From assembly GCA_965204755.1 (NCBI GenBank), contig OZ242011.1, positions 800,001 to 864,000 of the forward strand: 64,000 nucleotides of DNA, in the 5' to 3' direction. The notes under the pieces are model-generated. The model made no database searches. It was not told where the DNA came from and saw nothing but the letters and a program-made list of their open reading frames with translations. The stretch is from Candidatus Marinacidobacterium sp. (GTDB lineage: Bacteria; Acidobacteriota; Vicinamibacteria; Marinacidobacterales; Marinacidobacteraceae). A program made the translations under genes and the position numbers. This document shows, one piece after another, positions 1-64,000 of this stretch (the first letter of the stretch is position 1; every line of letters starts with the position of its first letter).

Positions 1-65
1 GCCCTCGGGCCCGCGCCCCGCCGGGGCTCGGGCCGCTCTCCGGAAGCGTCGCGGCAGGCGGGCCG

Positions 66-851
66 ATGATTTCCTCGGTCGCGGCGCTCCTCGCCGCCCG
101 GCTGGCGGGAGGCGTCCTGATCGCCGGCGCGGTCATCGCGCTGCGCCATCCGGCGCCGCCGGCGTATACCCGGTTCCTCCTCGCCGGGGCCGGCGGGGCC
201 TTGGCGCTCGCCGCGGCCGCCGGCCGGAACCGCCCGGAGGCGGCGCTCCTCGTCGTCCTGGTCCTCGCGGTCGCGGGGCTTTGGGCGGCCTGCCGTCCGG
301 CGCCGGGACGGGAGTCGGGGCGGTTCGGGGACCGGCCGCGGCTGCTCGCGGCGCTCATGATCCTGCTGGGCTTGGCGGCCGCGCTCGCTTCGCCGGCCCT
401 CGGGGGCGGCCCGGCGCCGGCGAGCCTCACCGCCCTGGCCGGCGCGCTGCTCGCCGGCTCCACCGCCGCCACGATGACGCTCGGCCACTGGTACCTGGTG
501 GACACCGCGCTCTCGATCCGGCCGCTGGCCTCCGGGGCGGCGCTGTTCCTCGGCGCCGCCGGGCTCCGCGCCGCCGTCGCCGCCGGCTTCCTGGTCTCCG
601 GCGGATACCTCGCCCTCCGCCTCGGGTCGCCGGCGGACCTGATCTATTCCACCACCGCGCTCTTCTTCTCCTTCCGGACGGTCACCGGGCTCCTGGCCCC
701 GCTCACGCTGGCGGCGCTGGTGCGGGCCACCGTGCGCATCCGCTCCACCCAGTCCGCCACCGGCCTGCTCTATGTGGCGCTCATCCTGGTCCTGTTCGGG
801 GAACTCACCGCGATCTTCCTGGAACTCCTGACCGGCGGGGCGCTGGCGTGA
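66..851 (+). CDS. Multi-pass membrane protein of unknown function (LGHWYL motif)
   Basis: 261 aa with about 7-8 hydrophobic segments and a conserved-looking TMTLGHWYLV...RSTQSATGLLY core. The ATG overlaps a TGA (ATGA) that may end an upstream gene. Confidence 0.75.
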   Translation: MISSVAALLAARLAGGVLIAGAVIALRHPAPPAYTRFLLAGAGGALALAAAAGRNRPEAALLVVLVLAVAGLWAACRPAPGRESGRFGDRPRLLAALMILLGLAAALASPALGGGPAPASLTALAGALLAGSTAATMTLGHWYLVDTALSIRPLASGAALFLGAAGLRAAVAAGFLVSGGYLALRLGSPADLIYSTTALFFSFRTVTGLLAPLTLAALVRATVRIRSTQSATGLLYVALILVLFGELTAIFLELLTGGALA

Positions 852-891
852 GCCGGCCCTGTTTCGAGGGCGCGGGCGTATCGTTGCGCGG

Positions 892-2214
892 ATGACCGAG
901 TCCCGACGCTCCGATACCCCTCCGACCGCAGCCTCGGCCGGCCGGCGGCGTTTCCTCTCGCGGGCCGCCGCGCCGCTCGCGCTGTGGCCGCTGGTTCCGG
1001 TCGCCCGGCTGGCCGGCGGCGGCGAAGGCCGCCGGAACCAAACGGAGGCCGTCCCGGAGTGGGTGCGGCGCGCGCGGCGCGAAATCCCCGCCGCCGGCGA
1101 GAGCCGTTACTTCCAGACCGGCGGGATCGGCCCCTCTCCGGACGCGGTCATCTCCGAGGTCCGGGAGAAACTGGAATTCCAGAACCGGAGCCCGGCGGAC
1201 CCCCGTTACTCCGCGCCGATGGCGGAGGTCGAGCCGGCGCTGAGGGCGCAGTTGGCCCGGGTCTTCGGCGCCGGGGAAGACGAGGTCGCGCTGACCCACA
1301 GCACTTCCGAAGGCATCTCCATCGCCGCCTGGGGTTTGGACTGGCGGCCCGGAGACGAGGTGGTGATCTCGAACACGGAGCACCCGGCGAATGTGATTCC
1401 CTGGTATGTCCTGCGGGACCGGTTCGGCATCGGCATCCGGGTGATGGACCTCTCGCCGGGAACCGACCTGCTCGCGGAAGCGCGAAGGAACCTGACGCCC
1501 CGCGCGCGGATGCTGAGCGTCAGCCATGTCTCCCGGAACAACGGACGCCGGCTGCGCGCGGGAGAATCGGCGGAACTCGGCTCGCTGCTCCGGGCGCGGG
1601 GCATCCTCTACCACCTCGACGGCGCGCAGGGCCCGGGCGCGGTCCCCGTGAACTTCCGCGAACTGGGTTGCGACTGTTACTCCACCTGCGGGCACAAGTG
1701 GCTGCTCGGCCCCAAGGGAACCGGCGTGCTCTTCGCGCGGCGCGAGTCGCTCGACGCCGTGCAGTTGAGTTGGGCCGGCGCGCACAGCCACGCGGAGATG
1801 GACTACGAGGGCGGCTACCGCCTGTTGCCGAGCGCGGCGCGTTACGAGTTCGGCACCCGCGCGCTGGCGGACTTCGCCGGCTTCGGCCGGGCGGTGGAAT
1901 GGATGGAGTCGATCGGCTTCCGCCGGATCGAGGAACGCATCGCGGCGCTCGTGGACTACGCGGGCGAATCGGCCCGCCGCACCGGACGGCTCTCCGTCTC
2001 CTCCCCGGAAACCCCGGAAGACCGCTCCGGCGTCTTCGTCGTCCGGCTGCCGGAAGGCGCCGACGCGACCGCGCTCTACCGCCGTCTCGCGGAGGAGCGG
2101 CAAGTCCTCGGCTCCCCGGTGCGGCGGGAGCGCGACTTCCGGCTGTCCATCCACTTCTTCAACACGCGGGAAGAGATCGAGGCGGCGCTGGAAGCGATCG
2201 CGGCCTCGGTCTGA
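892..2214 (+). CDS. Class V PLP-dependent aminotransferase (CefD/SufS-like fold) with Tat signal peptide
   Basis: GRRRFLS twin-arginine leader, EHPAN, DGAQ and TCGHKWLLGPKGTG (PLP lysine), RYEFGT. No desulfurase catalytic Cys loop seen. Confidence 0.85.
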   Translation: MTESRRSDTPPTAASAGRRRFLSRAAAPLALWPLVPVARLAGGGEGRRNQTEAVPEWVRRARREIPAAGESRYFQTGGIGPSPDAVISEVREKLEFQNRSPADPRYSAPMAEVEPALRAQLARVFGAGEDEVALTHSTSEGISIAAWGLDWRPGDEVVISNTEHPANVIPWYVLRDRFGIGIRVMDLSPGTDLLAEARRNLTPRARMLSVSHVSRNNGRRLRAGESAELGSLLRARGILYHLDGAQGPGAVPVNFRELGCDCYSTCGHKWLLGPKGTGVLFARRESLDAVQLSWAGAHSHAEMDYEGGYRLLPSAARYEFGTRALADFAGFGRAVEWMESIGFRRIEERIAALVDYAGESARRTGRLSVSSPETPEDRSGVFVVRLPEGADATALYRRLAEERQVLGSPVRRERDFRLSIHFFNTREEIEAALEAIAASV

Positions 2215-2254
2215 ACGCGCGTTTCGCTCCGCTCGTTCCGGAAGGTTTCGGGAG

Positions 2255-2722
2255 GTGGCCGGACGAAGCCCGGAAGTCGGCTTCTACTGCGACGGGTGCG
2301 ACCGCTATTCCACCTGGACTCCGCCTTTCGAGTCCGGCGACGACGCCTGCTCGCATTGCGGACGCGCCAATCCCCCGGAGGAGGCCGCGCGGGAGATCCC
2401 GGCCGGGGCGGGCGCCGGACTCGGCGACTGCCTCCAGTGCGGCAACCCGGAGATGTACCGGAAGAAGGATGTGCCGCAACAGGTCGGTTGCGCCGTCGTG
2501 CTGGGCGCCGTGGCGCTCTCCACCGCCGCTTACGCGGTATGGGACTTTCCCGGCGCCTTCGCCGTCTTCGCCTCCGTCGCCCTGCTCGACTTCCTGATCT
2601 ACCGCCGACTCGGCGAAGTCGTCGTCTGCTACCGCTGCCACGCCGAGTTCCGAAGATTCTCCGCCGACCCGCGCCACGGCGCGTTCGACATGCACCGCGC
2701 CGAAGAATACGAAGCCGAGTGA
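2255..2722 (+). CDS. Zinc-ribbon membrane protein
   Basis: Four CxxC pairs (CDGC, CSHC, CLQC, CYRC), with two TM helices between the third and fourth pair. Confidence 0.7.
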   Translation: MAGRSPEVGFYCDGCDRYSTWTPPFESGDDACSHCGRANPPEEAAREIPAGAGAGLGDCLQCGNPEMYRKKDVPQQVGCAVVLGAVALSTAAYAVWDFPGAFAVFASVALLDFLIYRRLGEVVVCYRCHAEFRRFSADPRHGAFDMHRAEEYEAE

Positions 2723-2879
2723 CCGCGCGACCGGCGGCGCGGAGGGGCCGCCCGACGGCCGAAGGACACCGGCGAAGGACACCGGCGAAGGAACGCCGGG
2801 AGTCGGCGTTAGTCTCCCCGCCCGCCGCCGTCCTTCCTCCGCTCGACCGAAGCGCCGGCCGCGAGCATTCCTCCCCGCC

Positions 2880-4097
2880 ATGTCCGTCCAGGTCTTCCAG
2901 AGTCCGCGGGCGCAGACCGAGCCGATCCCGGTCAACGCCGACACCAATCCGGTCAGCGTCCTCTCCGCCGACGAGCGGCTCCACTTCGCCGCCGCGCACG
3001 AAGTGGCCCTGGGCGAAGTGGCGCCCCGGAGCCGCGAGATGGAGCGGGCCGGCGAGATCCCGCCGGACCTGGTGGGGACGCTCGCCCGCTACGGTTTCTT
3101 CGGGGTGGCCGCGCCGGAACAGGTCGGCGGCAGCGGCCTCGACTTCTTCGGGGTCGTCCTCACGGTGGAGGCGCTCGCGCGGGCGGACGCCGCCGTGGCG
3201 CTGCTGGTGGATGTGCACAACACGCTCCTGGTGGGCGCGCTGAACGGTTTCGGAAGCGAAGAGCAGCGGCGGCGGCTTTTGCCGGCGGTCGCCCGCGACC
3301 GGATCGGCGCCTTCTCGCTCTCGGAGGCCGAGTCGGGGAGCGACGCCTTCGCGCTCCGCGCGCTGGCCCGGCGAACCGAAGGCGGCTTCTCGCTGAACGG
3401 GAGCAAGGCCTGGGTTTCGGGAGCGGCGCAGGCAGACCTGTTCCTCGTCTTCGCCCGGAACGAGGACGCGGGCGCAGCGGCCGACCGCGCCATCACCGGT
3501 TTCCTCGTGGAACGCTCGAATCCCGGCCTGGAGGTCGGGCCGCCGGAGAAGAAGGTGGGCCTCAAGGCGTCGAGCACCTGTCCGCTCTTCCTGAAGGACG
3601 CATTCGTTCCCGACGACATGGTGCTCGGTGAAGTCGGCGCCGGAAAGCGGATCGCGCTCTCGCTGCTCAACGAAGGCCGCATCGGCATCGCCGCGCAACT
3701 CGTCGGCATCGGCCAGGCGGCCCTGGACCTCGCCGTTTCCTACGCCGGGAAACGGCGGGCGTTCGGCAAACCCATCGGGGCGAACCAGGGCGTCCGGTTT
3801 TCGCTCGCCGACGCCGCGGCGGAAGTGGAGACGGCGCGCCTCCTCACCTGGAACGCCGCCCGGTTGGTGGACCAGGGCAACGAGGTGCGCTACGCCGCGG
3901 CGATGGCCAAACTGCGGGCGCAGCGCATGGCGGAAGCGGTGACTTCCCTCGCGGTCGAAATCCACGGAGGCGTCGGCTACACCGAGGACTGCCTCGCGGA
4001 GAAACTCTGGCGCGACGCCAAGGCCGGAACGATCTACGAAGGCACCGAAAACATCCAGTTGCTCACCATCGCCCACGGCCTCGGCCTGGACGAGTAA
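2880..4097 (+). CDS. Acyl-CoA dehydrogenase (short/branched-chain type)
   Basis: FSLSEAESGSDA, LNGSKAWVS, GRIGIAAQ, RRAFGKPI, IHGGVGY, IYEGTENIQ. Confidence 0.93.
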   Translation: MSVQVFQSPRAQTEPIPVNADTNPVSVLSADERLHFAAAHEVALGEVAPRSREMERAGEIPPDLVGTLARYGFFGVAAPEQVGGSGLDFFGVVLTVEALARADAAVALLVDVHNTLLVGALNGFGSEEQRRRLLPAVARDRIGAFSLSEAESGSDAFALRALARRTEGGFSLNGSKAWVSGAAQADLFLVFARNEDAGAAADRAITGFLVERSNPGLEVGPPEKKVGLKASSTCPLFLKDAFVPDDMVLGEVGAGKRIALSLLNEGRIGIAAQLVGIGQAALDLAVSYAGKRRAFGKPIGANQGVRFSLADAAAEVETARLLTWNAARLVDQGNEVRYAAAMAKLRAQRMAEAVTSLAVEIHGGVGYTEDCLAEKLWRDAKAGTIYEGTENIQLLTIAHGLGLDE

Positions 4098-4151
4098 CGC
4101 CGGCGGCGGCGACTACCGGCAGCGGCGACTACCGGCAGCGCCGCCGACCGG

Positions 4152-5639
4152 CTACGCGTCGGCCTTCGCCAGGGAAGCGGCGGTCTCGCGGATCGCCGCC
4201 CAGGCGTCCAGCACCTGTTCGCGCCGGGTATGGGTCTGCCCGACGACCAGGCGGAGGGCCACCCCTGCCGGAACCCGGGTATGGGTCAGGTAGAGCCGGC
4301 CGGAGCGGTTCAGGGTCTCCATCAGTCGAAGGTTGAAGTCGTCGAGCGAGCGGCGTCCGGCGTCGGACGGCTCGCCGCCCTTCCCCGGGGGAGCGGCAAG
4401 AAGAGCGCGGAAGGTCACCTGGTTCAGCGGCGCCGGAGCGAGCGACTCGAATCTCTCGTCCTCCCCGACCCGCTTCGCGAACTCCTGTCCGAGGGCCACA
4501 TGCTCCCGGAGATGGCGGCGGAGCCCCTCGGCGCCGTAGTGGCGGAGGACCAGCCAGAGTTTCAGCGCCCGGAACCGGCGGCCGAGCGGGATATGCCAGT
4601 CGCGGTAGTCGATTACGCCACCGGCTTCCGAAGCCCGGTTCTTCAGGTATTCGGGCGTCACCGAAAGCGTTTCGGTGAGCGCGCGGCGGTCGCGCACCCA
4701 GAAGGCGTCGCAGTCGAAGTTGGTGAACAGCCACTTGTGCGGGTTGAAACAGTAAGAGTCGGCGAACTCCACCCCGGCCTGCAGGTACCGGAACTCCGGA
4801 CACAGGAACGCCGCGCCGGCCATGGCGGCGTCCACATGGAGCCACAGTCCGTGTTCCTTCGCGATCGGCCCGATCTCCGCCAGCGGATCGAACGCGCCGG
4901 TCCCGGTGGTCCCGAGCGTCGCCGCGACGAAACAGGGGATCTTCCCGGCGGCCCGGTCGGCGCGCAGCAACTCGGCGAACGCCTCCGGGCGGGCGGCCCG
5001 GGTCTCCGGGTCCGCCGGGATCGAGCGCAGGTTCTCGCTGCCGAGGCCGGCGATCCGGACCGCTTTCAACAGCGAGGAGTGCGATTCCTCCGAGCCGTAA
5101 GCGACGAGCGGTGCCCGGACCCCGATCCGGTTGGACTCGAACCCGGTGGCCCGTTCCCGGGCGGCGAGCAGGGCGGTGAGCGTCGCCGAGGAGGCGGTGT
5201 CCTGGATCACGCCGCCGCCGGCGCCGTCCGAGCGGAACGCGGCCGGGAGATCGAGGAGTTCCGCCAGCCAGTCGAGGACCAGCGTCTCCAGTTCCGTCGC
5301 GGCCGGGCTGGTCGCCCAGAGCATCCCGTTGACCCCGATCCCGGCGGAGAGCAGTTCCCCGAGCACCGACGGCCCGGAGTTGTTCGACGGGAAGAACCCG
5401 AAGAAACTGGGATGCTGCCAGTGGAGCAGGCCCGGCGCGACGACCCGGTCGAGGTCGGCGAGGACCGCCTCGAAGGGCTCGCCGCGCTCCGGCGGATGCT
5501 CCGGCAGCAGCGCCCGGATCTCGCCCGGACGGACGGAGGGCGCCACCGGGAGGTCGCCGACCCGCCGCCAGTAGTCGGCGATCCAGTCGAGGACGGCGCG
5601 CCCGGCGGCGGCGAACTCCTCCGGGGTCTGGTGGTTCAC
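4152..5639 (-). CDS. Aromatic-L-amino-acid decarboxylase (group II PLP decarboxylase)
   Basis: HWQHPSFFGFFP, SPAATELE, HVDAA, NPHKWL, DYRDWHIPLGRRFRALKLW. Confidence 0.92.
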   Translation of the reverse strand: MNHQTPEEFAAAGRAVLDWIADYWRRVGDLPVAPSVRPGEIRALLPEHPPERGEPFEAVLADLDRVVAPGLLHWQHPSFFGFFPSNNSGPSVLGELLSAGIGVNGMLWATSPAATELETLVLDWLAELLDLPAAFRSDGAGGGVIQDTASSATLTALLAARERATGFESNRIGVRAPLVAYGSEESHSSLLKAVRIAGLGSENLRSIPADPETRAARPEAFAELLRADRAAGKIPCFVAATLGTTGTGAFDPLAEIGPIAKEHGLWLHVDAAMAGAAFLCPEFRYLQAGVEFADSYCFNPHKWLFTNFDCDAFWVRDRRALTETLSVTPEYLKNRASEAGGVIDYRDWHIPLGRRFRALKLWLVLRHYGAEGLRRHLREHVALGQEFAKRVGEDERFESLAPAPLNQVTFRALLAAPPGKGGEPSDAGRRSLDDFNLRLMETLNRSGRLYLTHTRVPAGVALRLVVGQTHTRREQVLDAWAAIRETAASLAKADA

Positions 5640-5696
5640 GGGTCGGAACTCTCCGGACGGTCGACGCCGACGCGGGCGCGGCGCTCCGCCCGCCGC

Positions 5697-6026
5697 TTAT
5701 CGGTCGAGCCGGTCGATCTTGGCCGCGAGGATGAAGTCGCTCTCGGTGAGCCCGTCCACCTTGTGGGTCCAGGTGCGGACTTCCACCCTCCCCCAGGCGA
5801 CGAGGAGGTCCGGGTGGTGCCCTTCCGCCTCGGCTACGGCGCCCACCCGGTTGGCGAAGGCCAGCGCCCCGGCGAAGTCGGGGAACTCGAACTTGCGGGA
5901 GATGTCGTGGTGGTTCCGGTGGGTCCACCCCTCGACTTCCCGCAGGTAGCGCTCGACTTCGGCCGGCTGGAGGGGGGGCACGCCGCCCCGGCAGGGAACG
6001 CAGTTCCGACTCGCCAGTTCGCTCAT
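5697..6026 (-). CDS. phhB: Pterin-4-alpha-carbinolamine dehydratase
   Basis: CVPCRGG, AEAEGHHPD, WTHKVDGLTESDFILAAKID. Confidence 0.93.
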   Translation of the reverse strand: MSELASRNCVPCRGGVPPLQPAEVERYLREVEGWTHRNHHDISRKFEFPDFAGALAFANRVGAVAEAEGHHPDLLVAWGRVEVRTWTHKVDGLTESDFILAAKIDRLDR

Positions 6027-6042
6027 CCCGGAATTATGTAGC

Positions 6043-6104
6043 GGCGCTGCCGGGCAGGATCGCGGCGCTGCCGGGCAGGATCGCGGCGCTGCCGGGCGGG
6101 ATCG
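6043..6104. repeat. Intergenic 21-bp tandem repeat x3
   Basis: CGGCGCTGCCGGGC(A/G)GGATCG repeated three times just upstream of the phhB -10 box. Confidence 0.85.
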
Positions 6105-6122
6105 CCGCGCCGCGCAGGCCGT

Positions 6123-7397
6123 TCACAGGTCGAGCAGCAGCGCGGCGAGGAGCGCGGCCCGGCGCGGGAGGTCCGAGACCACCACCCGCTCGTGCTCCGC
6201 GTGGGCGCCGTCGCCGAGCGGGCCGAGCCCGTCGAGCACCGGGACGCCGAGGCCGGCGAGGATGTTGCCGTCCGAGCCGCCCCCGGCGGCGCCCTCGGGA
6301 AGGGCCCAGTCGAGGACCGCGGCCAGGCGCCGGGCGGCGCCGTAGAGGCGGAGGACCTCCCCGGAGCGCGTCAGCGGCGGCCGGTTCACGCCGCCGCTCC
6401 AGAGCGCCCGGGCGTCCGGATGCTTCGGACGCAGCGCCCGCAGCCGGCGCAGGAGCAACTCCCCGGCCTCCGGGTCGTCCATCCGCAGGTCGAGGTCCGC
6501 CGAGGCCTCCGCCGGAACCACATTCGTGCGCGTGCCGCCGCGGACCAGCCCCACATTCACCGTGACCCCGGCGGCGGGGTCGGAGAGCGCCGCCGCTTCG
6601 AGGGCCAGCCGGGAGAGTTCGAGGATGGCGTTCACCCCGCGCTCCGGGTCGAGTCCGGCGTGCGCCGCCCGCCCGGTGACTTCCACCCGGAGCAGCCCCA
6701 CCCCGCGCCGCGAGGTCTTCACGCCGCCGCCGGGAAGCGACGGCTCCATGACCAGCCCGGCCGCCGCCCGGCGCCCTTCCCGCTCCAGGAGGGCCCGGCT
6801 GGCCTGGCTGCCGGCCTCTTCGTCGGTGTTCCAGAGGACGGTCAGCGGGCGGCTCGGCTGCCGGCCGGCGGCGTCGAGCGCCCGGAGCGCCCAGATGGTC
6901 TGGACCAGCCCGGCCTTCATGTCATAGACGCCGGGGCCGGTCGCGGCGCCCCGCTCGATCCGCCACGGAAGCCGCGCCAGCGTGCCGTGGGCCCAGACGG
7001 TGTCCACATGGCCGAGGAGCAGCAGCGGGGCGGCGTCCGCCCGGCGGCCGGGGAGCCGGACCAGCCGGTGGGGGCCGCGCTCGGGCATTCCGGGAACGGC
7101 GGCGGCGGGGACGGCTTCGCTCTCGGCGTCGGCGAGGAAGCCCCCGCCCCCGGCGTGGAAGCCCCCGCCCCCGGCAAGGAGTTCGCCGACGGCCTCCTCG
7201 CCCATGCGGGCGGTGGCCCGCGGATCGTCCGTCGGGGACTCGATGGAGACGAATCTCCCCAGCATCGCCTCCATGCCGGAGGCGCGTTCCGCGAGCCAGG
7301 CGGCCAGCCCGGCGATGCATTCCGAGCCGGCGGCGTTCTCCAAACCGGCGGCGCTCTCCGACCCGGCGGCCGGCCCCGGTTCGGAACCGGCCGCCAT
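6123..7397 (-). CDS. M20 family metallopeptidase (carboxypeptidase G2-like)
   Basis: GHVDTV, GPGVYDMKAG, DEEAGS, MEP, AHAG, GGGSDGN, GAHAEHE. Confidence 0.9.
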   Translation of the reverse strand: MAAGSEPGPAAGSESAAGLENAAGSECIAGLAAWLAERASGMEAMLGRFVSIESPTDDPRATARMGEEAVGELLAGGGGFHAGGGGFLADAESEAVPAAAVPGMPERGPHRLVRLPGRRADAAPLLLLGHVDTVWAHGTLARLPWRIERGAATGPGVYDMKAGLVQTIWALRALDAAGRQPSRPLTVLWNTDEEAGSQASRALLEREGRRAAAGLVMEPSLPGGGVKTSRRGVGLLRVEVTGRAAHAGLDPERGVNAILELSRLALEAAALSDPAAGVTVNVGLVRGGTRTNVVPAEASADLDLRMDDPEAGELLLRRLRALRPKHPDARALWSGGVNRPPLTRSGEVLRLYGAARRLAAVLDWALPEGAAGGGSDGNILAGLGVPVLDGLGPLGDGAHAEHERVVVSDLPRRAALLAALLLDL

Positions 7398-7410
7398 GCC
7401 CTCGTCCGGG

Positions 7411-9135
7411 TTACTGGACGACTTGGGCCCTCACTTCCTTCAGCACGGCGAGCCGCTCCGCCAGGGTCGGGTCCGCCGATCCCATCCCCGCGGCCTTCTC
7501 GTAGTGCGCCGCCGCGTTGTCCACCCGCTCGTAGTCCGCCGCGCTGGCCGGGCAGCCCACTCCGGCGGCGGTCATCCGTTCGCCGAAACCGGCGTCCTTC
7601 AACCGGCAGGGGCCGTACTGCACCTGCGCCACTTCGGTCCAGGCGAGCATCCGGAACGGCTCGCCCCAAGTCGGCAGCGCCTCCGCCGCGGCGTTGAACT
7701 CGCCCTGCGCCCCGGCGAAGTCGTTCGTGCCCATGTATCCCTGACCGAGCGCGTAGTGCGCGAGCCCGAGATCGTTCGGGTCGCCGTCCTCGGGGAAGTT
7801 CGGGATCCCCTTCTGGAGTTGGGGCACCGCTTCCGCCACCTGCTGGTTGGAGAAGAGCGCGATCCCGTACTCGACGGCCGCGGACGGGTCTTCCGGAGCG
7901 GCCTCGACCGCCTTCTGCGCGGCGGCCAGCGCCCCGGCCACATCCTGGGACTGGCGGAGATGGCGCGCCTGCTGGTGGTAGGCCCGGCCGACCCCGGCCA
8001 TCGCGTCCTCCGACTCCGGATTCGCCGAGCGCGCTTCCTCCATGTGGGTCACCGCCGAGTCGAATTCCCGCGCCTCGATGGCGAACTCGCCGAGCGCCAG
8101 GTGCGCTTCCGCCCGGGCGCTCGGGGGCGAGTTGTCGAGCGCGACCACCCGCTGGTAGTAGGACTGCGCCTGGGAGGCGTTCCCCTGGGCCTCGTACACC
8201 TGGGCGAAGGCGAGGTTCGCGGCCGGGTCCTCGGCGTTGACGGTGATCGCCATGGCCAGGTCGCCGTAGGCCTCGGCCTGGTTGCCGAGGGCGTTGTTCG
8301 CGAGGCCGCGGATCCCGTAGGCCGAGGTCAACTGGTCGTTCCGGTCGAGCGCCTCGGTGGCCGACGCCACCGCCCGCTCGAAGTCCTCGCGGTCGAAGTA
8401 GATCTGGGCCAGCCCGGCGTGGGCGCGCGCGGTCTCCGGGTCGAGTTCGACGGCGCGGAGGAAGGACTGTTCCGCCGCGTCGGTGTCCCCGCCGGCGACG
8501 GACGCCTGCCCCAGCGTCGAGTGCGCCACGGCGCTGTCCGGGTCGAGTTCGAGCGCCCGGCGCGCCATGTCCGCCGCTTCGGCGAACTCCTCCTGCCGGG
8601 CCAGGCTGGCGCCCAGCGAGAGGTAGATGGCGGGGTCCGGGTTCGGGTTCAACTCCAGGACTTTCCGCCCGGCCTCGATGACCTGGAGGTCGTCCTCCAT
8701 CATCGAATAGGCGGCGGTCATCTCGGTCCACGCCTCGAGGACTTCGTCCGCATCCTCGAGCCCTTCGAGGGCCATCGAGTACGAAGTCGCCACATTTTCC
8801 CATTCCCCGAACTGCCGGTACACGCGGGCGAGTTCGAGGCGGACATCGTGCCGATCCGGATAGTCCTCGAGCACCCGGAGGAACCAGCCCCCGGCCTGGC
8901 TGAGGGCGGCCTGCTCCGCCTCCGCGTCCCCGTCGCGCGCCGCTTTTTCGGCGTCGTCGAGGAAGTCCTCGGCGAGATCCAGGGCGCGGGAGACCTCGCG
9001 CCGGGTGAGCGGCTCGCGCTCTTCCTCCTCCTGGGCGAAGCCCGGAGCGGCGACGGCGGCGAGGACGAAGCCGGAGACGGCGAAGAGGCGCAGTCGGCGC
9101 AGGGCGTGGGCGGCGAGCCCGGTCACATCAGACAT
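7411..9135 (-). CDS. Exported tetratricopeptide-repeat protein
   Basis: Start refined to ATG 9135 (GGAGG 5 nt upstream). Signal peptide ending APGFA|QEE, then many TPR-like helices (ALELDPDSAVAH, AVELDPETARAH). Confidence 0.85.
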   Translation of the reverse strand: MSDVTGLAAHALRRLRLFAVSGFVLAAVAAPGFAQEEEEREPLTRREVSRALDLAEDFLDDAEKAARDGDAEAEQAALSQAGGWFLRVLEDYPDRHDVRLELARVYRQFGEWENVATSYSMALEGLEDADEVLEAWTEMTAAYSMMEDDLQVIEAGRKVLELNPNPDPAIYLSLGASLARQEEFAEAADMARRALELDPDSAVAHSTLGQASVAGGDTDAAEQSFLRAVELDPETARAHAGLAQIYFDREDFERAVASATEALDRNDQLTSAYGIRGLANNALGNQAEAYGDLAMAITVNAEDPAANLAFAQVYEAQGNASQAQSYYQRVVALDNSPPSARAEAHLALGEFAIEAREFDSAVTHMEEARSANPESEDAMAGVGRAYHQQARHLRQSQDVAGALAAAQKAVEAAPEDPSAAVEYGIALFSNQQVAEAVPQLQKGIPNFPEDGDPNDLGLAHYALGQGYMGTNDFAGAQGEFNAAAEALPTWGEPFRMLAWTEVAQVQYGPCRLKDAGFGERMTAAGVGCPASAADYERVDNAAAHYEKAAGMGSADPTLAERLAVLKEVRAQVVQ

Positions 9136-9352
9136 GGAAACCTCCGCGGAAACCTCGGCGGGACTGCCGGTGGAGGGCCAGCCCGCCGAAGCATCGTAGA
9201 ACAGCCGGGAGATTCCGGCAACTTGCCTCCGGGCGCGTTCGGTTCGGTCGGGCGATCCGGCCGCGGCGGCGGCTCTCCCGGATTCACCTTTCGCCGCGTC
9301 CGGTGGGCGGCGACCGGACTCGCCGCCCCCACTCCGTATAGTCCCGCCCGCT

Positions 9353-12300
9353 TTGGCCATCCGGTTCTTCACCAGTCCCCGCGCGGCGGAGCGGATCGCC
9401 GCGGCGCACCGGTTCCTGGACGGCGCGGCCGGCGGCGGAGACACCCGGCGGCCCGGCCCCGGCGGGGCGGAGAGCCCGGACGGAGCGAGGCAGCCGGGCT
9501 TCGTCGCGCTCGGGGCGGCGGACTACGCGGCCCGCGTGTTCTGCCGGGAGCGGGCGGCGCGGGACGGCGCGCTGGTCGGCGCCGTCGCCCGGGGGCTGGA
9601 CTCGCTGGCGCTCGAACTGGCGAAGCCGGAACTCGTCGCCGCCGGCCTCCGCGGCCCCTCCCGCGCGGCGGAACTCGCGGTGGTCACCCAAGTCGTCCAC
9701 GACGCCGGCAAGCGCGGCGAACTGGACCGGTTCTCGGCGGTCGCCGACGGGCCCGGCCTCGCCCGGCGGCTCCACCTGACCTTCTCGGAGTTCCGGGCGG
9801 CCGGGATCTCCCCGGCCCGCGTGGCCGCCGCGGGCGACGCCACCCTCGGCCGGCTCTACGGGGGGAGCGCCGCGGAGTGGGAGCGCGCCGGGTTCGCCGA
9901 CCGCAGCCGCGTGCTCGAAGCGGCGGCCCGCCGGCTGGAGGCCGGCGGGGGCCCGATCCCCGGGCGCCCGTTGGTGCTGCTGGATCCGAAACTCGGCGAG
10001 CCGCTGCTGCGCGCCTTCGTCTCCCGGCTGGCGGAACGGGCCGCCGAGGTGTTCGTCACCTGCCCGGAAGCCGACCGGGCGACCCTCGCGGCCCTCGAGG
10101 CGATGGGGGGACGGAGGACGGAGGCGCCGGGAGTCGGATCGTCCTCCGCCCGGGGGGGAGAGGCGGTCGTCAGCGCGGTGCAGCGTCGGCTGTTCCGGGC
10201 CGGAGCGGACGCGCCGGGCGAGAGTTCGGGGCGGGAGGCCGGGGAGCGGGTCGGGGAGGGCCTCTCGGTGATCGGGGCGCCGGGGCCGGCCGCCGAAGCG
10301 CTCGAGATCGCCCGCGTCTTCCTCCGGGAGGCCCGCCGCGGCGTCCGCTTCGACCGGATGGCGGTGCTCGTGGAGGACCCGCCGGCCTATGTCCCGGCCC
10401 TCGCCGAGGCGTTCGGGCGCGCCGCGGTCCCGGTGTTCTTCGAGACCGGGGCGGAACCGCCCTCCCGCGCCGGCCGGGCGTTCCTCGCCCTGCTGGACAC
10501 CGCGCTCGGCGGCCTGTCGGCCGAGGCGTTCCTGGAATACCTGTCCCTCGACGCGGACCGCCGCGGCGCCGGCCCGGACGAGGAGGAGGAGAAGGCCGGC
10601 GGCCCTGCCGCGCCGAAGGCCCCCCCGGGGGACGCCGCCGGGGGCGAGTCCGCCGAGCCGGGGGACGAACCCTCCGCGGCGGCGCGCCTCCGGGAGCAAC
10701 TGGTCCTGGAAGCCGGCGTGATCGGCGGACTCGACCGCTGGGAGCGGCGGCTGGAGCGGCTCGCCTCCCGGCTCGCCGAAGCAGAGCGGAAAGCGGCGGA
10801 CGATGCGGGGGCGGACGACGACGCAGCCGGGGAGCGCCGGCGGCGGCAGGAGGAACTCGCCCGCCTGCAGGCCGAGGCGCTGCCCGTCCTCCGGCGCCTC
10901 TCGAAACTGCCCGACGAAGCGACCCTCGGCGAGTGGGTCGAAGCGCTCGGGGGGCTCGCGCGCGCCGCCCTGCGCGACCCGGGCCCGGTGCTCGCCGCCC
11001 TCGGCGCCACCGCGCCGATGGCCGAATTCGGGCCGCTCGCGCTCGCGGAAGTCCGGCGCGAACTCGCCGACCGGCTGCTCGACGCGCGCGGCCGGAGTCC
11101 GGGCGAACGCCAGGGCCGGGTGCTCGTGGCGCCCATCGGGAAGGCGCGCGGGCTGGCCTTCGAGGTCGTGGCCCTCCCCGGCCTCTCGGAGGGCGCGTTC
11201 CGCAGCGGGCTGCGCGAGGACCCGATCCTCCCCGACCGCCTCCGGCGCGAGTTCGGCGACGACCTGGCGACCGGGCCCGACCGGCTGGAGGGCGTGCGGC
11301 TCCGGCTCTCCCTCGCCGCGGGCGCGGCGATCCGCCGCCTGGTGCTCTCCTACTCCTCGCTCGATGTGGTCGAGGGCCGCCCCCAAGTGCCCTCCTACTA
11401 CTTCGCGGAGGCGCTCCGCGCCGCGCTCGGGCGGACGCCCACGCTGGACGAGATCGCGGACCTCGCCGGTCGGGAGAGCGCGGTCCGCCGGGGGCTGCGG
11501 GCGCCGAAGCGGCCGGAGTGGGCGCTCGACCGGCGGGAGTTCGACCTGGCTTCGATCAGCCGGGCGCTGTCCCCCGAGGAAGACGCCGCGCGCGCCGCGC
11601 CTCCGGCGGGCGGCGGGTCGGGCGCCGCCGCCTACCTCCTCCGGGACGAACGGCTCGCCGCCGCGCTCCGGCAGGAATACATGCGCGACAGCCGGACCTG
11701 GCAGCCCGCCGACGGCTTCCTCCGGCCGGGGCCGGAAGCGGCGGCGGCGCTGGGGCGGCACCGGCCGACCGCGCGCGCCTACTCGGCCACCGGCCTCGAG
11801 GCCTACGCCAAGTGCCCCTACCGGTTCTACCTGAAGAACATCGCCCGCCTGCGCCCGGTGGAGCGGCCGGCGCCGCTGACGCAGGTGGACGCATTGACCC
11901 GCGGTTCGCTCGTCCACGAGGTGTTCTTCGAACTCGGCCAGCGAATGCGCGAACTCGGCCTGACCCCCCTGCCCGCCGAACGCCTCGACGAAGCGCTCCG
12001 CCTCCTCGACGAGGTCTTCGAACCGGTGGCGGCGTCCTTCCGCGAGGAGGCCGCGCCGGAGATCGAACGCATCTGGAACGACCAGTTGGACGGCCTGCGG
12101 AGCGACTTCCGGGGCTATCTCGAACGCGAGGCCGACAGCGGCTGGCGGGTGGTGGCGAACGAACTCACCTTCGGCATGGCCCCGGTGGGGCCGGCCGACC
12201 CGGCGAGCCGGCGGGATCCCGCGGTCCTGCCCGGCGGCCTGCGGCTCCGGGGCTCCATAGACGCCGTGGAGGAGGCGGCGGACGGGAAGCGCCGCGTCAC

Positions 12301-12715
12301 CGACTACAAGTCCGGGCGGGTCAATGTCCGCGCGAGCGAGGAGCGGCGCGCGCTCTTCGGCGGCGAAGCGCTGCAGCCGGCGCTCTACGCCTTCGCCCAG
12401 GAGGCGCTGACCGGAAAGCCGACCGAGGCCGGCCGGCTCTACTACACGACGCTGCGCGGCCAGTACCACCAGACCGTCGTGCCTACCGCCGAGGCGGAGG
12501 CGCGCGGCCTGCTGCTGCGCTTCACCGACTTCCTCGAGCGGGCGGTCGCGGAAGGGCGCTTCCCGGCGGCGCCCAACCCGAACGCCCGCTATTCGGAGTG
12601 CGCCTACTGCGACTACCTGTCGATCTGCGGCCCCGGCCCGGCGGCGTACGCGGAACGGAAGAACCCGGAGGGCCGGGCGCTCGCCGAGGTGCGCGAGGTC
12701 CGGGCGCTCCCGTGA
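9353..12715 (+). CDS. addB: ATP-dependent helicase/nuclease subunit B (AddB/RexB-like)
   Basis: Degenerate helicase body (ARGLAFEVVALPGLSEG). C-terminal PD-(D/E)XK nuclease RGSIDAVE...DYKSG, with Fe-S-type cysteines KCPYRF...CAYCDYLSIC. Translationally coupled to addA. Confidence 0.82.
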   Translation: MAIRFFTSPRAAERIAAAHRFLDGAAGGGDTRRPGPGGAESPDGARQPGFVALGAADYAARVFCRERAARDGALVGAVARGLDSLALELAKPELVAAGLRGPSRAAELAVVTQVVHDAGKRGELDRFSAVADGPGLARRLHLTFSEFRAAGISPARVAAAGDATLGRLYGGSAAEWERAGFADRSRVLEAAARRLEAGGGPIPGRPLVLLDPKLGEPLLRAFVSRLAERAAEVFVTCPEADRATLAALEAMGGRRTEAPGVGSSSARGGEAVVSAVQRRLFRAGADAPGESSGREAGERVGEGLSVIGAPGPAAEALEIARVFLREARRGVRFDRMAVLVEDPPAYVPALAEAFGRAAVPVFFETGAEPPSRAGRAFLALLDTALGGLSAEAFLEYLSLDADRRGAGPDEEEEKAGGPAAPKAPPGDAAGGESAEPGDEPSAAARLREQLVLEAGVIGGLDRWERRLERLASRLAEAERKAADDAGADDDAAGERRRRQEELARLQAEALPVLRRLSKLPDEATLGEWVEALGGLARAALRDPGPVLAALGATAPMAEFGPLALAEVRRELADRLLDARGRSPGERQGRVLVAPIGKARGLAFEVVALPGLSEGAFRSGLREDPILPDRLRREFGDDLATGPDRLEGVRLRLSLAAGAAIRRLVLSYSSLDVVEGRPQVPSYYFAEALRAALGRTPTLDEIADLAGRESAVRRGLRAPKRPEWALDRREFDLASISRALSPEEDAARAAPPAGGGSGAAAYLLRDERLAAALRQEYMRDSRTWQPADGFLRPGPEAAAALGRHRPTARAYSATGLEAYAKCPYRFYLKNIARLRPVERPAPLTQVDALTRGSLVHEVFFELGQRMRELGLTPLPAERLDEALRLLDEVFEPVAASFREEAAPEIERIWNDQLDGLRSDFRGYLEREADSGWRVVANELTFGMAPVGPADPASRRDPAVLPGGLRLRGSIDAVEEAADGKRRVTDYKSGRVNVRASEERRALFGGEALQPALYAFAQEALTGKPTEAGRLYYTTLRGQYHQTVVPTAEAEARGLLLRFTDFLERAVAEGRFPAAPNPNARYSECAYCDYLSICGPGPAAYAERKNPEGRALAEVREVRALP

Positions 12716-15700
12716 GCGCGTCCCCGACAGCCGCCGCGCGGGCGGCGCCGCCGCTCCCGGCCGAGCCCCGTTCCGGGCGGAGCGAAGGGAGTCTCCCGGA
12801 CGCCCCGGCGAGGCGGCGCATCGCCACCGACCTCGACACCACGCTGGTCGTGGAAGCCGCCGCCGGCACCGGCAAGACCACCGCGCTCGTCTCCCGCGTG
12901 GTGGAACTCGTCCGGTCGGGGCGGGCGAACATGGCCGGCGTCGCCGCGATCACCTTCACCCAGCGCGCCGCCGGCGACCTGCGCCTGCGCATCCGGCAGG
13001 GCCTCGAAGCGGAGATCGCCCGGGGCGCCGGGCCGGCGGAGGCGCGGCGGATGGAGGAGGCGATGAGCGAGTTGGAGGAAGCCTCCATCGGCACGATCCA
13101 CGCCTTCTGCAGCACGCTGCTCCGCGAGCGCCCGCTCCCGGCCGGGGTGGACCCGGACTTCGAGGTCCTGAGCGGCGGCGAACAGGCGGCGTTCTTCGAG
13201 CCGCTCTTCCGGGCCTACCTGCGGAGGCAACTGGAAAACCCCGGGCCGGGCGTGGCGCGGCTCCTCCGGCGGAACCGCGACCCGAGGGCCGACCCGGTCC
13301 GCCTGCTCCGGAGCGCGGCGTTCCGCCTGCTCGAACACCGGGACCTCGACGCGCCGTGGTCGCGCCCGCCGCGCGATGCCGAGGCGGCGGTGCGGCGACT
13401 GCTCTACGAAGACGAACTCAACGAGGACGAGACGGAGATCACCGGGGCCTGCCTCTCCACGCTCGCCGGCGCGCACCGCCTGCTGCCGCCGGAAACGCCG
13501 GGCCAAAGACCGAACTGGCTCCACCGGTCGATGGCGGACGCCGCCGAACTCGAGCGGGACATCGCGATCCGGAAGCAAACCGGACGGTGGGATCACGACT
13601 GGGTGGAGCAGGCGCTCGCCACCTTGGAGTTGAAGGAATACGGCGGGCGGCCTCCGGCCCGGGACACGGCCGCGAAACTGCTGCGCGCGTTCCCGCTGTT
13701 GCCGGTAAAGATCGTCCGGCAGCAGATGCAGGTCGATCTGAACGGATTGCGCGACGGCTTCGTGGCGCGGCTCGAGAAGTTCCGGGAGATGGCCGGCGCC
13801 GACCTGGCGGCGCTCCTCAGGGAAGACCTGCGCCCGCTGCTGGGCGAATACCGACGAACGACGGGCGGCGGAGACCCGGAACCGGAAGCGGCGGACCGAA
13901 TCGCCAGCGACGAAGCGGAAGACGACTCGGAAAAGACGCTGACCGGTTACGAGGAAGCGAAGCGGGCGGCGGGCCGGTTGGACTTCGAGGACCTGCTGCT
14001 CCGCGCGCGCGACCTGCTGCGGGACGATCCGGGAGCGCGCGAAGAACTCCGGTCCCGGTTCACCCACATCCTGGTGGACGAATACCAGGACACCGACCCG
14101 GTGCAGACCGAGATCCTGTTCCTGCTGACCGCCGCCGAGGAGCCTCCCGGCGGCGACTGGCGCCGGGCGGTTCCGACGCCGGGGCGGCTCTTCCTGGTCG
14201 GCGACCCGAAACAGTCCATCTACCGCTTCCGCCGCGCCGATGTCCGGCACTACCTGCAGGTCAAGGAGCACCTGCTGGCGCGCGGCGCCGCGGAAGTCCG
14301 GCTCACCACGAACTTCCGCTCGGTCCCCGAAATCTGCGAGTTCGTGAACGGCGTCTTCGCGCCCCTGTTCGGGGCGGCCGGCGGCAGCGCGCCTGAAGGG
14401 GCGCGGCCGGCCGCAGAGTCCGACGATCCGGAAGAGGAAGACGACCGCGAAGCGAGGCAGGTGGAGTACGCGCCGATCGAAGCGCGGCGCAGTCCGGTCG
14501 GAAACCAGGCCGCGCTGGCGGCGATCCCGGTGCCGGACGGGGGAGACCTGGCCCGGAACGCGCGCGAGATCGAGCGGGCCGAGCCCGCCGCGGTGGCCCG
14601 TTTCGTAGCGCGGCTGCTGAAGAGCGGCCTCGAAGTCTCCGATCGGAGGGTTGCCCGCCGACCGGTGGAGCCGAGCGACATCTGTCTCCTGTTCCGGAGG
14701 TTCCGCGCGTTCGGCCGGCTGATTCCCCAGGCCTACGCGGACGCGCTGCAACAGCGCGACATCCCCCAGGCGCTGGCGGCGATTCCCGGTTACACCGGCA
14801 GCGCGGAGATCCGCGCGATGCGCGCCGCCCTCACCGCCGTCGAATACCCCGACGACGAACTCCATACCTACGCGACGCTGCGCGGGCCGCTGTTCGCGTT
14901 CTCCGACGAGGAGTTGTTCCTCTACCGGGAGCGCGGCGGGCGCCTCTGCCCCGGCGCCCCCGGCCCGCCGCCGGAAAATCCCGGCCCGCCGCCGGAGAAC
15001 CCCGGCCCGCCGCCGGAAGACGCGGACGCGTCCGACCGCGCGATCCGGGACGCCCTCGGTTTCCTCGACGAGTTGCACCGCGACCGCAACCGGCGGCCGG
15101 TTTCGCACACCATCCAGGCTCTCCTCTCCCGCCACCGCGCCGAAACCGCCTTCGCCTTCCGGAAGTCGGCGGACCAGGTGCTGGCGAACCTCCGCCGGCT
15201 GACGCAGTCGGCGCGGGAGTTCGAAGCCGACGGCGGCCTGTCGTTCCGCGCGTTCGTCCGCCGACTCGACGACGAGGCCAACGACGCGGACTACGGCGCC
15301 ATGCACGCCTTCGACCCGGATGTGCGCGGCGTGCGCTTTTCGACCGTGCACTCCGCGAAGGGACTGGAGTTCCCGGTCGTCATCCTGGTGGACACTCCCT
15401 GCCGGCGCGAGGGCCGGGCGCAACGCGTGGTCCGCCCGAAGGAGAAACTCCACGCCTGCGACCTCGGCGACGGAATCCGCCCGCTCGAACTGCTGAAGGC
15501 CCGCAAGTCGGAAGAGCGCGAAGATGTGCTCGAGTTGGACCGCACGCTCTATGTCGCCGCCACCCGCGCCCGCGACCTGCTCGTCACCGTCCGCCCCTCC
15601 GCCCAACACGACATGGACCGGAGTTGGCTGCGCCCGGTGTACGACCGGATGCCCGAACCGGACGAAGACCGGGAGGCCGGCGTCCGCGAAACCGGGTACG

Positions 15701-16521
15701 AAGACGCCGCCCCCCGAACCGGGCAGCCGGATTCGCCGCCCGCCGACCCGACCGCGCGCCGCTGGAGCCTGCTCGCGCGCGACGCCGGAGCCGAGGGGGA
15801 CGACGGAGACGGCGGCTTCGGGGCCTTCCTCGAACGGCGGGCGGACACGCTGGCGCGGGGAAGCGTTCCGACGACGCCCGTCATTCGCGCCGACCGCTAC
15901 GCCCGCCGCGACTTCCCCCCCGACGAAGTCGCGATCCACCAACTGCCGCGGGCGCCGGGCCGCCCCCGGGGCGCCGCGTTCGGGGAACTGGTGCACCGCA
16001 TCCTGGAGCGCGCGCCCTTCGACGGCGCGGAGGAGGAAACGCCGGCCCGCCTCGCCCCGCTGCTCGCCGCCGAGTACGACCTCGACCAAGCCCTCGCGGC
16101 GCCGGCCGCCGCCGCGGCGGAGGCCGCGCTCGACCACGAAGTGCTTCGCAGCGCCCGCCGCGCGGCGGAGCGCGGCGCCTGCTTCCGCGAGTTCCCGATC
16201 TACCTGCGGGAGGACCGCCCCGCCCCGGAAGAACCCCCCGCCCCGGAAGAACCCGGAACCGGCAACGGCGCCGAAACGGACAGCGCCGAACCGAACGGCG
16301 CGCTCCTCATCGAGGGCAAGGTGGACCTGCTGTTCCAAGCCGAGGACGGCGCCCCGTGGACGGTCGTGGAATTCAAGACCGGCAGCGAACCCGCGGACGC
16401 GGCGACTTCACCGGAAGCCGAAGCCGCGCTCGACCGCTGCCGCCGCCAAGCCACCATCTACGCCCGCGCCGTCTCCCGCGCCACCGGCGAACCCGCGCAC
16501 CCGGTCCTCCTGTTCGTGTAG
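12712..16521 (+). CDS. addA: ATP-dependent helicase/nuclease subunit A (AddA, UvrD-type)
   Basis: GTG 12712 overlaps the addB stop (GTGA). Motifs AAAGTGKT, TIHAFC, VDEYQDTD, VGDPKQSIYRFR, NFRS, TVHSAKGLEF, LYVAATRARD, and C-terminal nuclease GKVDLL...EFKT. Confidence 0.88.
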   Translation: MSASPTAAARAAPPLPAEPRSGRSEGSLPDAPARRRIATDLDTTLVVEAAAGTGKTTALVSRVVELVRSGRANMAGVAAITFTQRAAGDLRLRIRQGLEAEIARGAGPAEARRMEEAMSELEEASIGTIHAFCSTLLRERPLPAGVDPDFEVLSGGEQAAFFEPLFRAYLRRQLENPGPGVARLLRRNRDPRADPVRLLRSAAFRLLEHRDLDAPWSRPPRDAEAAVRRLLYEDELNEDETEITGACLSTLAGAHRLLPPETPGQRPNWLHRSMADAAELERDIAIRKQTGRWDHDWVEQALATLELKEYGGRPPARDTAAKLLRAFPLLPVKIVRQQMQVDLNGLRDGFVARLEKFREMAGADLAALLREDLRPLLGEYRRTTGGGDPEPEAADRIASDEAEDDSEKTLTGYEEAKRAAGRLDFEDLLLRARDLLRDDPGAREELRSRFTHILVDEYQDTDPVQTEILFLLTAAEEPPGGDWRRAVPTPGRLFLVGDPKQSIYRFRRADVRHYLQVKEHLLARGAAEVRLTTNFRSVPEICEFVNGVFAPLFGAAGGSAPEGARPAAESDDPEEEDDREARQVEYAPIEARRSPVGNQAALAAIPVPDGGDLARNAREIERAEPAAVARFVARLLKSGLEVSDRRVARRPVEPSDICLLFRRFRAFGRLIPQAYADALQQRDIPQALAAIPGYTGSAEIRAMRAALTAVEYPDDELHTYATLRGPLFAFSDEELFLYRERGGRLCPGAPGPPPENPGPPPENPGPPPEDADASDRAIRDALGFLDELHRDRNRRPVSHTIQALLSRHRAETAFAFRKSADQVLANLRRLTQSAREFEADGGLSFRAFVRRLDDEANDADYGAMHAFDPDVRGVRFSTVHSAKGLEFPVVILVDTPCRREGRAQRVVRPKEKLHACDLGDGIRPLELLKARKSEEREDVLELDRTLYVAATRARDLLVTVRPSAQHDMDRSWLRPVYDRMPEPDEDREAGVRETGYEDAAPRTGQPDSPPADPTARRWSLLARDAGAEGDDGDGGFGAFLERRADTLARGSVPTTPVIRADRYARRDFPPDEVAIHQLPRAPGRPRGAAFGELVHRILERAPFDGAEEETPARLAPLLAAEYDLDQALAAPAAAAAEAALDHEVLRSARRAAERGACFREFPIYLREDRPAPEEPPAPEEPGTGNGAETDSAEPNGALLIEGKVDLLFQAEDGAPWTVVEFKTGSEPADAATSPEAEAALDRCRRQATIYARAVSRATGEPAHPVLLFV

Positions 16522-16564
16522 AGCCGGGCGGCGCTCGACCGCGCGCCGGGGCGCCGGCGCGCCG

Positions 16565-17683
16565 CTACCGCGCTCGGGTGTGCGCCCGGATGTAGTCCAT
16601 GAGGCTCGGGATTCCCGGTTCCCACTCCGGGGTAGGGCCCGGCCGCCAGACGAAGCCGAGATGTCGAAGCGTGCGCTTTGCTGCCGCGATGTCGGCGGCC
16701 GGCCCGTCCCCGATCACTCCTCGCGCGATGTCGTCGAGCGCCGGCGCCGAGAGCGTTGCGCCCTTCCCGAAAGCCTCGGCGACGGCCCGCGCCACCGGCA
16801 GCAGGTCTTCGGCCTCGAGTTCTTCGTAGCGCGCCAGGTAGTACAGGCCACGCTCCCGCTCGAACGCCGGCCGCGCGGCTTCCACATCGGGGACCGAAAC
16901 GCTCGAACGACCGGAACTCCGCGCCCGCCGCCAAACGAGACTGCCCCAGATCTGGAGGAAATACGGATAGCCGTGGCTCTGGCCGACGATCTCCTCCAGC
17001 GCCGCTGCCGCGATCCCCACGCCGGCGCTCCGCAACGGTCGCTCGACCGCCGAAGACGACGAAGCCGGGTCGAGCCGATTGATCGGGAGTTGACGCGCCC
17101 GAGACCAGAAGGAAGCCCCCATGCCCGAGAGGCGGTCCCGAATGTCCGGGGTCCCGGCGAGAACGAGCAGGAGGGGCCACTTCGCCGCAACTTGCTGGCT
17201 GGCGTTCAGCAACTCCCTGCCGACCTCCACGCCCAGCGTGTGGGCCTCGTCCAGCAGAACGACCAGCGGCTTCCGACTCGCCCGGGCTCGAAGGACCTCG
17301 TAGGCGGGAGGCGTCTCGCGGTGCCCGGGCCGCCATTTGAGTCCGGCCAACGAAACCTCATCGGGAGTCAGGGTTTCCCACCAGGAGGTAGGCAGCAGCC
17401 GCTCGGCGAGTTCCGCCGAACTCCCGACGACACTCGGAGTGAAGCGTGCGACTTCTACACCGGCGTTCGCTTCGAGTTGGCGCTCGAGCCAAACGAGCAG
17501 GGTCGTCTTCCCGTTACCGCGCGGGCCGTACAGGATCACTTCGCCGGGGGGCGGCACGCGGTCTTCCAAATCCGCGACCAACGCCAGGAGCACTTCCTGC
17601 TCGGCGCCACGCCCCGCCAAATGCGGCGGCAAACGACCGTCGCCCGGTCGGAACAGCCCAGAGGACCGGCGCGCTTCGGCCAT
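16565..17683 (-). CDS. AAA-family (AAA_16/ATPase_2-like) P-loop ATPase with putative C-terminal winged helix
   Basis: FRPGDG..PPHLAGR, Walker A GPRGNGKT, Walker B LLDEAH, GYPYFLQ, WEPGIPSLMD. Start refined to ATG 17683, with TATACT 7 nt upstream. Confidence 0.85.
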   Translation of the reverse strand: MAEARRSSGLFRPGDGRLPPHLAGRGAEQEVLLALVADLEDRVPPPGEVILYGPRGNGKTTLLVWLERQLEANAGVEVARFTPSVVGSSAELAERLLPTSWWETLTPDEVSLAGLKWRPGHRETPPAYEVLRARASRKPLVVLLDEAHTLGVEVGRELLNASQQVAAKWPLLLVLAGTPDIRDRLSGMGASFWSRARQLPINRLDPASSSSAVERPLRSAGVGIAAAALEEIVGQSHGYPYFLQIWGSLVWRRARSSGRSSVSVPDVEAARPAFERERGLYYLARYEELEAEDLLPVARAVAEAFGKGATLSAPALDDIARGVIGDGPAADIAAAKRTLRHLGFVWRPGPTPEWEPGIPSLMDYIRAHTRAR

Positions 17684-17778
17684 GCCCGTCAGTATAGGAG
17701 GCGCCCCGGCCCGTGGGTGCGAGAGAACGGGCGACCGGGTGATGAGTACGGACCCCGATCGGTAGCGCGGCGGCCTAT

Positions 17779-18000
17779 CAGCCCGGGGAAAAAGCGCCCC
17801 GCCGTCCACTCCTCGACGCGAGGGGGCCAAGGTCCGCGTTCCGTTTCGCGGTGGGGCGCTCTTCCCACGGGCCGGCGGCGCGAATCGCTGCGCGACTGCC
17901 CCCGCCATCTGTCGCGGGGAGGGGGCCACCGCCTCCCGGTGCCCCTGCCCGGTCGGCGCTTCGCGCCCACGGAGGCTCTCCGGACTTTCTCCACGGGCTG
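17779..18000. mobile_element. Putative MITE / non-autonomous IS remnant
   Basis: Left end CAGCCCGGGGAAAAAG (17779-17794) matches the reverse complement of the right end CTTTCTCCACGGGCTG (17985-18000) at 14/16. An internal inverted copy lies at about 17849-17872. No transposase and no clear target-site duplication. Confidence 0.5.
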
Positions 18001-18031
18001 CTGTCCAGAAACCGCCGCGGCCGATTCCTAC

Positions 18032-19261
18032 CTACCGCCCCGACTCCCTGCGTTCGTTCGGCGGACCGGGAGGGCCGGGGCCGGTGGCCGCGGGCGGGAA
18101 CGGGGACTCGGCGGCCGCGCCGGCGTACTTGTAGAAGCGCCCCTCCAAGGTCTTCATCAACTCCTTGTAGCGGGCCTTCTGGTCCGGGGGGGTGTGGTCG
18201 AAGACGCGGACGAAGAACCGGCATTCCTCGTCGCGGCTCCAGTCGAAGAGGGCCTGCGTCTGTTCGAGGAACTCGGACTCGCGGAGCGTCCGGTCGAGCC
18301 GCACCTGACCGAGGGGGAGAACCGTCCGCTCCGCCGGGTCGGACGCGACTTCGGCCGGACGGACCATGTATCCCGACTCGACGAGGCCGATGTCGAAGAG
18401 GTAGGCCACGCGGCGGCCGTCCCGGTAGCGGCAACTCGGATGATCCATGCCGCCGCGACCGGGGCCCGCGTGCGAGCGGGCCTGGGCGCGCAACCGTTCG
18501 ACCTGCGCTTCCGCGCGCTCGAGGTCCGCCGCCATGCGGTCGAGGCTCTGTCCGGCGCGCTCCCGCCAGCGCTCCGCGTCGCGGAACAGTTCCTCCACGG
18601 CTTCGGGGGTCGGCTCCAGGCCGCGTTCGCGCAGGGCGTCGCGGGCGGTGTCGGCGATTCGGGCCGCTTCCGCGATCTCCTCGGGCGTGAGGTCGTCGGT
18701 GGCGGCGGCGGCTTCGGCGACCTGGCGCGCGGCGTCGAGCAGTTCCTCCGGAGCGATGCCGGCGGCGCTCGCCTCGGCGATCACTTCGGCGGCCTCCGCC
18801 ATGGTTTCGGGGGAGAGATCGGCCTCGGCGGCGGCGGTTCGGGATGCCTCTTCCCGTTCGAGCGTGTCGGTGAGGGCGCTCAGGAACTCTTCGGGGGATT
18901 CCTCGGCCTCCGGCCCGGCGCGGCGCACCAACTCCCGCCAGTTCTCCGCCTCGCGTTCGACTTCCACCAAGGTGAGATGCAGGTCGCCGCCCTCGTCCGG
19001 TTCCGGCGCGGCCTCGGCCAACTCCTCGGCCAAACCGCGATCTTCGACGAAGCGCTCCACATCGTCCAACCGCAGAAGCAGGAGCGCCAATTCCTCCTTC
19101 GTCTCTTCCACATCCTCTTCCGCCTGCTGCTTGGCCTTCGTTTCCCGCTGCAGCAGGGCCGCGAGGGCCAGCAACAGGACGAAGATGACCAGGAGCACGA
19201 CCTCGGCCATCGTGAGGCCGAGGACCACGCCCCTCGGGAAGGACGAACGGACGCCGGTCAT
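18032..19261 (-). CDS. Single-TM coiled-coil protein, MotB/ExbD/ZorB-like N-terminus
   Basis: N-terminal GLTMAEVVLLVIFVLLLALAALL TM with an acidic residue, a long acidic helical region, and a C-terminal globular domain with two Cys. Confidence 0.75.
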   Translation of the reverse strand: MTGVRSSFPRGVVLGLTMAEVVLLVIFVLLLALAALLQRETKAKQQAEEDVEETKEELALLLLRLDDVERFVEDRGLAEELAEAAPEPDEGGDLHLTLVEVEREAENWRELVRRAGPEAEESPEEFLSALTDTLEREEASRTAAAEADLSPETMAEAAEVIAEASAAGIAPEELLDAARQVAEAAAATDDLTPEEIAEAARIADTARDALRERGLEPTPEAVEELFRDAERWRERAGQSLDRMAADLERAEAQVERLRAQARSHAGPGRGGMDHPSCRYRDGRRVAYLFDIGLVESGYMVRPAEVASDPAERTVLPLGQVRLDRTLRESEFLEQTQALFDWSRDEECRFFVRVFDHTPPDQKARYKELMKTLEGRFYKYAGAAAESPFPPAATGPGPPGPPNERRESGR

Positions 19262-19300
19262 GTCTCGGGCAGGGGTTTCATCGCAGCCGGCGACGGGGTC

Positions 19301-20560
19301 TCATCGGGCGCGGCCGGCGGGCGGGCGCTTCCCGAAGAGTCTTCCCAGCAGGGGGATCCGCCGGCGGCGCTTTTCCTCGGCGGCGCGTCGCATCAGTTCG
19401 GCCATGCGCTTCAGGGACTGTTCGAGTTGCTCGTTCGCCTGCTCCACCCGTTCGATGGAGCGGGACAGGGAGTTCCGCGAGTCCTTTCCGACGGCGGCCA
19501 CACGGTCGCCGACGGAGGCCAGGGCGCCGGCGACGGTTTCGAGGCCCGCCCGCAGGTCGCCGGCGGTCTCCTCCGCGCCGCGGGCGCTCTCGACCGCCTC
19601 CCGGACCGCTCCCGCCGACCCGGCCAACTCGGTGGAGGCTTCCCGCAGGTCGCGGGACACCGGCTCGACCGCTTCCCGGACAACGCCGCGAAGGGCGATC
19701 GCGTCGAACTCGCGGGTCAGTTCCTTCAATCCCGACCGGAGTTCTTCCGTTCCCTGCCGCACTTCGGCTGCGTGTTGTTCGACCGCGTCCCGCAGTTTCC
19801 CGGAGGCGAGGTCGATCGCCCTCGCGACGAACGCCTCGTAGAAGTCGAAGCCGGCGATCCTCTCCGCCATGGACACCAGAGCGAGCCGTACGCGGTCGGC
19901 GTCGGCGCCGATTCCTTCCCAGGCCTTGCCGGTCGTTTCCGCCAGCGCCGCGCTCTTCTCCTCGATCCCGGTCAGGCCGTCCCCGATCCTCGCGGAAGTG
20001 GCGGCGGCCTCGGCGAGTTGCGCGCGGACTTCGCCCAGCGCCTCATCCAGCGCCTCGCGCGTCCGCTCGCGGAAACTCTGGAACTCGCCCACCGTGAACT
20101 CGATCTCCCCGCGAAGCCGGCGCGCGGCGTCCCCGAGCCCCATCCGCACTTCCTCGTCCACGGTTTCCACGGTTTCGTCGGTCCGCTGGCCCACGACGAC
20201 GCGAAGCGCCATTCCCAGGATCGTGGTGGCGATGGCGATGCCGAAGTTCGTGATGATGGTTTCCGTGCCGGCTTCCTCGGGGTCGAAGACATACAGGGCA
20301 TGAGCCAGCGAAGTCAGCGTGTAGAGGAAACCCAGGTAGTAGAGGTTGTCGCCGGCGAACGCATACTTGGGCTTCTTCTCCTCGCGGTCCCACGAGGTAT
20401 AGGCGTAGGCGCCCATCAGCAGGCACGGGATCCCGGTCACCACCCACTGGCTCCATTCGAAAGTCCGGAACAGGACGATCCACGCCGCGCCGACCGCGAA
20501 GAAGCCGAAGAAGGCGAAGCGGTCGTTCCCCGGCGGCGGCCACTCCCTCCCCGCAGCCAT
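19301..20560 (-). CDS. MotA/ExbB/ZorA-like membrane protein with long helical tail
   Basis: ATG 20560 overlaps the upstream stop (TGATG). Four TM segments including DNLYYLGFLYTLTSL and NFGIAIATTILGMALR, followed by about 280 aa of amphipathic helix. Confidence 0.75.
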   Translation of the reverse strand: MAAGREWPPPGNDRFAFFGFFAVGAAWIVLFRTFEWSQWVVTGIPCLLMGAYAYTSWDREEKKPKYAFAGDNLYYLGFLYTLTSLAHALYVFDPEEAGTETIITNFGIAIATTILGMALRVVVGQRTDETVETVDEEVRMGLGDAARRLRGEIEFTVGEFQSFRERTREALDEALGEVRAQLAEAAATSARIGDGLTGIEEKSAALAETTGKAWEGIGADADRVRLALVSMAERIAGFDFYEAFVARAIDLASGKLRDAVEQHAAEVRQGTEELRSGLKELTREFDAIALRGVVREAVEPVSRDLREASTELAGSAGAVREAVESARGAEETAGDLRAGLETVAGALASVGDRVAAVGKDSRNSLSRSIERVEQANEQLEQSLKRMAELMRRAAEEKRRRRIPLLGRLFGKRPPAGRAR

Positions 20561-21402
20561 CAGTTCACCGCGGCGATGCGGCGGACGCGGGTGATCTGTC
20601 CGCCCTGGTCGGCCATCCACCGCTCCCAGAAGCCGATCACCCGCCGGGCGCCGCCCAGGGTTTCGTGGACTTCGCGCTGGATCAGGAGGACTTCGGCTTC
20701 GACGCCCTCGAGATCCGTTCGCAGGGCGTCCGCTCCCGGCGAGCGGGAGAACGACGCATGGTCCGGCAGGCCGCCGTAGAACGACAGGTTCTCCGAGTGC
20801 TGCAGGAGATCGGACACCAGGACGAGCCGTTTCGACAACCCGTCGTACCGCCGCCGCGAAAACTGCGTTACGGCGATCGCCTGGACATTCTCCATGAGCG
20901 GCGTCTCCGGCGCCTGGAGCCGGTCGAGCAGGTCCTGGAACACCCGCTCCAGCGGCCGGCGGTAGCGCTCTTCGAGCCTCCGGCGAATCAGCGTCGGGCT
21001 CTGCGTCAGTTCGCTCGCTTCGTCCGGGTCGCCCGGGTTGCAGACGGTGAGCAGCGGCTCGAGCGGGGCGCCGCCGACGGCTTCCGAGATCGGCTGCGAC
21101 TCGTAAGCCACGATCATCTCGTCGGGCTCGCTGCCCTCCACCAGATCGTCGAGGCGCCCCAGGATGTCCGCCCGGCTCACCGAAGCCACGCGGTCGGTGG
21201 TATCCACGAGGATCGCGGTGACCCGGCTCGGCCCCGCTTCCGGGCACATCGTCTCCTCGTCGCGCGCCACCGCGTCGGGACGGAGCAGCAGCATCGCGGA
21301 CACCGCCGCTGCGGCAAGCGCGAAGAGGGCCGCGCCGGCGACCTTGGACGCATTCCACTTCGGCGGCCGTTTCCCGCGGCGGCCGCGCGGTCGCGGAGGC
21401 AT
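20560..21402 (-). CDS. Membrane-anchored VWA-like domain protein
   Basis: Basic N-terminus plus one TM, then ILVDTTD (MIDAS-like), TPLMENVQAI, LVLVSDLLQHS. Confidence 0.7.
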   Translation of the reverse strand: MPPRPRGRRGKRPPKWNASKVAGAALFALAAAAVSAMLLLRPDAVARDEETMCPEAGPSRVTAILVDTTDRVASVSRADILGRLDDLVEGSEPDEMIVAYESQPISEAVGGAPLEPLLTVCNPGDPDEASELTQSPTLIRRRLEERYRRPLERVFQDLLDRLQAPETPLMENVQAIAVTQFSRRRYDGLSKRLVLVSDLLQHSENLSFYGGLPDHASFSRSPGADALRTDLEGVEAEVLLIQREVHETLGGARRVIGFWERWMADQGGQITRVRRIAAVN

Positions 21403-21409
21403 CCCGGCC

Positions 21410-22855
21410 TCAGCGCCCCGGCAACTTCAGGGTAACTTCGGGCGCCGGGAGCGCGGGCGCCGCCGGCGCCGCCGGCGCCGCCGGCGCGGGTTCCGCTTCG
21501 ACGCCCGCGCTCGCCGGCGGGCGGCCGAGCAACTCCGAAAGAGCCGCTTCGTGGGCCTGGTGCACCCGGTCCGTCGCCCGCCCGTATTCCTCTTCGAGGC
21601 GGCCCGCGAAGTCGCTCTCCGCTGCCGCTTCGTCGTCCGGCCCGCCGACGGCGGCGCGGAGATCCGTCAGCGGGGAGCGCGGCGGAGCGCGGTGGGCGGT
21701 CGGCGTTTCCCCGTCGGTCCGGGCCTGGAGATTGGCCTTCCGGTACTCGGCGACGAGCGCCGCCGCCATGCCGTCGAGTTGATCCAGGTACGCGGCGTAG
21801 TTCCTCTCCGCCGTCCGGCGCTGGTGGACGAGGCTCCGCTCCTCGAGGGGCTGCCTCTTGGCGTCGTGCACCAGGCGCTTGAAGTCGTCGAGCGCCCGCT
21901 GGCGCACCTCGTTCAGTTCGTCGGTCACCACCTCGACCTGCTCGTCGCAGGTCGAAACGGCCTTCGCGTGCTGGCGGTCCACCTCACCGTAACCCGGATA
22001 GGCGTCGTCGAACTTGCGCCCGTCGAAGAAGGCGGCCACCGAGAAGAGGAATCCCATGCCGAAGAGCAACCAGGACTCGGCGTCCTGCAACGAGAACGGG
22101 GCATCCCGGAGGCGTTCGACGACGGCCGCGCCGGCGTTGCCGACCAGGTCGCCCGATACCTCCCGGTAGTGCGCCACGCCGAGGTTGAGGACGAACGCGA
22201 GAAACAGGTAGAACGCCGTAGCGATGCCGGCGCGCAACCGCTGCCCGCCGTCCACATGGGAAAAGCCGCGGCTCAGCGGGCCGAACCAGAAGAAGGCCGG
22301 CGCGAGGTTCAGCAGACTGATCACGAACGCGACGGTGTAGGCGCCGACCAGCCCGAGTTCGTTTCCCACCGCCAGGAACGAAGTGTTGGCGAACGACTCG
22401 ATGAAGAACAGGGCGGCGACGATGCCGCCGAACAGGACCCTCTTGCCGGAATCCGGGTACTCCGCCGCTCGACGGAGACGGTTCGCGCCCTTGAAGTCGA
22501 TGAGTTCCCGCTTCCGCCGCTCCGCCTGCAGGCGCGCGTCCCGGAGCGACGGCGCCCGCGTCTGCGCGATCTGCCGGAACTCGACTTCCGCGTCCTTGAG
22601 CGCCCGGTTGAGGTCCTGGCTCGGCGAAGTCCCGCCGAGTTTCCCCCTCCGGTCCTCGAGTTCCTCCAGGTAGTGCTGCAGCCGCGACCGGGCCCGCTGG
22701 CCGAGAGCGATGATCGGCTGGCAGATCCGGGTCTCCTGGGGATCGTCCGGCGCGTAGGGCGCCGGTACGCCTCGTTCACCCGCGTCGAAACCGAGTTCTT
22801 CCGGCGTGGTCTCGGAACGGAGGGTTTCCAGGTCGGGAGGATCGAATTCGAGCAT
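21410..22855 (-). CDS. 4-TM protein flanked by coiled coils
   Basis: GAGG-type RBS upstream, helical N- and C-termini, four central hydrophobic segments. First gene of a tightly spaced operon. Confidence 0.8.
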   Translation of the reverse strand: MLEFDPPDLETLRSETTPEELGFDAGERGVPAPYAPDDPQETRICQPIIALGQRARSRLQHYLEELEDRRGKLGGTSPSQDLNRALKDAEVEFRQIAQTRAPSLRDARLQAERRKRELIDFKGANRLRRAAEYPDSGKRVLFGGIVAALFFIESFANTSFLAVGNELGLVGAYTVAFVISLLNLAPAFFWFGPLSRGFSHVDGGQRLRAGIATAFYLFLAFVLNLGVAHYREVSGDLVGNAGAAVVERLRDAPFSLQDAESWLLFGMGFLFSVAAFFDGRKFDDAYPGYGEVDRQHAKAVSTCDEQVEVVTDELNEVRQRALDDFKRLVHDAKRQPLEERSLVHQRRTAERNYAAYLDQLDGMAAALVAEYRKANLQARTDGETPTAHRAPPRSPLTDLRAAVGGPDDEAAAESDFAGRLEEEYGRATDRVHQAHEAALSELLGRPPASAGVEAEPAPAAPAAPAAPALPAPEVTLKLPGR

Positions 22856-23165
22856 CGCCTTACCTCTTCGGTCTCAAGTTGCGGTCGGCGAAGCAGGGCG
22901 GCGTACGGAAGATCGAAGAACCGGGTTCGCCGGCGCGGAGCGTCGCGACGGGTCCCCGGTTACGAGGGAAGGCGCCGGCGGCACCCGGTAGATACGAGCC
23001 GAAAAGGTTTCGCCGTTCGGACGGCCGCCGCCGACCGGCGCGGCGCCGGGTCGGCGAGACGCGAATCCGGCCGTCGGCGAACGGGGGATCGTACCACCGC
23101 CTCCCCGCGGGGCGCGCCCGGCGGAATGCCGGCGCAGCCGACGCCGGAGCGCCGGACGGCGGGCG

Positions 23166-23960
23166 TTACGCCAGCGGGTCGAAGCGGCCGTCGGCGGCGG
23201 TCCAGCCGCCGTCCACGAAGAGGACGGAACCCGTTATGTACCGCGACGCCGGGGACAGGAGGAAGACCGCGGGGGCGGCGACTTCGTCGGCGGAGGCCCA
23301 GCGGCCGAGGAGCGTCTTCGCGGTGTAGGCCGCCTTCCAGTCGGGCCGGGACTCGATCGGCGCGGTGAGCGGCGTGTCCACGACGCCGGGCGCGAGCGCG
23401 TTCACCCGGACGCCCTGCGGGGCGAACTCCGCGGCGGCGGTCCGGGCCAACTGGACGATGCCGGCCTTGGTGGCGGCATAGACCCCCTGCCCCGGCTCGA
23501 TGACCTGCGAGCGGATCGAAGAGAGGAGCACGACGCTGCCGCCGCCGGACGCCGCGAGGCGCGGGCCGCCGACGCGCAAGGCCTCGAACGCGCCGCGCAG
23601 GTTCAGGCCCACCACGCGCTCGAACTCGGCGCCGGTGGTGTCCGCGATGCGCTTCCGCACATTGATCCCGGGAGTGACGACCAGCCCGGCGGGCGCGAAG
23701 CCGCGCTCGTCGAGGTCGGCGAACAGCCGCTCCACCGAGGCCCCGGAAGAGACATCCACCGCCGCCGCGAAGGCCTCGCCCGACCGCTCGCGGATATCCC
23801 CGGCGACCCGCTCCGCCTCCTCCCCGCGGAGGTCGGCGACGGCCACCCGGGCGCCGGAGGCGGCGGCGAGCCGGGCCGTCGCTTCGCCGATGCCGGAGGC
23901 GCCGCCGATGACGACGACCGCGCCGCCGGCGAGCGAGAAGGGAGACTCGGAATCGTTCAT
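23166..23960 (-). CDS. Short-chain dehydrogenase/reductase
   Basis: GGASGIG, catalytic S..YAATK, VNALAPG, VDGG. Confidence 0.92.
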   Translation of the reverse strand: MNDSESPFSLAGGAVVVIGGASGIGEATARLAAASGARVAVADLRGEEAERVAGDIRERSGEAFAAAVDVSSGASVERLFADLDERGFAPAGLVVTPGINVRKRIADTTGAEFERVVGLNLRGAFEALRVGGPRLAASGGGSVVLLSSIRSQVIEPGQGVYAATKAGIVQLARTAAAEFAPQGVRVNALAPGVVDTPLTAPIESRPDWKAAYTAKTLLGRWASADEVAAPAVFLLSPASRYITGSVLFVDGGWTAADGRFDPLA

Positions 23961-23987
23961 GGGGTTTCGATTATGGAAGACGACCGA

Positions 23988-25388
23988 TCAGGAATCGCCC
24001 GCCGGCCGGGGCCGGCCGACGCGCGGACGGAGGCGGGACGCCGCGGCGACTCCGGCGGCGGAGACGAGGATCCCGGCGAGCGGCGGCGCCGCCGGGGGAA
24101 GGCCGGGAACCGCCGACGCGGCGAGGAAGGCGGCGACCCCCGCGCCGGCGCCCCACCCGATCGCCGCGCCCGAAGGCCGGAACCGGTGGAGGCCGGCGAG
24201 GATCGGGACGAAGAGGGAGACCCCGAGGATCGAATAGAAGACGGTGAGCGACTCGATCACGCTCCCGGCGAGGATGGCGACCAGGGTTCCCGCCGCGGCG
24301 GCCGCCGCCGCCGAGAGGCGCGCCGCGCGGAGCACCGCCGCGTCGTCCGCCTCCGGGCGGAGGAAGCGCTGGTAGAGGTCGCGGGAGAGCGAGGTCGAGA
24401 GCATGAAGAGGACGGCGTCCGCGCTCGACACTTCGGCGGAGAAGAGGGCGGCGACCCCCAGGCAGCCCAGCCAGAGCGGCAGCGACTCCACCAGCAGGAC
24501 GGGCAGCGCGGCGTCCGGGCGGGCCAACTCCGGGTGCAGGACGGCCGCCGAAGCGCCGAGCAGCGGGGGGACCGCGGCGAAGGCGAGCAGCGCCATCCCG
24601 GCGGCGAGGAGGCCCCGCCGCACCGCCCGCTCGTCCCGTCCGCCGAAGAGTTTCTGGAGGATGCCGGGAGACACCAGGAACGCCGGAACCAGCAGCACCG
24701 CGTAGCCGAGCGCCAGCGAGCCGCTGGAGAAGACATTCGCCGCGTCCGGGCCGAGCGCCCCGCGGATCCCGTCCGCGCCCCCGGCGGCCTCGAACGCGAA
24801 CGGGACGGCGAGCGCCAGCCCGCCGAGCAACACGCCGAGTTGCACGAAGTTCACCGACGCAGCGCTCTGGAGGCCGCCCACCGCGAAGTACGCGGTCATG
24901 ACCGCCGCCGCCGCCGCGACCGCCGCCGGGAACGGGAGCGCGGTGACCGACTCGACGAGCACGCCGGCGGCGAGCAACTGCGCCGCCAGCACGAACAGGG
25001 TGGCGACCAGCAGGAGTCCGGTCAGCGCGGCCCGGACGCCGGCCCCGTAGCGGAGTTCGAGGAAGTCGCCGACGGTGCGCAGGCGGGCTTCGGAAGCCGC
25101 CCGCCACATCCGCGGGCCGAGCCAGACGGCGAGCAGCAGCGTCCCGATCCCGGCCGCCCCCACCCACCACCAGGCGGCGAGCCCGTGTTCGTAGCCGAGC
25201 GCCGCCGCGCCGATGGTGGACCCCGCCCCGATGTTCGCGGCCAGGACCGTGGCGAAGACCAGCCGCGCCGGCAGGCGGCGTCCGGCGACGAAGAACGCCT
25301 CCGCCGAACGGGCCCGGCGGGAGACGAACCAGCCGACCGCGACGAGGAGCGCGGAGTAGGCCGCGAGGACGAGGAGATGCGGGGACAT
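23988..25388 (-). CDS. Sodium:solute symporter family protein
   Basis: FFVAGRRL, ANIGAGSTIG, GGL, FSAEVSSAD; about 12-13 TM segments. Confidence 0.88.
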   Translation of the reverse strand: MSPHLLVLAAYSALLVAVGWFVSRRARSAEAFFVAGRRLPARLVFATVLAANIGAGSTIGAAALGYEHGLAAWWWVGAAGIGTLLLAVWLGPRMWRAASEARLRTVGDFLELRYGAGVRAALTGLLLVATLFVLAAQLLAAGVLVESVTALPFPAAVAAAAAVMTAYFAVGGLQSAASVNFVQLGVLLGGLALAVPFAFEAAGGADGIRGALGPDAANVFSSGSLALGYAVLLVPAFLVSPGILQKLFGGRDERAVRRGLLAAGMALLAFAAVPPLLGASAAVLHPELARPDAALPVLLVESLPLWLGCLGVAALFSAEVSSADAVLFMLSTSLSRDLYQRFLRPEADDAAVLRAARLSAAAAAAAGTLVAILAGSVIESLTVFYSILGVSLFVPILAGLHRFRPSGAAIGWGAGAGVAAFLAASAVPGLPPAAPPLAGILVSAAGVAAASRLRPRVGRPRPAGDS

Positions 25389-25519
25389 GCGGGGGTCGGC
25401 TACCGGCGGGGGTCGGCTACCGGCGGGGGCGCGGCGCCTCCCGCCGCGCTCCGCGAAGCGGAGGGACTTCGCGGGGCGTGATCGCGGCCGGCGCTCCCGG
25501 CAGTCAGAATGACCGCGCC

Positions 25520-25756
25520 ATGCCGGTGCAGATCACCATCCGCGAGGTTCCCGAGTCGGTGCGGGACGAACTCGCGTCGCGCGCCGCGGCCGAAGGCAAG
25601 TCCATGCAGCAGTTCCTGCTCGCGGTTCTGGAGCGCGCCGTCGAGTATCCCTGCCAAGTGAAACTCATGGAGCGCATCCGTGAACGCGTGAGGGCGTCCA
25701 AGTCCGGCATCACTACCGCCGACATCCTGGCGGCGAGGGACGAGGAACGGCGTTGA
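25520..25756 (+). CDS. Ribbon-helix-helix antitoxin (FitA/VapB-like), apparently orphan
   Basis: MPVQITIREVPESVRDELASRAAAEGKSMQQFL and C-terminal DILAARDEER. CAGAAT lies 9 nt before ATG 25520. Confidence 0.8.
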   Translation: MPVQITIREVPESVRDELASRAAAEGKSMQQFLLAVLERAVEYPCQVKLMERIRERVRASKSGITTADILAARDEERR

Positions 25757-25871
25757 CCGACCAGGCACCCCCTCTGTCTCCGAATTCGCCGTCACCGAAG
25801 TCGCCGTCACCGAATTCGCGGTAGGCCGGCGCCGACGCCGACCCGGGTCGAAGTCCCGGTCGAAGTCCGGA

Positions 25872-26942
25872 TCATCCGGGCCGGTTCGAGTTCGCCGGCG
25901 CCGCCGGCAGGTCGCGGACGGCCGGCAGACCGGGGAGCGACTCCGCGGAGCGCGCGGCGTCCAGCACCGCCCGGGCGACGGCCTCGGCGGCGAGCGCGCC
26001 GACCCGGGTGAGGGAGGCGGCGGGGCCGCCGCCGGGGGAGAGCGCGAACAGCGTGTCCCCGTCCGCCGGGGTGTGCGCCGGGTAGATCGTTCGCGCCAGT
26101 CCGTCCTGCGCCATCTGCGCGACCTTGGTCGCCTCCGACTTCGTCAGCGGGGCGTTCGTGGCCACCACGCCGATGGTGGTCGCTTCGATCCCGGCGTCCC
26201 CGCTCCGCGCCTCGCCGCCGTCGGGCGCCGGGGGCGCGAGGAGCAGCCGCCGGGCGTCCGCGAGACCGCCGGCCTCGTCCCGCACGCCGGCGACGACCTC
26301 CCCGGTCGCCGGATCCACGATGTCGCCGACCGCGTTCACCGCGACCAGCGCCGCGACCACCAATCCGTCCCCGAAGGCGAGCGACGCCGAACCGAGCCCG
26401 CCCTTCATCGCCCGGGCCAGCCCGCGCATCTTGCCGACCGTCGCCCCCGCCCCGGCCCCGGCGTTCCCCCGCCGCACCGGCCCGGCGCCGGCCGAAACCG
26501 CCGCCCGGTAGCCGCAGTCCGCCCCCGGCCGCGCCTCCTCGTTCCCCGGGACGCCGAGGTCGAACAGGATCGCCGCCGGGACGATGGGCACCCGGAACCT
26601 CCCCGCCGGATAGCCGACGCCCCGCTCCTCCAGGAACCGCATCACGCCGTCGGCGGCGGCGAGCCCGAAGGCGCTCCCGCCGGAGAGCGCGACCGCGTGC
26701 GCTTCGCTGACGGTGTGGACCGGGTCGAGCAGCGCCGTCTCCCGGGTCCCCGGCGCGGAGCCCCGCACATCCACCCCGGCGACGGCGCCCCCGGAGGCGA
26801 GGACGACGGTGCACCCGGTGGCGGCGCCGGCGAGTTCGTGGTGTCCCACCCGGATCCCCGGCACGGCGGTCAGTCCCGGATCCGGCGCCTGCGCCCCGGC
26901 CGCCGCGGCGGCGAGGGTCAGCAGGAAGGCGGCGGTCGGCAT
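25872..26942 (-). CDS. P1/S58 family peptidase (DmpA-like), exported
   Basis: Signal peptide, TAVPGIRVGH, GSAPGTRET, LSGGSAFGL, TTIGVVATNA, DGDTLFAL. Confidence 0.88.
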   Translation of the reverse strand: MPTAAFLLTLAAAAAGAQAPDPGLTAVPGIRVGHHELAGAATGCTVVLASGGAVAGVDVRGSAPGTRETALLDPVHTVSEAHAVALSGGSAFGLAAADGVMRFLEERGVGYPAGRFRVPIVPAAILFDLGVPGNEEARPGADCGYRAAVSAGAGPVRRGNAGAGAGATVGKMRGLARAMKGGLGSASLAFGDGLVVAALVAVNAVGDIVDPATGEVVAGVRDEAGGLADARRLLLAPPAPDGGEARSGDAGIEATTIGVVATNAPLTKSEATKVAQMAQDGLARTIYPAHTPADGDTLFALSPGGGPAASLTRVGALAAEAVARAVLDAARSAESLPGLPAVRDLPAAPANSNRPG

Positions 26943-27068
26943 CGAGTCCGGCGGAGGGCGGGCGCGGCGGGCGGGCGGGGCGCGGCGGGCGGCCGGCGCC
27001 GCCGACCGTTCCGCGCCCCTCCGGCGGCTCGATTCTACGGACGGCGCCGGCGGGTATTCTCATTTCGC

Positions 27069-28388
27069 TTGCCCGGCCCCCACGAAGTCCCCCCGGCGCT
27101 CGCCGACCGCATCCAGCGCGAAGTCGAGGACGCCGCGGACGAAATCGCCGCCTTCACCGGGGAGTTGGTGCGGATTCCCACGGTGAACCCGCCGGGGCGC
27201 CACTACCGGGAGTGCGCCGACCGGATCGGCGAAGAGTTGCGCCGGATCGGCTTCGAGGTCGAGACCGCCGAGCCCGCGCCGGAGGAGTGCTCCGGCCCGG
27301 CCTGGCCGGCCGACTGCCCCCGGCGCAATGTGGTCGGCCGGCTTCCCGGCCCGCTCGGCGGGAACGGGCGCCGCCTCCACCTGAACGGCCACTTCGATGT
27401 CGTCCCGGCGGGCGCCGGCTGGAGTTTCGATCCCTTCTGCGGGAAGGTCGAGAACGGCGCGGTGCTCGGCCGGGGGACCAGCGACATGAAGGGGGGACTG
27501 GCGGCGGCGGTCTTCGCGGTGGAGGCCCTCCGCCGCGCCGGCGCCCGCCTCCGGGGAACCGTCGAAGTCTCGGGGACCGTGGACGAAGAGTCCGGCGGCT
27601 TCGCCGGCGCCGCCTGGCTGGCGGAGACCGGGCGGATCTCCCCGGCGACCGACGCCGTCATCATCCCGGAGCCGTTCGGCGCGCGCCGGGTCTCGGTCGG
27701 CCACCGGGGCGTCTATTGGTTCCGGGTGGTCTCCGAAGGCGAAACCGCGCACGGGAGCATGCCGTTCCTGGGGCGAAACGCCGCGCTCCACCTCGCGCCC
27801 CTGCTCGAAGCGGCGCGCACCGGGTGGGCCGCCGAGTTGCGCGGCCGCCGGACGGCGCTCCCGGTCGTGCCCGAAGGCGCCCGGTACGCCACGGTGAATG
27901 TGAACGGCATCCTCGGCGGCCAGACCGGCGGCGAAGCGCCGAGCCCCCAGGTGCCGGACCGGGCGGAGGCGGTCTTCGACCGGCGGTTCCTGCCGGAAGA
28001 GGGCGGGCTCGACGCCGTGCGGGAGGAAACGGCGCGCTGGGTCGCCGAGTGCGCGGCGGAGGACCCGGCCCGCCGTTACCGGATCGAAGAACTGATGACC
28101 GTGGAGCCGGTGGTTACGCCGCCGGACTCGCTGGCGGCGGCCGCGGTGCGGTTCGGCGTCCGGGAAGCGCTCGGAACGGAAGTGGAGGAGGTCGCGAGCC
28201 CGGGGACCTACGACCAGAAGCACTTCGCCCGGATCGCCGGCGTCGCCGACTGCGTCGCCTACGGGCCCGGAATCCTCGAACTCGCCCACCGGCCGGACGA
28301 ACTCTGTCCGGTGGCGGAACTCGCGGACGCGACCAGGGTGATCGCGCTGGCGGTCGCCGCGGCGGTGGGCGCGGACTCGGGCGGCTGA
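27069..28388 (+). CDS. ArgE/DapE-family M20 deacylase
   Basis: TTG start inferred, 8 nt after TATTCT. Motifs TVNPPG, NGHFDVVP, GRGTSDMKGG, DEESGG, PGTYDQKH, AHRPDE. Confidence 0.87.
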   Translation: MPGPHEVPPALADRIQREVEDAADEIAAFTGELVRIPTVNPPGRHYRECADRIGEELRRIGFEVETAEPAPEECSGPAWPADCPRRNVVGRLPGPLGGNGRRLHLNGHFDVVPAGAGWSFDPFCGKVENGAVLGRGTSDMKGGLAAAVFAVEALRRAGARLRGTVEVSGTVDEESGGFAGAAWLAETGRISPATDAVIIPEPFGARRVSVGHRGVYWFRVVSEGETAHGSMPFLGRNAALHLAPLLEAARTGWAAELRGRRTALPVVPEGARYATVNVNGILGGQTGGEAPSPQVPDRAEAVFDRRFLPEEGGLDAVREETARWVAECAAEDPARRYRIEELMTVEPVVTPPDSLAAAAVRFGVREALGTEVEEVASPGTYDQKHFARIAGVADCVAYGPGILELAHRPDELCPVAELADATRVIALAVAAAVGADSGG

Positions 28389-28400
28389 GGCGAACCGACC

Positions 28401-29603
28401 ATGCACGAGCCCGGCACGCTGGTGGTCATCGGGATCGCCGCCTTTCTGCTGCCGCCGGTCGCCACGCGCCTCCTGGTTCCGGCGGTGGTGCTGGAGATCC
28501 TGTTCGGGGTGCTGGCCGGGCCGGTGCTGGGACTGGTCGAGACCAGCGAACTGCTCGACCAGATCGGCGACCTCGGGCTGCTGATGCTGATGTTCCTCGC
28601 CGGGTTCGAGATCGACTTCGCCGCGCTCCGGCGGGGCGGCGCGCGCTCCATCGCGCAGGCGCTCACCGTCTTCGCGGCGACGCTCTCGCTGTCGTTCCTG
28701 GCGACCTGGATCCTCGACCTCTCCATCTTCTACGGTCCGGTGCTGGCCACGACTTCGGCGGCGCTGGTGCTGCCCAGCATGCGGAGCGCCGGCATCACCG
28801 GGAAGAGCCTCGGCCAGGCGATCCTGGTGGCGGCGGTCGTCGCCGACCTGGTCACCCTGCTCCTCGTCGCCGAAATCACGATCTGGGCGCGCGACGGTTG
28901 GGGAATCGCGCTCGTCGGCGGGCCGGCGCTGCTGCTCCTCGTGGTGCTCACGCTGCGGGTGCTCAAACTGCTCGTTTGGTGGCATCCGGAGCGGGCGAGC
29001 CGGCTGTTCGAGGAGGACGACCCCGACGAGATGGGGATCCGCGGCGCGCTGGCGCTGCTGCTGGTGCTGGTGGGCGTGTCGGCGGCGCTCCGGGTGGAGC
29101 CGATCCTGGCGGCGTTCCTCGCCGGAGGAGTCTTCGCGCTCCTCTTCCAGCCCCCGACCTCGCTCCGCCGCCAACTCTCCGGGATTTCCTGGGGCTTCCT
29201 GATCCCGATCTTCTTCATCAATGTCGGCCTGCGCTTCGATGTGGCCGCGCTGACCGACCCGGGGCTCCTCCGCCGCGCCGGAGTGATCCTGCTCGCCGCG
29301 CTCCTCGTGAAGTTCCTCCCGGCGATGCTCTACATGTTCTGGGGCTTCTCCCTCCGGGCCGCCTCCGCCGCGGGCTTCCTCCTCTCCGCGCGCCTCAGCC
29401 TGGTGGTGGCGGTCGCCACGGTGGGAATGGAGTTGGGGCTCCTGACGCAGCAGGACCGCGCCATCGCCGTGGTCATCGCCGCCGCCACTTCCATCACCTG
29501 CCCCATCCTCTTCCGCACCGTAATCTCCCACGGCACCGCCGCCGCGAGCGGCGACGAAGAGGCCGACTCCCCGACCCGCCCGGCGGTCGAAGCCCGGATC
29601 TGA
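28401..29603 (+). CDS. Cation:proton antiporter (CPA2 family)
   Basis: GLLMLMFLAGFEID, ATTS, VVADL, FLIPIFFINVG; about 12 TM segments. Confidence 0.88.
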   Translation: MHEPGTLVVIGIAAFLLPPVATRLLVPAVVLEILFGVLAGPVLGLVETSELLDQIGDLGLLMLMFLAGFEIDFAALRRGGARSIAQALTVFAATLSLSFLATWILDLSIFYGPVLATTSAALVLPSMRSAGITGKSLGQAILVAAVVADLVTLLLVAEITIWARDGWGIALVGGPALLLLVVLTLRVLKLLVWWHPERASRLFEEDDPDEMGIRGALALLLVLVGVSAALRVEPILAAFLAGGVFALLFQPPTSLRRQLSGISWGFLIPIFFINVGLRFDVAALTDPGLLRRAGVILLAALLVKFLPAMLYMFWGFSLRAASAAGFLLSARLSLVVAVATVGMELGLLTQQDRAIAVVIAAATSITCPILFRTVISHGTAAASGDEEADSPTRPAVEARI

Positions 29604-29643
29604 GCGTCCTCGAGCCCGACCCGGAAACGCCCCGCCCGTCGCC

Positions 29644-29649
29644 TATACT
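29644..29649 (+). promoter_or_regulatory. -10 box TATACT upstream of the DUF262 gene
   Basis: AT-rich hexamer in GC-rich intergenic DNA, 41 nt before the ATG. Confidence 0.5.
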
Positions 29650-29690
29650 CGCCGCGCCGCGCGCAATTCCCGCCCACCGCTGACCGCCGA

Positions 29691-31652
29691 ATGAAACTGG
29701 ACAGAATCCTCAACGAGGTCGAGTCCCGATCGGTGGAGTTGCCCGAATTCCAACGCGGCTATGTGTGGAACCGAGAACAGGTTCGCAACCTGTTCTGGTC
29801 CCTCTACCAGCGAAATCCGGTCGGAAGCCTCCTCATGTGGGAAACCGCAGCCGGAGCGATCAAGGTCAAAGGTAACGGCGCGGTCGCTGCCGGCCAAAAC
29901 ATCAAGTTGCTTCTCGACGGCCAGCAGCGCATCACCTCCGCCTACGGCGTGATTCGCGGGGAAGCGCCGGCGTTCTTCGACGGGAACGCGGAGGCGTTCA
30001 CCGACCTTCACTTCCACATAGACGAAGAGAAGTTCGAGTTCTACCAGTCGACGAAGATGGCATCCGATCCGCTTTGGATCGATGTTTCTCGTTTGATGAG
30101 GAACGGTCTGACTCCGTACTTCCGAATCATGGAGACCGTGGATCGCGAAGCGGCGAACCGCAGGCTGGAACGACTCAACACACTGCTACAAGTCAAGGAA
30201 ATCGACATCTACATCGAGGAGATCACGGGGAGCGACCGCTCCCTCGATGAAGTAGTGGACATCTTCAATGCCGTGAACAGCGGTGGCACGAAACTCTCCA
30301 AGGGGGATTTGGCGCTGGCCAAGATCTGCGCCGGATGGCCGGAGGCTCGGGATGCGATAAAGGATCATCTGCGCCGCTGGAAGAAAGTCGGATACGACTT
30401 CACGCCCGACTGGTTGCTTCGCTGTCTCAACACAGTGCTCACCGGCGAAGCCAACTTCCGCTTTCTCGACTACAAGAAGCCCGCGGAGATCCAAGAGGGC
30501 CTGAAGCGCGCGGCCAACGCTGTGAACCATTCCCTGAACCTCATCGCAGACCGACTCGGACTCGACCACGATCGCGTGTTGTTCGGACGCTACGCGATTC
30601 CGGTGATGGCGCGCTACTTCGACCGGAAGGACGGATTCCTCGGCGGCAGCGAGAGCGACAAGTTGCTGTTCTGGTACCTGCAGGCAGCCATGTGGGGTCG
30701 TTTCTCCGGTTCGACGGCAACGAAAATCGATCAAGATATCGAGGCTATGGACAGCGGTGGACTCGAAGGGCTTCTGAAGCAGATGCACCTCTGGCACGGC
30801 CGCTTGGGCGTGGTACCGAGCCACTTCGAGGGATGGGGCCTCGGAGCACGGTTCTATCCGATCCTGTACCTGCTCACGCGAATGGGCGGCGCGAAGGACT
30901 TCTGCTCGGGAGTCGAACTCAGGAAAGGACTTCTGGGCGAGGGCAGCAGTCTCGAGGTCCACCACATCTTTCCCAAGGCGCAGTTGTACAAGCACGGATT
31001 CTCTCGCGCCGAAGTCAACTCGCTGGCGAATTTCTGTTTCCTCACCGCGGACTGCAACAAGAGCATCAGCGATAGCCTTCCCGAGACTTACTTCCCGGAG
31101 AAGGAGGGGAAGAACCCCGGGGTCTTGGCCTCCCAGTGGATTCCCAAAGACGAGAGCCTCTGGCGTATCGAGAACTACCGCGACTTCCTCGAAGCCCGCC
31201 GTAGCCTCTTGGCGACGGAAGCCAATTCCCGACTCGCCGGATTGCTGCACGGGGAGACCCGATGGATGGAGGGCGGCGAGACCGAGTCCCAAGCGCGGCC
31301 GGTCGTCGGGGGGATCACGAGCGAGGAAGAGCGGCGTGAACTCGAGGCCCTGAAAGCCTGGGCCACCGAGCAGGGACTCTCCCCCGGAAAACTACCGTTC
31401 GACTTCTCCGACCCGAAGACCGGCGAACAGGTCGCCGTGTTCGACCTCGCGTGGCCGGGCGGCATCCAGGACGGTCTCACTCACCCGGTGGCCGTGCTGC
31501 TCGACGAAGGGGACGAACTCATCCGCTTCGCGAACGACGCCGGCTACCGCTTCTTCACTTCCACCGACGCCTTCAAGCGGTATGTGGAGAAGGACATCCT
31601 GAAACGCGGCGAGACTGGGGAGGCCGACAGCGGCCCGGCCTCCCCGAACTGA
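29691..31652 (+). CDS. DUF262 + HNH (GmrSD-like) restriction/defence protein
   Basis: LPEFQRGYVW, LLDGQQR, FNAVNSGG (DUF262), and HHIFP...N..N (HNH/DUF1524-like). Visibly lower GC than its neighbours. Confidence 0.85.
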   Translation: MKLDRILNEVESRSVELPEFQRGYVWNREQVRNLFWSLYQRNPVGSLLMWETAAGAIKVKGNGAVAAGQNIKLLLDGQQRITSAYGVIRGEAPAFFDGNAEAFTDLHFHIDEEKFEFYQSTKMASDPLWIDVSRLMRNGLTPYFRIMETVDREAANRRLERLNTLLQVKEIDIYIEEITGSDRSLDEVVDIFNAVNSGGTKLSKGDLALAKICAGWPEARDAIKDHLRRWKKVGYDFTPDWLLRCLNTVLTGEANFRFLDYKKPAEIQEGLKRAANAVNHSLNLIADRLGLDHDRVLFGRYAIPVMARYFDRKDGFLGGSESDKLLFWYLQAAMWGRFSGSTATKIDQDIEAMDSGGLEGLLKQMHLWHGRLGVVPSHFEGWGLGARFYPILYLLTRMGGAKDFCSGVELRKGLLGEGSSLEVHHIFPKAQLYKHGFSRAEVNSLANFCFLTADCNKSISDSLPETYFPEKEGKNPGVLASQWIPKDESLWRIENYRDFLEARRSLLATEANSRLAGLLHGETRWMEGGETESQARPVVGGITSEEERRELEALKAWATEQGLSPGKLPFDFSDPKTGEQVAVFDLAWPGGIQDGLTHPVAVLLDEGDELIRFANDAGYRFFTSTDAFKRYVEKDILKRGETGEADSGPASPN

Positions 31653-31675
31653 CACTCCTGCCGGAGGAGCGAACC

Positions 31676-32950
31676 ATGAAGTACGAACAGAGCGAAGCGC
31701 GGCGCGGGGAGACCACGCGGCGCGGGTTCCTGCGGGCGGCGGGGGCGCTGCCGGCGCTCCTGCCCGTCGCTCGCGCAGCGGCGGCGGAGGGGGACGACGA
31801 GGCGCTCTTCCGCCTGGTGCGGCGGGAGTTCCCGTTCGGGGAGGAGCGCCTTCCCATGAACGCGGCGAACCTGTGCCCCTCGCCCCGGGCGGTGGCCGAC
31901 GCGGTGAGCGAACTCACGCGGGACATCGACCGCGACTGTTCGTTCCAGAACCGGGCGAAGTTCGCCGGGATGCGGGAAGCGGCGCGGGAGGCGGCGGCCG
32001 CCATGCTCGGCGCGTCGCCGGACGAAGTCGCGCTCACCCGCAACACCAGCGAGTCGAACAACATCGTGAACGCCGGGCTCCCGCTCGGGCCGGGAGACGA
32101 AGTGGTCGCGTGGGACCAGAACCACCCGACGAACAATGTCGCCTGGGAGGTCCGGGCGGCGCGCCACGGGTTCTCCGTGCGCCGGGTGGGCGTTCCCGCC
32201 GCGCCCGGAGCGCCGGGCGACCTGGTGGCGCCTTTCGTTTCGGCGTTCACGGACGCGACGAAGGTCGTGGCGCTGACGCATGTCTCCAATGTCTCCGGCA
32301 TCCGGCTGCCGGTTCGGGAGATCGCCGACGCCGCGCACGAACGCGGCATCCTGGTCCATGTGGACGGGGCGCAGAGTTGGGGCGGCCTGCGGGTGGATGT
32401 CCGCGCGCTCGGCGCCGACACCTTCACTTCGAGTTCGCACAAGTGGTTCTGCGGGCCGAAGGAATGCGGCGTGCTGTTCGTCCGCGAAGAGCGCATCCCC
32501 GGGATGTGGCCGTCGATCGTCGCCCCCGGTTGGGGCGCGGACGCCGACCCCGACCCGCGGGGCGCGCGGAAGTTCGAGTCCATGGGACAGCGCGACGACG
32601 CCTGCCTCGCGGCGATGGCCACCACCGCGGCGTTCCACCGGGAAATCGGCGTGGAGCGGATCGAGTCCCGGATGATGGCGCTCGCCCGCCGGCTGAAGGA
32701 GGGCGCCGCCGCGCTCGGCCTCCCGTTGGTCACGCCGATGGACGACGAGATGTCCGCCGGCGTGGTGATCGTCGAAGTCCCGGGCGAGTCGCGCCGCGAA
32801 GTGTTCTCCCGGATGTACGAGGAGTACGGCGTCGCCGGCTCCACTTCCGGCGGGTTCCGCCTCTCCCCGCACCTCTACAACACCGAGGAACACATCGAAC
32901 GCGCCCTCGCCGGCCTCGAAGGCCTCCGCCCGCTCATCCGCCCCGCCTGA
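31676..32950 (+). CDS. Class V PLP-dependent aminotransferase (isopenicillin N epimerase-like) with Tat signal
   Basis: ATG 31676 with GGAGG RBS, TRRGFL Tat motif, DGAQ, SSHKWFCGPKECG. Confidence 0.87.
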   Translation: MKYEQSEARRGETTRRGFLRAAGALPALLPVARAAAAEGDDEALFRLVRREFPFGEERLPMNAANLCPSPRAVADAVSELTRDIDRDCSFQNRAKFAGMREAAREAAAAMLGASPDEVALTRNTSESNNIVNAGLPLGPGDEVVAWDQNHPTNNVAWEVRAARHGFSVRRVGVPAAPGAPGDLVAPFVSAFTDATKVVALTHVSNVSGIRLPVREIADAAHERGILVHVDGAQSWGGLRVDVRALGADTFTSSSHKWFCGPKECGVLFVREERIPGMWPSIVAPGWGADADPDPRGARKFESMGQRDDACLAAMATTAAFHREIGVERIESRMMALARRLKEGAAALGLPLVTPMDDEMSAGVVIVEVPGESRREVFSRMYEEYGVAGSTSGGFRLSPHLYNTEEHIERALAGLEGLRPLIRPA

Positions 32951-32976
32951 ACCGCGCCGCGCCCGGCGCGCGGTTT
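32951..32976. terminator. Possible hairpin terminator between convergent genes
   Basis: ACCGCGC...GCGCGGT stem followed by a short T run. Confidence 0.35.
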
Positions 32977-34166
32977 CACTTCCGGCCGGCGGCGCGGGCG
33001 GTCTCCCGGCGCAGGAACCGGTCGAAGAGGGGAACGGTGAAGTCCACTTCACCGTGGCGGGGGGAAACGCAGAGACCGCTTCGCGCCAGCGAGTCGAGCC
33101 GCGAGTCGAAGTCGGACGCCGGGAGGCCCGAAGCGGCCCGGAGGTCCTGCTCCGGATACGGCCCGGCGCCGAGGGACGCCATGGCGAAGAGCAGCGCGCG
33201 ATCTTCCGCGGGCGCCCGGTCGAAGCGGACGCGGAAGAACCCGTCGTCGAGCCGCGCCAGCGCGTTCGGCGCCGCCGCCTCCGCCTCTTCGAGGGTGATG
33301 ACCTCGGGGCCGGCGGCGGTGTCCCAAACCGCGCGACCGAATTCCTGCACGAAGTACGGATACCCCGAAGTCAACTCGACGATCCGATCCACCGCGTCGC
33401 GCCGAAAACGGACCCCCGCTGCTTCCACCGGCGTCTCCAGGGCCTCCCGCGCCTCCTCCGGGTCGAGACCGTGGAGGACCCGGAACTCGAAGAGACGCTC
33501 GGAATAGGAGGCGGCTTCGCCGAGCAGCCCGATCAGGGAGGGAAGACCCGCCGCGGCCACGAGCAGGGGCAGGCCGTCCTGACCGATCCGGTGCAGGGCG
33601 GCGACGAGGGCGGAGAGTTCCGCCCTCCCGAGATCCTGGAGTTCGTCGATCTCCCGGAAGACGCCCACGCCGCGCTCCCGAGCCGCGGCGCCGACCTGCC
33701 CGAGAAGACCCCCCAAGTCGTGGTGGAGCAGACCGGAGTCCGCCAGTCCTGCGGCAGGCTCGGCGCCGATCTCGAAATCGACGCTCCCGGGCAGTTTCCA
33801 ACGCGCCCGGAACGACCGGAGAACGGCCGCCGCCCGGCGAGTTCGGGGGCCCGGCGCCTCGCCGCGCGCGAGGCCGAGCAGGGCCTTCCCCGCCAATTCG
33901 GCCACCTCCTCGGGGAACGACCGGTCCGGCGCCGCTTCCGCGCGCCCGCAGGCCCAACCCAGGTCTTCGACTCTTCGTCCGAACTCGCCGAGGAGAACGG
34001 TCTTGCCGACCCCGCGAAACCCGGTGAGCAGGAGGCTGCGCGCATGGAGACCGTTGCCCATGCGGGTGGCGGCGACCACGCCGGCGTCGATCTCCGCCCG
34101 GCGGCCCGCCAGCGTCGGCGGACGGGCGCCGGCCCCCGGCGTGAACGGGTTCCGGGCGGGGTCCAT
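32976..34166 (-). CDS. AAA-family ATPase (AAA_16-like)
   Basis: NPFTPGAG..PPTLAGR, GFRGVGKT, IDELQ, SYSERLF, GYPYFVQ, FTVPLFDRFL. Confidence 0.88.
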   Translation of the reverse strand: MDPARNPFTPGAGARPPTLAGRRAEIDAGVVAATRMGNGLHARSLLLTGFRGVGKTVLLGEFGRRVEDLGWACGRAEAAPDRSFPEEVAELAGKALLGLARGEAPGPRTRRAAAVLRSFRARWKLPGSVDFEIGAEPAAGLADSGLLHHDLGGLLGQVGAAARERGVGVFREIDELQDLGRAELSALVAALHRIGQDGLPLLVAAAGLPSLIGLLGEAASYSERLFEFRVLHGLDPEEAREALETPVEAAGVRFRRDAVDRIVELTSGYPYFVQEFGRAVWDTAAGPEVITLEEAEAAAPNALARLDDGFFRVRFDRAPAEDRALLFAMASLGAGPYPEQDLRAASGLPASDFDSRLDSLARSGLCVSPRHGEVDFTVPLFDRFLRRETARAAGRK

Positions 34167-34211
34167 CGTCCGCCGGTCTGCCGGGCGCGCCGACCGCGGC
34201 TTCGCGAGCCC

Positions 34212-36458
34212 CTACCGGGCCAGCGCCCAGACGATGGAGCCGACGACGGTGCGGCCGGGGGCGAGGACGGCGCGGGAGTCGGCGCTGATGGCGTAGGCGC
34301 GGTCGAGCAGGTTGCGGGCGGAGACGCGGAGTTCGGCGCCGGCGGCGAGGGGCACGCCGACCGCGGCGTCCAGCCGGGCGTAGGCGTCGGTCTCGATTTC
34401 CGTGGGGCCGGGGCGGTCGCCCTTCGCGAAGCCGACCAGGACGACTTCGCCGAAGGCGCGGTCGCCGAAGCGGCGGCGGAGGCCGATGCGGAGGTTCGCC
34501 GGGGGGATCTCCGCCAGCGGGCTGTCGTCTTCGGCGGCGCCGCGCATCAGGCCGGCGGCCAGGTCGAGCGAGAACGGGTCCCCGGCGGCGCCGACCTGGA
34601 TTTCCAACTCCACGCCGCTGATGCGGGCCTCGCCGCGGTTGCGGAAGTCGTAGATGTCGCGGCTCAGGGGATCCTCGTAGCGCTCGACCAGGTCGGTGAT
34701 CCGGTAGCGGAAGCCGTAGAGGCCGCCGTGGACGCGGCCGGTCCCGAAGCGCAGCGAGCCGTCGGCCTGGAGCGACCGCTCCGGCCGGAGGTCCGGGTTG
34801 CCGAACACCAGCCCGCGGCCGCTGAGCCCGGCGTAGTAGCGGTCGGAGAGCGTGGGGTCGCGGAACCCGCGCGAGAGTTGCCCGGCGAGCGCCGCGCCCC
34901 GGGGCAGTTCGGCCCGGAGCGCCAGGAAGCCGCTGAACGCCTCGTGGCGGGCGGCGAGCGCCCGGACGCCGCCGAGCAGCGCGCGGACGCCGCCGGGTTG
35001 GCCGGAGCGGGAGCGCACCGCGGAGAGCCGCGCCCCGGCGCTCCCGGTGAGCCGGTCGGCGAGCGGTATCTCGGAGTGGCCGTAGAGGGAGACCTCGTTC
35101 CGGGTGGCGCCGCCCAGCCGCGAGCCGATGTCGGCGAACCGGCCGGTGAAGAGGTCGACGGGGATGCCCTCGATCCTCGTCCGGTTCTCCAGGCCGAACC
35201 GGCTCAGCGCCTCGGCGCCGACTTCGAGCCGGCCCCGGCCGAGCGGACGGACGCCGCTGACCCGCAGCATGAAGTCGCGCGCCTCCACCTCGGAGTCCAC
35301 GGCCACCTCGTCGGCCTCCCGGCGGGTCCACAGGCGGTGCGAGCCGTAGAAGACCGAGGCGTCGAGGCGGGCGAAGCCCCACCGGGGGGCGAACCGGTAG
35401 TCGGCGGTGAAGCGGGTCGAGTCCTCTTCGGGATAGGAAGTGACCGACGAAGTCCGGCGCGGCCGGCCGATGTTGCGGCCGGCGTCCACCTGGACGCCCA
35501 GGGAGAGCGTCCCGCCGCCGACTTCGCGCGCGCCCCGCAGGAGGAAGCCGTAGTCCTCGGCCCCGGAGCCGGCGACCACCCCCTCCGGGCTGCGGTAGTC
35601 GGCGAAGGCCCGGCGGCGGGCGGAGGCCAGGAACCCGGTCCGCCCCGCCGAGCCGGCGGCTTCCGCGCCGAAACTGGTTTCCGGCAGGCCGGCGCCCCGG
35701 GTGGCGCGGAGGCGGGCGGAGAGCGGCGCGCCGGGGGCCGGGCGGTGGGTGCGGGCGTGGATGACCCCCCCGAACGCGTCCGAGCCGTAGGCGACGGAAG
35801 CCGGCCCCCGGACCACCTCCACCGCGTCGAGGAAGAACGGGTCGAGGAAGGCGCCGCCGGCGCCGGCCCGGCGCTCGGTGGTCACCCGGGCGCCGTCGAG
35901 CAGGAGCACCGTGCGCCCGCGGGAGAGCCCCCGCAGCGAGGGGACGCCGGCGTGGAGGTCGCTGCTGCGGCCGCTGCCCGGAATCGCCTCGAGCACATCG
36001 GCGAGGCGCGGCGCCTGCCGGGTGCGGATGGCCTCGCCGGAGATGACCGCGGCGGCGGCGCCGGGCGTGGCGTCGGTGTGCGGGACCGCGCCGGCGGTGA
36101 TGGTCACGCTCTCGGCGATGGCCAGTTCCCGGACCCGGATCTCCACCGGCGAAGGGTCGAGCGACTCCACGGTTACCGGGGCGGTGTAGCGGTCGCCGGG
36201 CAGGACGACCAGCACCTCGAAGGGAGGCGCCGGGTCGGGCTGCCAGGTGAACCGCCCGTCGGCGCCGGTGGTGACGAAACCGGCGGCGCCGAGGACCTGC
36301 ACGATGGCGCCGGCGACCGGCTCCCCGGAGTCGAGGACCACCCGCCCCTCGAAGGCCGCCGCCGGCGCGGCGAACGATCCGGCGGCGAGGAGCCCGGCCA
36401 GCGCCCGCCGGAGGATCGGGAGCGCCGGGGACATCGCCGGAGGGCAAGCCAGACTCAT
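34212..36458 (-). CDS. TonB-dependent receptor
   Basis: ATG 36458 overlaps the ampG stop. Signal peptide, ESVTITA TonB-box-like segment, plug motif VEVVRGPASVAYGSDAFGGVI, GNPDLRPE, RNLLDRAY. Confidence 0.9.
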   Translation of the reverse strand: MSLACPPAMSPALPILRRALAGLLAAGSFAAPAAAFEGRVVLDSGEPVAGAIVQVLGAAGFVTTGADGRFTWQPDPAPPFEVLVVLPGDRYTAPVTVESLDPSPVEIRVRELAIAESVTITAGAVPHTDATPGAAAAVISGEAIRTRQAPRLADVLEAIPGSGRSSDLHAGVPSLRGLSRGRTVLLLDGARVTTERRAGAGGAFLDPFFLDAVEVVRGPASVAYGSDAFGGVIHARTHRPAPGAPLSARLRATRGAGLPETSFGAEAAGSAGRTGFLASARRRAFADYRSPEGVVAGSGAEDYGFLLRGAREVGGGTLSLGVQVDAGRNIGRPRRTSSVTSYPEEDSTRFTADYRFAPRWGFARLDASVFYGSHRLWTRREADEVAVDSEVEARDFMLRVSGVRPLGRGRLEVGAEALSRFGLENRTRIEGIPVDLFTGRFADIGSRLGGATRNEVSLYGHSEIPLADRLTGSAGARLSAVRSRSGQPGGVRALLGGVRALAARHEAFSGFLALRAELPRGAALAGQLSRGFRDPTLSDRYYAGLSGRGLVFGNPDLRPERSLQADGSLRFGTGRVHGGLYGFRYRITDLVERYEDPLSRDIYDFRNRGEARISGVELEIQVGAAGDPFSLDLAAGLMRGAAEDDSPLAEIPPANLRIGLRRRFGDRAFGEVVLVGFAKGDRPGPTEIETDAYARLDAAVGVPLAAGAELRVSARNLLDRAYAISADSRAVLAPGRTVVGSIVWALAR

Positions 36459-38014
36459 ACCGACCGGGGGCGGCCGGCCCGCGCCCGGGAGACGCCCAGC
36501 GCCGCGCCGAAGAGCCCCGAAACCAGGGTGAGGCAAGCCAGCCCGCCGAGTTGCACCCAGTCGGCGAACGCCTCCGGACGGACGACCCGGCGGAACCCCT
36601 CCGCCAGCGAGAAGCCGTCCTCCGGGGCCAGCCGGAGCGCCTTCAGCGCGGAGAGCAGCGACGCGGCCAGCAGGAACAACGCGCCGCCGGCGCCGGCCCA
36701 GAGGCCGAAGGCGGCGAGGACTCCCGGGGACGCCGCCGGGGAGGCGGACGGGGCGTCCGGCCCGCCCTCGGCGCGGAACACCGGGTCGCGGACGCCGAAC
36801 GGCGCGAAGCGGTGGAGGAGGACGAGTCCCGGGATCCCCATCGCCATGGTGGACAGGAAGAAGGCGCGCCAGCCGAGCGCGTCCACCGCGAAGCCGGTGA
36901 CCGGCCCGGCGAGGAGCCGGGGGAGGGCGAACAGGCCGGAGAAGAGCGCGTACTGGGTCGCCGAGAACCGCTTCTCGGTGATCCTCAGCAGCAGCACCGA
37001 GAACGCCCCGGTGCCGAGTCCGCTGGTGAGCAACTCGAACGCCGTCGCTCCGTACATCCAGGCCAGACTGCCTTCCGCGCCGGCGACGAAGTAGTAGCCG
37101 AGGTTCGAGAAGATCTGGAGGCCGCCGAAGAGCCACAGCGACGGCCCCAGCCCGGCCATGGTGGTGACGATCCCGCCGGCGAACGCGCCGAACACCGTGG
37201 CCGCGAGGCCCACCGTGCCGAGGGCGACCCCCCGGTGGTTCGCGCCGTAGCCCATGTCCACCAGGAACGGGCGGGTCAGCGCCTGCGCCAGGTTGTCGGC
37301 GAACTTGTAGAAGAAGACGAAGGCCAGGATCTCCAGCGCGCGGGGCCGGGAGAGCGCTTCGAGGAAGGGCTGCCAGACCGCGTCGGCGAGCGTCTTGGGC
37401 CGGACTTCCCGGCCCTCCGGCTCCGGCGCCCGCCAGGTTACGAGCAGCATGGGCAGGAACAGCAGCCCCAGCAGCGCGTTCACCGCGCCCCAGCCCAGTT
37501 GCGCGGCGAGGCTGATCGCGCCGCCGCCGGCGACCAGCATGGCGGCGCGGTAGAGCGCGATCCGGGCGCCCACCGCCGCGCCCTGCTCCTCGGGGCGCAG
37601 CACCTCGACTGCGTAGGCGTCGAGCACGATGTCCTGCGAAGCGGCGGCGAGCCCCACCGCGAGCGCCAGCGCGCCCACCACCCAGATGGCGTCCGGGTGG
37701 TCCCCGGCGCCGCCCAGCAGCAGGCAGCAGGCCAGCAGCGCGACCTGGGTCACCGCCATCCAGCCGCGCCGGCGCCCCCAGAAACCGGGGACGAACCGGT
37801 CCATGAACGGTGACCAGAGGATCTTGAACGCCCAGGGGATCTGCGCCAGGTTGAAGAGGCCCACGATCCGGATGTCCACGCCGATGTCCCGCATCCAGTC
37901 CGGGATCGCGTACCAGACGAGGCCCAGCGGCAGGCCCGACGAGAACGAGAGCGCCACCACCGAGAGCGCGCGCCGGGAGCGGAGGCCGGCGAGCGCCGCG
38001 GAGAGCCGGGTCAT
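36455..38014 (-). CDS. ampG: AmpG-family muropeptide MFS permease
   Basis: FSSGLPL, KILWSPFMD, GRRRGW, ASQDIVLDAY, FSATQYALFS. ATG 38014 overlaps the upstream stop. Confidence 0.88.
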   Translation of the reverse strand: MTRLSAALAGLRSRRALSVVALSFSSGLPLGLVWYAIPDWMRDIGVDIRIVGLFNLAQIPWAFKILWSPFMDRFVPGFWGRRRGWMAVTQVALLACCLLLGGAGDHPDAIWVVGALALAVGLAAASQDIVLDAYAVEVLRPEEQGAAVGARIALYRAAMLVAGGGAISLAAQLGWGAVNALLGLLFLPMLLVTWRAPEPEGREVRPKTLADAVWQPFLEALSRPRALEILAFVFFYKFADNLAQALTRPFLVDMGYGANHRGVALGTVGLAATVFGAFAGGIVTTMAGLGPSLWLFGGLQIFSNLGYYFVAGAEGSLAWMYGATAFELLTSGLGTGAFSVLLLRITEKRFSATQYALFSGLFALPRLLAGPVTGFAVDALGWRAFFLSTMAMGIPGLVLLHRFAPFGVRDPVFRAEGGPDAPSASPAASPGVLAAFGLWAGAGGALFLLAASLLSALKALRLAPEDGFSLAEGFRRVVRPEAFADWVQLGGLACLTLVSGLFGAALGVSRARAGRPRSV

Positions 38015-39504
38015 CGCGCCGTCGGGCGGCCGGTCGGGCGGGCGGTCAGCCGGGAGACCAGGGAGGCGGCGGCCACGGTGGCGAGCGAACCGGCCATCAC
38101 ATCCCAGGTGAAGGCGAGCGGGAACCCGGCGAGCCGGACGGCCGCCGGGACCGCGAAGCCGGCGCCCATGCCGACGAGGACTGCGTTCGGGGTCGCCCGG
38201 CGGGAGAGGATCGCCAGCAGGAAGGCCCCGACGGTGGGGCCGGAGGCGTAGGAGAGCACCGAAAGCCCCGCTTCGAGCGCCGAGGGCGCGCGCTGGGCGG
38301 CGAGCGCGACGCCGGTCTGCGCCAGGCCCCAGAAGACGACGAACTGGCGTCCGACCCGGACCTGGGCCCGATCTTCCGCGTCCGCGGCCGCGCTCGGCCC
38401 GGAAACACCGGACGGGGCGGCCGCGAGCCGCTCCCGCCGGCGCGCCCGCCACGGGAGCCAGAAGTCGCGGACGGTGGTCGAGGCGATGCTCACCAGCGAG
38501 GGCGAGAGCGCCGCCGCGACCACGGCGGCCAGGGCCACCCCGGCCGCCGGCCCGCCCAGTTGCTCGGCGACGAAGGTGGGGAGGACTTCGTCCGGGCGGG
38601 CGAAGGTCCGCGCCCCGTTCCCGTAGTAGCCCCAGAGCCAGGTCCCGATCCCCAGGAAGAGGCCGAACTGCAGGAAGGCGCCGACCCCGGAGAGGACCAG
38701 CCCGGCCTGCGCGTGCCGGAGCGAGCGGGCGGCGAGGAGGCGCTGGACCAGGTACTGGTCGGAGCCGTGGGTGGCGAGCGTGAGGAAGAAGCCGCCGAGG
38801 ACGCCCGCCCCGAGCGTGTAGGGGATCGTCAGGTCGGCGGAGGGGTCGAGGAGCCGCAGTTTCCCGGCGTCCGCCGCCGCGGAGAGGAAGGCGAACGGCT
38901 CCGCGCCGCCGCCCCGGTGGAGCGCGGCCACGATGACCCCGGCGCCGAGCAGGTACACCCCGAGTTGCACCACATCGGTCCAGATGGTGGCGCGGACGCC
39001 GCCCTCCTCGGAGAAGAGCACCATCGCCCCGGCGAGCGCGACGATGCACCACCACTCGGGGACGCCGGCCACGATGGCCACCATGAGCGCGGCGGCGTGG
39101 AGGCGGATGCCGTCGGCGAGGTTCCGGTACACGATGAAGATCGCCGCGGCGGCGCCCCCCACCCGGCGGCCGAACCGGCGGAGGAGCAACTCGTAGGTGG
39201 TGACCACCTGCCCGCGGAAGTAGGCGGGGAGCAGCAGCAGGGCCACGCCGACCCGACCGAGGACGAACCCGAAGGCGATCTGGAGGAACCGGAAGTCCCC
39301 TTCGTAGGCGAAGCCGGGAACCGAAGTGAAGGTGAGGACGCTGGTCTCGGTGGCCACGATGCAGGCGGCGACCGCCCAGAAGGGCGCGGTGCGGCCGGCG
39401 AGGAAGAAGCCGGAGACGGTGCGGTCGCGGCGGCCGACAACCACCCCGAAGGCGGTGATCCCGGCCAGGTAGCCGAGCACCACGAGGACGGTGGAAGGGC
39501 TCAT
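38011..39504 (-). CDS. Sodium:solute symporter (amino-sugar/NanT-SSS-like)
   Basis: IVATETSVLTF, GGVRATIWTDVVQ, HGSDQYLVQRLL. Confidence 0.88.
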   Translation of the reverse strand: MSPSTVLVVLGYLAGITAFGVVVGRRDRTVSGFFLAGRTAPFWAVAACIVATETSVLTFTSVPGFAYEGDFRFLQIAFGFVLGRVGVALLLLPAYFRGQVVTTYELLLRRFGRRVGGAAAAIFIVYRNLADGIRLHAAALMVAIVAGVPEWWCIVALAGAMVLFSEEGGVRATIWTDVVQLGVYLLGAGVIVAALHRGGGAEPFAFLSAAADAGKLRLLDPSADLTIPYTLGAGVLGGFFLTLATHGSDQYLVQRLLAARSLRHAQAGLVLSGVGAFLQFGLFLGIGTWLWGYYGNGARTFARPDEVLPTFVAEQLGGPAAGVALAAVVAAALSPSLVSIASTTVRDFWLPWRARRRERLAAAPSGVSGPSAAADAEDRAQVRVGRQFVVFWGLAQTGVALAAQRAPSALEAGLSVLSYASGPTVGAFLLAILSRRATPNAVLVGMGAGFAVPAAVRLAGFPLAFTWDVMAGSLATVAAASLVSRLTARPTGRPTAR

Positions 39505-39642
39505 TCGCGGGAGAGCGAACCGGACGGAGAACCGGACAGCGAACCGGGGGAACCGGGCGGGAAACCGGGCCGGCGCGGGCCGCCCGTCGAGCGGCGCGCG
39601 GCCGGGCCGCTGCTCCGGCTCAGCGGAGGGGGGCGGGCCGGC

Positions 39643-40368
39643 TCACCCCGGACTCGCCGTGCGGATGACGCGGCCGCGGGAGGTGATGCGGAAGCCGTCC
39701 GGCAGGACGCGCTCCGCCGCCGGCCGGTGGCCGCGGACCTCCCATTCGAGGTCGGCGAAGACTTCGGCGATGGCGATCCGCACGCGGGCGGAGTCCTCCT
39801 CCCCGGAAACGAACGCCTCGAGCAGCGCTTCGCGGGTGGCCGGGTCGCGCCGCTCGGCCAGCGCCCGCACCGCCGCGATGCGGACCGTGTCGTCGCTGCT
39901 CGCGAGGCACCGGGCGAGCCCGGCGGGCTCGGCCTCCACCGAGGCGAGGAACTCGAGGATCTGGACCGCCTTCGGCCCCCGGATCGCCACCGGGTCGCCG
40001 TCCGAGAGAACCTCGAACAGGAAGGCGGCGAGCGCCTCGGCCGGCATGAGTTCGCGGAGCGCGTCCATCGCCCAGGTGACTTCGTCGTGGCCGGCGATGT
40101 AGCGCCGCACCGGCGCCACCGCGCCCTCGCCGACCTCGACCAGCAGGTCGCGCACCCACCGCTTCTCCTGGTCGTCCTGTTCCAGGTTCCCGGCGGTCAT
40201 GGTGAACCGCCGGGCGAGTTGGTACACCGCCTCCGGCGTCCCGATGCCGACCAGGCGCTCCGCGGCGTCCTGCCGCATCTCCGGCTGGGCGTAGCGCTCG
40301 GTGAGCGTCTTCGCCGCCCGGCGGATGCGGAAGGCCAGCCGGCCCTCCCGGGAGAGGAGGGAGATCAC
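39643..40368 (-). CDS. HEAT-repeat protein
   Basis: GTG 40368 overlaps the upstream stop (GTGA). Helical repeats DDTVRIAAVRAL, SARVRIAIAE. Confidence 0.72.
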   Translation of the reverse strand: MISLLSREGRLAFRIRRAAKTLTERYAQPEMRQDAAERLVGIGTPEAVYQLARRFTMTAGNLEQDDQEKRWVRDLLVEVGEGAVAPVRRYIAGHDEVTWAMDALRELMPAEALAAFLFEVLSDGDPVAIRGPKAVQILEFLASVEAEPAGLARCLASSDDTVRIAAVRALAERRDPATREALLEAFVSGEEDSARVRIAIAEVFADLEWEVRGHRPAAERVLPDGFRITSRGRVIRTASPG

Positions 40369-42851
40369 GGGGCGGCGTCCCCGATCTCGGACAGCGGGAT
40401 GTTCCGGATCCGGTACCGCTCCCAGTCCCGGTAGTCGAAGTGCCACCACTCGTGCTCGTACACGGTGAACCCCTGCCGCTCCATGGCCCGCCGCAACGCC
40501 TCCCGCCGCCACCGCTGCTGCGAAGTGCCGCCGGGATAGCCGGGGAAGGCGCGTTCGGTGAACTCGTCGTATCCGGAGACGAACTCGAGGACTTCGCCGG
40601 TGGCGCGGTCCACCAGCCCGAGGTCCACCGCCGCGCCCCGGTTGTGGCGGGAGCCGTCGGCCGGGTCGGCCACGAAGATCCGCTGCTCTTCCGGGGTGGC
40701 GTCGTGGAACATCTTCGTGACGCGCCAGGGCCGGTAGCCGTCGTACACCAGCACTGCGTAGCCGAGGCGGCCGAGGTCCGCGTTGGCGCGGGCCAGCGCC
40801 TCGGCGGCCGGCCGCTGGAGGAAGGCGTCGGCCACTTCGTAGAAGGCGGCGCCCATGAAGTTGTTCTCGCCGGCGTAGCGGACATCGAGGCGGATCTCCG
40901 GGTCGAGGTCGGTCAGCCGGACCAGGTCGGCTTCGAGGAAGTCGCCGGTCTCCTCCGGCGGGGCGGCCGCGGCCGCCCGCGCCCGGAGTTCGGGGAGCGG
41001 CAGCCGGGGTTCGATGCGGAAAGTCCCGGCGGTGGGGCCCGGCCGCCGGGGGAAGACGATGCCGGAGAGGTCGGCGCCGGTCACTGCGCCGGCCGAATCC
41101 CGGAGGAAGCAGAGCGACTCGCCGGGGTAGAGGCCGCCGTCGGGGAAGTCGTAGCAGTCCGGGCGGCCGGCCGCCGGGGTCATCTCGTACCGCTCCAGCC
41201 ACTCGACGAGCACGGTGAGGGCGCCGCCGCGCTCGAACACGAAGAGGAGGTTGTGGGCCCAGCCGTACTCGCCGAGCAGGGGGAGGAACTCCGGCGGCGG
41301 GGGCGGCGGGAGGGGGTCGGGGATCCGCCGGAACCGGCGTCCGCCGACCGAGAGGGCGTCCACCCGGGCCGGCGTTTCCTCGACGACGGCCAACTCCGGC
41401 CCGAAGGCCAGCCGCGAGTCGGCGATCAGGACGCCCGCGGCGTCGTCCGCGGCGAGTTCGAGGGTGGAGTGGCCGACTTCCATCTCCACCCGGTCCCCCC
41501 GCGCGAGCAGCCGCAGCCGGTCCCCCTCCGCCGCTTCGTAGAGGCCGTGGAGCCGCTCCGCCGCCCCGGCGGGAAGCGGCCCGGCGCGGCGCGGCGCGTG
41601 GGGCGGGCCGCCGGCGCGCCGGGCGAGGGCGGCGCGCAGCGTCTCGGCGACCACCCGGGAAACCACCGCGTTCGTGAAGTCCACATTGCTCACGGCCACC
41701 GCGCCGAGTTTCGCTTCGGGCAGGAAGGCGAGTTCCGTGGAGAAGCCGTAGATCGCCCCGCCGTGGCGCGCGGCCCGGTAGCGGACGGGTTCCCCGGCTT
41801 CGTCCGGCGCGTCGGAAGCGTCGGGGGCGACAGAGGCGTCGAGGGCGCCGAGGTAGAAGCCGAGGCCGAACCCGGAAGGCAGTTCTTCCTCGGGATCGTC
41901 CGGGTACTGGACGCGCCACATCTCCTCCAGCCCGGCGGCGGAGAGGACGCCCGGAAGTTCGCCGGCAGACAGGTGCGTCAGGAACCGGCCGAGGTCGCGC
42001 ACCGAAGTGACCAGCGAACCGGCCGGCGCCATCCCCAGCGGGAAGGCGGGCGCGGGGAACTCGCGGCCGTCGTAACTCCACATGGTGGCCCCGGAGAGGC
42101 GCTCCGCCGGGGCGGCGGCGAGGTCGAAGGAACTCGACGGGAGGCCGAGCGGCGCGAGCACTCCTTCGGTCACCGCTTCGGGGAACGGGAGGCCGGTCAC
42201 CGTTTCCAGGACGCGCCCGACGACGGCGATCCCGGCGTTCGAGTACTTCTGCCGGGCGCCCGGCGGGAAGACCGGCGGGACGCCGTTCAGGCTGTCCACG
42301 GTCGCCGCGAGCGAAGGCGAGGAGTCGTCGAAGTAGTGGCCGACCGGCGGCTCCCGCACCAGGCCGGCGCGGTGCGCCATCAACCGCCGGAGGGTGATTC
42401 CGCCCGCCTCCGACGAGCCGGGGGAAGAACCGGGAGACGAGCCGGGGGCGAACCCCGGCAGGTACTCGGTGACTTCGGCGTCGAGGTCGAGTTCGCCGCG
42501 CTCGGCGAGCGCCGCCGCCGCGAGGTCGGTGAAGAGTTTGGAGACCGAGCCCGCCCGGAACAGGGTGTCCACATCCGCCGGGACGCCCGGCCGGGCCTCG
42601 CCGAAGCCCCGCGCCCAGACGATGCGGTCGCCCTCCACCAGCGCCAGCGCGAAGCCGGGGATGCGCTTGGCCTCGAGTTCCTCGACGACGAAGTCGCCGA
42701 TCCCGGCGGCGAGGTCCTCGTACCCCGGATCCGGGCCGATCCGCGCCGGCGTCCCCGGCGGGGCCGCGCCGCTCCCGCAGCCGGCGAGCAGCGCCGGCGC
42801 GAACAGCAGGCCCGCGACGAGACCGGCGCTCCGGCGGCGGGGCTCGCTCAC
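40365..42851 (-). CDS. Lipoprotein: serine hydrolase (beta-lactamase/PBP fold) fused to D-Ala-D-Ala dipeptidase (VanX/DdpX, M15)
   Basis: GTG 42851 and lipobox LLAGC. SxxK (GSVSK), YSN and HGG, then VanX motifs DGYRP, SRHNRGAAVD, EWWHF. Confidence 0.9.
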   Translation of the reverse strand: MSEPRRRSAGLVAGLLFAPALLAGCGSGAAPPGTPARIGPDPGYEDLAAGIGDFVVEELEAKRIPGFALALVEGDRIVWARGFGEARPGVPADVDTLFRAGSVSKLFTDLAAAALAERGELDLDAEVTEYLPGFAPGSSPGSSPGSSEAGGITLRRLMAHRAGLVREPPVGHYFDDSSPSLAATVDSLNGVPPVFPPGARQKYSNAGIAVVGRVLETVTGLPFPEAVTEGVLAPLGLPSSSFDLAAAPAERLSGATMWSYDGREFPAPAFPLGMAPAGSLVTSVRDLGRFLTHLSAGELPGVLSAAGLEEMWRVQYPDDPEEELPSGFGLGFYLGALDASVAPDASDAPDEAGEPVRYRAARHGGAIYGFSTELAFLPEAKLGAVAVSNVDFTNAVVSRVVAETLRAALARRAGGPPHAPRRAGPLPAGAAERLHGLYEAAEGDRLRLLARGDRVEMEVGHSTLELAADDAAGVLIADSRLAFGPELAVVEETPARVDALSVGGRRFRRIPDPLPPPPPPEFLPLLGEYGWAHNLLFVFERGGALTVLVEWLERYEMTPAAGRPDCYDFPDGGLYPGESLCFLRDSAGAVTGADLSGIVFPRRPGPTAGTFRIEPRLPLPELRARAAAAAPPEETGDFLEADLVRLTDLDPEIRLDVRYAGENNFMGAAFYEVADAFLQRPAAEALARANADLGRLGYAVLVYDGYRPWRVTKMFHDATPEEQRIFVADPADGSRHNRGAAVDLGLVDRATGEVLEFVSGYDEFTERAFPGYPGGTSQQRWRREALRRAMERQGFTVYEHEWWHFDYRDWERYRIRNIPLSEIGDAAP

Positions 42852-44569
42852 GGTTCGACGGCGTTCGTCCACTGCGGGTCGTTCAGGGTGTCCGGCGCCG
42901 GCCCGTCCAGTTCCAGGCCGGGGGCGCGGCTGCCGAGCGCGTCGTCGAAGAAGTCGGCGATCCGGTTCCAGAAGATCGCCTTCGGCGGGTAGGCGTCGAA
43001 GCCGTGTTCCCCCCCGGGGAGCACCCAGCGGAGCGACGGCAGACCGGCGGCGAGGCGCGCTTCGTGGAGTTCGAGGCTCTCTTCCGGCGGCACCTGGGTG
43101 TCGCGGTCGCCGTGGAGGAAGAGCACCGGCCCGGGAATGTCGGCGATCGCCTCCACCGGCCGGACGCGCCGGATGGAGAGGCCGGTGCGGAAATAGACGA
43201 AGAACGAGAGCGGCAGCCGGAGCGCCGGATGGCCGCCCCGGGACTCGAGGGTCGAGCCGGCGGTCCGCCAGAGGTCGGCGTACGGGGCGTCGAGCGCCAG
43301 CGCCGGGAGGTCCTGGAGGGCGGCGGCGGCGTAGATCGCGGCGGCCGCGCCGTTGGAGGTGCCGAAGACCACCACCCGCGAAGGGGCCACTCCGGCGAGC
43401 GACCGCAGGTAGCGGACGCTGGCCTCCACATCGTGGCGCTCGTTCAGGGTGTAGGTGATGTATTCCCCGTCGCTCGACCCCCGGCCGGAGAGGTCCATGG
43501 TCAGGATCCCGTAGCCCCGGGCGCGCAGCAGTTCCGCCCCGTGGTCGAGCGCCTGGAACCGGGAGGAGTGCGCGCCGTGCACCCAGACCACGCTCCGCCC
43601 GTCGCCGTTTTCCGGCGGCGGCACCCACCAGCCGCGCAGGGTGTGGCCGCTCCCGGAGGCGAACTCCACCTCGTCGTAGGGAAGTCCGAGGTCCCCGGGG
43701 TGGCGGACGAAGCGGCCCAGTTTGATCGCGAGGATCCGAGTCTCGCCGCCGCGGACGACCTCGGCTTCGACCACTTCGCCGGCGACGCGGGTGCGGATCA
43801 GGCCGCCGGCGAGCGTGCGGGTGTCCGGCCAGACGACGCCGTCCACCGAGGCCACCCGGTCGCCGCGCTCGAACCCGGCGTCCCGGCCGTCGCCGGAGAC
43901 CCGGCCGAGGACGAAGCCCGGCTCGGGTTCCGCCGGCCGCGAGAACCCGAGGAAGATCGTCCCCGGCGTCGGCCCGGCCACGGGGGCGCCGCCGCCGCCG
44001 AAGAGCGGGGCGTCCGGCGTGCGGCGGAGCCCGGTGGTGTACGCGAGCGCCATCCGGTCGAGGACCCGGAAGCCGTACCACCCGGGGACCAGCAGGGCGA
44101 GGGCGAGCGCGGCGTAGAGCCAGCGCCGCCGCCCCGGCCTCGGCGGTGCGGGCGGCCGCGGGAAGGCCTCCGGCGGCCCGACGGGGAACGCGGGCGCGGC
44201 GGGCGGGGTTCCGGCGGCGGGCTTCGGCTCGGCGCGCGGGAGACCCCCCGGGCGGGGGCGCTCCGCCGGCCGGGTCTCCGGGAGCGGAGGCGGAACCGCC
44301 GCCGGGGCGGGCGGCGAGCCGGGCGGCGCCGCGGCCGGCGGGGAATTCCCGGCCCGGCGCCGGACGACGCCGCCGAGGGCGCCGACGAGCCCGGTCAGGA
44401 CCCGGCGCCCGAACCGCCGCAACTCGCGCCGGAAGGCTGCCCCGGGAGCGCTCGCTCCGGGAACCGCCGGGCCTTCCGCGGCGGGCGGGCCGGCGGACCG
44501 GGCGGCAGACCGGGCGGCCTCCCGACCTTCGGGGTGTCCGTCCGGCCTCGCCGGGCGACGGCCGCGCAT
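42848..44569 (-). CDS. Membrane-anchored PDZ + alpha/beta hydrolase
   Basis: Pro-rich N-terminus, one TM, PDZ-like GFERGDRVASVDG, then VHG, GTSNG nucleophile elbow, HGDRDTQVP, GEH. The real start may lie further downstream. Confidence 0.82.
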   Translation of the reverse strand: MRGRRPARPDGHPEGREAARSAARSAGPPAAEGPAVPGASAPGAAFRRELRRFGRRVLTGLVGALGGVVRRRAGNSPPAAAPPGSPPAPAAVPPPLPETRPAERPRPGGLPRAEPKPAAGTPPAAPAFPVGPPEAFPRPPAPPRPGRRRWLYAALALALLVPGWYGFRVLDRMALAYTTGLRRTPDAPLFGGGGAPVAGPTPGTIFLGFSRPAEPEPGFVLGRVSGDGRDAGFERGDRVASVDGVVWPDTRTLAGGLIRTRVAGEVVEAEVVRGGETRILAIKLGRFVRHPGDLGLPYDEVEFASGSGHTLRGWWVPPPENGDGRSVVWVHGAHSSRFQALDHGAELLRARGYGILTMDLSGRGSSDGEYITYTLNERHDVEASVRYLRSLAGVAPSRVVVFGTSNGAAAAIYAAAALQDLPALALDAPYADLWRTAGSTLESRGGHPALRLPLSFFVYFRTGLSIRRVRPVEAIADIPGPVLFLHGDRDTQVPPEESLELHEARLAAGLPSLRWVLPGGEHGFDAYPPKAIFWNRIADFFDDALGSRAPGLELDGPAPDTLNDPQWTNAVEP

Positions 44570-44581
44570 TTCCCGAAGATT

Positions 44582-44653
44582 CTAGTACCGGAACCCCGGA
44601 GGCGGCCTCCCGGTCCCGGGCCGGAACGGGCCGAGTCGGGTCGGAACGGCCAT
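44582..44653 (-). pseudogene. Truncated third copy of the tandem AAA ATPase
   Basis: MAVPTRLGPFRPGTGRPPPGFRY* aligns to the first ~18 codons of the 45865 and 47056 copies, with a homologous upstream region and a decayed -10 box. Confidence 0.75.
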
Positions 44654-44698
44654 CGCCCGCCAGGTAGGGGAACGCCGAAAGGAGATCGCCGCGAGCGG

Positions 44699-45865
44699 CT
44701 ATCCGCCGGCGGCTTCGTCGTCGTCCGGCGGCGGCGCGTGCTCCCGGATGAAGTCCATCAGGCTGGGAATCCCCGGCTCCCAACTCGGCGTCCCCTGCGC
44801 CTTCCAGACGAAACCCAGGTGTTCGAGGGCCTCCGCGGCCTCGAGTTCGGCAGCCCGGTCCCGGGCCGGCCCCGCTCGCCGGATCGCCTTCCGAAACCCG
44901 GTATGCGGGAGCCGCGCCTGATCGCGGAACGCCAGAGCCACTTCGCGCGCCGCCCCGAGCCATCCCTGCCGGTCCAATTCGTCGAACCGGTCGAGGTAGT
45001 AGCGGTTCCGTCGGGTCTCGAACTCGCCGGCGGCCTCTTCCACGACCGCCGTCGTCACCGGGCCCGCTCCGCCGCCGGCCCCGCGGACCCGCCGCCACGC
45101 CGCCCGTCCCCACAACTGCACGAAGAACGGATACCCGTGGCTCTCCCCGACCATGCGCGCCAGCGCCTCCTCCTCGACGCCGATCCCGTCGTCGGCCAGC
45201 GGCCGGCGAATCGCCTCCGCGGCGGCGCCCTCGTCCAACCGGCCGAGCGGGACCTGCTCCGCCCGGTTCCAGAACGACGCTTCCATTTCCGAAAGTCGAG
45301 CCCGCAGGTCGGGCGTCCCGGCGAGGACCAACAGGAACGGCGCCTCGCTGCCCGCCGCCTGCGCGGCGTTCAGGATCCACTGCCCCACTTCCGGCTTCAG
45401 CGTATGGGCCTCGTCCAGCAGGATCAGCAGGGGTTTCGCCTTCGCCCGCGCCTCCAGCGCCTCCGCCAGCAACAACGGCCTTTCCTCGCCCCCGCGCAGC
45501 GAAACCCCCACCCCGGCAATCGAAACACTCTCCGGCGAAACGCTCTCCGGCGCGATCTTCCGCAGCCACGAACCGAGCCCCAGGCGCGCCACGAAGTCGC
45601 CCGGCGACGGGATGTCCGACCCGACCAGCCAATGCGCATCCAGCCCGCCGTCCGCATCGGCCTCCCGCTTCGCCCACCGGAGCAGCGCGGTCTTCCCGTT
45701 GCCGCGCGGCCCGTAGAGGAGGATTTCACCGGGCGCCGACTCACCGCGTCGAAGAGCGGCGAAGTGGCTGCGGAACAGCGACTGTTCCTCTTCCCGCCCG
45801 GCCAGGTAGGGAGGCCGCCTCCCGGTCCCGGGCCGGAACGGACTGAGTTCGGTCGAAACGGCCAT
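44699..45865 (-). CDS. AAA-family ATPase, tandem copy
   Basis: GPRGNGKT, LLDEAH, GYPFFVQ, WEPGIPSLMD; paralog of 16565-17683. Confidence 0.88.
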   Translation of the reverse strand: MAVSTELSPFRPGTGRRPPYLAGREEEQSLFRSHFAALRRGESAPGEILLYGPRGNGKTALLRWAKREADADGGLDAHWLVGSDIPSPGDFVARLGLGSWLRKIAPESVSPESVSIAGVGVSLRGGEERPLLLAEALEARAKAKPLLILLDEAHTLKPEVGQWILNAAQAAGSEAPFLLVLAGTPDLRARLSEMEASFWNRAEQVPLGRLDEGAAAEAIRRPLADDGIGVEEEALARMVGESHGYPFFVQLWGRAAWRRVRGAGGGAGPVTTAVVEEAAGEFETRRNRYYLDRFDELDRQGWLGAAREVALAFRDQARLPHTGFRKAIRRAGPARDRAAELEAAEALEHLGFVWKAQGTPSWEPGIPSLMDFIREHAPPPDDDEAAGG

Positions 45866-45874
45866 CGACCGCCA

Positions 45875-45880
45875 AGTATA
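45875..45880 (-). promoter_or_regulatory. -10 box TATACT of a probable leaderless ATPase transcript
   Basis: 9 nt upstream of ATG 45865 with no Shine-Dalgarno. Same arrangement at 47066-47071 and 17691-17696. Confidence 0.65.
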
Positions 45881-45910
45881 GGAACGCCGAACGGCGATCG
45901 CGGCGAGCCG

Positions 45911-47056
45911 CTATCCGCCGGCGGCTTCGTCGTCGTCCGGCGGCGGCGCATTCTCCAGGATGCAATCCATCAGGCTGGGAATCCCCGGCTCCCAACTCAG
46001 CGTCCCCCGCGCCTGCCAGACGAATCCGAGATGCTCCAGCGCTTTGGCCGCCTCGCCGATACCCGGCCCGCCCCCGCCGCTTCGCGCAATGGCCCGGCGG
46101 AAGGCCGCATGGCTCAACAGGCCCTCACCCCGAAACGCCGCCGCCACCGCCCGCGCCGCCGGGAGCAACTCCCTCTCCTCCAGTTCCCGGTAGCGGTCGG
46201 AGTAGTAGCGGTTCCGCCGGATCTCGAACTCCCCGGCGGCTTCCTCCACGACGGCCGTCGTCACCCGGCCCGCTCCGGCGCCGGCCCCCCGCACCCGCCG
46301 CCACGCCGCCCGGCCCCACAACTGGACGAAGAACGGATACCCGTGACTCTCCCGGACCATGCGCCCCAGCGCCTCCTCCTCGACAGCGATCCCGTCCTCG
46401 GCCAAGGGCCGGCGGATCGCCTCCCCGGCGGCGCCCTCGTCCAACCGGCCGAGCGGGAGTTGCTCCGCCCGGTTCCAGAACGACGCTTCCATTTCCGAAA
46501 GTCGAGCCCGCAGGTCGGGCGTCCCGGCCAGGACCAACAGGAACGGCGCCTCGCTGCCCGCCGCCTGCGCGGCGTTCAGCAGCCACTGCCCCACCTCCGG
46601 CTTCAGCGTATGCGCCTCGTCCAGCAGGATCAGCAGGGGTTTGGCCTTCGCGCGCGCCTCCAGCGCCTCCGCCAGCAACAACGGCCGATCCTCGCCCCCG
46701 CGCAGCGAAACCCCCACCCCGGCAATCGAAACACTCTCCGGCGCGATCTTCCGCAGCCACGAACCGAGCCCCAGCCGGGCCACGAAGTCGCCCGGCGACG
46801 GAATGTTCGACCCGACCAACCAATGGGTGTCCAATCCGCCGTCCGCATCGACCTCCCGCTTCGCCCACCGGAGCAGCGCGGTCTTCCCGTTGCCGCGCGG
46901 CCCGTAGAGCAGGATGGGGGCGGGCGCCGACCGACCGCTTCGAAGAGCGTCGAAGTACCCGCGGAACAGCGACTGCTCCTCTTCCCGTCCGGCCAAGTAC
47001 GGAGGCAAAGCCCCGGTACCGGGCTGGAACGGGCTGAGTCCGGTCGAAACGGCCAT
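45911..47056 (-). CDS. AAA-family ATPase, tandem copy
   Basis: ATG 47056 (MAVSTGLSPFQPG). Core nearly identical to 44699-45865. Confidence 0.88.
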   Translation of the reverse strand: MAVSTGLSPFQPGTGALPPYLAGREEEQSLFRGYFDALRSGRSAPAPILLYGPRGNGKTALLRWAKREVDADGGLDTHWLVGSNIPSPGDFVARLGLGSWLRKIAPESVSIAGVGVSLRGGEDRPLLLAEALEARAKAKPLLILLDEAHTLKPEVGQWLLNAAQAAGSEAPFLLVLAGTPDLRARLSEMEASFWNRAEQLPLGRLDEGAAGEAIRRPLAEDGIAVEEEALGRMVRESHGYPFFVQLWGRAAWRRVRGAGAGAGRVTTAVVEEAAGEFEIRRNRYYSDRYRELEERELLPAARAVAAAFRGEGLLSHAAFRRAIARSGGGGPGIGEAAKALEHLGFVWQARGTLSWEPGIPSLMDCILENAPPPDDDEAAGG

Positions 47057-47142
47057 CGCCCGCCAAGTATAGGAACGCCGAAACGCCGATCCGCGGCGGG
47101 CCGCCGTTCGTCCGGCGGCGGGGCGCGGTCCCCGCGGGCCGA

Positions 47143-64000
<16,858 letters not shown>

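Follow-up and report, generated by a model that had tools for sequence, protein, structure and literature searches.

Why should a GC-rich bacterial chromosome lack two tetranucleotides over tens of kilobases, and what removed them? The window considered here is the whole stretch of 64,000 nt that was analysed (73.2% GC; OZ242011.1 positions 800,001-864,000, G000:C1:800001-864000). It belongs to the single 3,975,858-bp contig of an acidobacterium, apparently sponge-associated, whose genome is called G000 below. Database searches with its RpoB led to Acidobacteriota MAGs at 55-63% identity, and those with an acyl-CoA dehydrogenase to distant matches only. A preliminary description of the window, made by eye, had reported AGCT and ACGT to be absent against a naive expectation of about 150 each, and GATC, TCGA and ACCT to be abundant. 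Exact counting agrees on each point. Over positions 1..64000, on both strands, there are 0 AGCT and 0 ACGT; the expectation is 153.8 apiece from base composition and 121.1 and 141.1, respectively, from a second-order Markov model. Control words are plentiful (GATC 413, TCGA 468, ACCT 171 and AGGT 184), and four words are raised, as judged by their observed/expected ratios (O/E): AGTT 133 (1.70), AACT 156 (1.74), ATGT 70 (1.31) and ACAT 100 (2.09).

The absence was also said to hold in a low-GC DUF262 gene and in the repeats of a putative 'adhesin', and it does. The former (29691..31652, + strand; GmrSD_N, PF03235, E 4e-26) belongs to a modification-dependent (Type IV) restriction enzyme family; at a GC of 0.606, below that of its surroundings, it carries 0 AGCT and 0 ACGT against about 6.9 expected each, with 16 AGTT+AACT and 12 ATGT+ACAT. 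The latter, a giant repeat-rich ORF of more than 5,600 codons taken from the ORF list and open at the window end (47143..63999, - strand), has 0 and 0 where about 39.6 of each are expected. The window itself falls within a 153,520-bp stretch (genome 776181-929701) that is the longest in G000 to lack AGCT and ACGT altogether. Genome-wide, with Markov-2 correction, AGCT occurs 332 times against 7,446 expected (O/E 0.045) and ACGT 265 times against 7,147 (O/E 0.037). These are the two lowest O/E values among the 256 tetramers, while AGTT, AACT, ATGT and ACAT reach 1.5-1.7. The depletion is thus confirmed, and is larger than first thought.

The depletion is lineage-specific. We compared G000 with its relatives, in particular with a sister species of the same genus (G001) and a member of another genus (G005) of the same family, for which 28 genomes are available. 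In 20 kb around rpoB, observed/expected counts were 5/37 for AGCT and 1/35 for ACGT in G000, 15/40 and 6/22 in G001, and 62/60 and 8/42 in G005; 17 other relatives (9 of the family, 8 of the order) were normal in this region. Larger samples gave the same picture: 112/738 AGCT (0.152) and 106/622 ACGT (0.170) over 420 kb of G001, and 44/343 ACGT (0.128) with 633/754 AGCT (0.84) over 220 kb of G005. Among the remaining 16 family genomes, sampled over 2.4-20 kb each, none was clearly depleted except one, G007, with 8/28 ACGT. Both words are therefore depleted in one genus, and ACGT alone in a second genus.

Alignment of G000 with G001 (311 kb, 78% identity) shows that the two species have lost sites in parallel. 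AGTT in G000 stands opposite AACT in G001 in 88 of 832 cases (10.6%), compared with 0-1.0% in 15 control word pairs, and ATGT stands opposite ACAT in 2.8%, compared with 0-0.6% for controls. From the AGTT/AACT mismatch excess it follows that G000 and G001 each lost the same ancestral sites on their own, by changes on different strands. The purge therefore went on after the two species had split.

To resolve the depletion by reading frame, 2,719 genes covering 87.9% of the genome were called with a GC3-trained codon model, and a codon-aware expectation was calculated for each frame with the protein sequences and the genome-wide synonymous codon usage held fixed. Against it, the called genes contain 129 AGCT for 8,471 expected (O/E 0.015) and 163 ACGT for 6,937 (0.023). 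With the codon boundary marked by a hyphen, observed and expected numbers were 27 and 1,727 for AGC-T, 68 and 6,492 for AG-CT, 34 and 252 for A-GCT, 37 and 2,078 for ACG-T, 83 and 4,630 for AC-GT, and 43 and 229 for A-CGT. In the core genes, defined as the 2,029 genes with a GC3 of at least 0.88, O/E falls to 0.004-0.010 for AGC-T (9/1,294), AG-CT (25/4,878), ACG-T (14/1,509) and AC-GT (32/3,473), and stands at 0.055 for A-GCT (7/127) and 0.135 for A-CGT (14/104).

The codon swaps noticed by eye for Gln/Glu-Leu and Asp/Tyr/Asn-Val are real and, in core genes, nearly absolute. Glu-Leu is written GAG+CTN 6 times, GAG+TTG 1,136 times and GAA+CTN 3,295 times. For Asp-Val there are 14 GAC+GTN and 1,687 GAT+GTN, whereas before Ala the preference is reversed (GAC 6,446, GAT 361). 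The odds ratio, about 5e-4, means that the codon pair creating the site is disfavoured about 2,000-fold. Similarly, Ser-Phe is AGC+TTC twice and AGT+TTC 384 times. The purge overrides a codon bias in which GC3 is about 0.9.

Replacement of the sites by their C-to-T products, as proposed in the preliminary description, could be recovered in the synonymous frames, where the codon-aware enrichment was 4.7x for AGT-T, 2.7x for AA-CT, 1.8x for AG-TT and 7.1x for AT-GT. It did not extend to intergenic spacers or to ACG-T (see below), and the non-synonymous frames were flat, both for the products of AGCT (A-GTT 0.71, A-ACT 0.83, AAC-T 1.01) and for those of ACGT (ATG-T 0.94, A-TGT 0.90, A-CAT 1.09, AC-AT 1.11). 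This restriction to synonymous frames arises because the genetic code leaves these products as the sole synonymous single-step escapes: xAG-CTx can change only to xAA or TTG, xAC-GTx only to xAT, and AGC-T to AGT. The 'deamination products' seen at first sight would appear because the two commonest frames escape synonymously by C-to-T or G-to-A.

The proteins are affected as well. In core genes, O/E was 0.46 for Asp-Val, 0.53 for His-Val, 0.62 for Asn-Val and 0.65 for Tyr-Val, and 0.73 and 0.77 for Glu-Leu and Lys-Leu, respectively. The pooled [DNHY]-Val value was 1.09, 1.12 and 1.02 in three sets of non-depleted relatives, 0.48 in G001 and 0.72 in G005. Relative to the pooled relatives, Asp-Val was the most depleted dipeptide among those with enough counts, and His-Val, Asn-Val and Tyr-Val were within the 16 most depleted. 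For a direct comparison of orthologues with non-depleted family genomes, housekeeping genes encoding an acyl-CoA dehydrogenase (2880-4097, + strand) and a pyridoxal-dependent decarboxylase (4152-5639, - strand), both assigned by Pfam and together spanning 2880..5639, served as anchors; this region has orthologues in 5/5 family genomes at 73-79% identity. The paired comparison comprised 104 protein pairs from five family genomes (46,974 aligned residues, 70.8% mean identity), each column being counted once per outgroup and so not independent. Among the orthologues of the window neighbourhood, [DNHY]-Val occurred 124 times in G000 and 225 times in the outgroups (0.55), and in the highly conserved rpoB regions the paired ratio was 0.87. 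D/N/H/Y-Val dipeptides are thus roughly halved. Most other dipeptide classes gave 0.97-1.02; outside this range were 0.87 for [EQK]-Leu, 1.32 for [EQK]-Phe and 0.73-0.77 for the Ile classes. The commonest replacements were His-Val to Gln-Val, Asp-Val to Glu-Val and Asp-Val to Asp-Leu, with few to Asp-Ile.

Ile-containing dipeptides showed a behaviour of their own. Those of Asp, Asn, His or Tyr with Ile are not raised although Val-to-Ile is the easiest escape, and Ile dipeptides are low relative to the relatives in other contexts too (II 0.57, ID 0.58).

Where do sites survive? Of 3,975 windows of 1 kb, 287 have a GC below 0.65, and in these lie 134 AGCT (out of 332 in the genome) and 143 ACGT (out of 265). 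The windows at GC of at least 0.72 contain 54 AGCT and 40 ACGT, for a base-composition expectation of about 4,300 apiece. AGCT is kept in 23 of 67 tRNAs predicted by ARAGORN, mostly as the D-arm word TAGCTC, and further sites were found in the rRNA operon region and in a repeated 20-bp motif. These survivors are the ones expected to persist under strong purging.

Taken together, these results are best explained by selection against AGCT and ACGT sites, most likely as restriction avoidance, a reading to which we give a probability of roughly two in three. AluI-type enzymes cut AGCT, and MaeII/HpyCH4IV-type enzymes cut ACGT. The two words would be cut, now or recently, by four-base Type II restriction enzymes of the lineage having two specificities, AluI-like for AGCT and MaeII/HpyCH4IV-like for ACGT. 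Each site would then be a liability whenever methylation is incomplete, and harmless mutations destroying it would be favoured, synonymous ones presumably being the cheapest in coding DNA. Avoidance of sites has indeed been put down to self-cleavage under incomplete methylation in the parts of two studies consulted here (PMC4687349; PMC2588503), and ACGT figures among predicted dcm-methylase targets in the portion used of a third (PMC6471742). G000 also contains what amounts to an internal positive control for restriction avoidance: it carries an AccI-family endonuclease gene (PF09545, E 3.6e-95), and AccI words (GTMKAC) are depleted in its sequence, with 416/2,076 GTCGAC, 69/336 GTAGAC and 44/275 GTCTAC observed/expected. 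One point against a restriction origin is that self-restriction does not usually confer so large a benefit per site that amino-acid changes become fixed.

Long-resident C5-methyltransferases without effective repair had been put forward at the outset as one possible driver. The two words would then decay by mutation, with no selection, because a C5-methylated inner cytosine is hypermutable, through deamination that is either spontaneous or catalysed by the methyltransferase. We consider this quite unlikely. The DISCRIMINATING tests concerned Thr escape codons, non-synonymous frames, intergenic spacers, Vsr and CCWGG. ACG-T can be left synonymously for ACA, which is the deamination product, or for ACC or ACT. 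Thr codons before a T-starting codon are ACC in 79.7%, ACT in 19.0%, ACA in 1.0% and ACG in 0.3% of cases (n=4,084), NNT codons being commoner before T in G000 in general; ACA is thus virtually unused. Among 46 aligned cases of ACG-T in five non-depleted family genomes, which are not independent, G000 has ACC-T in 20 and ACT-T in 10, and ACA-T is absent from the 12 commonest replacements listed, which account for 42 of the 46. Routes other than deamination were likewise used among non-synonymous replacements relative to the family outgroups (AGGT 21, ACCT 14 and AAGT 9, beside ACAT 15). The frames in which deamination can only change the amino acid, A-GCT and A-CGT, are still depleted 7-18-fold in core genes. 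Intergenic spacers of at most 400 bp (200,063 bp in total) hold 10/233 AGCT and 8/238 ACGT (O/E 0.04 and 0.03, a 25-30-fold depletion) with no enrichment of the products (AGTT 0.80, AACT 0.87, ATGT 0.88, ACAT 0.94). Bottom-strand deamination should yield D/N/H/Y-Ile, yet this class shows no rise (0.78-1.08 in core genes, 0.73-0.89 in paired orthologues). Decay would moreover require a rate excess of about 2,000-fold against the codon bias; the increase in C-to-T rate that methylation brings is of the order of tens of fold. On the genetic side, the six C5-methyltransferase genes found in G000 speak for decay, but repair is not absent: there are six Vsr matches (PF03852, above cut-off; one with an internal stop), most of which adjoin C5-methyltransferase genes. 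A Dcm-like methyltransferase (M1), which has an EcoRII-like endonuclease and a Vsr beside it, presumably targets CCWGG, and this word shows no depletion (O/E 0.94). Decay is also favoured by the bulk excess of product words in the genome, by [EQK]-Phe, whose rise in paired orthologues corresponds to the C-to-T product of xAG CTC, and by recent losses. Among G001 sites lost in G000, 38 ACGT had changed, to ATGT in 14 and ACAT in 8 cases (transitions 22/38), and 45 AGCT, to AGTT in 8 and AACT in 9 (17/45). Transitions are thus the commonest single outcome, compared with a share of about 5-12% for the central C/G of the control words ACGC and AGCC. Deamination may therefore supply part of the mutations, but as the driver it is not supported. 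We prefer selection over passive deamination because the products are limited to certain frames, non-deamination routes are used, six vsr genes are present and the codon-pair bias is about 2,000-fold.

Selection could have a cause other than restriction, such as an endoribonuclease cutting AGCU and ACGU, an expression cost of methylated sites, or a nuclease of a mobile element or of the surrounding community. Both words being palindromes, DNA-level and RNA-level targets are indistinguishable by strand; the affected amino-acid pairs imply strong selection per site, no cognate endonuclease was found in G000, and pandoraviruses show an AGCT loss that the portion of the preprint used here leaves unexplained (bioRxiv 10.1101/712018). 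Yet the depletion is no weaker in short intergenic spacers than in genes; tRNA and rRNA, the most abundant RNAs, retain sites; AGCT and ACGT are each a classical target of four-base restriction enzymes; and the AccI gene is paired with avoidance in the same genome. Such a cause appears unlikely. A purely technical origin, in which the assembly would render methylated AGCT and ACGT as transition products, we regard as very improbable. Long-read basecallers can miscall modified motifs, and the C-to-T and G-to-A replacements, together with the AGTT-versus-AACT disagreement of two assemblies, would fit strand-dependent miscalls. Miscalls, however, would take no account of the reading frame and would corrupt proteins, whereas the changes observed obey the genetic code and are overwhelmingly synonymous: xAG CTC has in every case given xAA CTC, not xAG TTC, Asp-Ile is not inflated, and there is no leakage from Leu-CTC to Phe or from Val to Ile. 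The 2,301 GAA-CTC approximately equal the 960 GAA-CTG plus 1,136 GAG-TTG (2,096), with 2,575 GAC-CTC to 2,502 GAC-CTG in the control, and 23 tRNAs retain AGCT. Positions 2001-12000 of the window were also found in 18 runs from 6 studies (sponge or marine metagenomes, or coded organisms). The contigs of four runs were compared with them: one is identical and may be the source, and the other three show differences of about 0.5-1.3% over the part that each covers. Runs X1 and X15 cover all of it and X5 about 80%, these coming from three other studies with sequencing platforms not on record. None of the 40 variants listed, of 183 in total, restores a site. As independent evidence the lack of site-creating strain variants was set aside, since only 1.2 of 40 would be expected by chance.

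Two further arguments were considered and dropped. The depletion of A-GCT and A-CGT, about 10-fold weaker than that of the other frames, could be taken as a sign of hypermutation, but a modest difference in loss rate gives the same pattern, as does a mutation-selection balance fed by common GC-to-AT mutations. The excess of GAA-CTC over GAA-CTG could be taken as a 'memory' of a recent purge, but codon-context effects are strong in G000 in general.

Restriction-driven selection, also raised in the preliminary description, fits all the tests; restriction as the selective agent is inferred, as is any attribution to particular genes. Among the six C5-methyltransferases, 26 PF01555 matches and several candidate endonucleases of G000, no enzyme could be assigned to AGCT or ACGT. 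NCBIfam named only M1 (Dcm-like) among the methyltransferases, a homologue search with the C5-methyltransferase M3 returned generic names with no specificity, and M2 and its 291-aa neighbour (genome 1860291-1862863) had no orthologue in 5 relatives. Within the family, two cassettes have a distribution restricted to depleted genomes. Among the 28 genomes of the family, the M3-type cassette is present only in G000 and G001 (orthologous cassette, 73% identity) and the M6-type only in G000, G005 (orthologous cassette, 74%) and G001 (a relative at 42-43%). In G007, which is partly depleted for ACGT and whose genome is 86% complete, no M6-type gene was found, a point against the cassettes as the cause. 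M3 is accompanied by two partners, R3a and R3b, named PDC-M33A/B by PADLOC, and M6 by three, R6a, R6b and R6c, plus a Vsr; in G000 the M3 set lies at C1:1259931-1263768 and the M6 set at 1516353-1521298. None of the partners is recognisable as a nuclease. R6a has a weak PADLOC match to PDC-M33A, and BLASTP between the partners of the two cassettes was marginal. No Pfam match was obtained for R3a, R3b, R6a or R6b, and only a weak one, to DUF6339, for R6c. The ESM Atlas placed the partners in 'hypothetical protein' clusters only, a search with an AlphaFold model of R3b (mean pLDDT 87.4) gave no PDB match at E <=1e-3, and a literature search for 'PDC-M33' returned nothing. In the methyltransferase comparison, identity windows of the TRD region lay below those of the motif regions, though not decisively.

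Simple assignments of one cassette type to one word were tried and rejected. Genomes elsewhere in the phylum that have M6 or M3 homologues at 53-61% identity were predicted to be depleted, and the prediction failed in all six cases: 4 of 4 with an M6-type cassette (G411, G379, G179 and G376; 40-60% identical) lack ACGT depletion, and 2 of 2 with an M3-type cassette (G288 and G379) lack AGCT depletion. The cassettes of these genomes carry AGCT and ACGT at the normal density of their flanks, and the M6-like cassette of G001 itself contains 11 ACGT and 7 AGCT. Through their co-occurrence with the depletion inside the family, the M3 and M6 cassettes may be regarded as a weak lead to its cause. It is a doubtful proposition that the purge is driven by a novel four-base restriction system made up of C5-methyltransferase and Vsr cassettes with partners of no known family. 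If it were so, the cassettes would have been toxic enough to their own host to remove about 99% of both tetranucleotides and to cut four dipeptides by half, and the lineage would show in nature how a defence system can reshape the proteome of its host.

How does this case compare with known ones? Restriction-site avoidance is well known, usually as a modest statistical bias, and avoidance of the sites recognised by Type II restriction-modification systems in host genomes was reportedly described by Gelfand and Koonin in 1997. AGCT and ACGT are 4-bp palindromes, as avoided recognition sites usually are. In the orthodox form, as far as covered here in Rusinov et al. 2015 (PMC4687349), short palindromes are likewise under-represented genome-wide in a lineage-specific manner, more strongly with longer residence of the system and more weakly in horizontally acquired DNA. 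G000 shares with it an AccI-family gene together with depleted GTMKAC words. Its AGCT and ACGT depletion is far deeper, concerns two four-base words at once and reaches the amino-acid level. In the main texts consulted on site avoidance we found no comparably low ratios, and in the literature searched no report of an effect on amino acids. The phenomenon is thus of a known kind, of which G000 is an extreme and unusually informative case.

Three other systems resemble it in part. In Helicobacter pylori, according to the portion of the source used (PMC2588503), ACGT, GTAC and TCGA are under-represented, with surviving sites concentrated in rRNA genes; as in G000, a bacterium with many restriction-modification systems has ACGT strongly under-represented both inside and outside its genes. 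G000 differs in belonging to another phylum, in being GC-rich and in avoiding AGCT too, the comparison being a qualitative one. A-clade pandoraviruses, as described in the sections of the preprint consulted (bioRxiv 10.1101/712018), are likewise nearly devoid of AGCT, in genes and intergenic DNA of megabase GC-rich genomes and in a clade-specific manner. According to those sections, neither methylation of the site nor restriction or methylase genes to match it were found, and the cause was left open. These are viruses of amoebae, whereas G000 is a bacterium crowded with methyltransferase genes, in which restriction is a ready explanation. Finally, vertebrate CpG decay, as far as treated in the part of PMC3077040 used here, also depletes a methylatable C-containing word and raises TG/CA-type words in bulk. 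In G000, by contrast, the rise of such products is limited to synonymous positions and absent from non-coding DNA, other escapes are used and Vsr genes are present.

In this 4-Mb bacterial chromosome, 2 of the 16 four-base palindromes have been almost erased, with neither present over 153 kb, and the purge can be observed in progress across two sister species. The lineage thus offers a natural system for measuring the selection that defence systems exert on their own host genome, for separating selection from methylation-driven mutation, and for finding the four-base cutters responsible, possibly of an undescribed type. In practical terms, tetranucleotide-based binning and codon-pair models will misbehave on such genomes.

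Two further words are rare in G000 or in the window. CTAG is the third lowest tetramer genome-wide, with an O/E of 0.13. It occurs twice in the window against 38.9 expected, at 44582..44585 and 47143-47146 (genome positions 844582 and 847143; unstranded). TTAA, for which 4.6 occurrences are expected in the window, is present 0 times.

A gene for an AccI-family restriction endonuclease (PF09545, 319 bits) lies outside the window at G000:C1:3373839-3374816 on the minus strand, G000 being the genome under study and C1 its single contig. The GTMKAC words are scarce in this genome, with observed/expected ratios of 0.16-0.38: GTCGAC, GTAGAC and GTCTAC each stand at 0.16-0.21, and GTATAC was counted 24 times for 63 expected. 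GTCGAC is low also in the sister species G001 (54/277) and in G005, from another genus of the family (19/90), while the pooled family genomes that are not depleted show a milder deficit (45/156). Another six-base word, CAGCTG (the PvuII word), reached only 27/112 in family genomes without AGCT depletion (pooled loci L102-L111 and L277-L286), where AGCT itself is normal. There may have been past pressure in the family on a six-base word containing AGCT.

A Dcm-like C5-methyltransferase (NF007772, 415 bits), an EcoRII-like endonuclease with EcoRII-N and EcoRII-C domains, and Vsr are clustered at G000:C1:1048685-1053851. Despite this cluster, CCAGG and CCTGG occur in the genome at an observed/expected ratio of 0.94. 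Either the system is a recent arrival or it exerts no selection on its own sites.

C5-methyltransferases were also found with partner proteins in two conserved neighbourhoods, at G000:C1:1259931-1263768 and 1516353-1521298, and likewise at sampled loci L243, L245 and L272-L276; both neighbourhoods reappear in distantly related genomes within the phylum. The partners in both matched no Pfam family; those of one neighbourhood correspond to PADLOC PDC-M33A/B, and the other holds a related three-gene set. The large partners of both share the motif GG-x-[YF]-G-[IF]-GK. In G007, a further genome of the family, ACGT was counted 8 times for 28 expected and AGCT was normal (50/54) in the 20 kb of locus L289. 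No methyltransferase of the type encoded in the 1516353-1521298 neighbourhood was found in the G007 genome, which is fragmented and 86% complete.

A defence island outside the window, at G000:C1:2393071-2398640, encodes a C5-methyltransferase, a second GmrSD that has both N and C domains, an N4/N6 methyltransferase and a 643-aa protein of GHKL-ATPase/nuclease-like type with matches to PADLOC Type II REase models. The 20-kb bin containing it carries 15 ACGT, the highest number among all bins, and 6 of these 15 fall within three genes of the island. Many of the surviving AGCT sites of the genome lie within arrays of a repeat with the AT-rich 11-mer core AATTGTGTATA, present in 100 copies on the contig, all outside the window (near 357.9, 756.0, 1208.0, 1660.0, 2045.5, 2895.5, 2970.8, 3119.1 and 3494.2 kb). 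The core is followed on its 3′ side, as a rule, by GCTC, GCTG or GGT. The arrays come in pairs, each with about 4-9 direct repeats of 20-21 bp period (at times about 30 bp), and at the three loci inspected the paired arrays were intergenic and about 150-200 bp apart. In appearance they resemble iteron or operator arrays.

The core genes (called genes of high GC3) of the genome under study show a codon-context effect that is both strong and general. In all eight four-fold families, the share of T-ending codons is 4-19% when the next codon starts with T and 0.2-1.5% when it starts with A or G, with GTN before A (5.7%) as the sole exception to the latter range; CTC is strongly favoured over CTG after T-ending codons. 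Several dipeptides unrelated to AGCT or ACGT are also low compared to relatives, namely Ile-Asp (0.58), Ile-Ile (0.57) and Val-Tyr (0.73), the last of which can be spelled by the AccI word GTCTAC. Within the window, an ORF exceeding 5,600 codons (47143-63999, minus strand, GC3 0.95) is open at the window end, and a long shadow ORF runs antisense to it.
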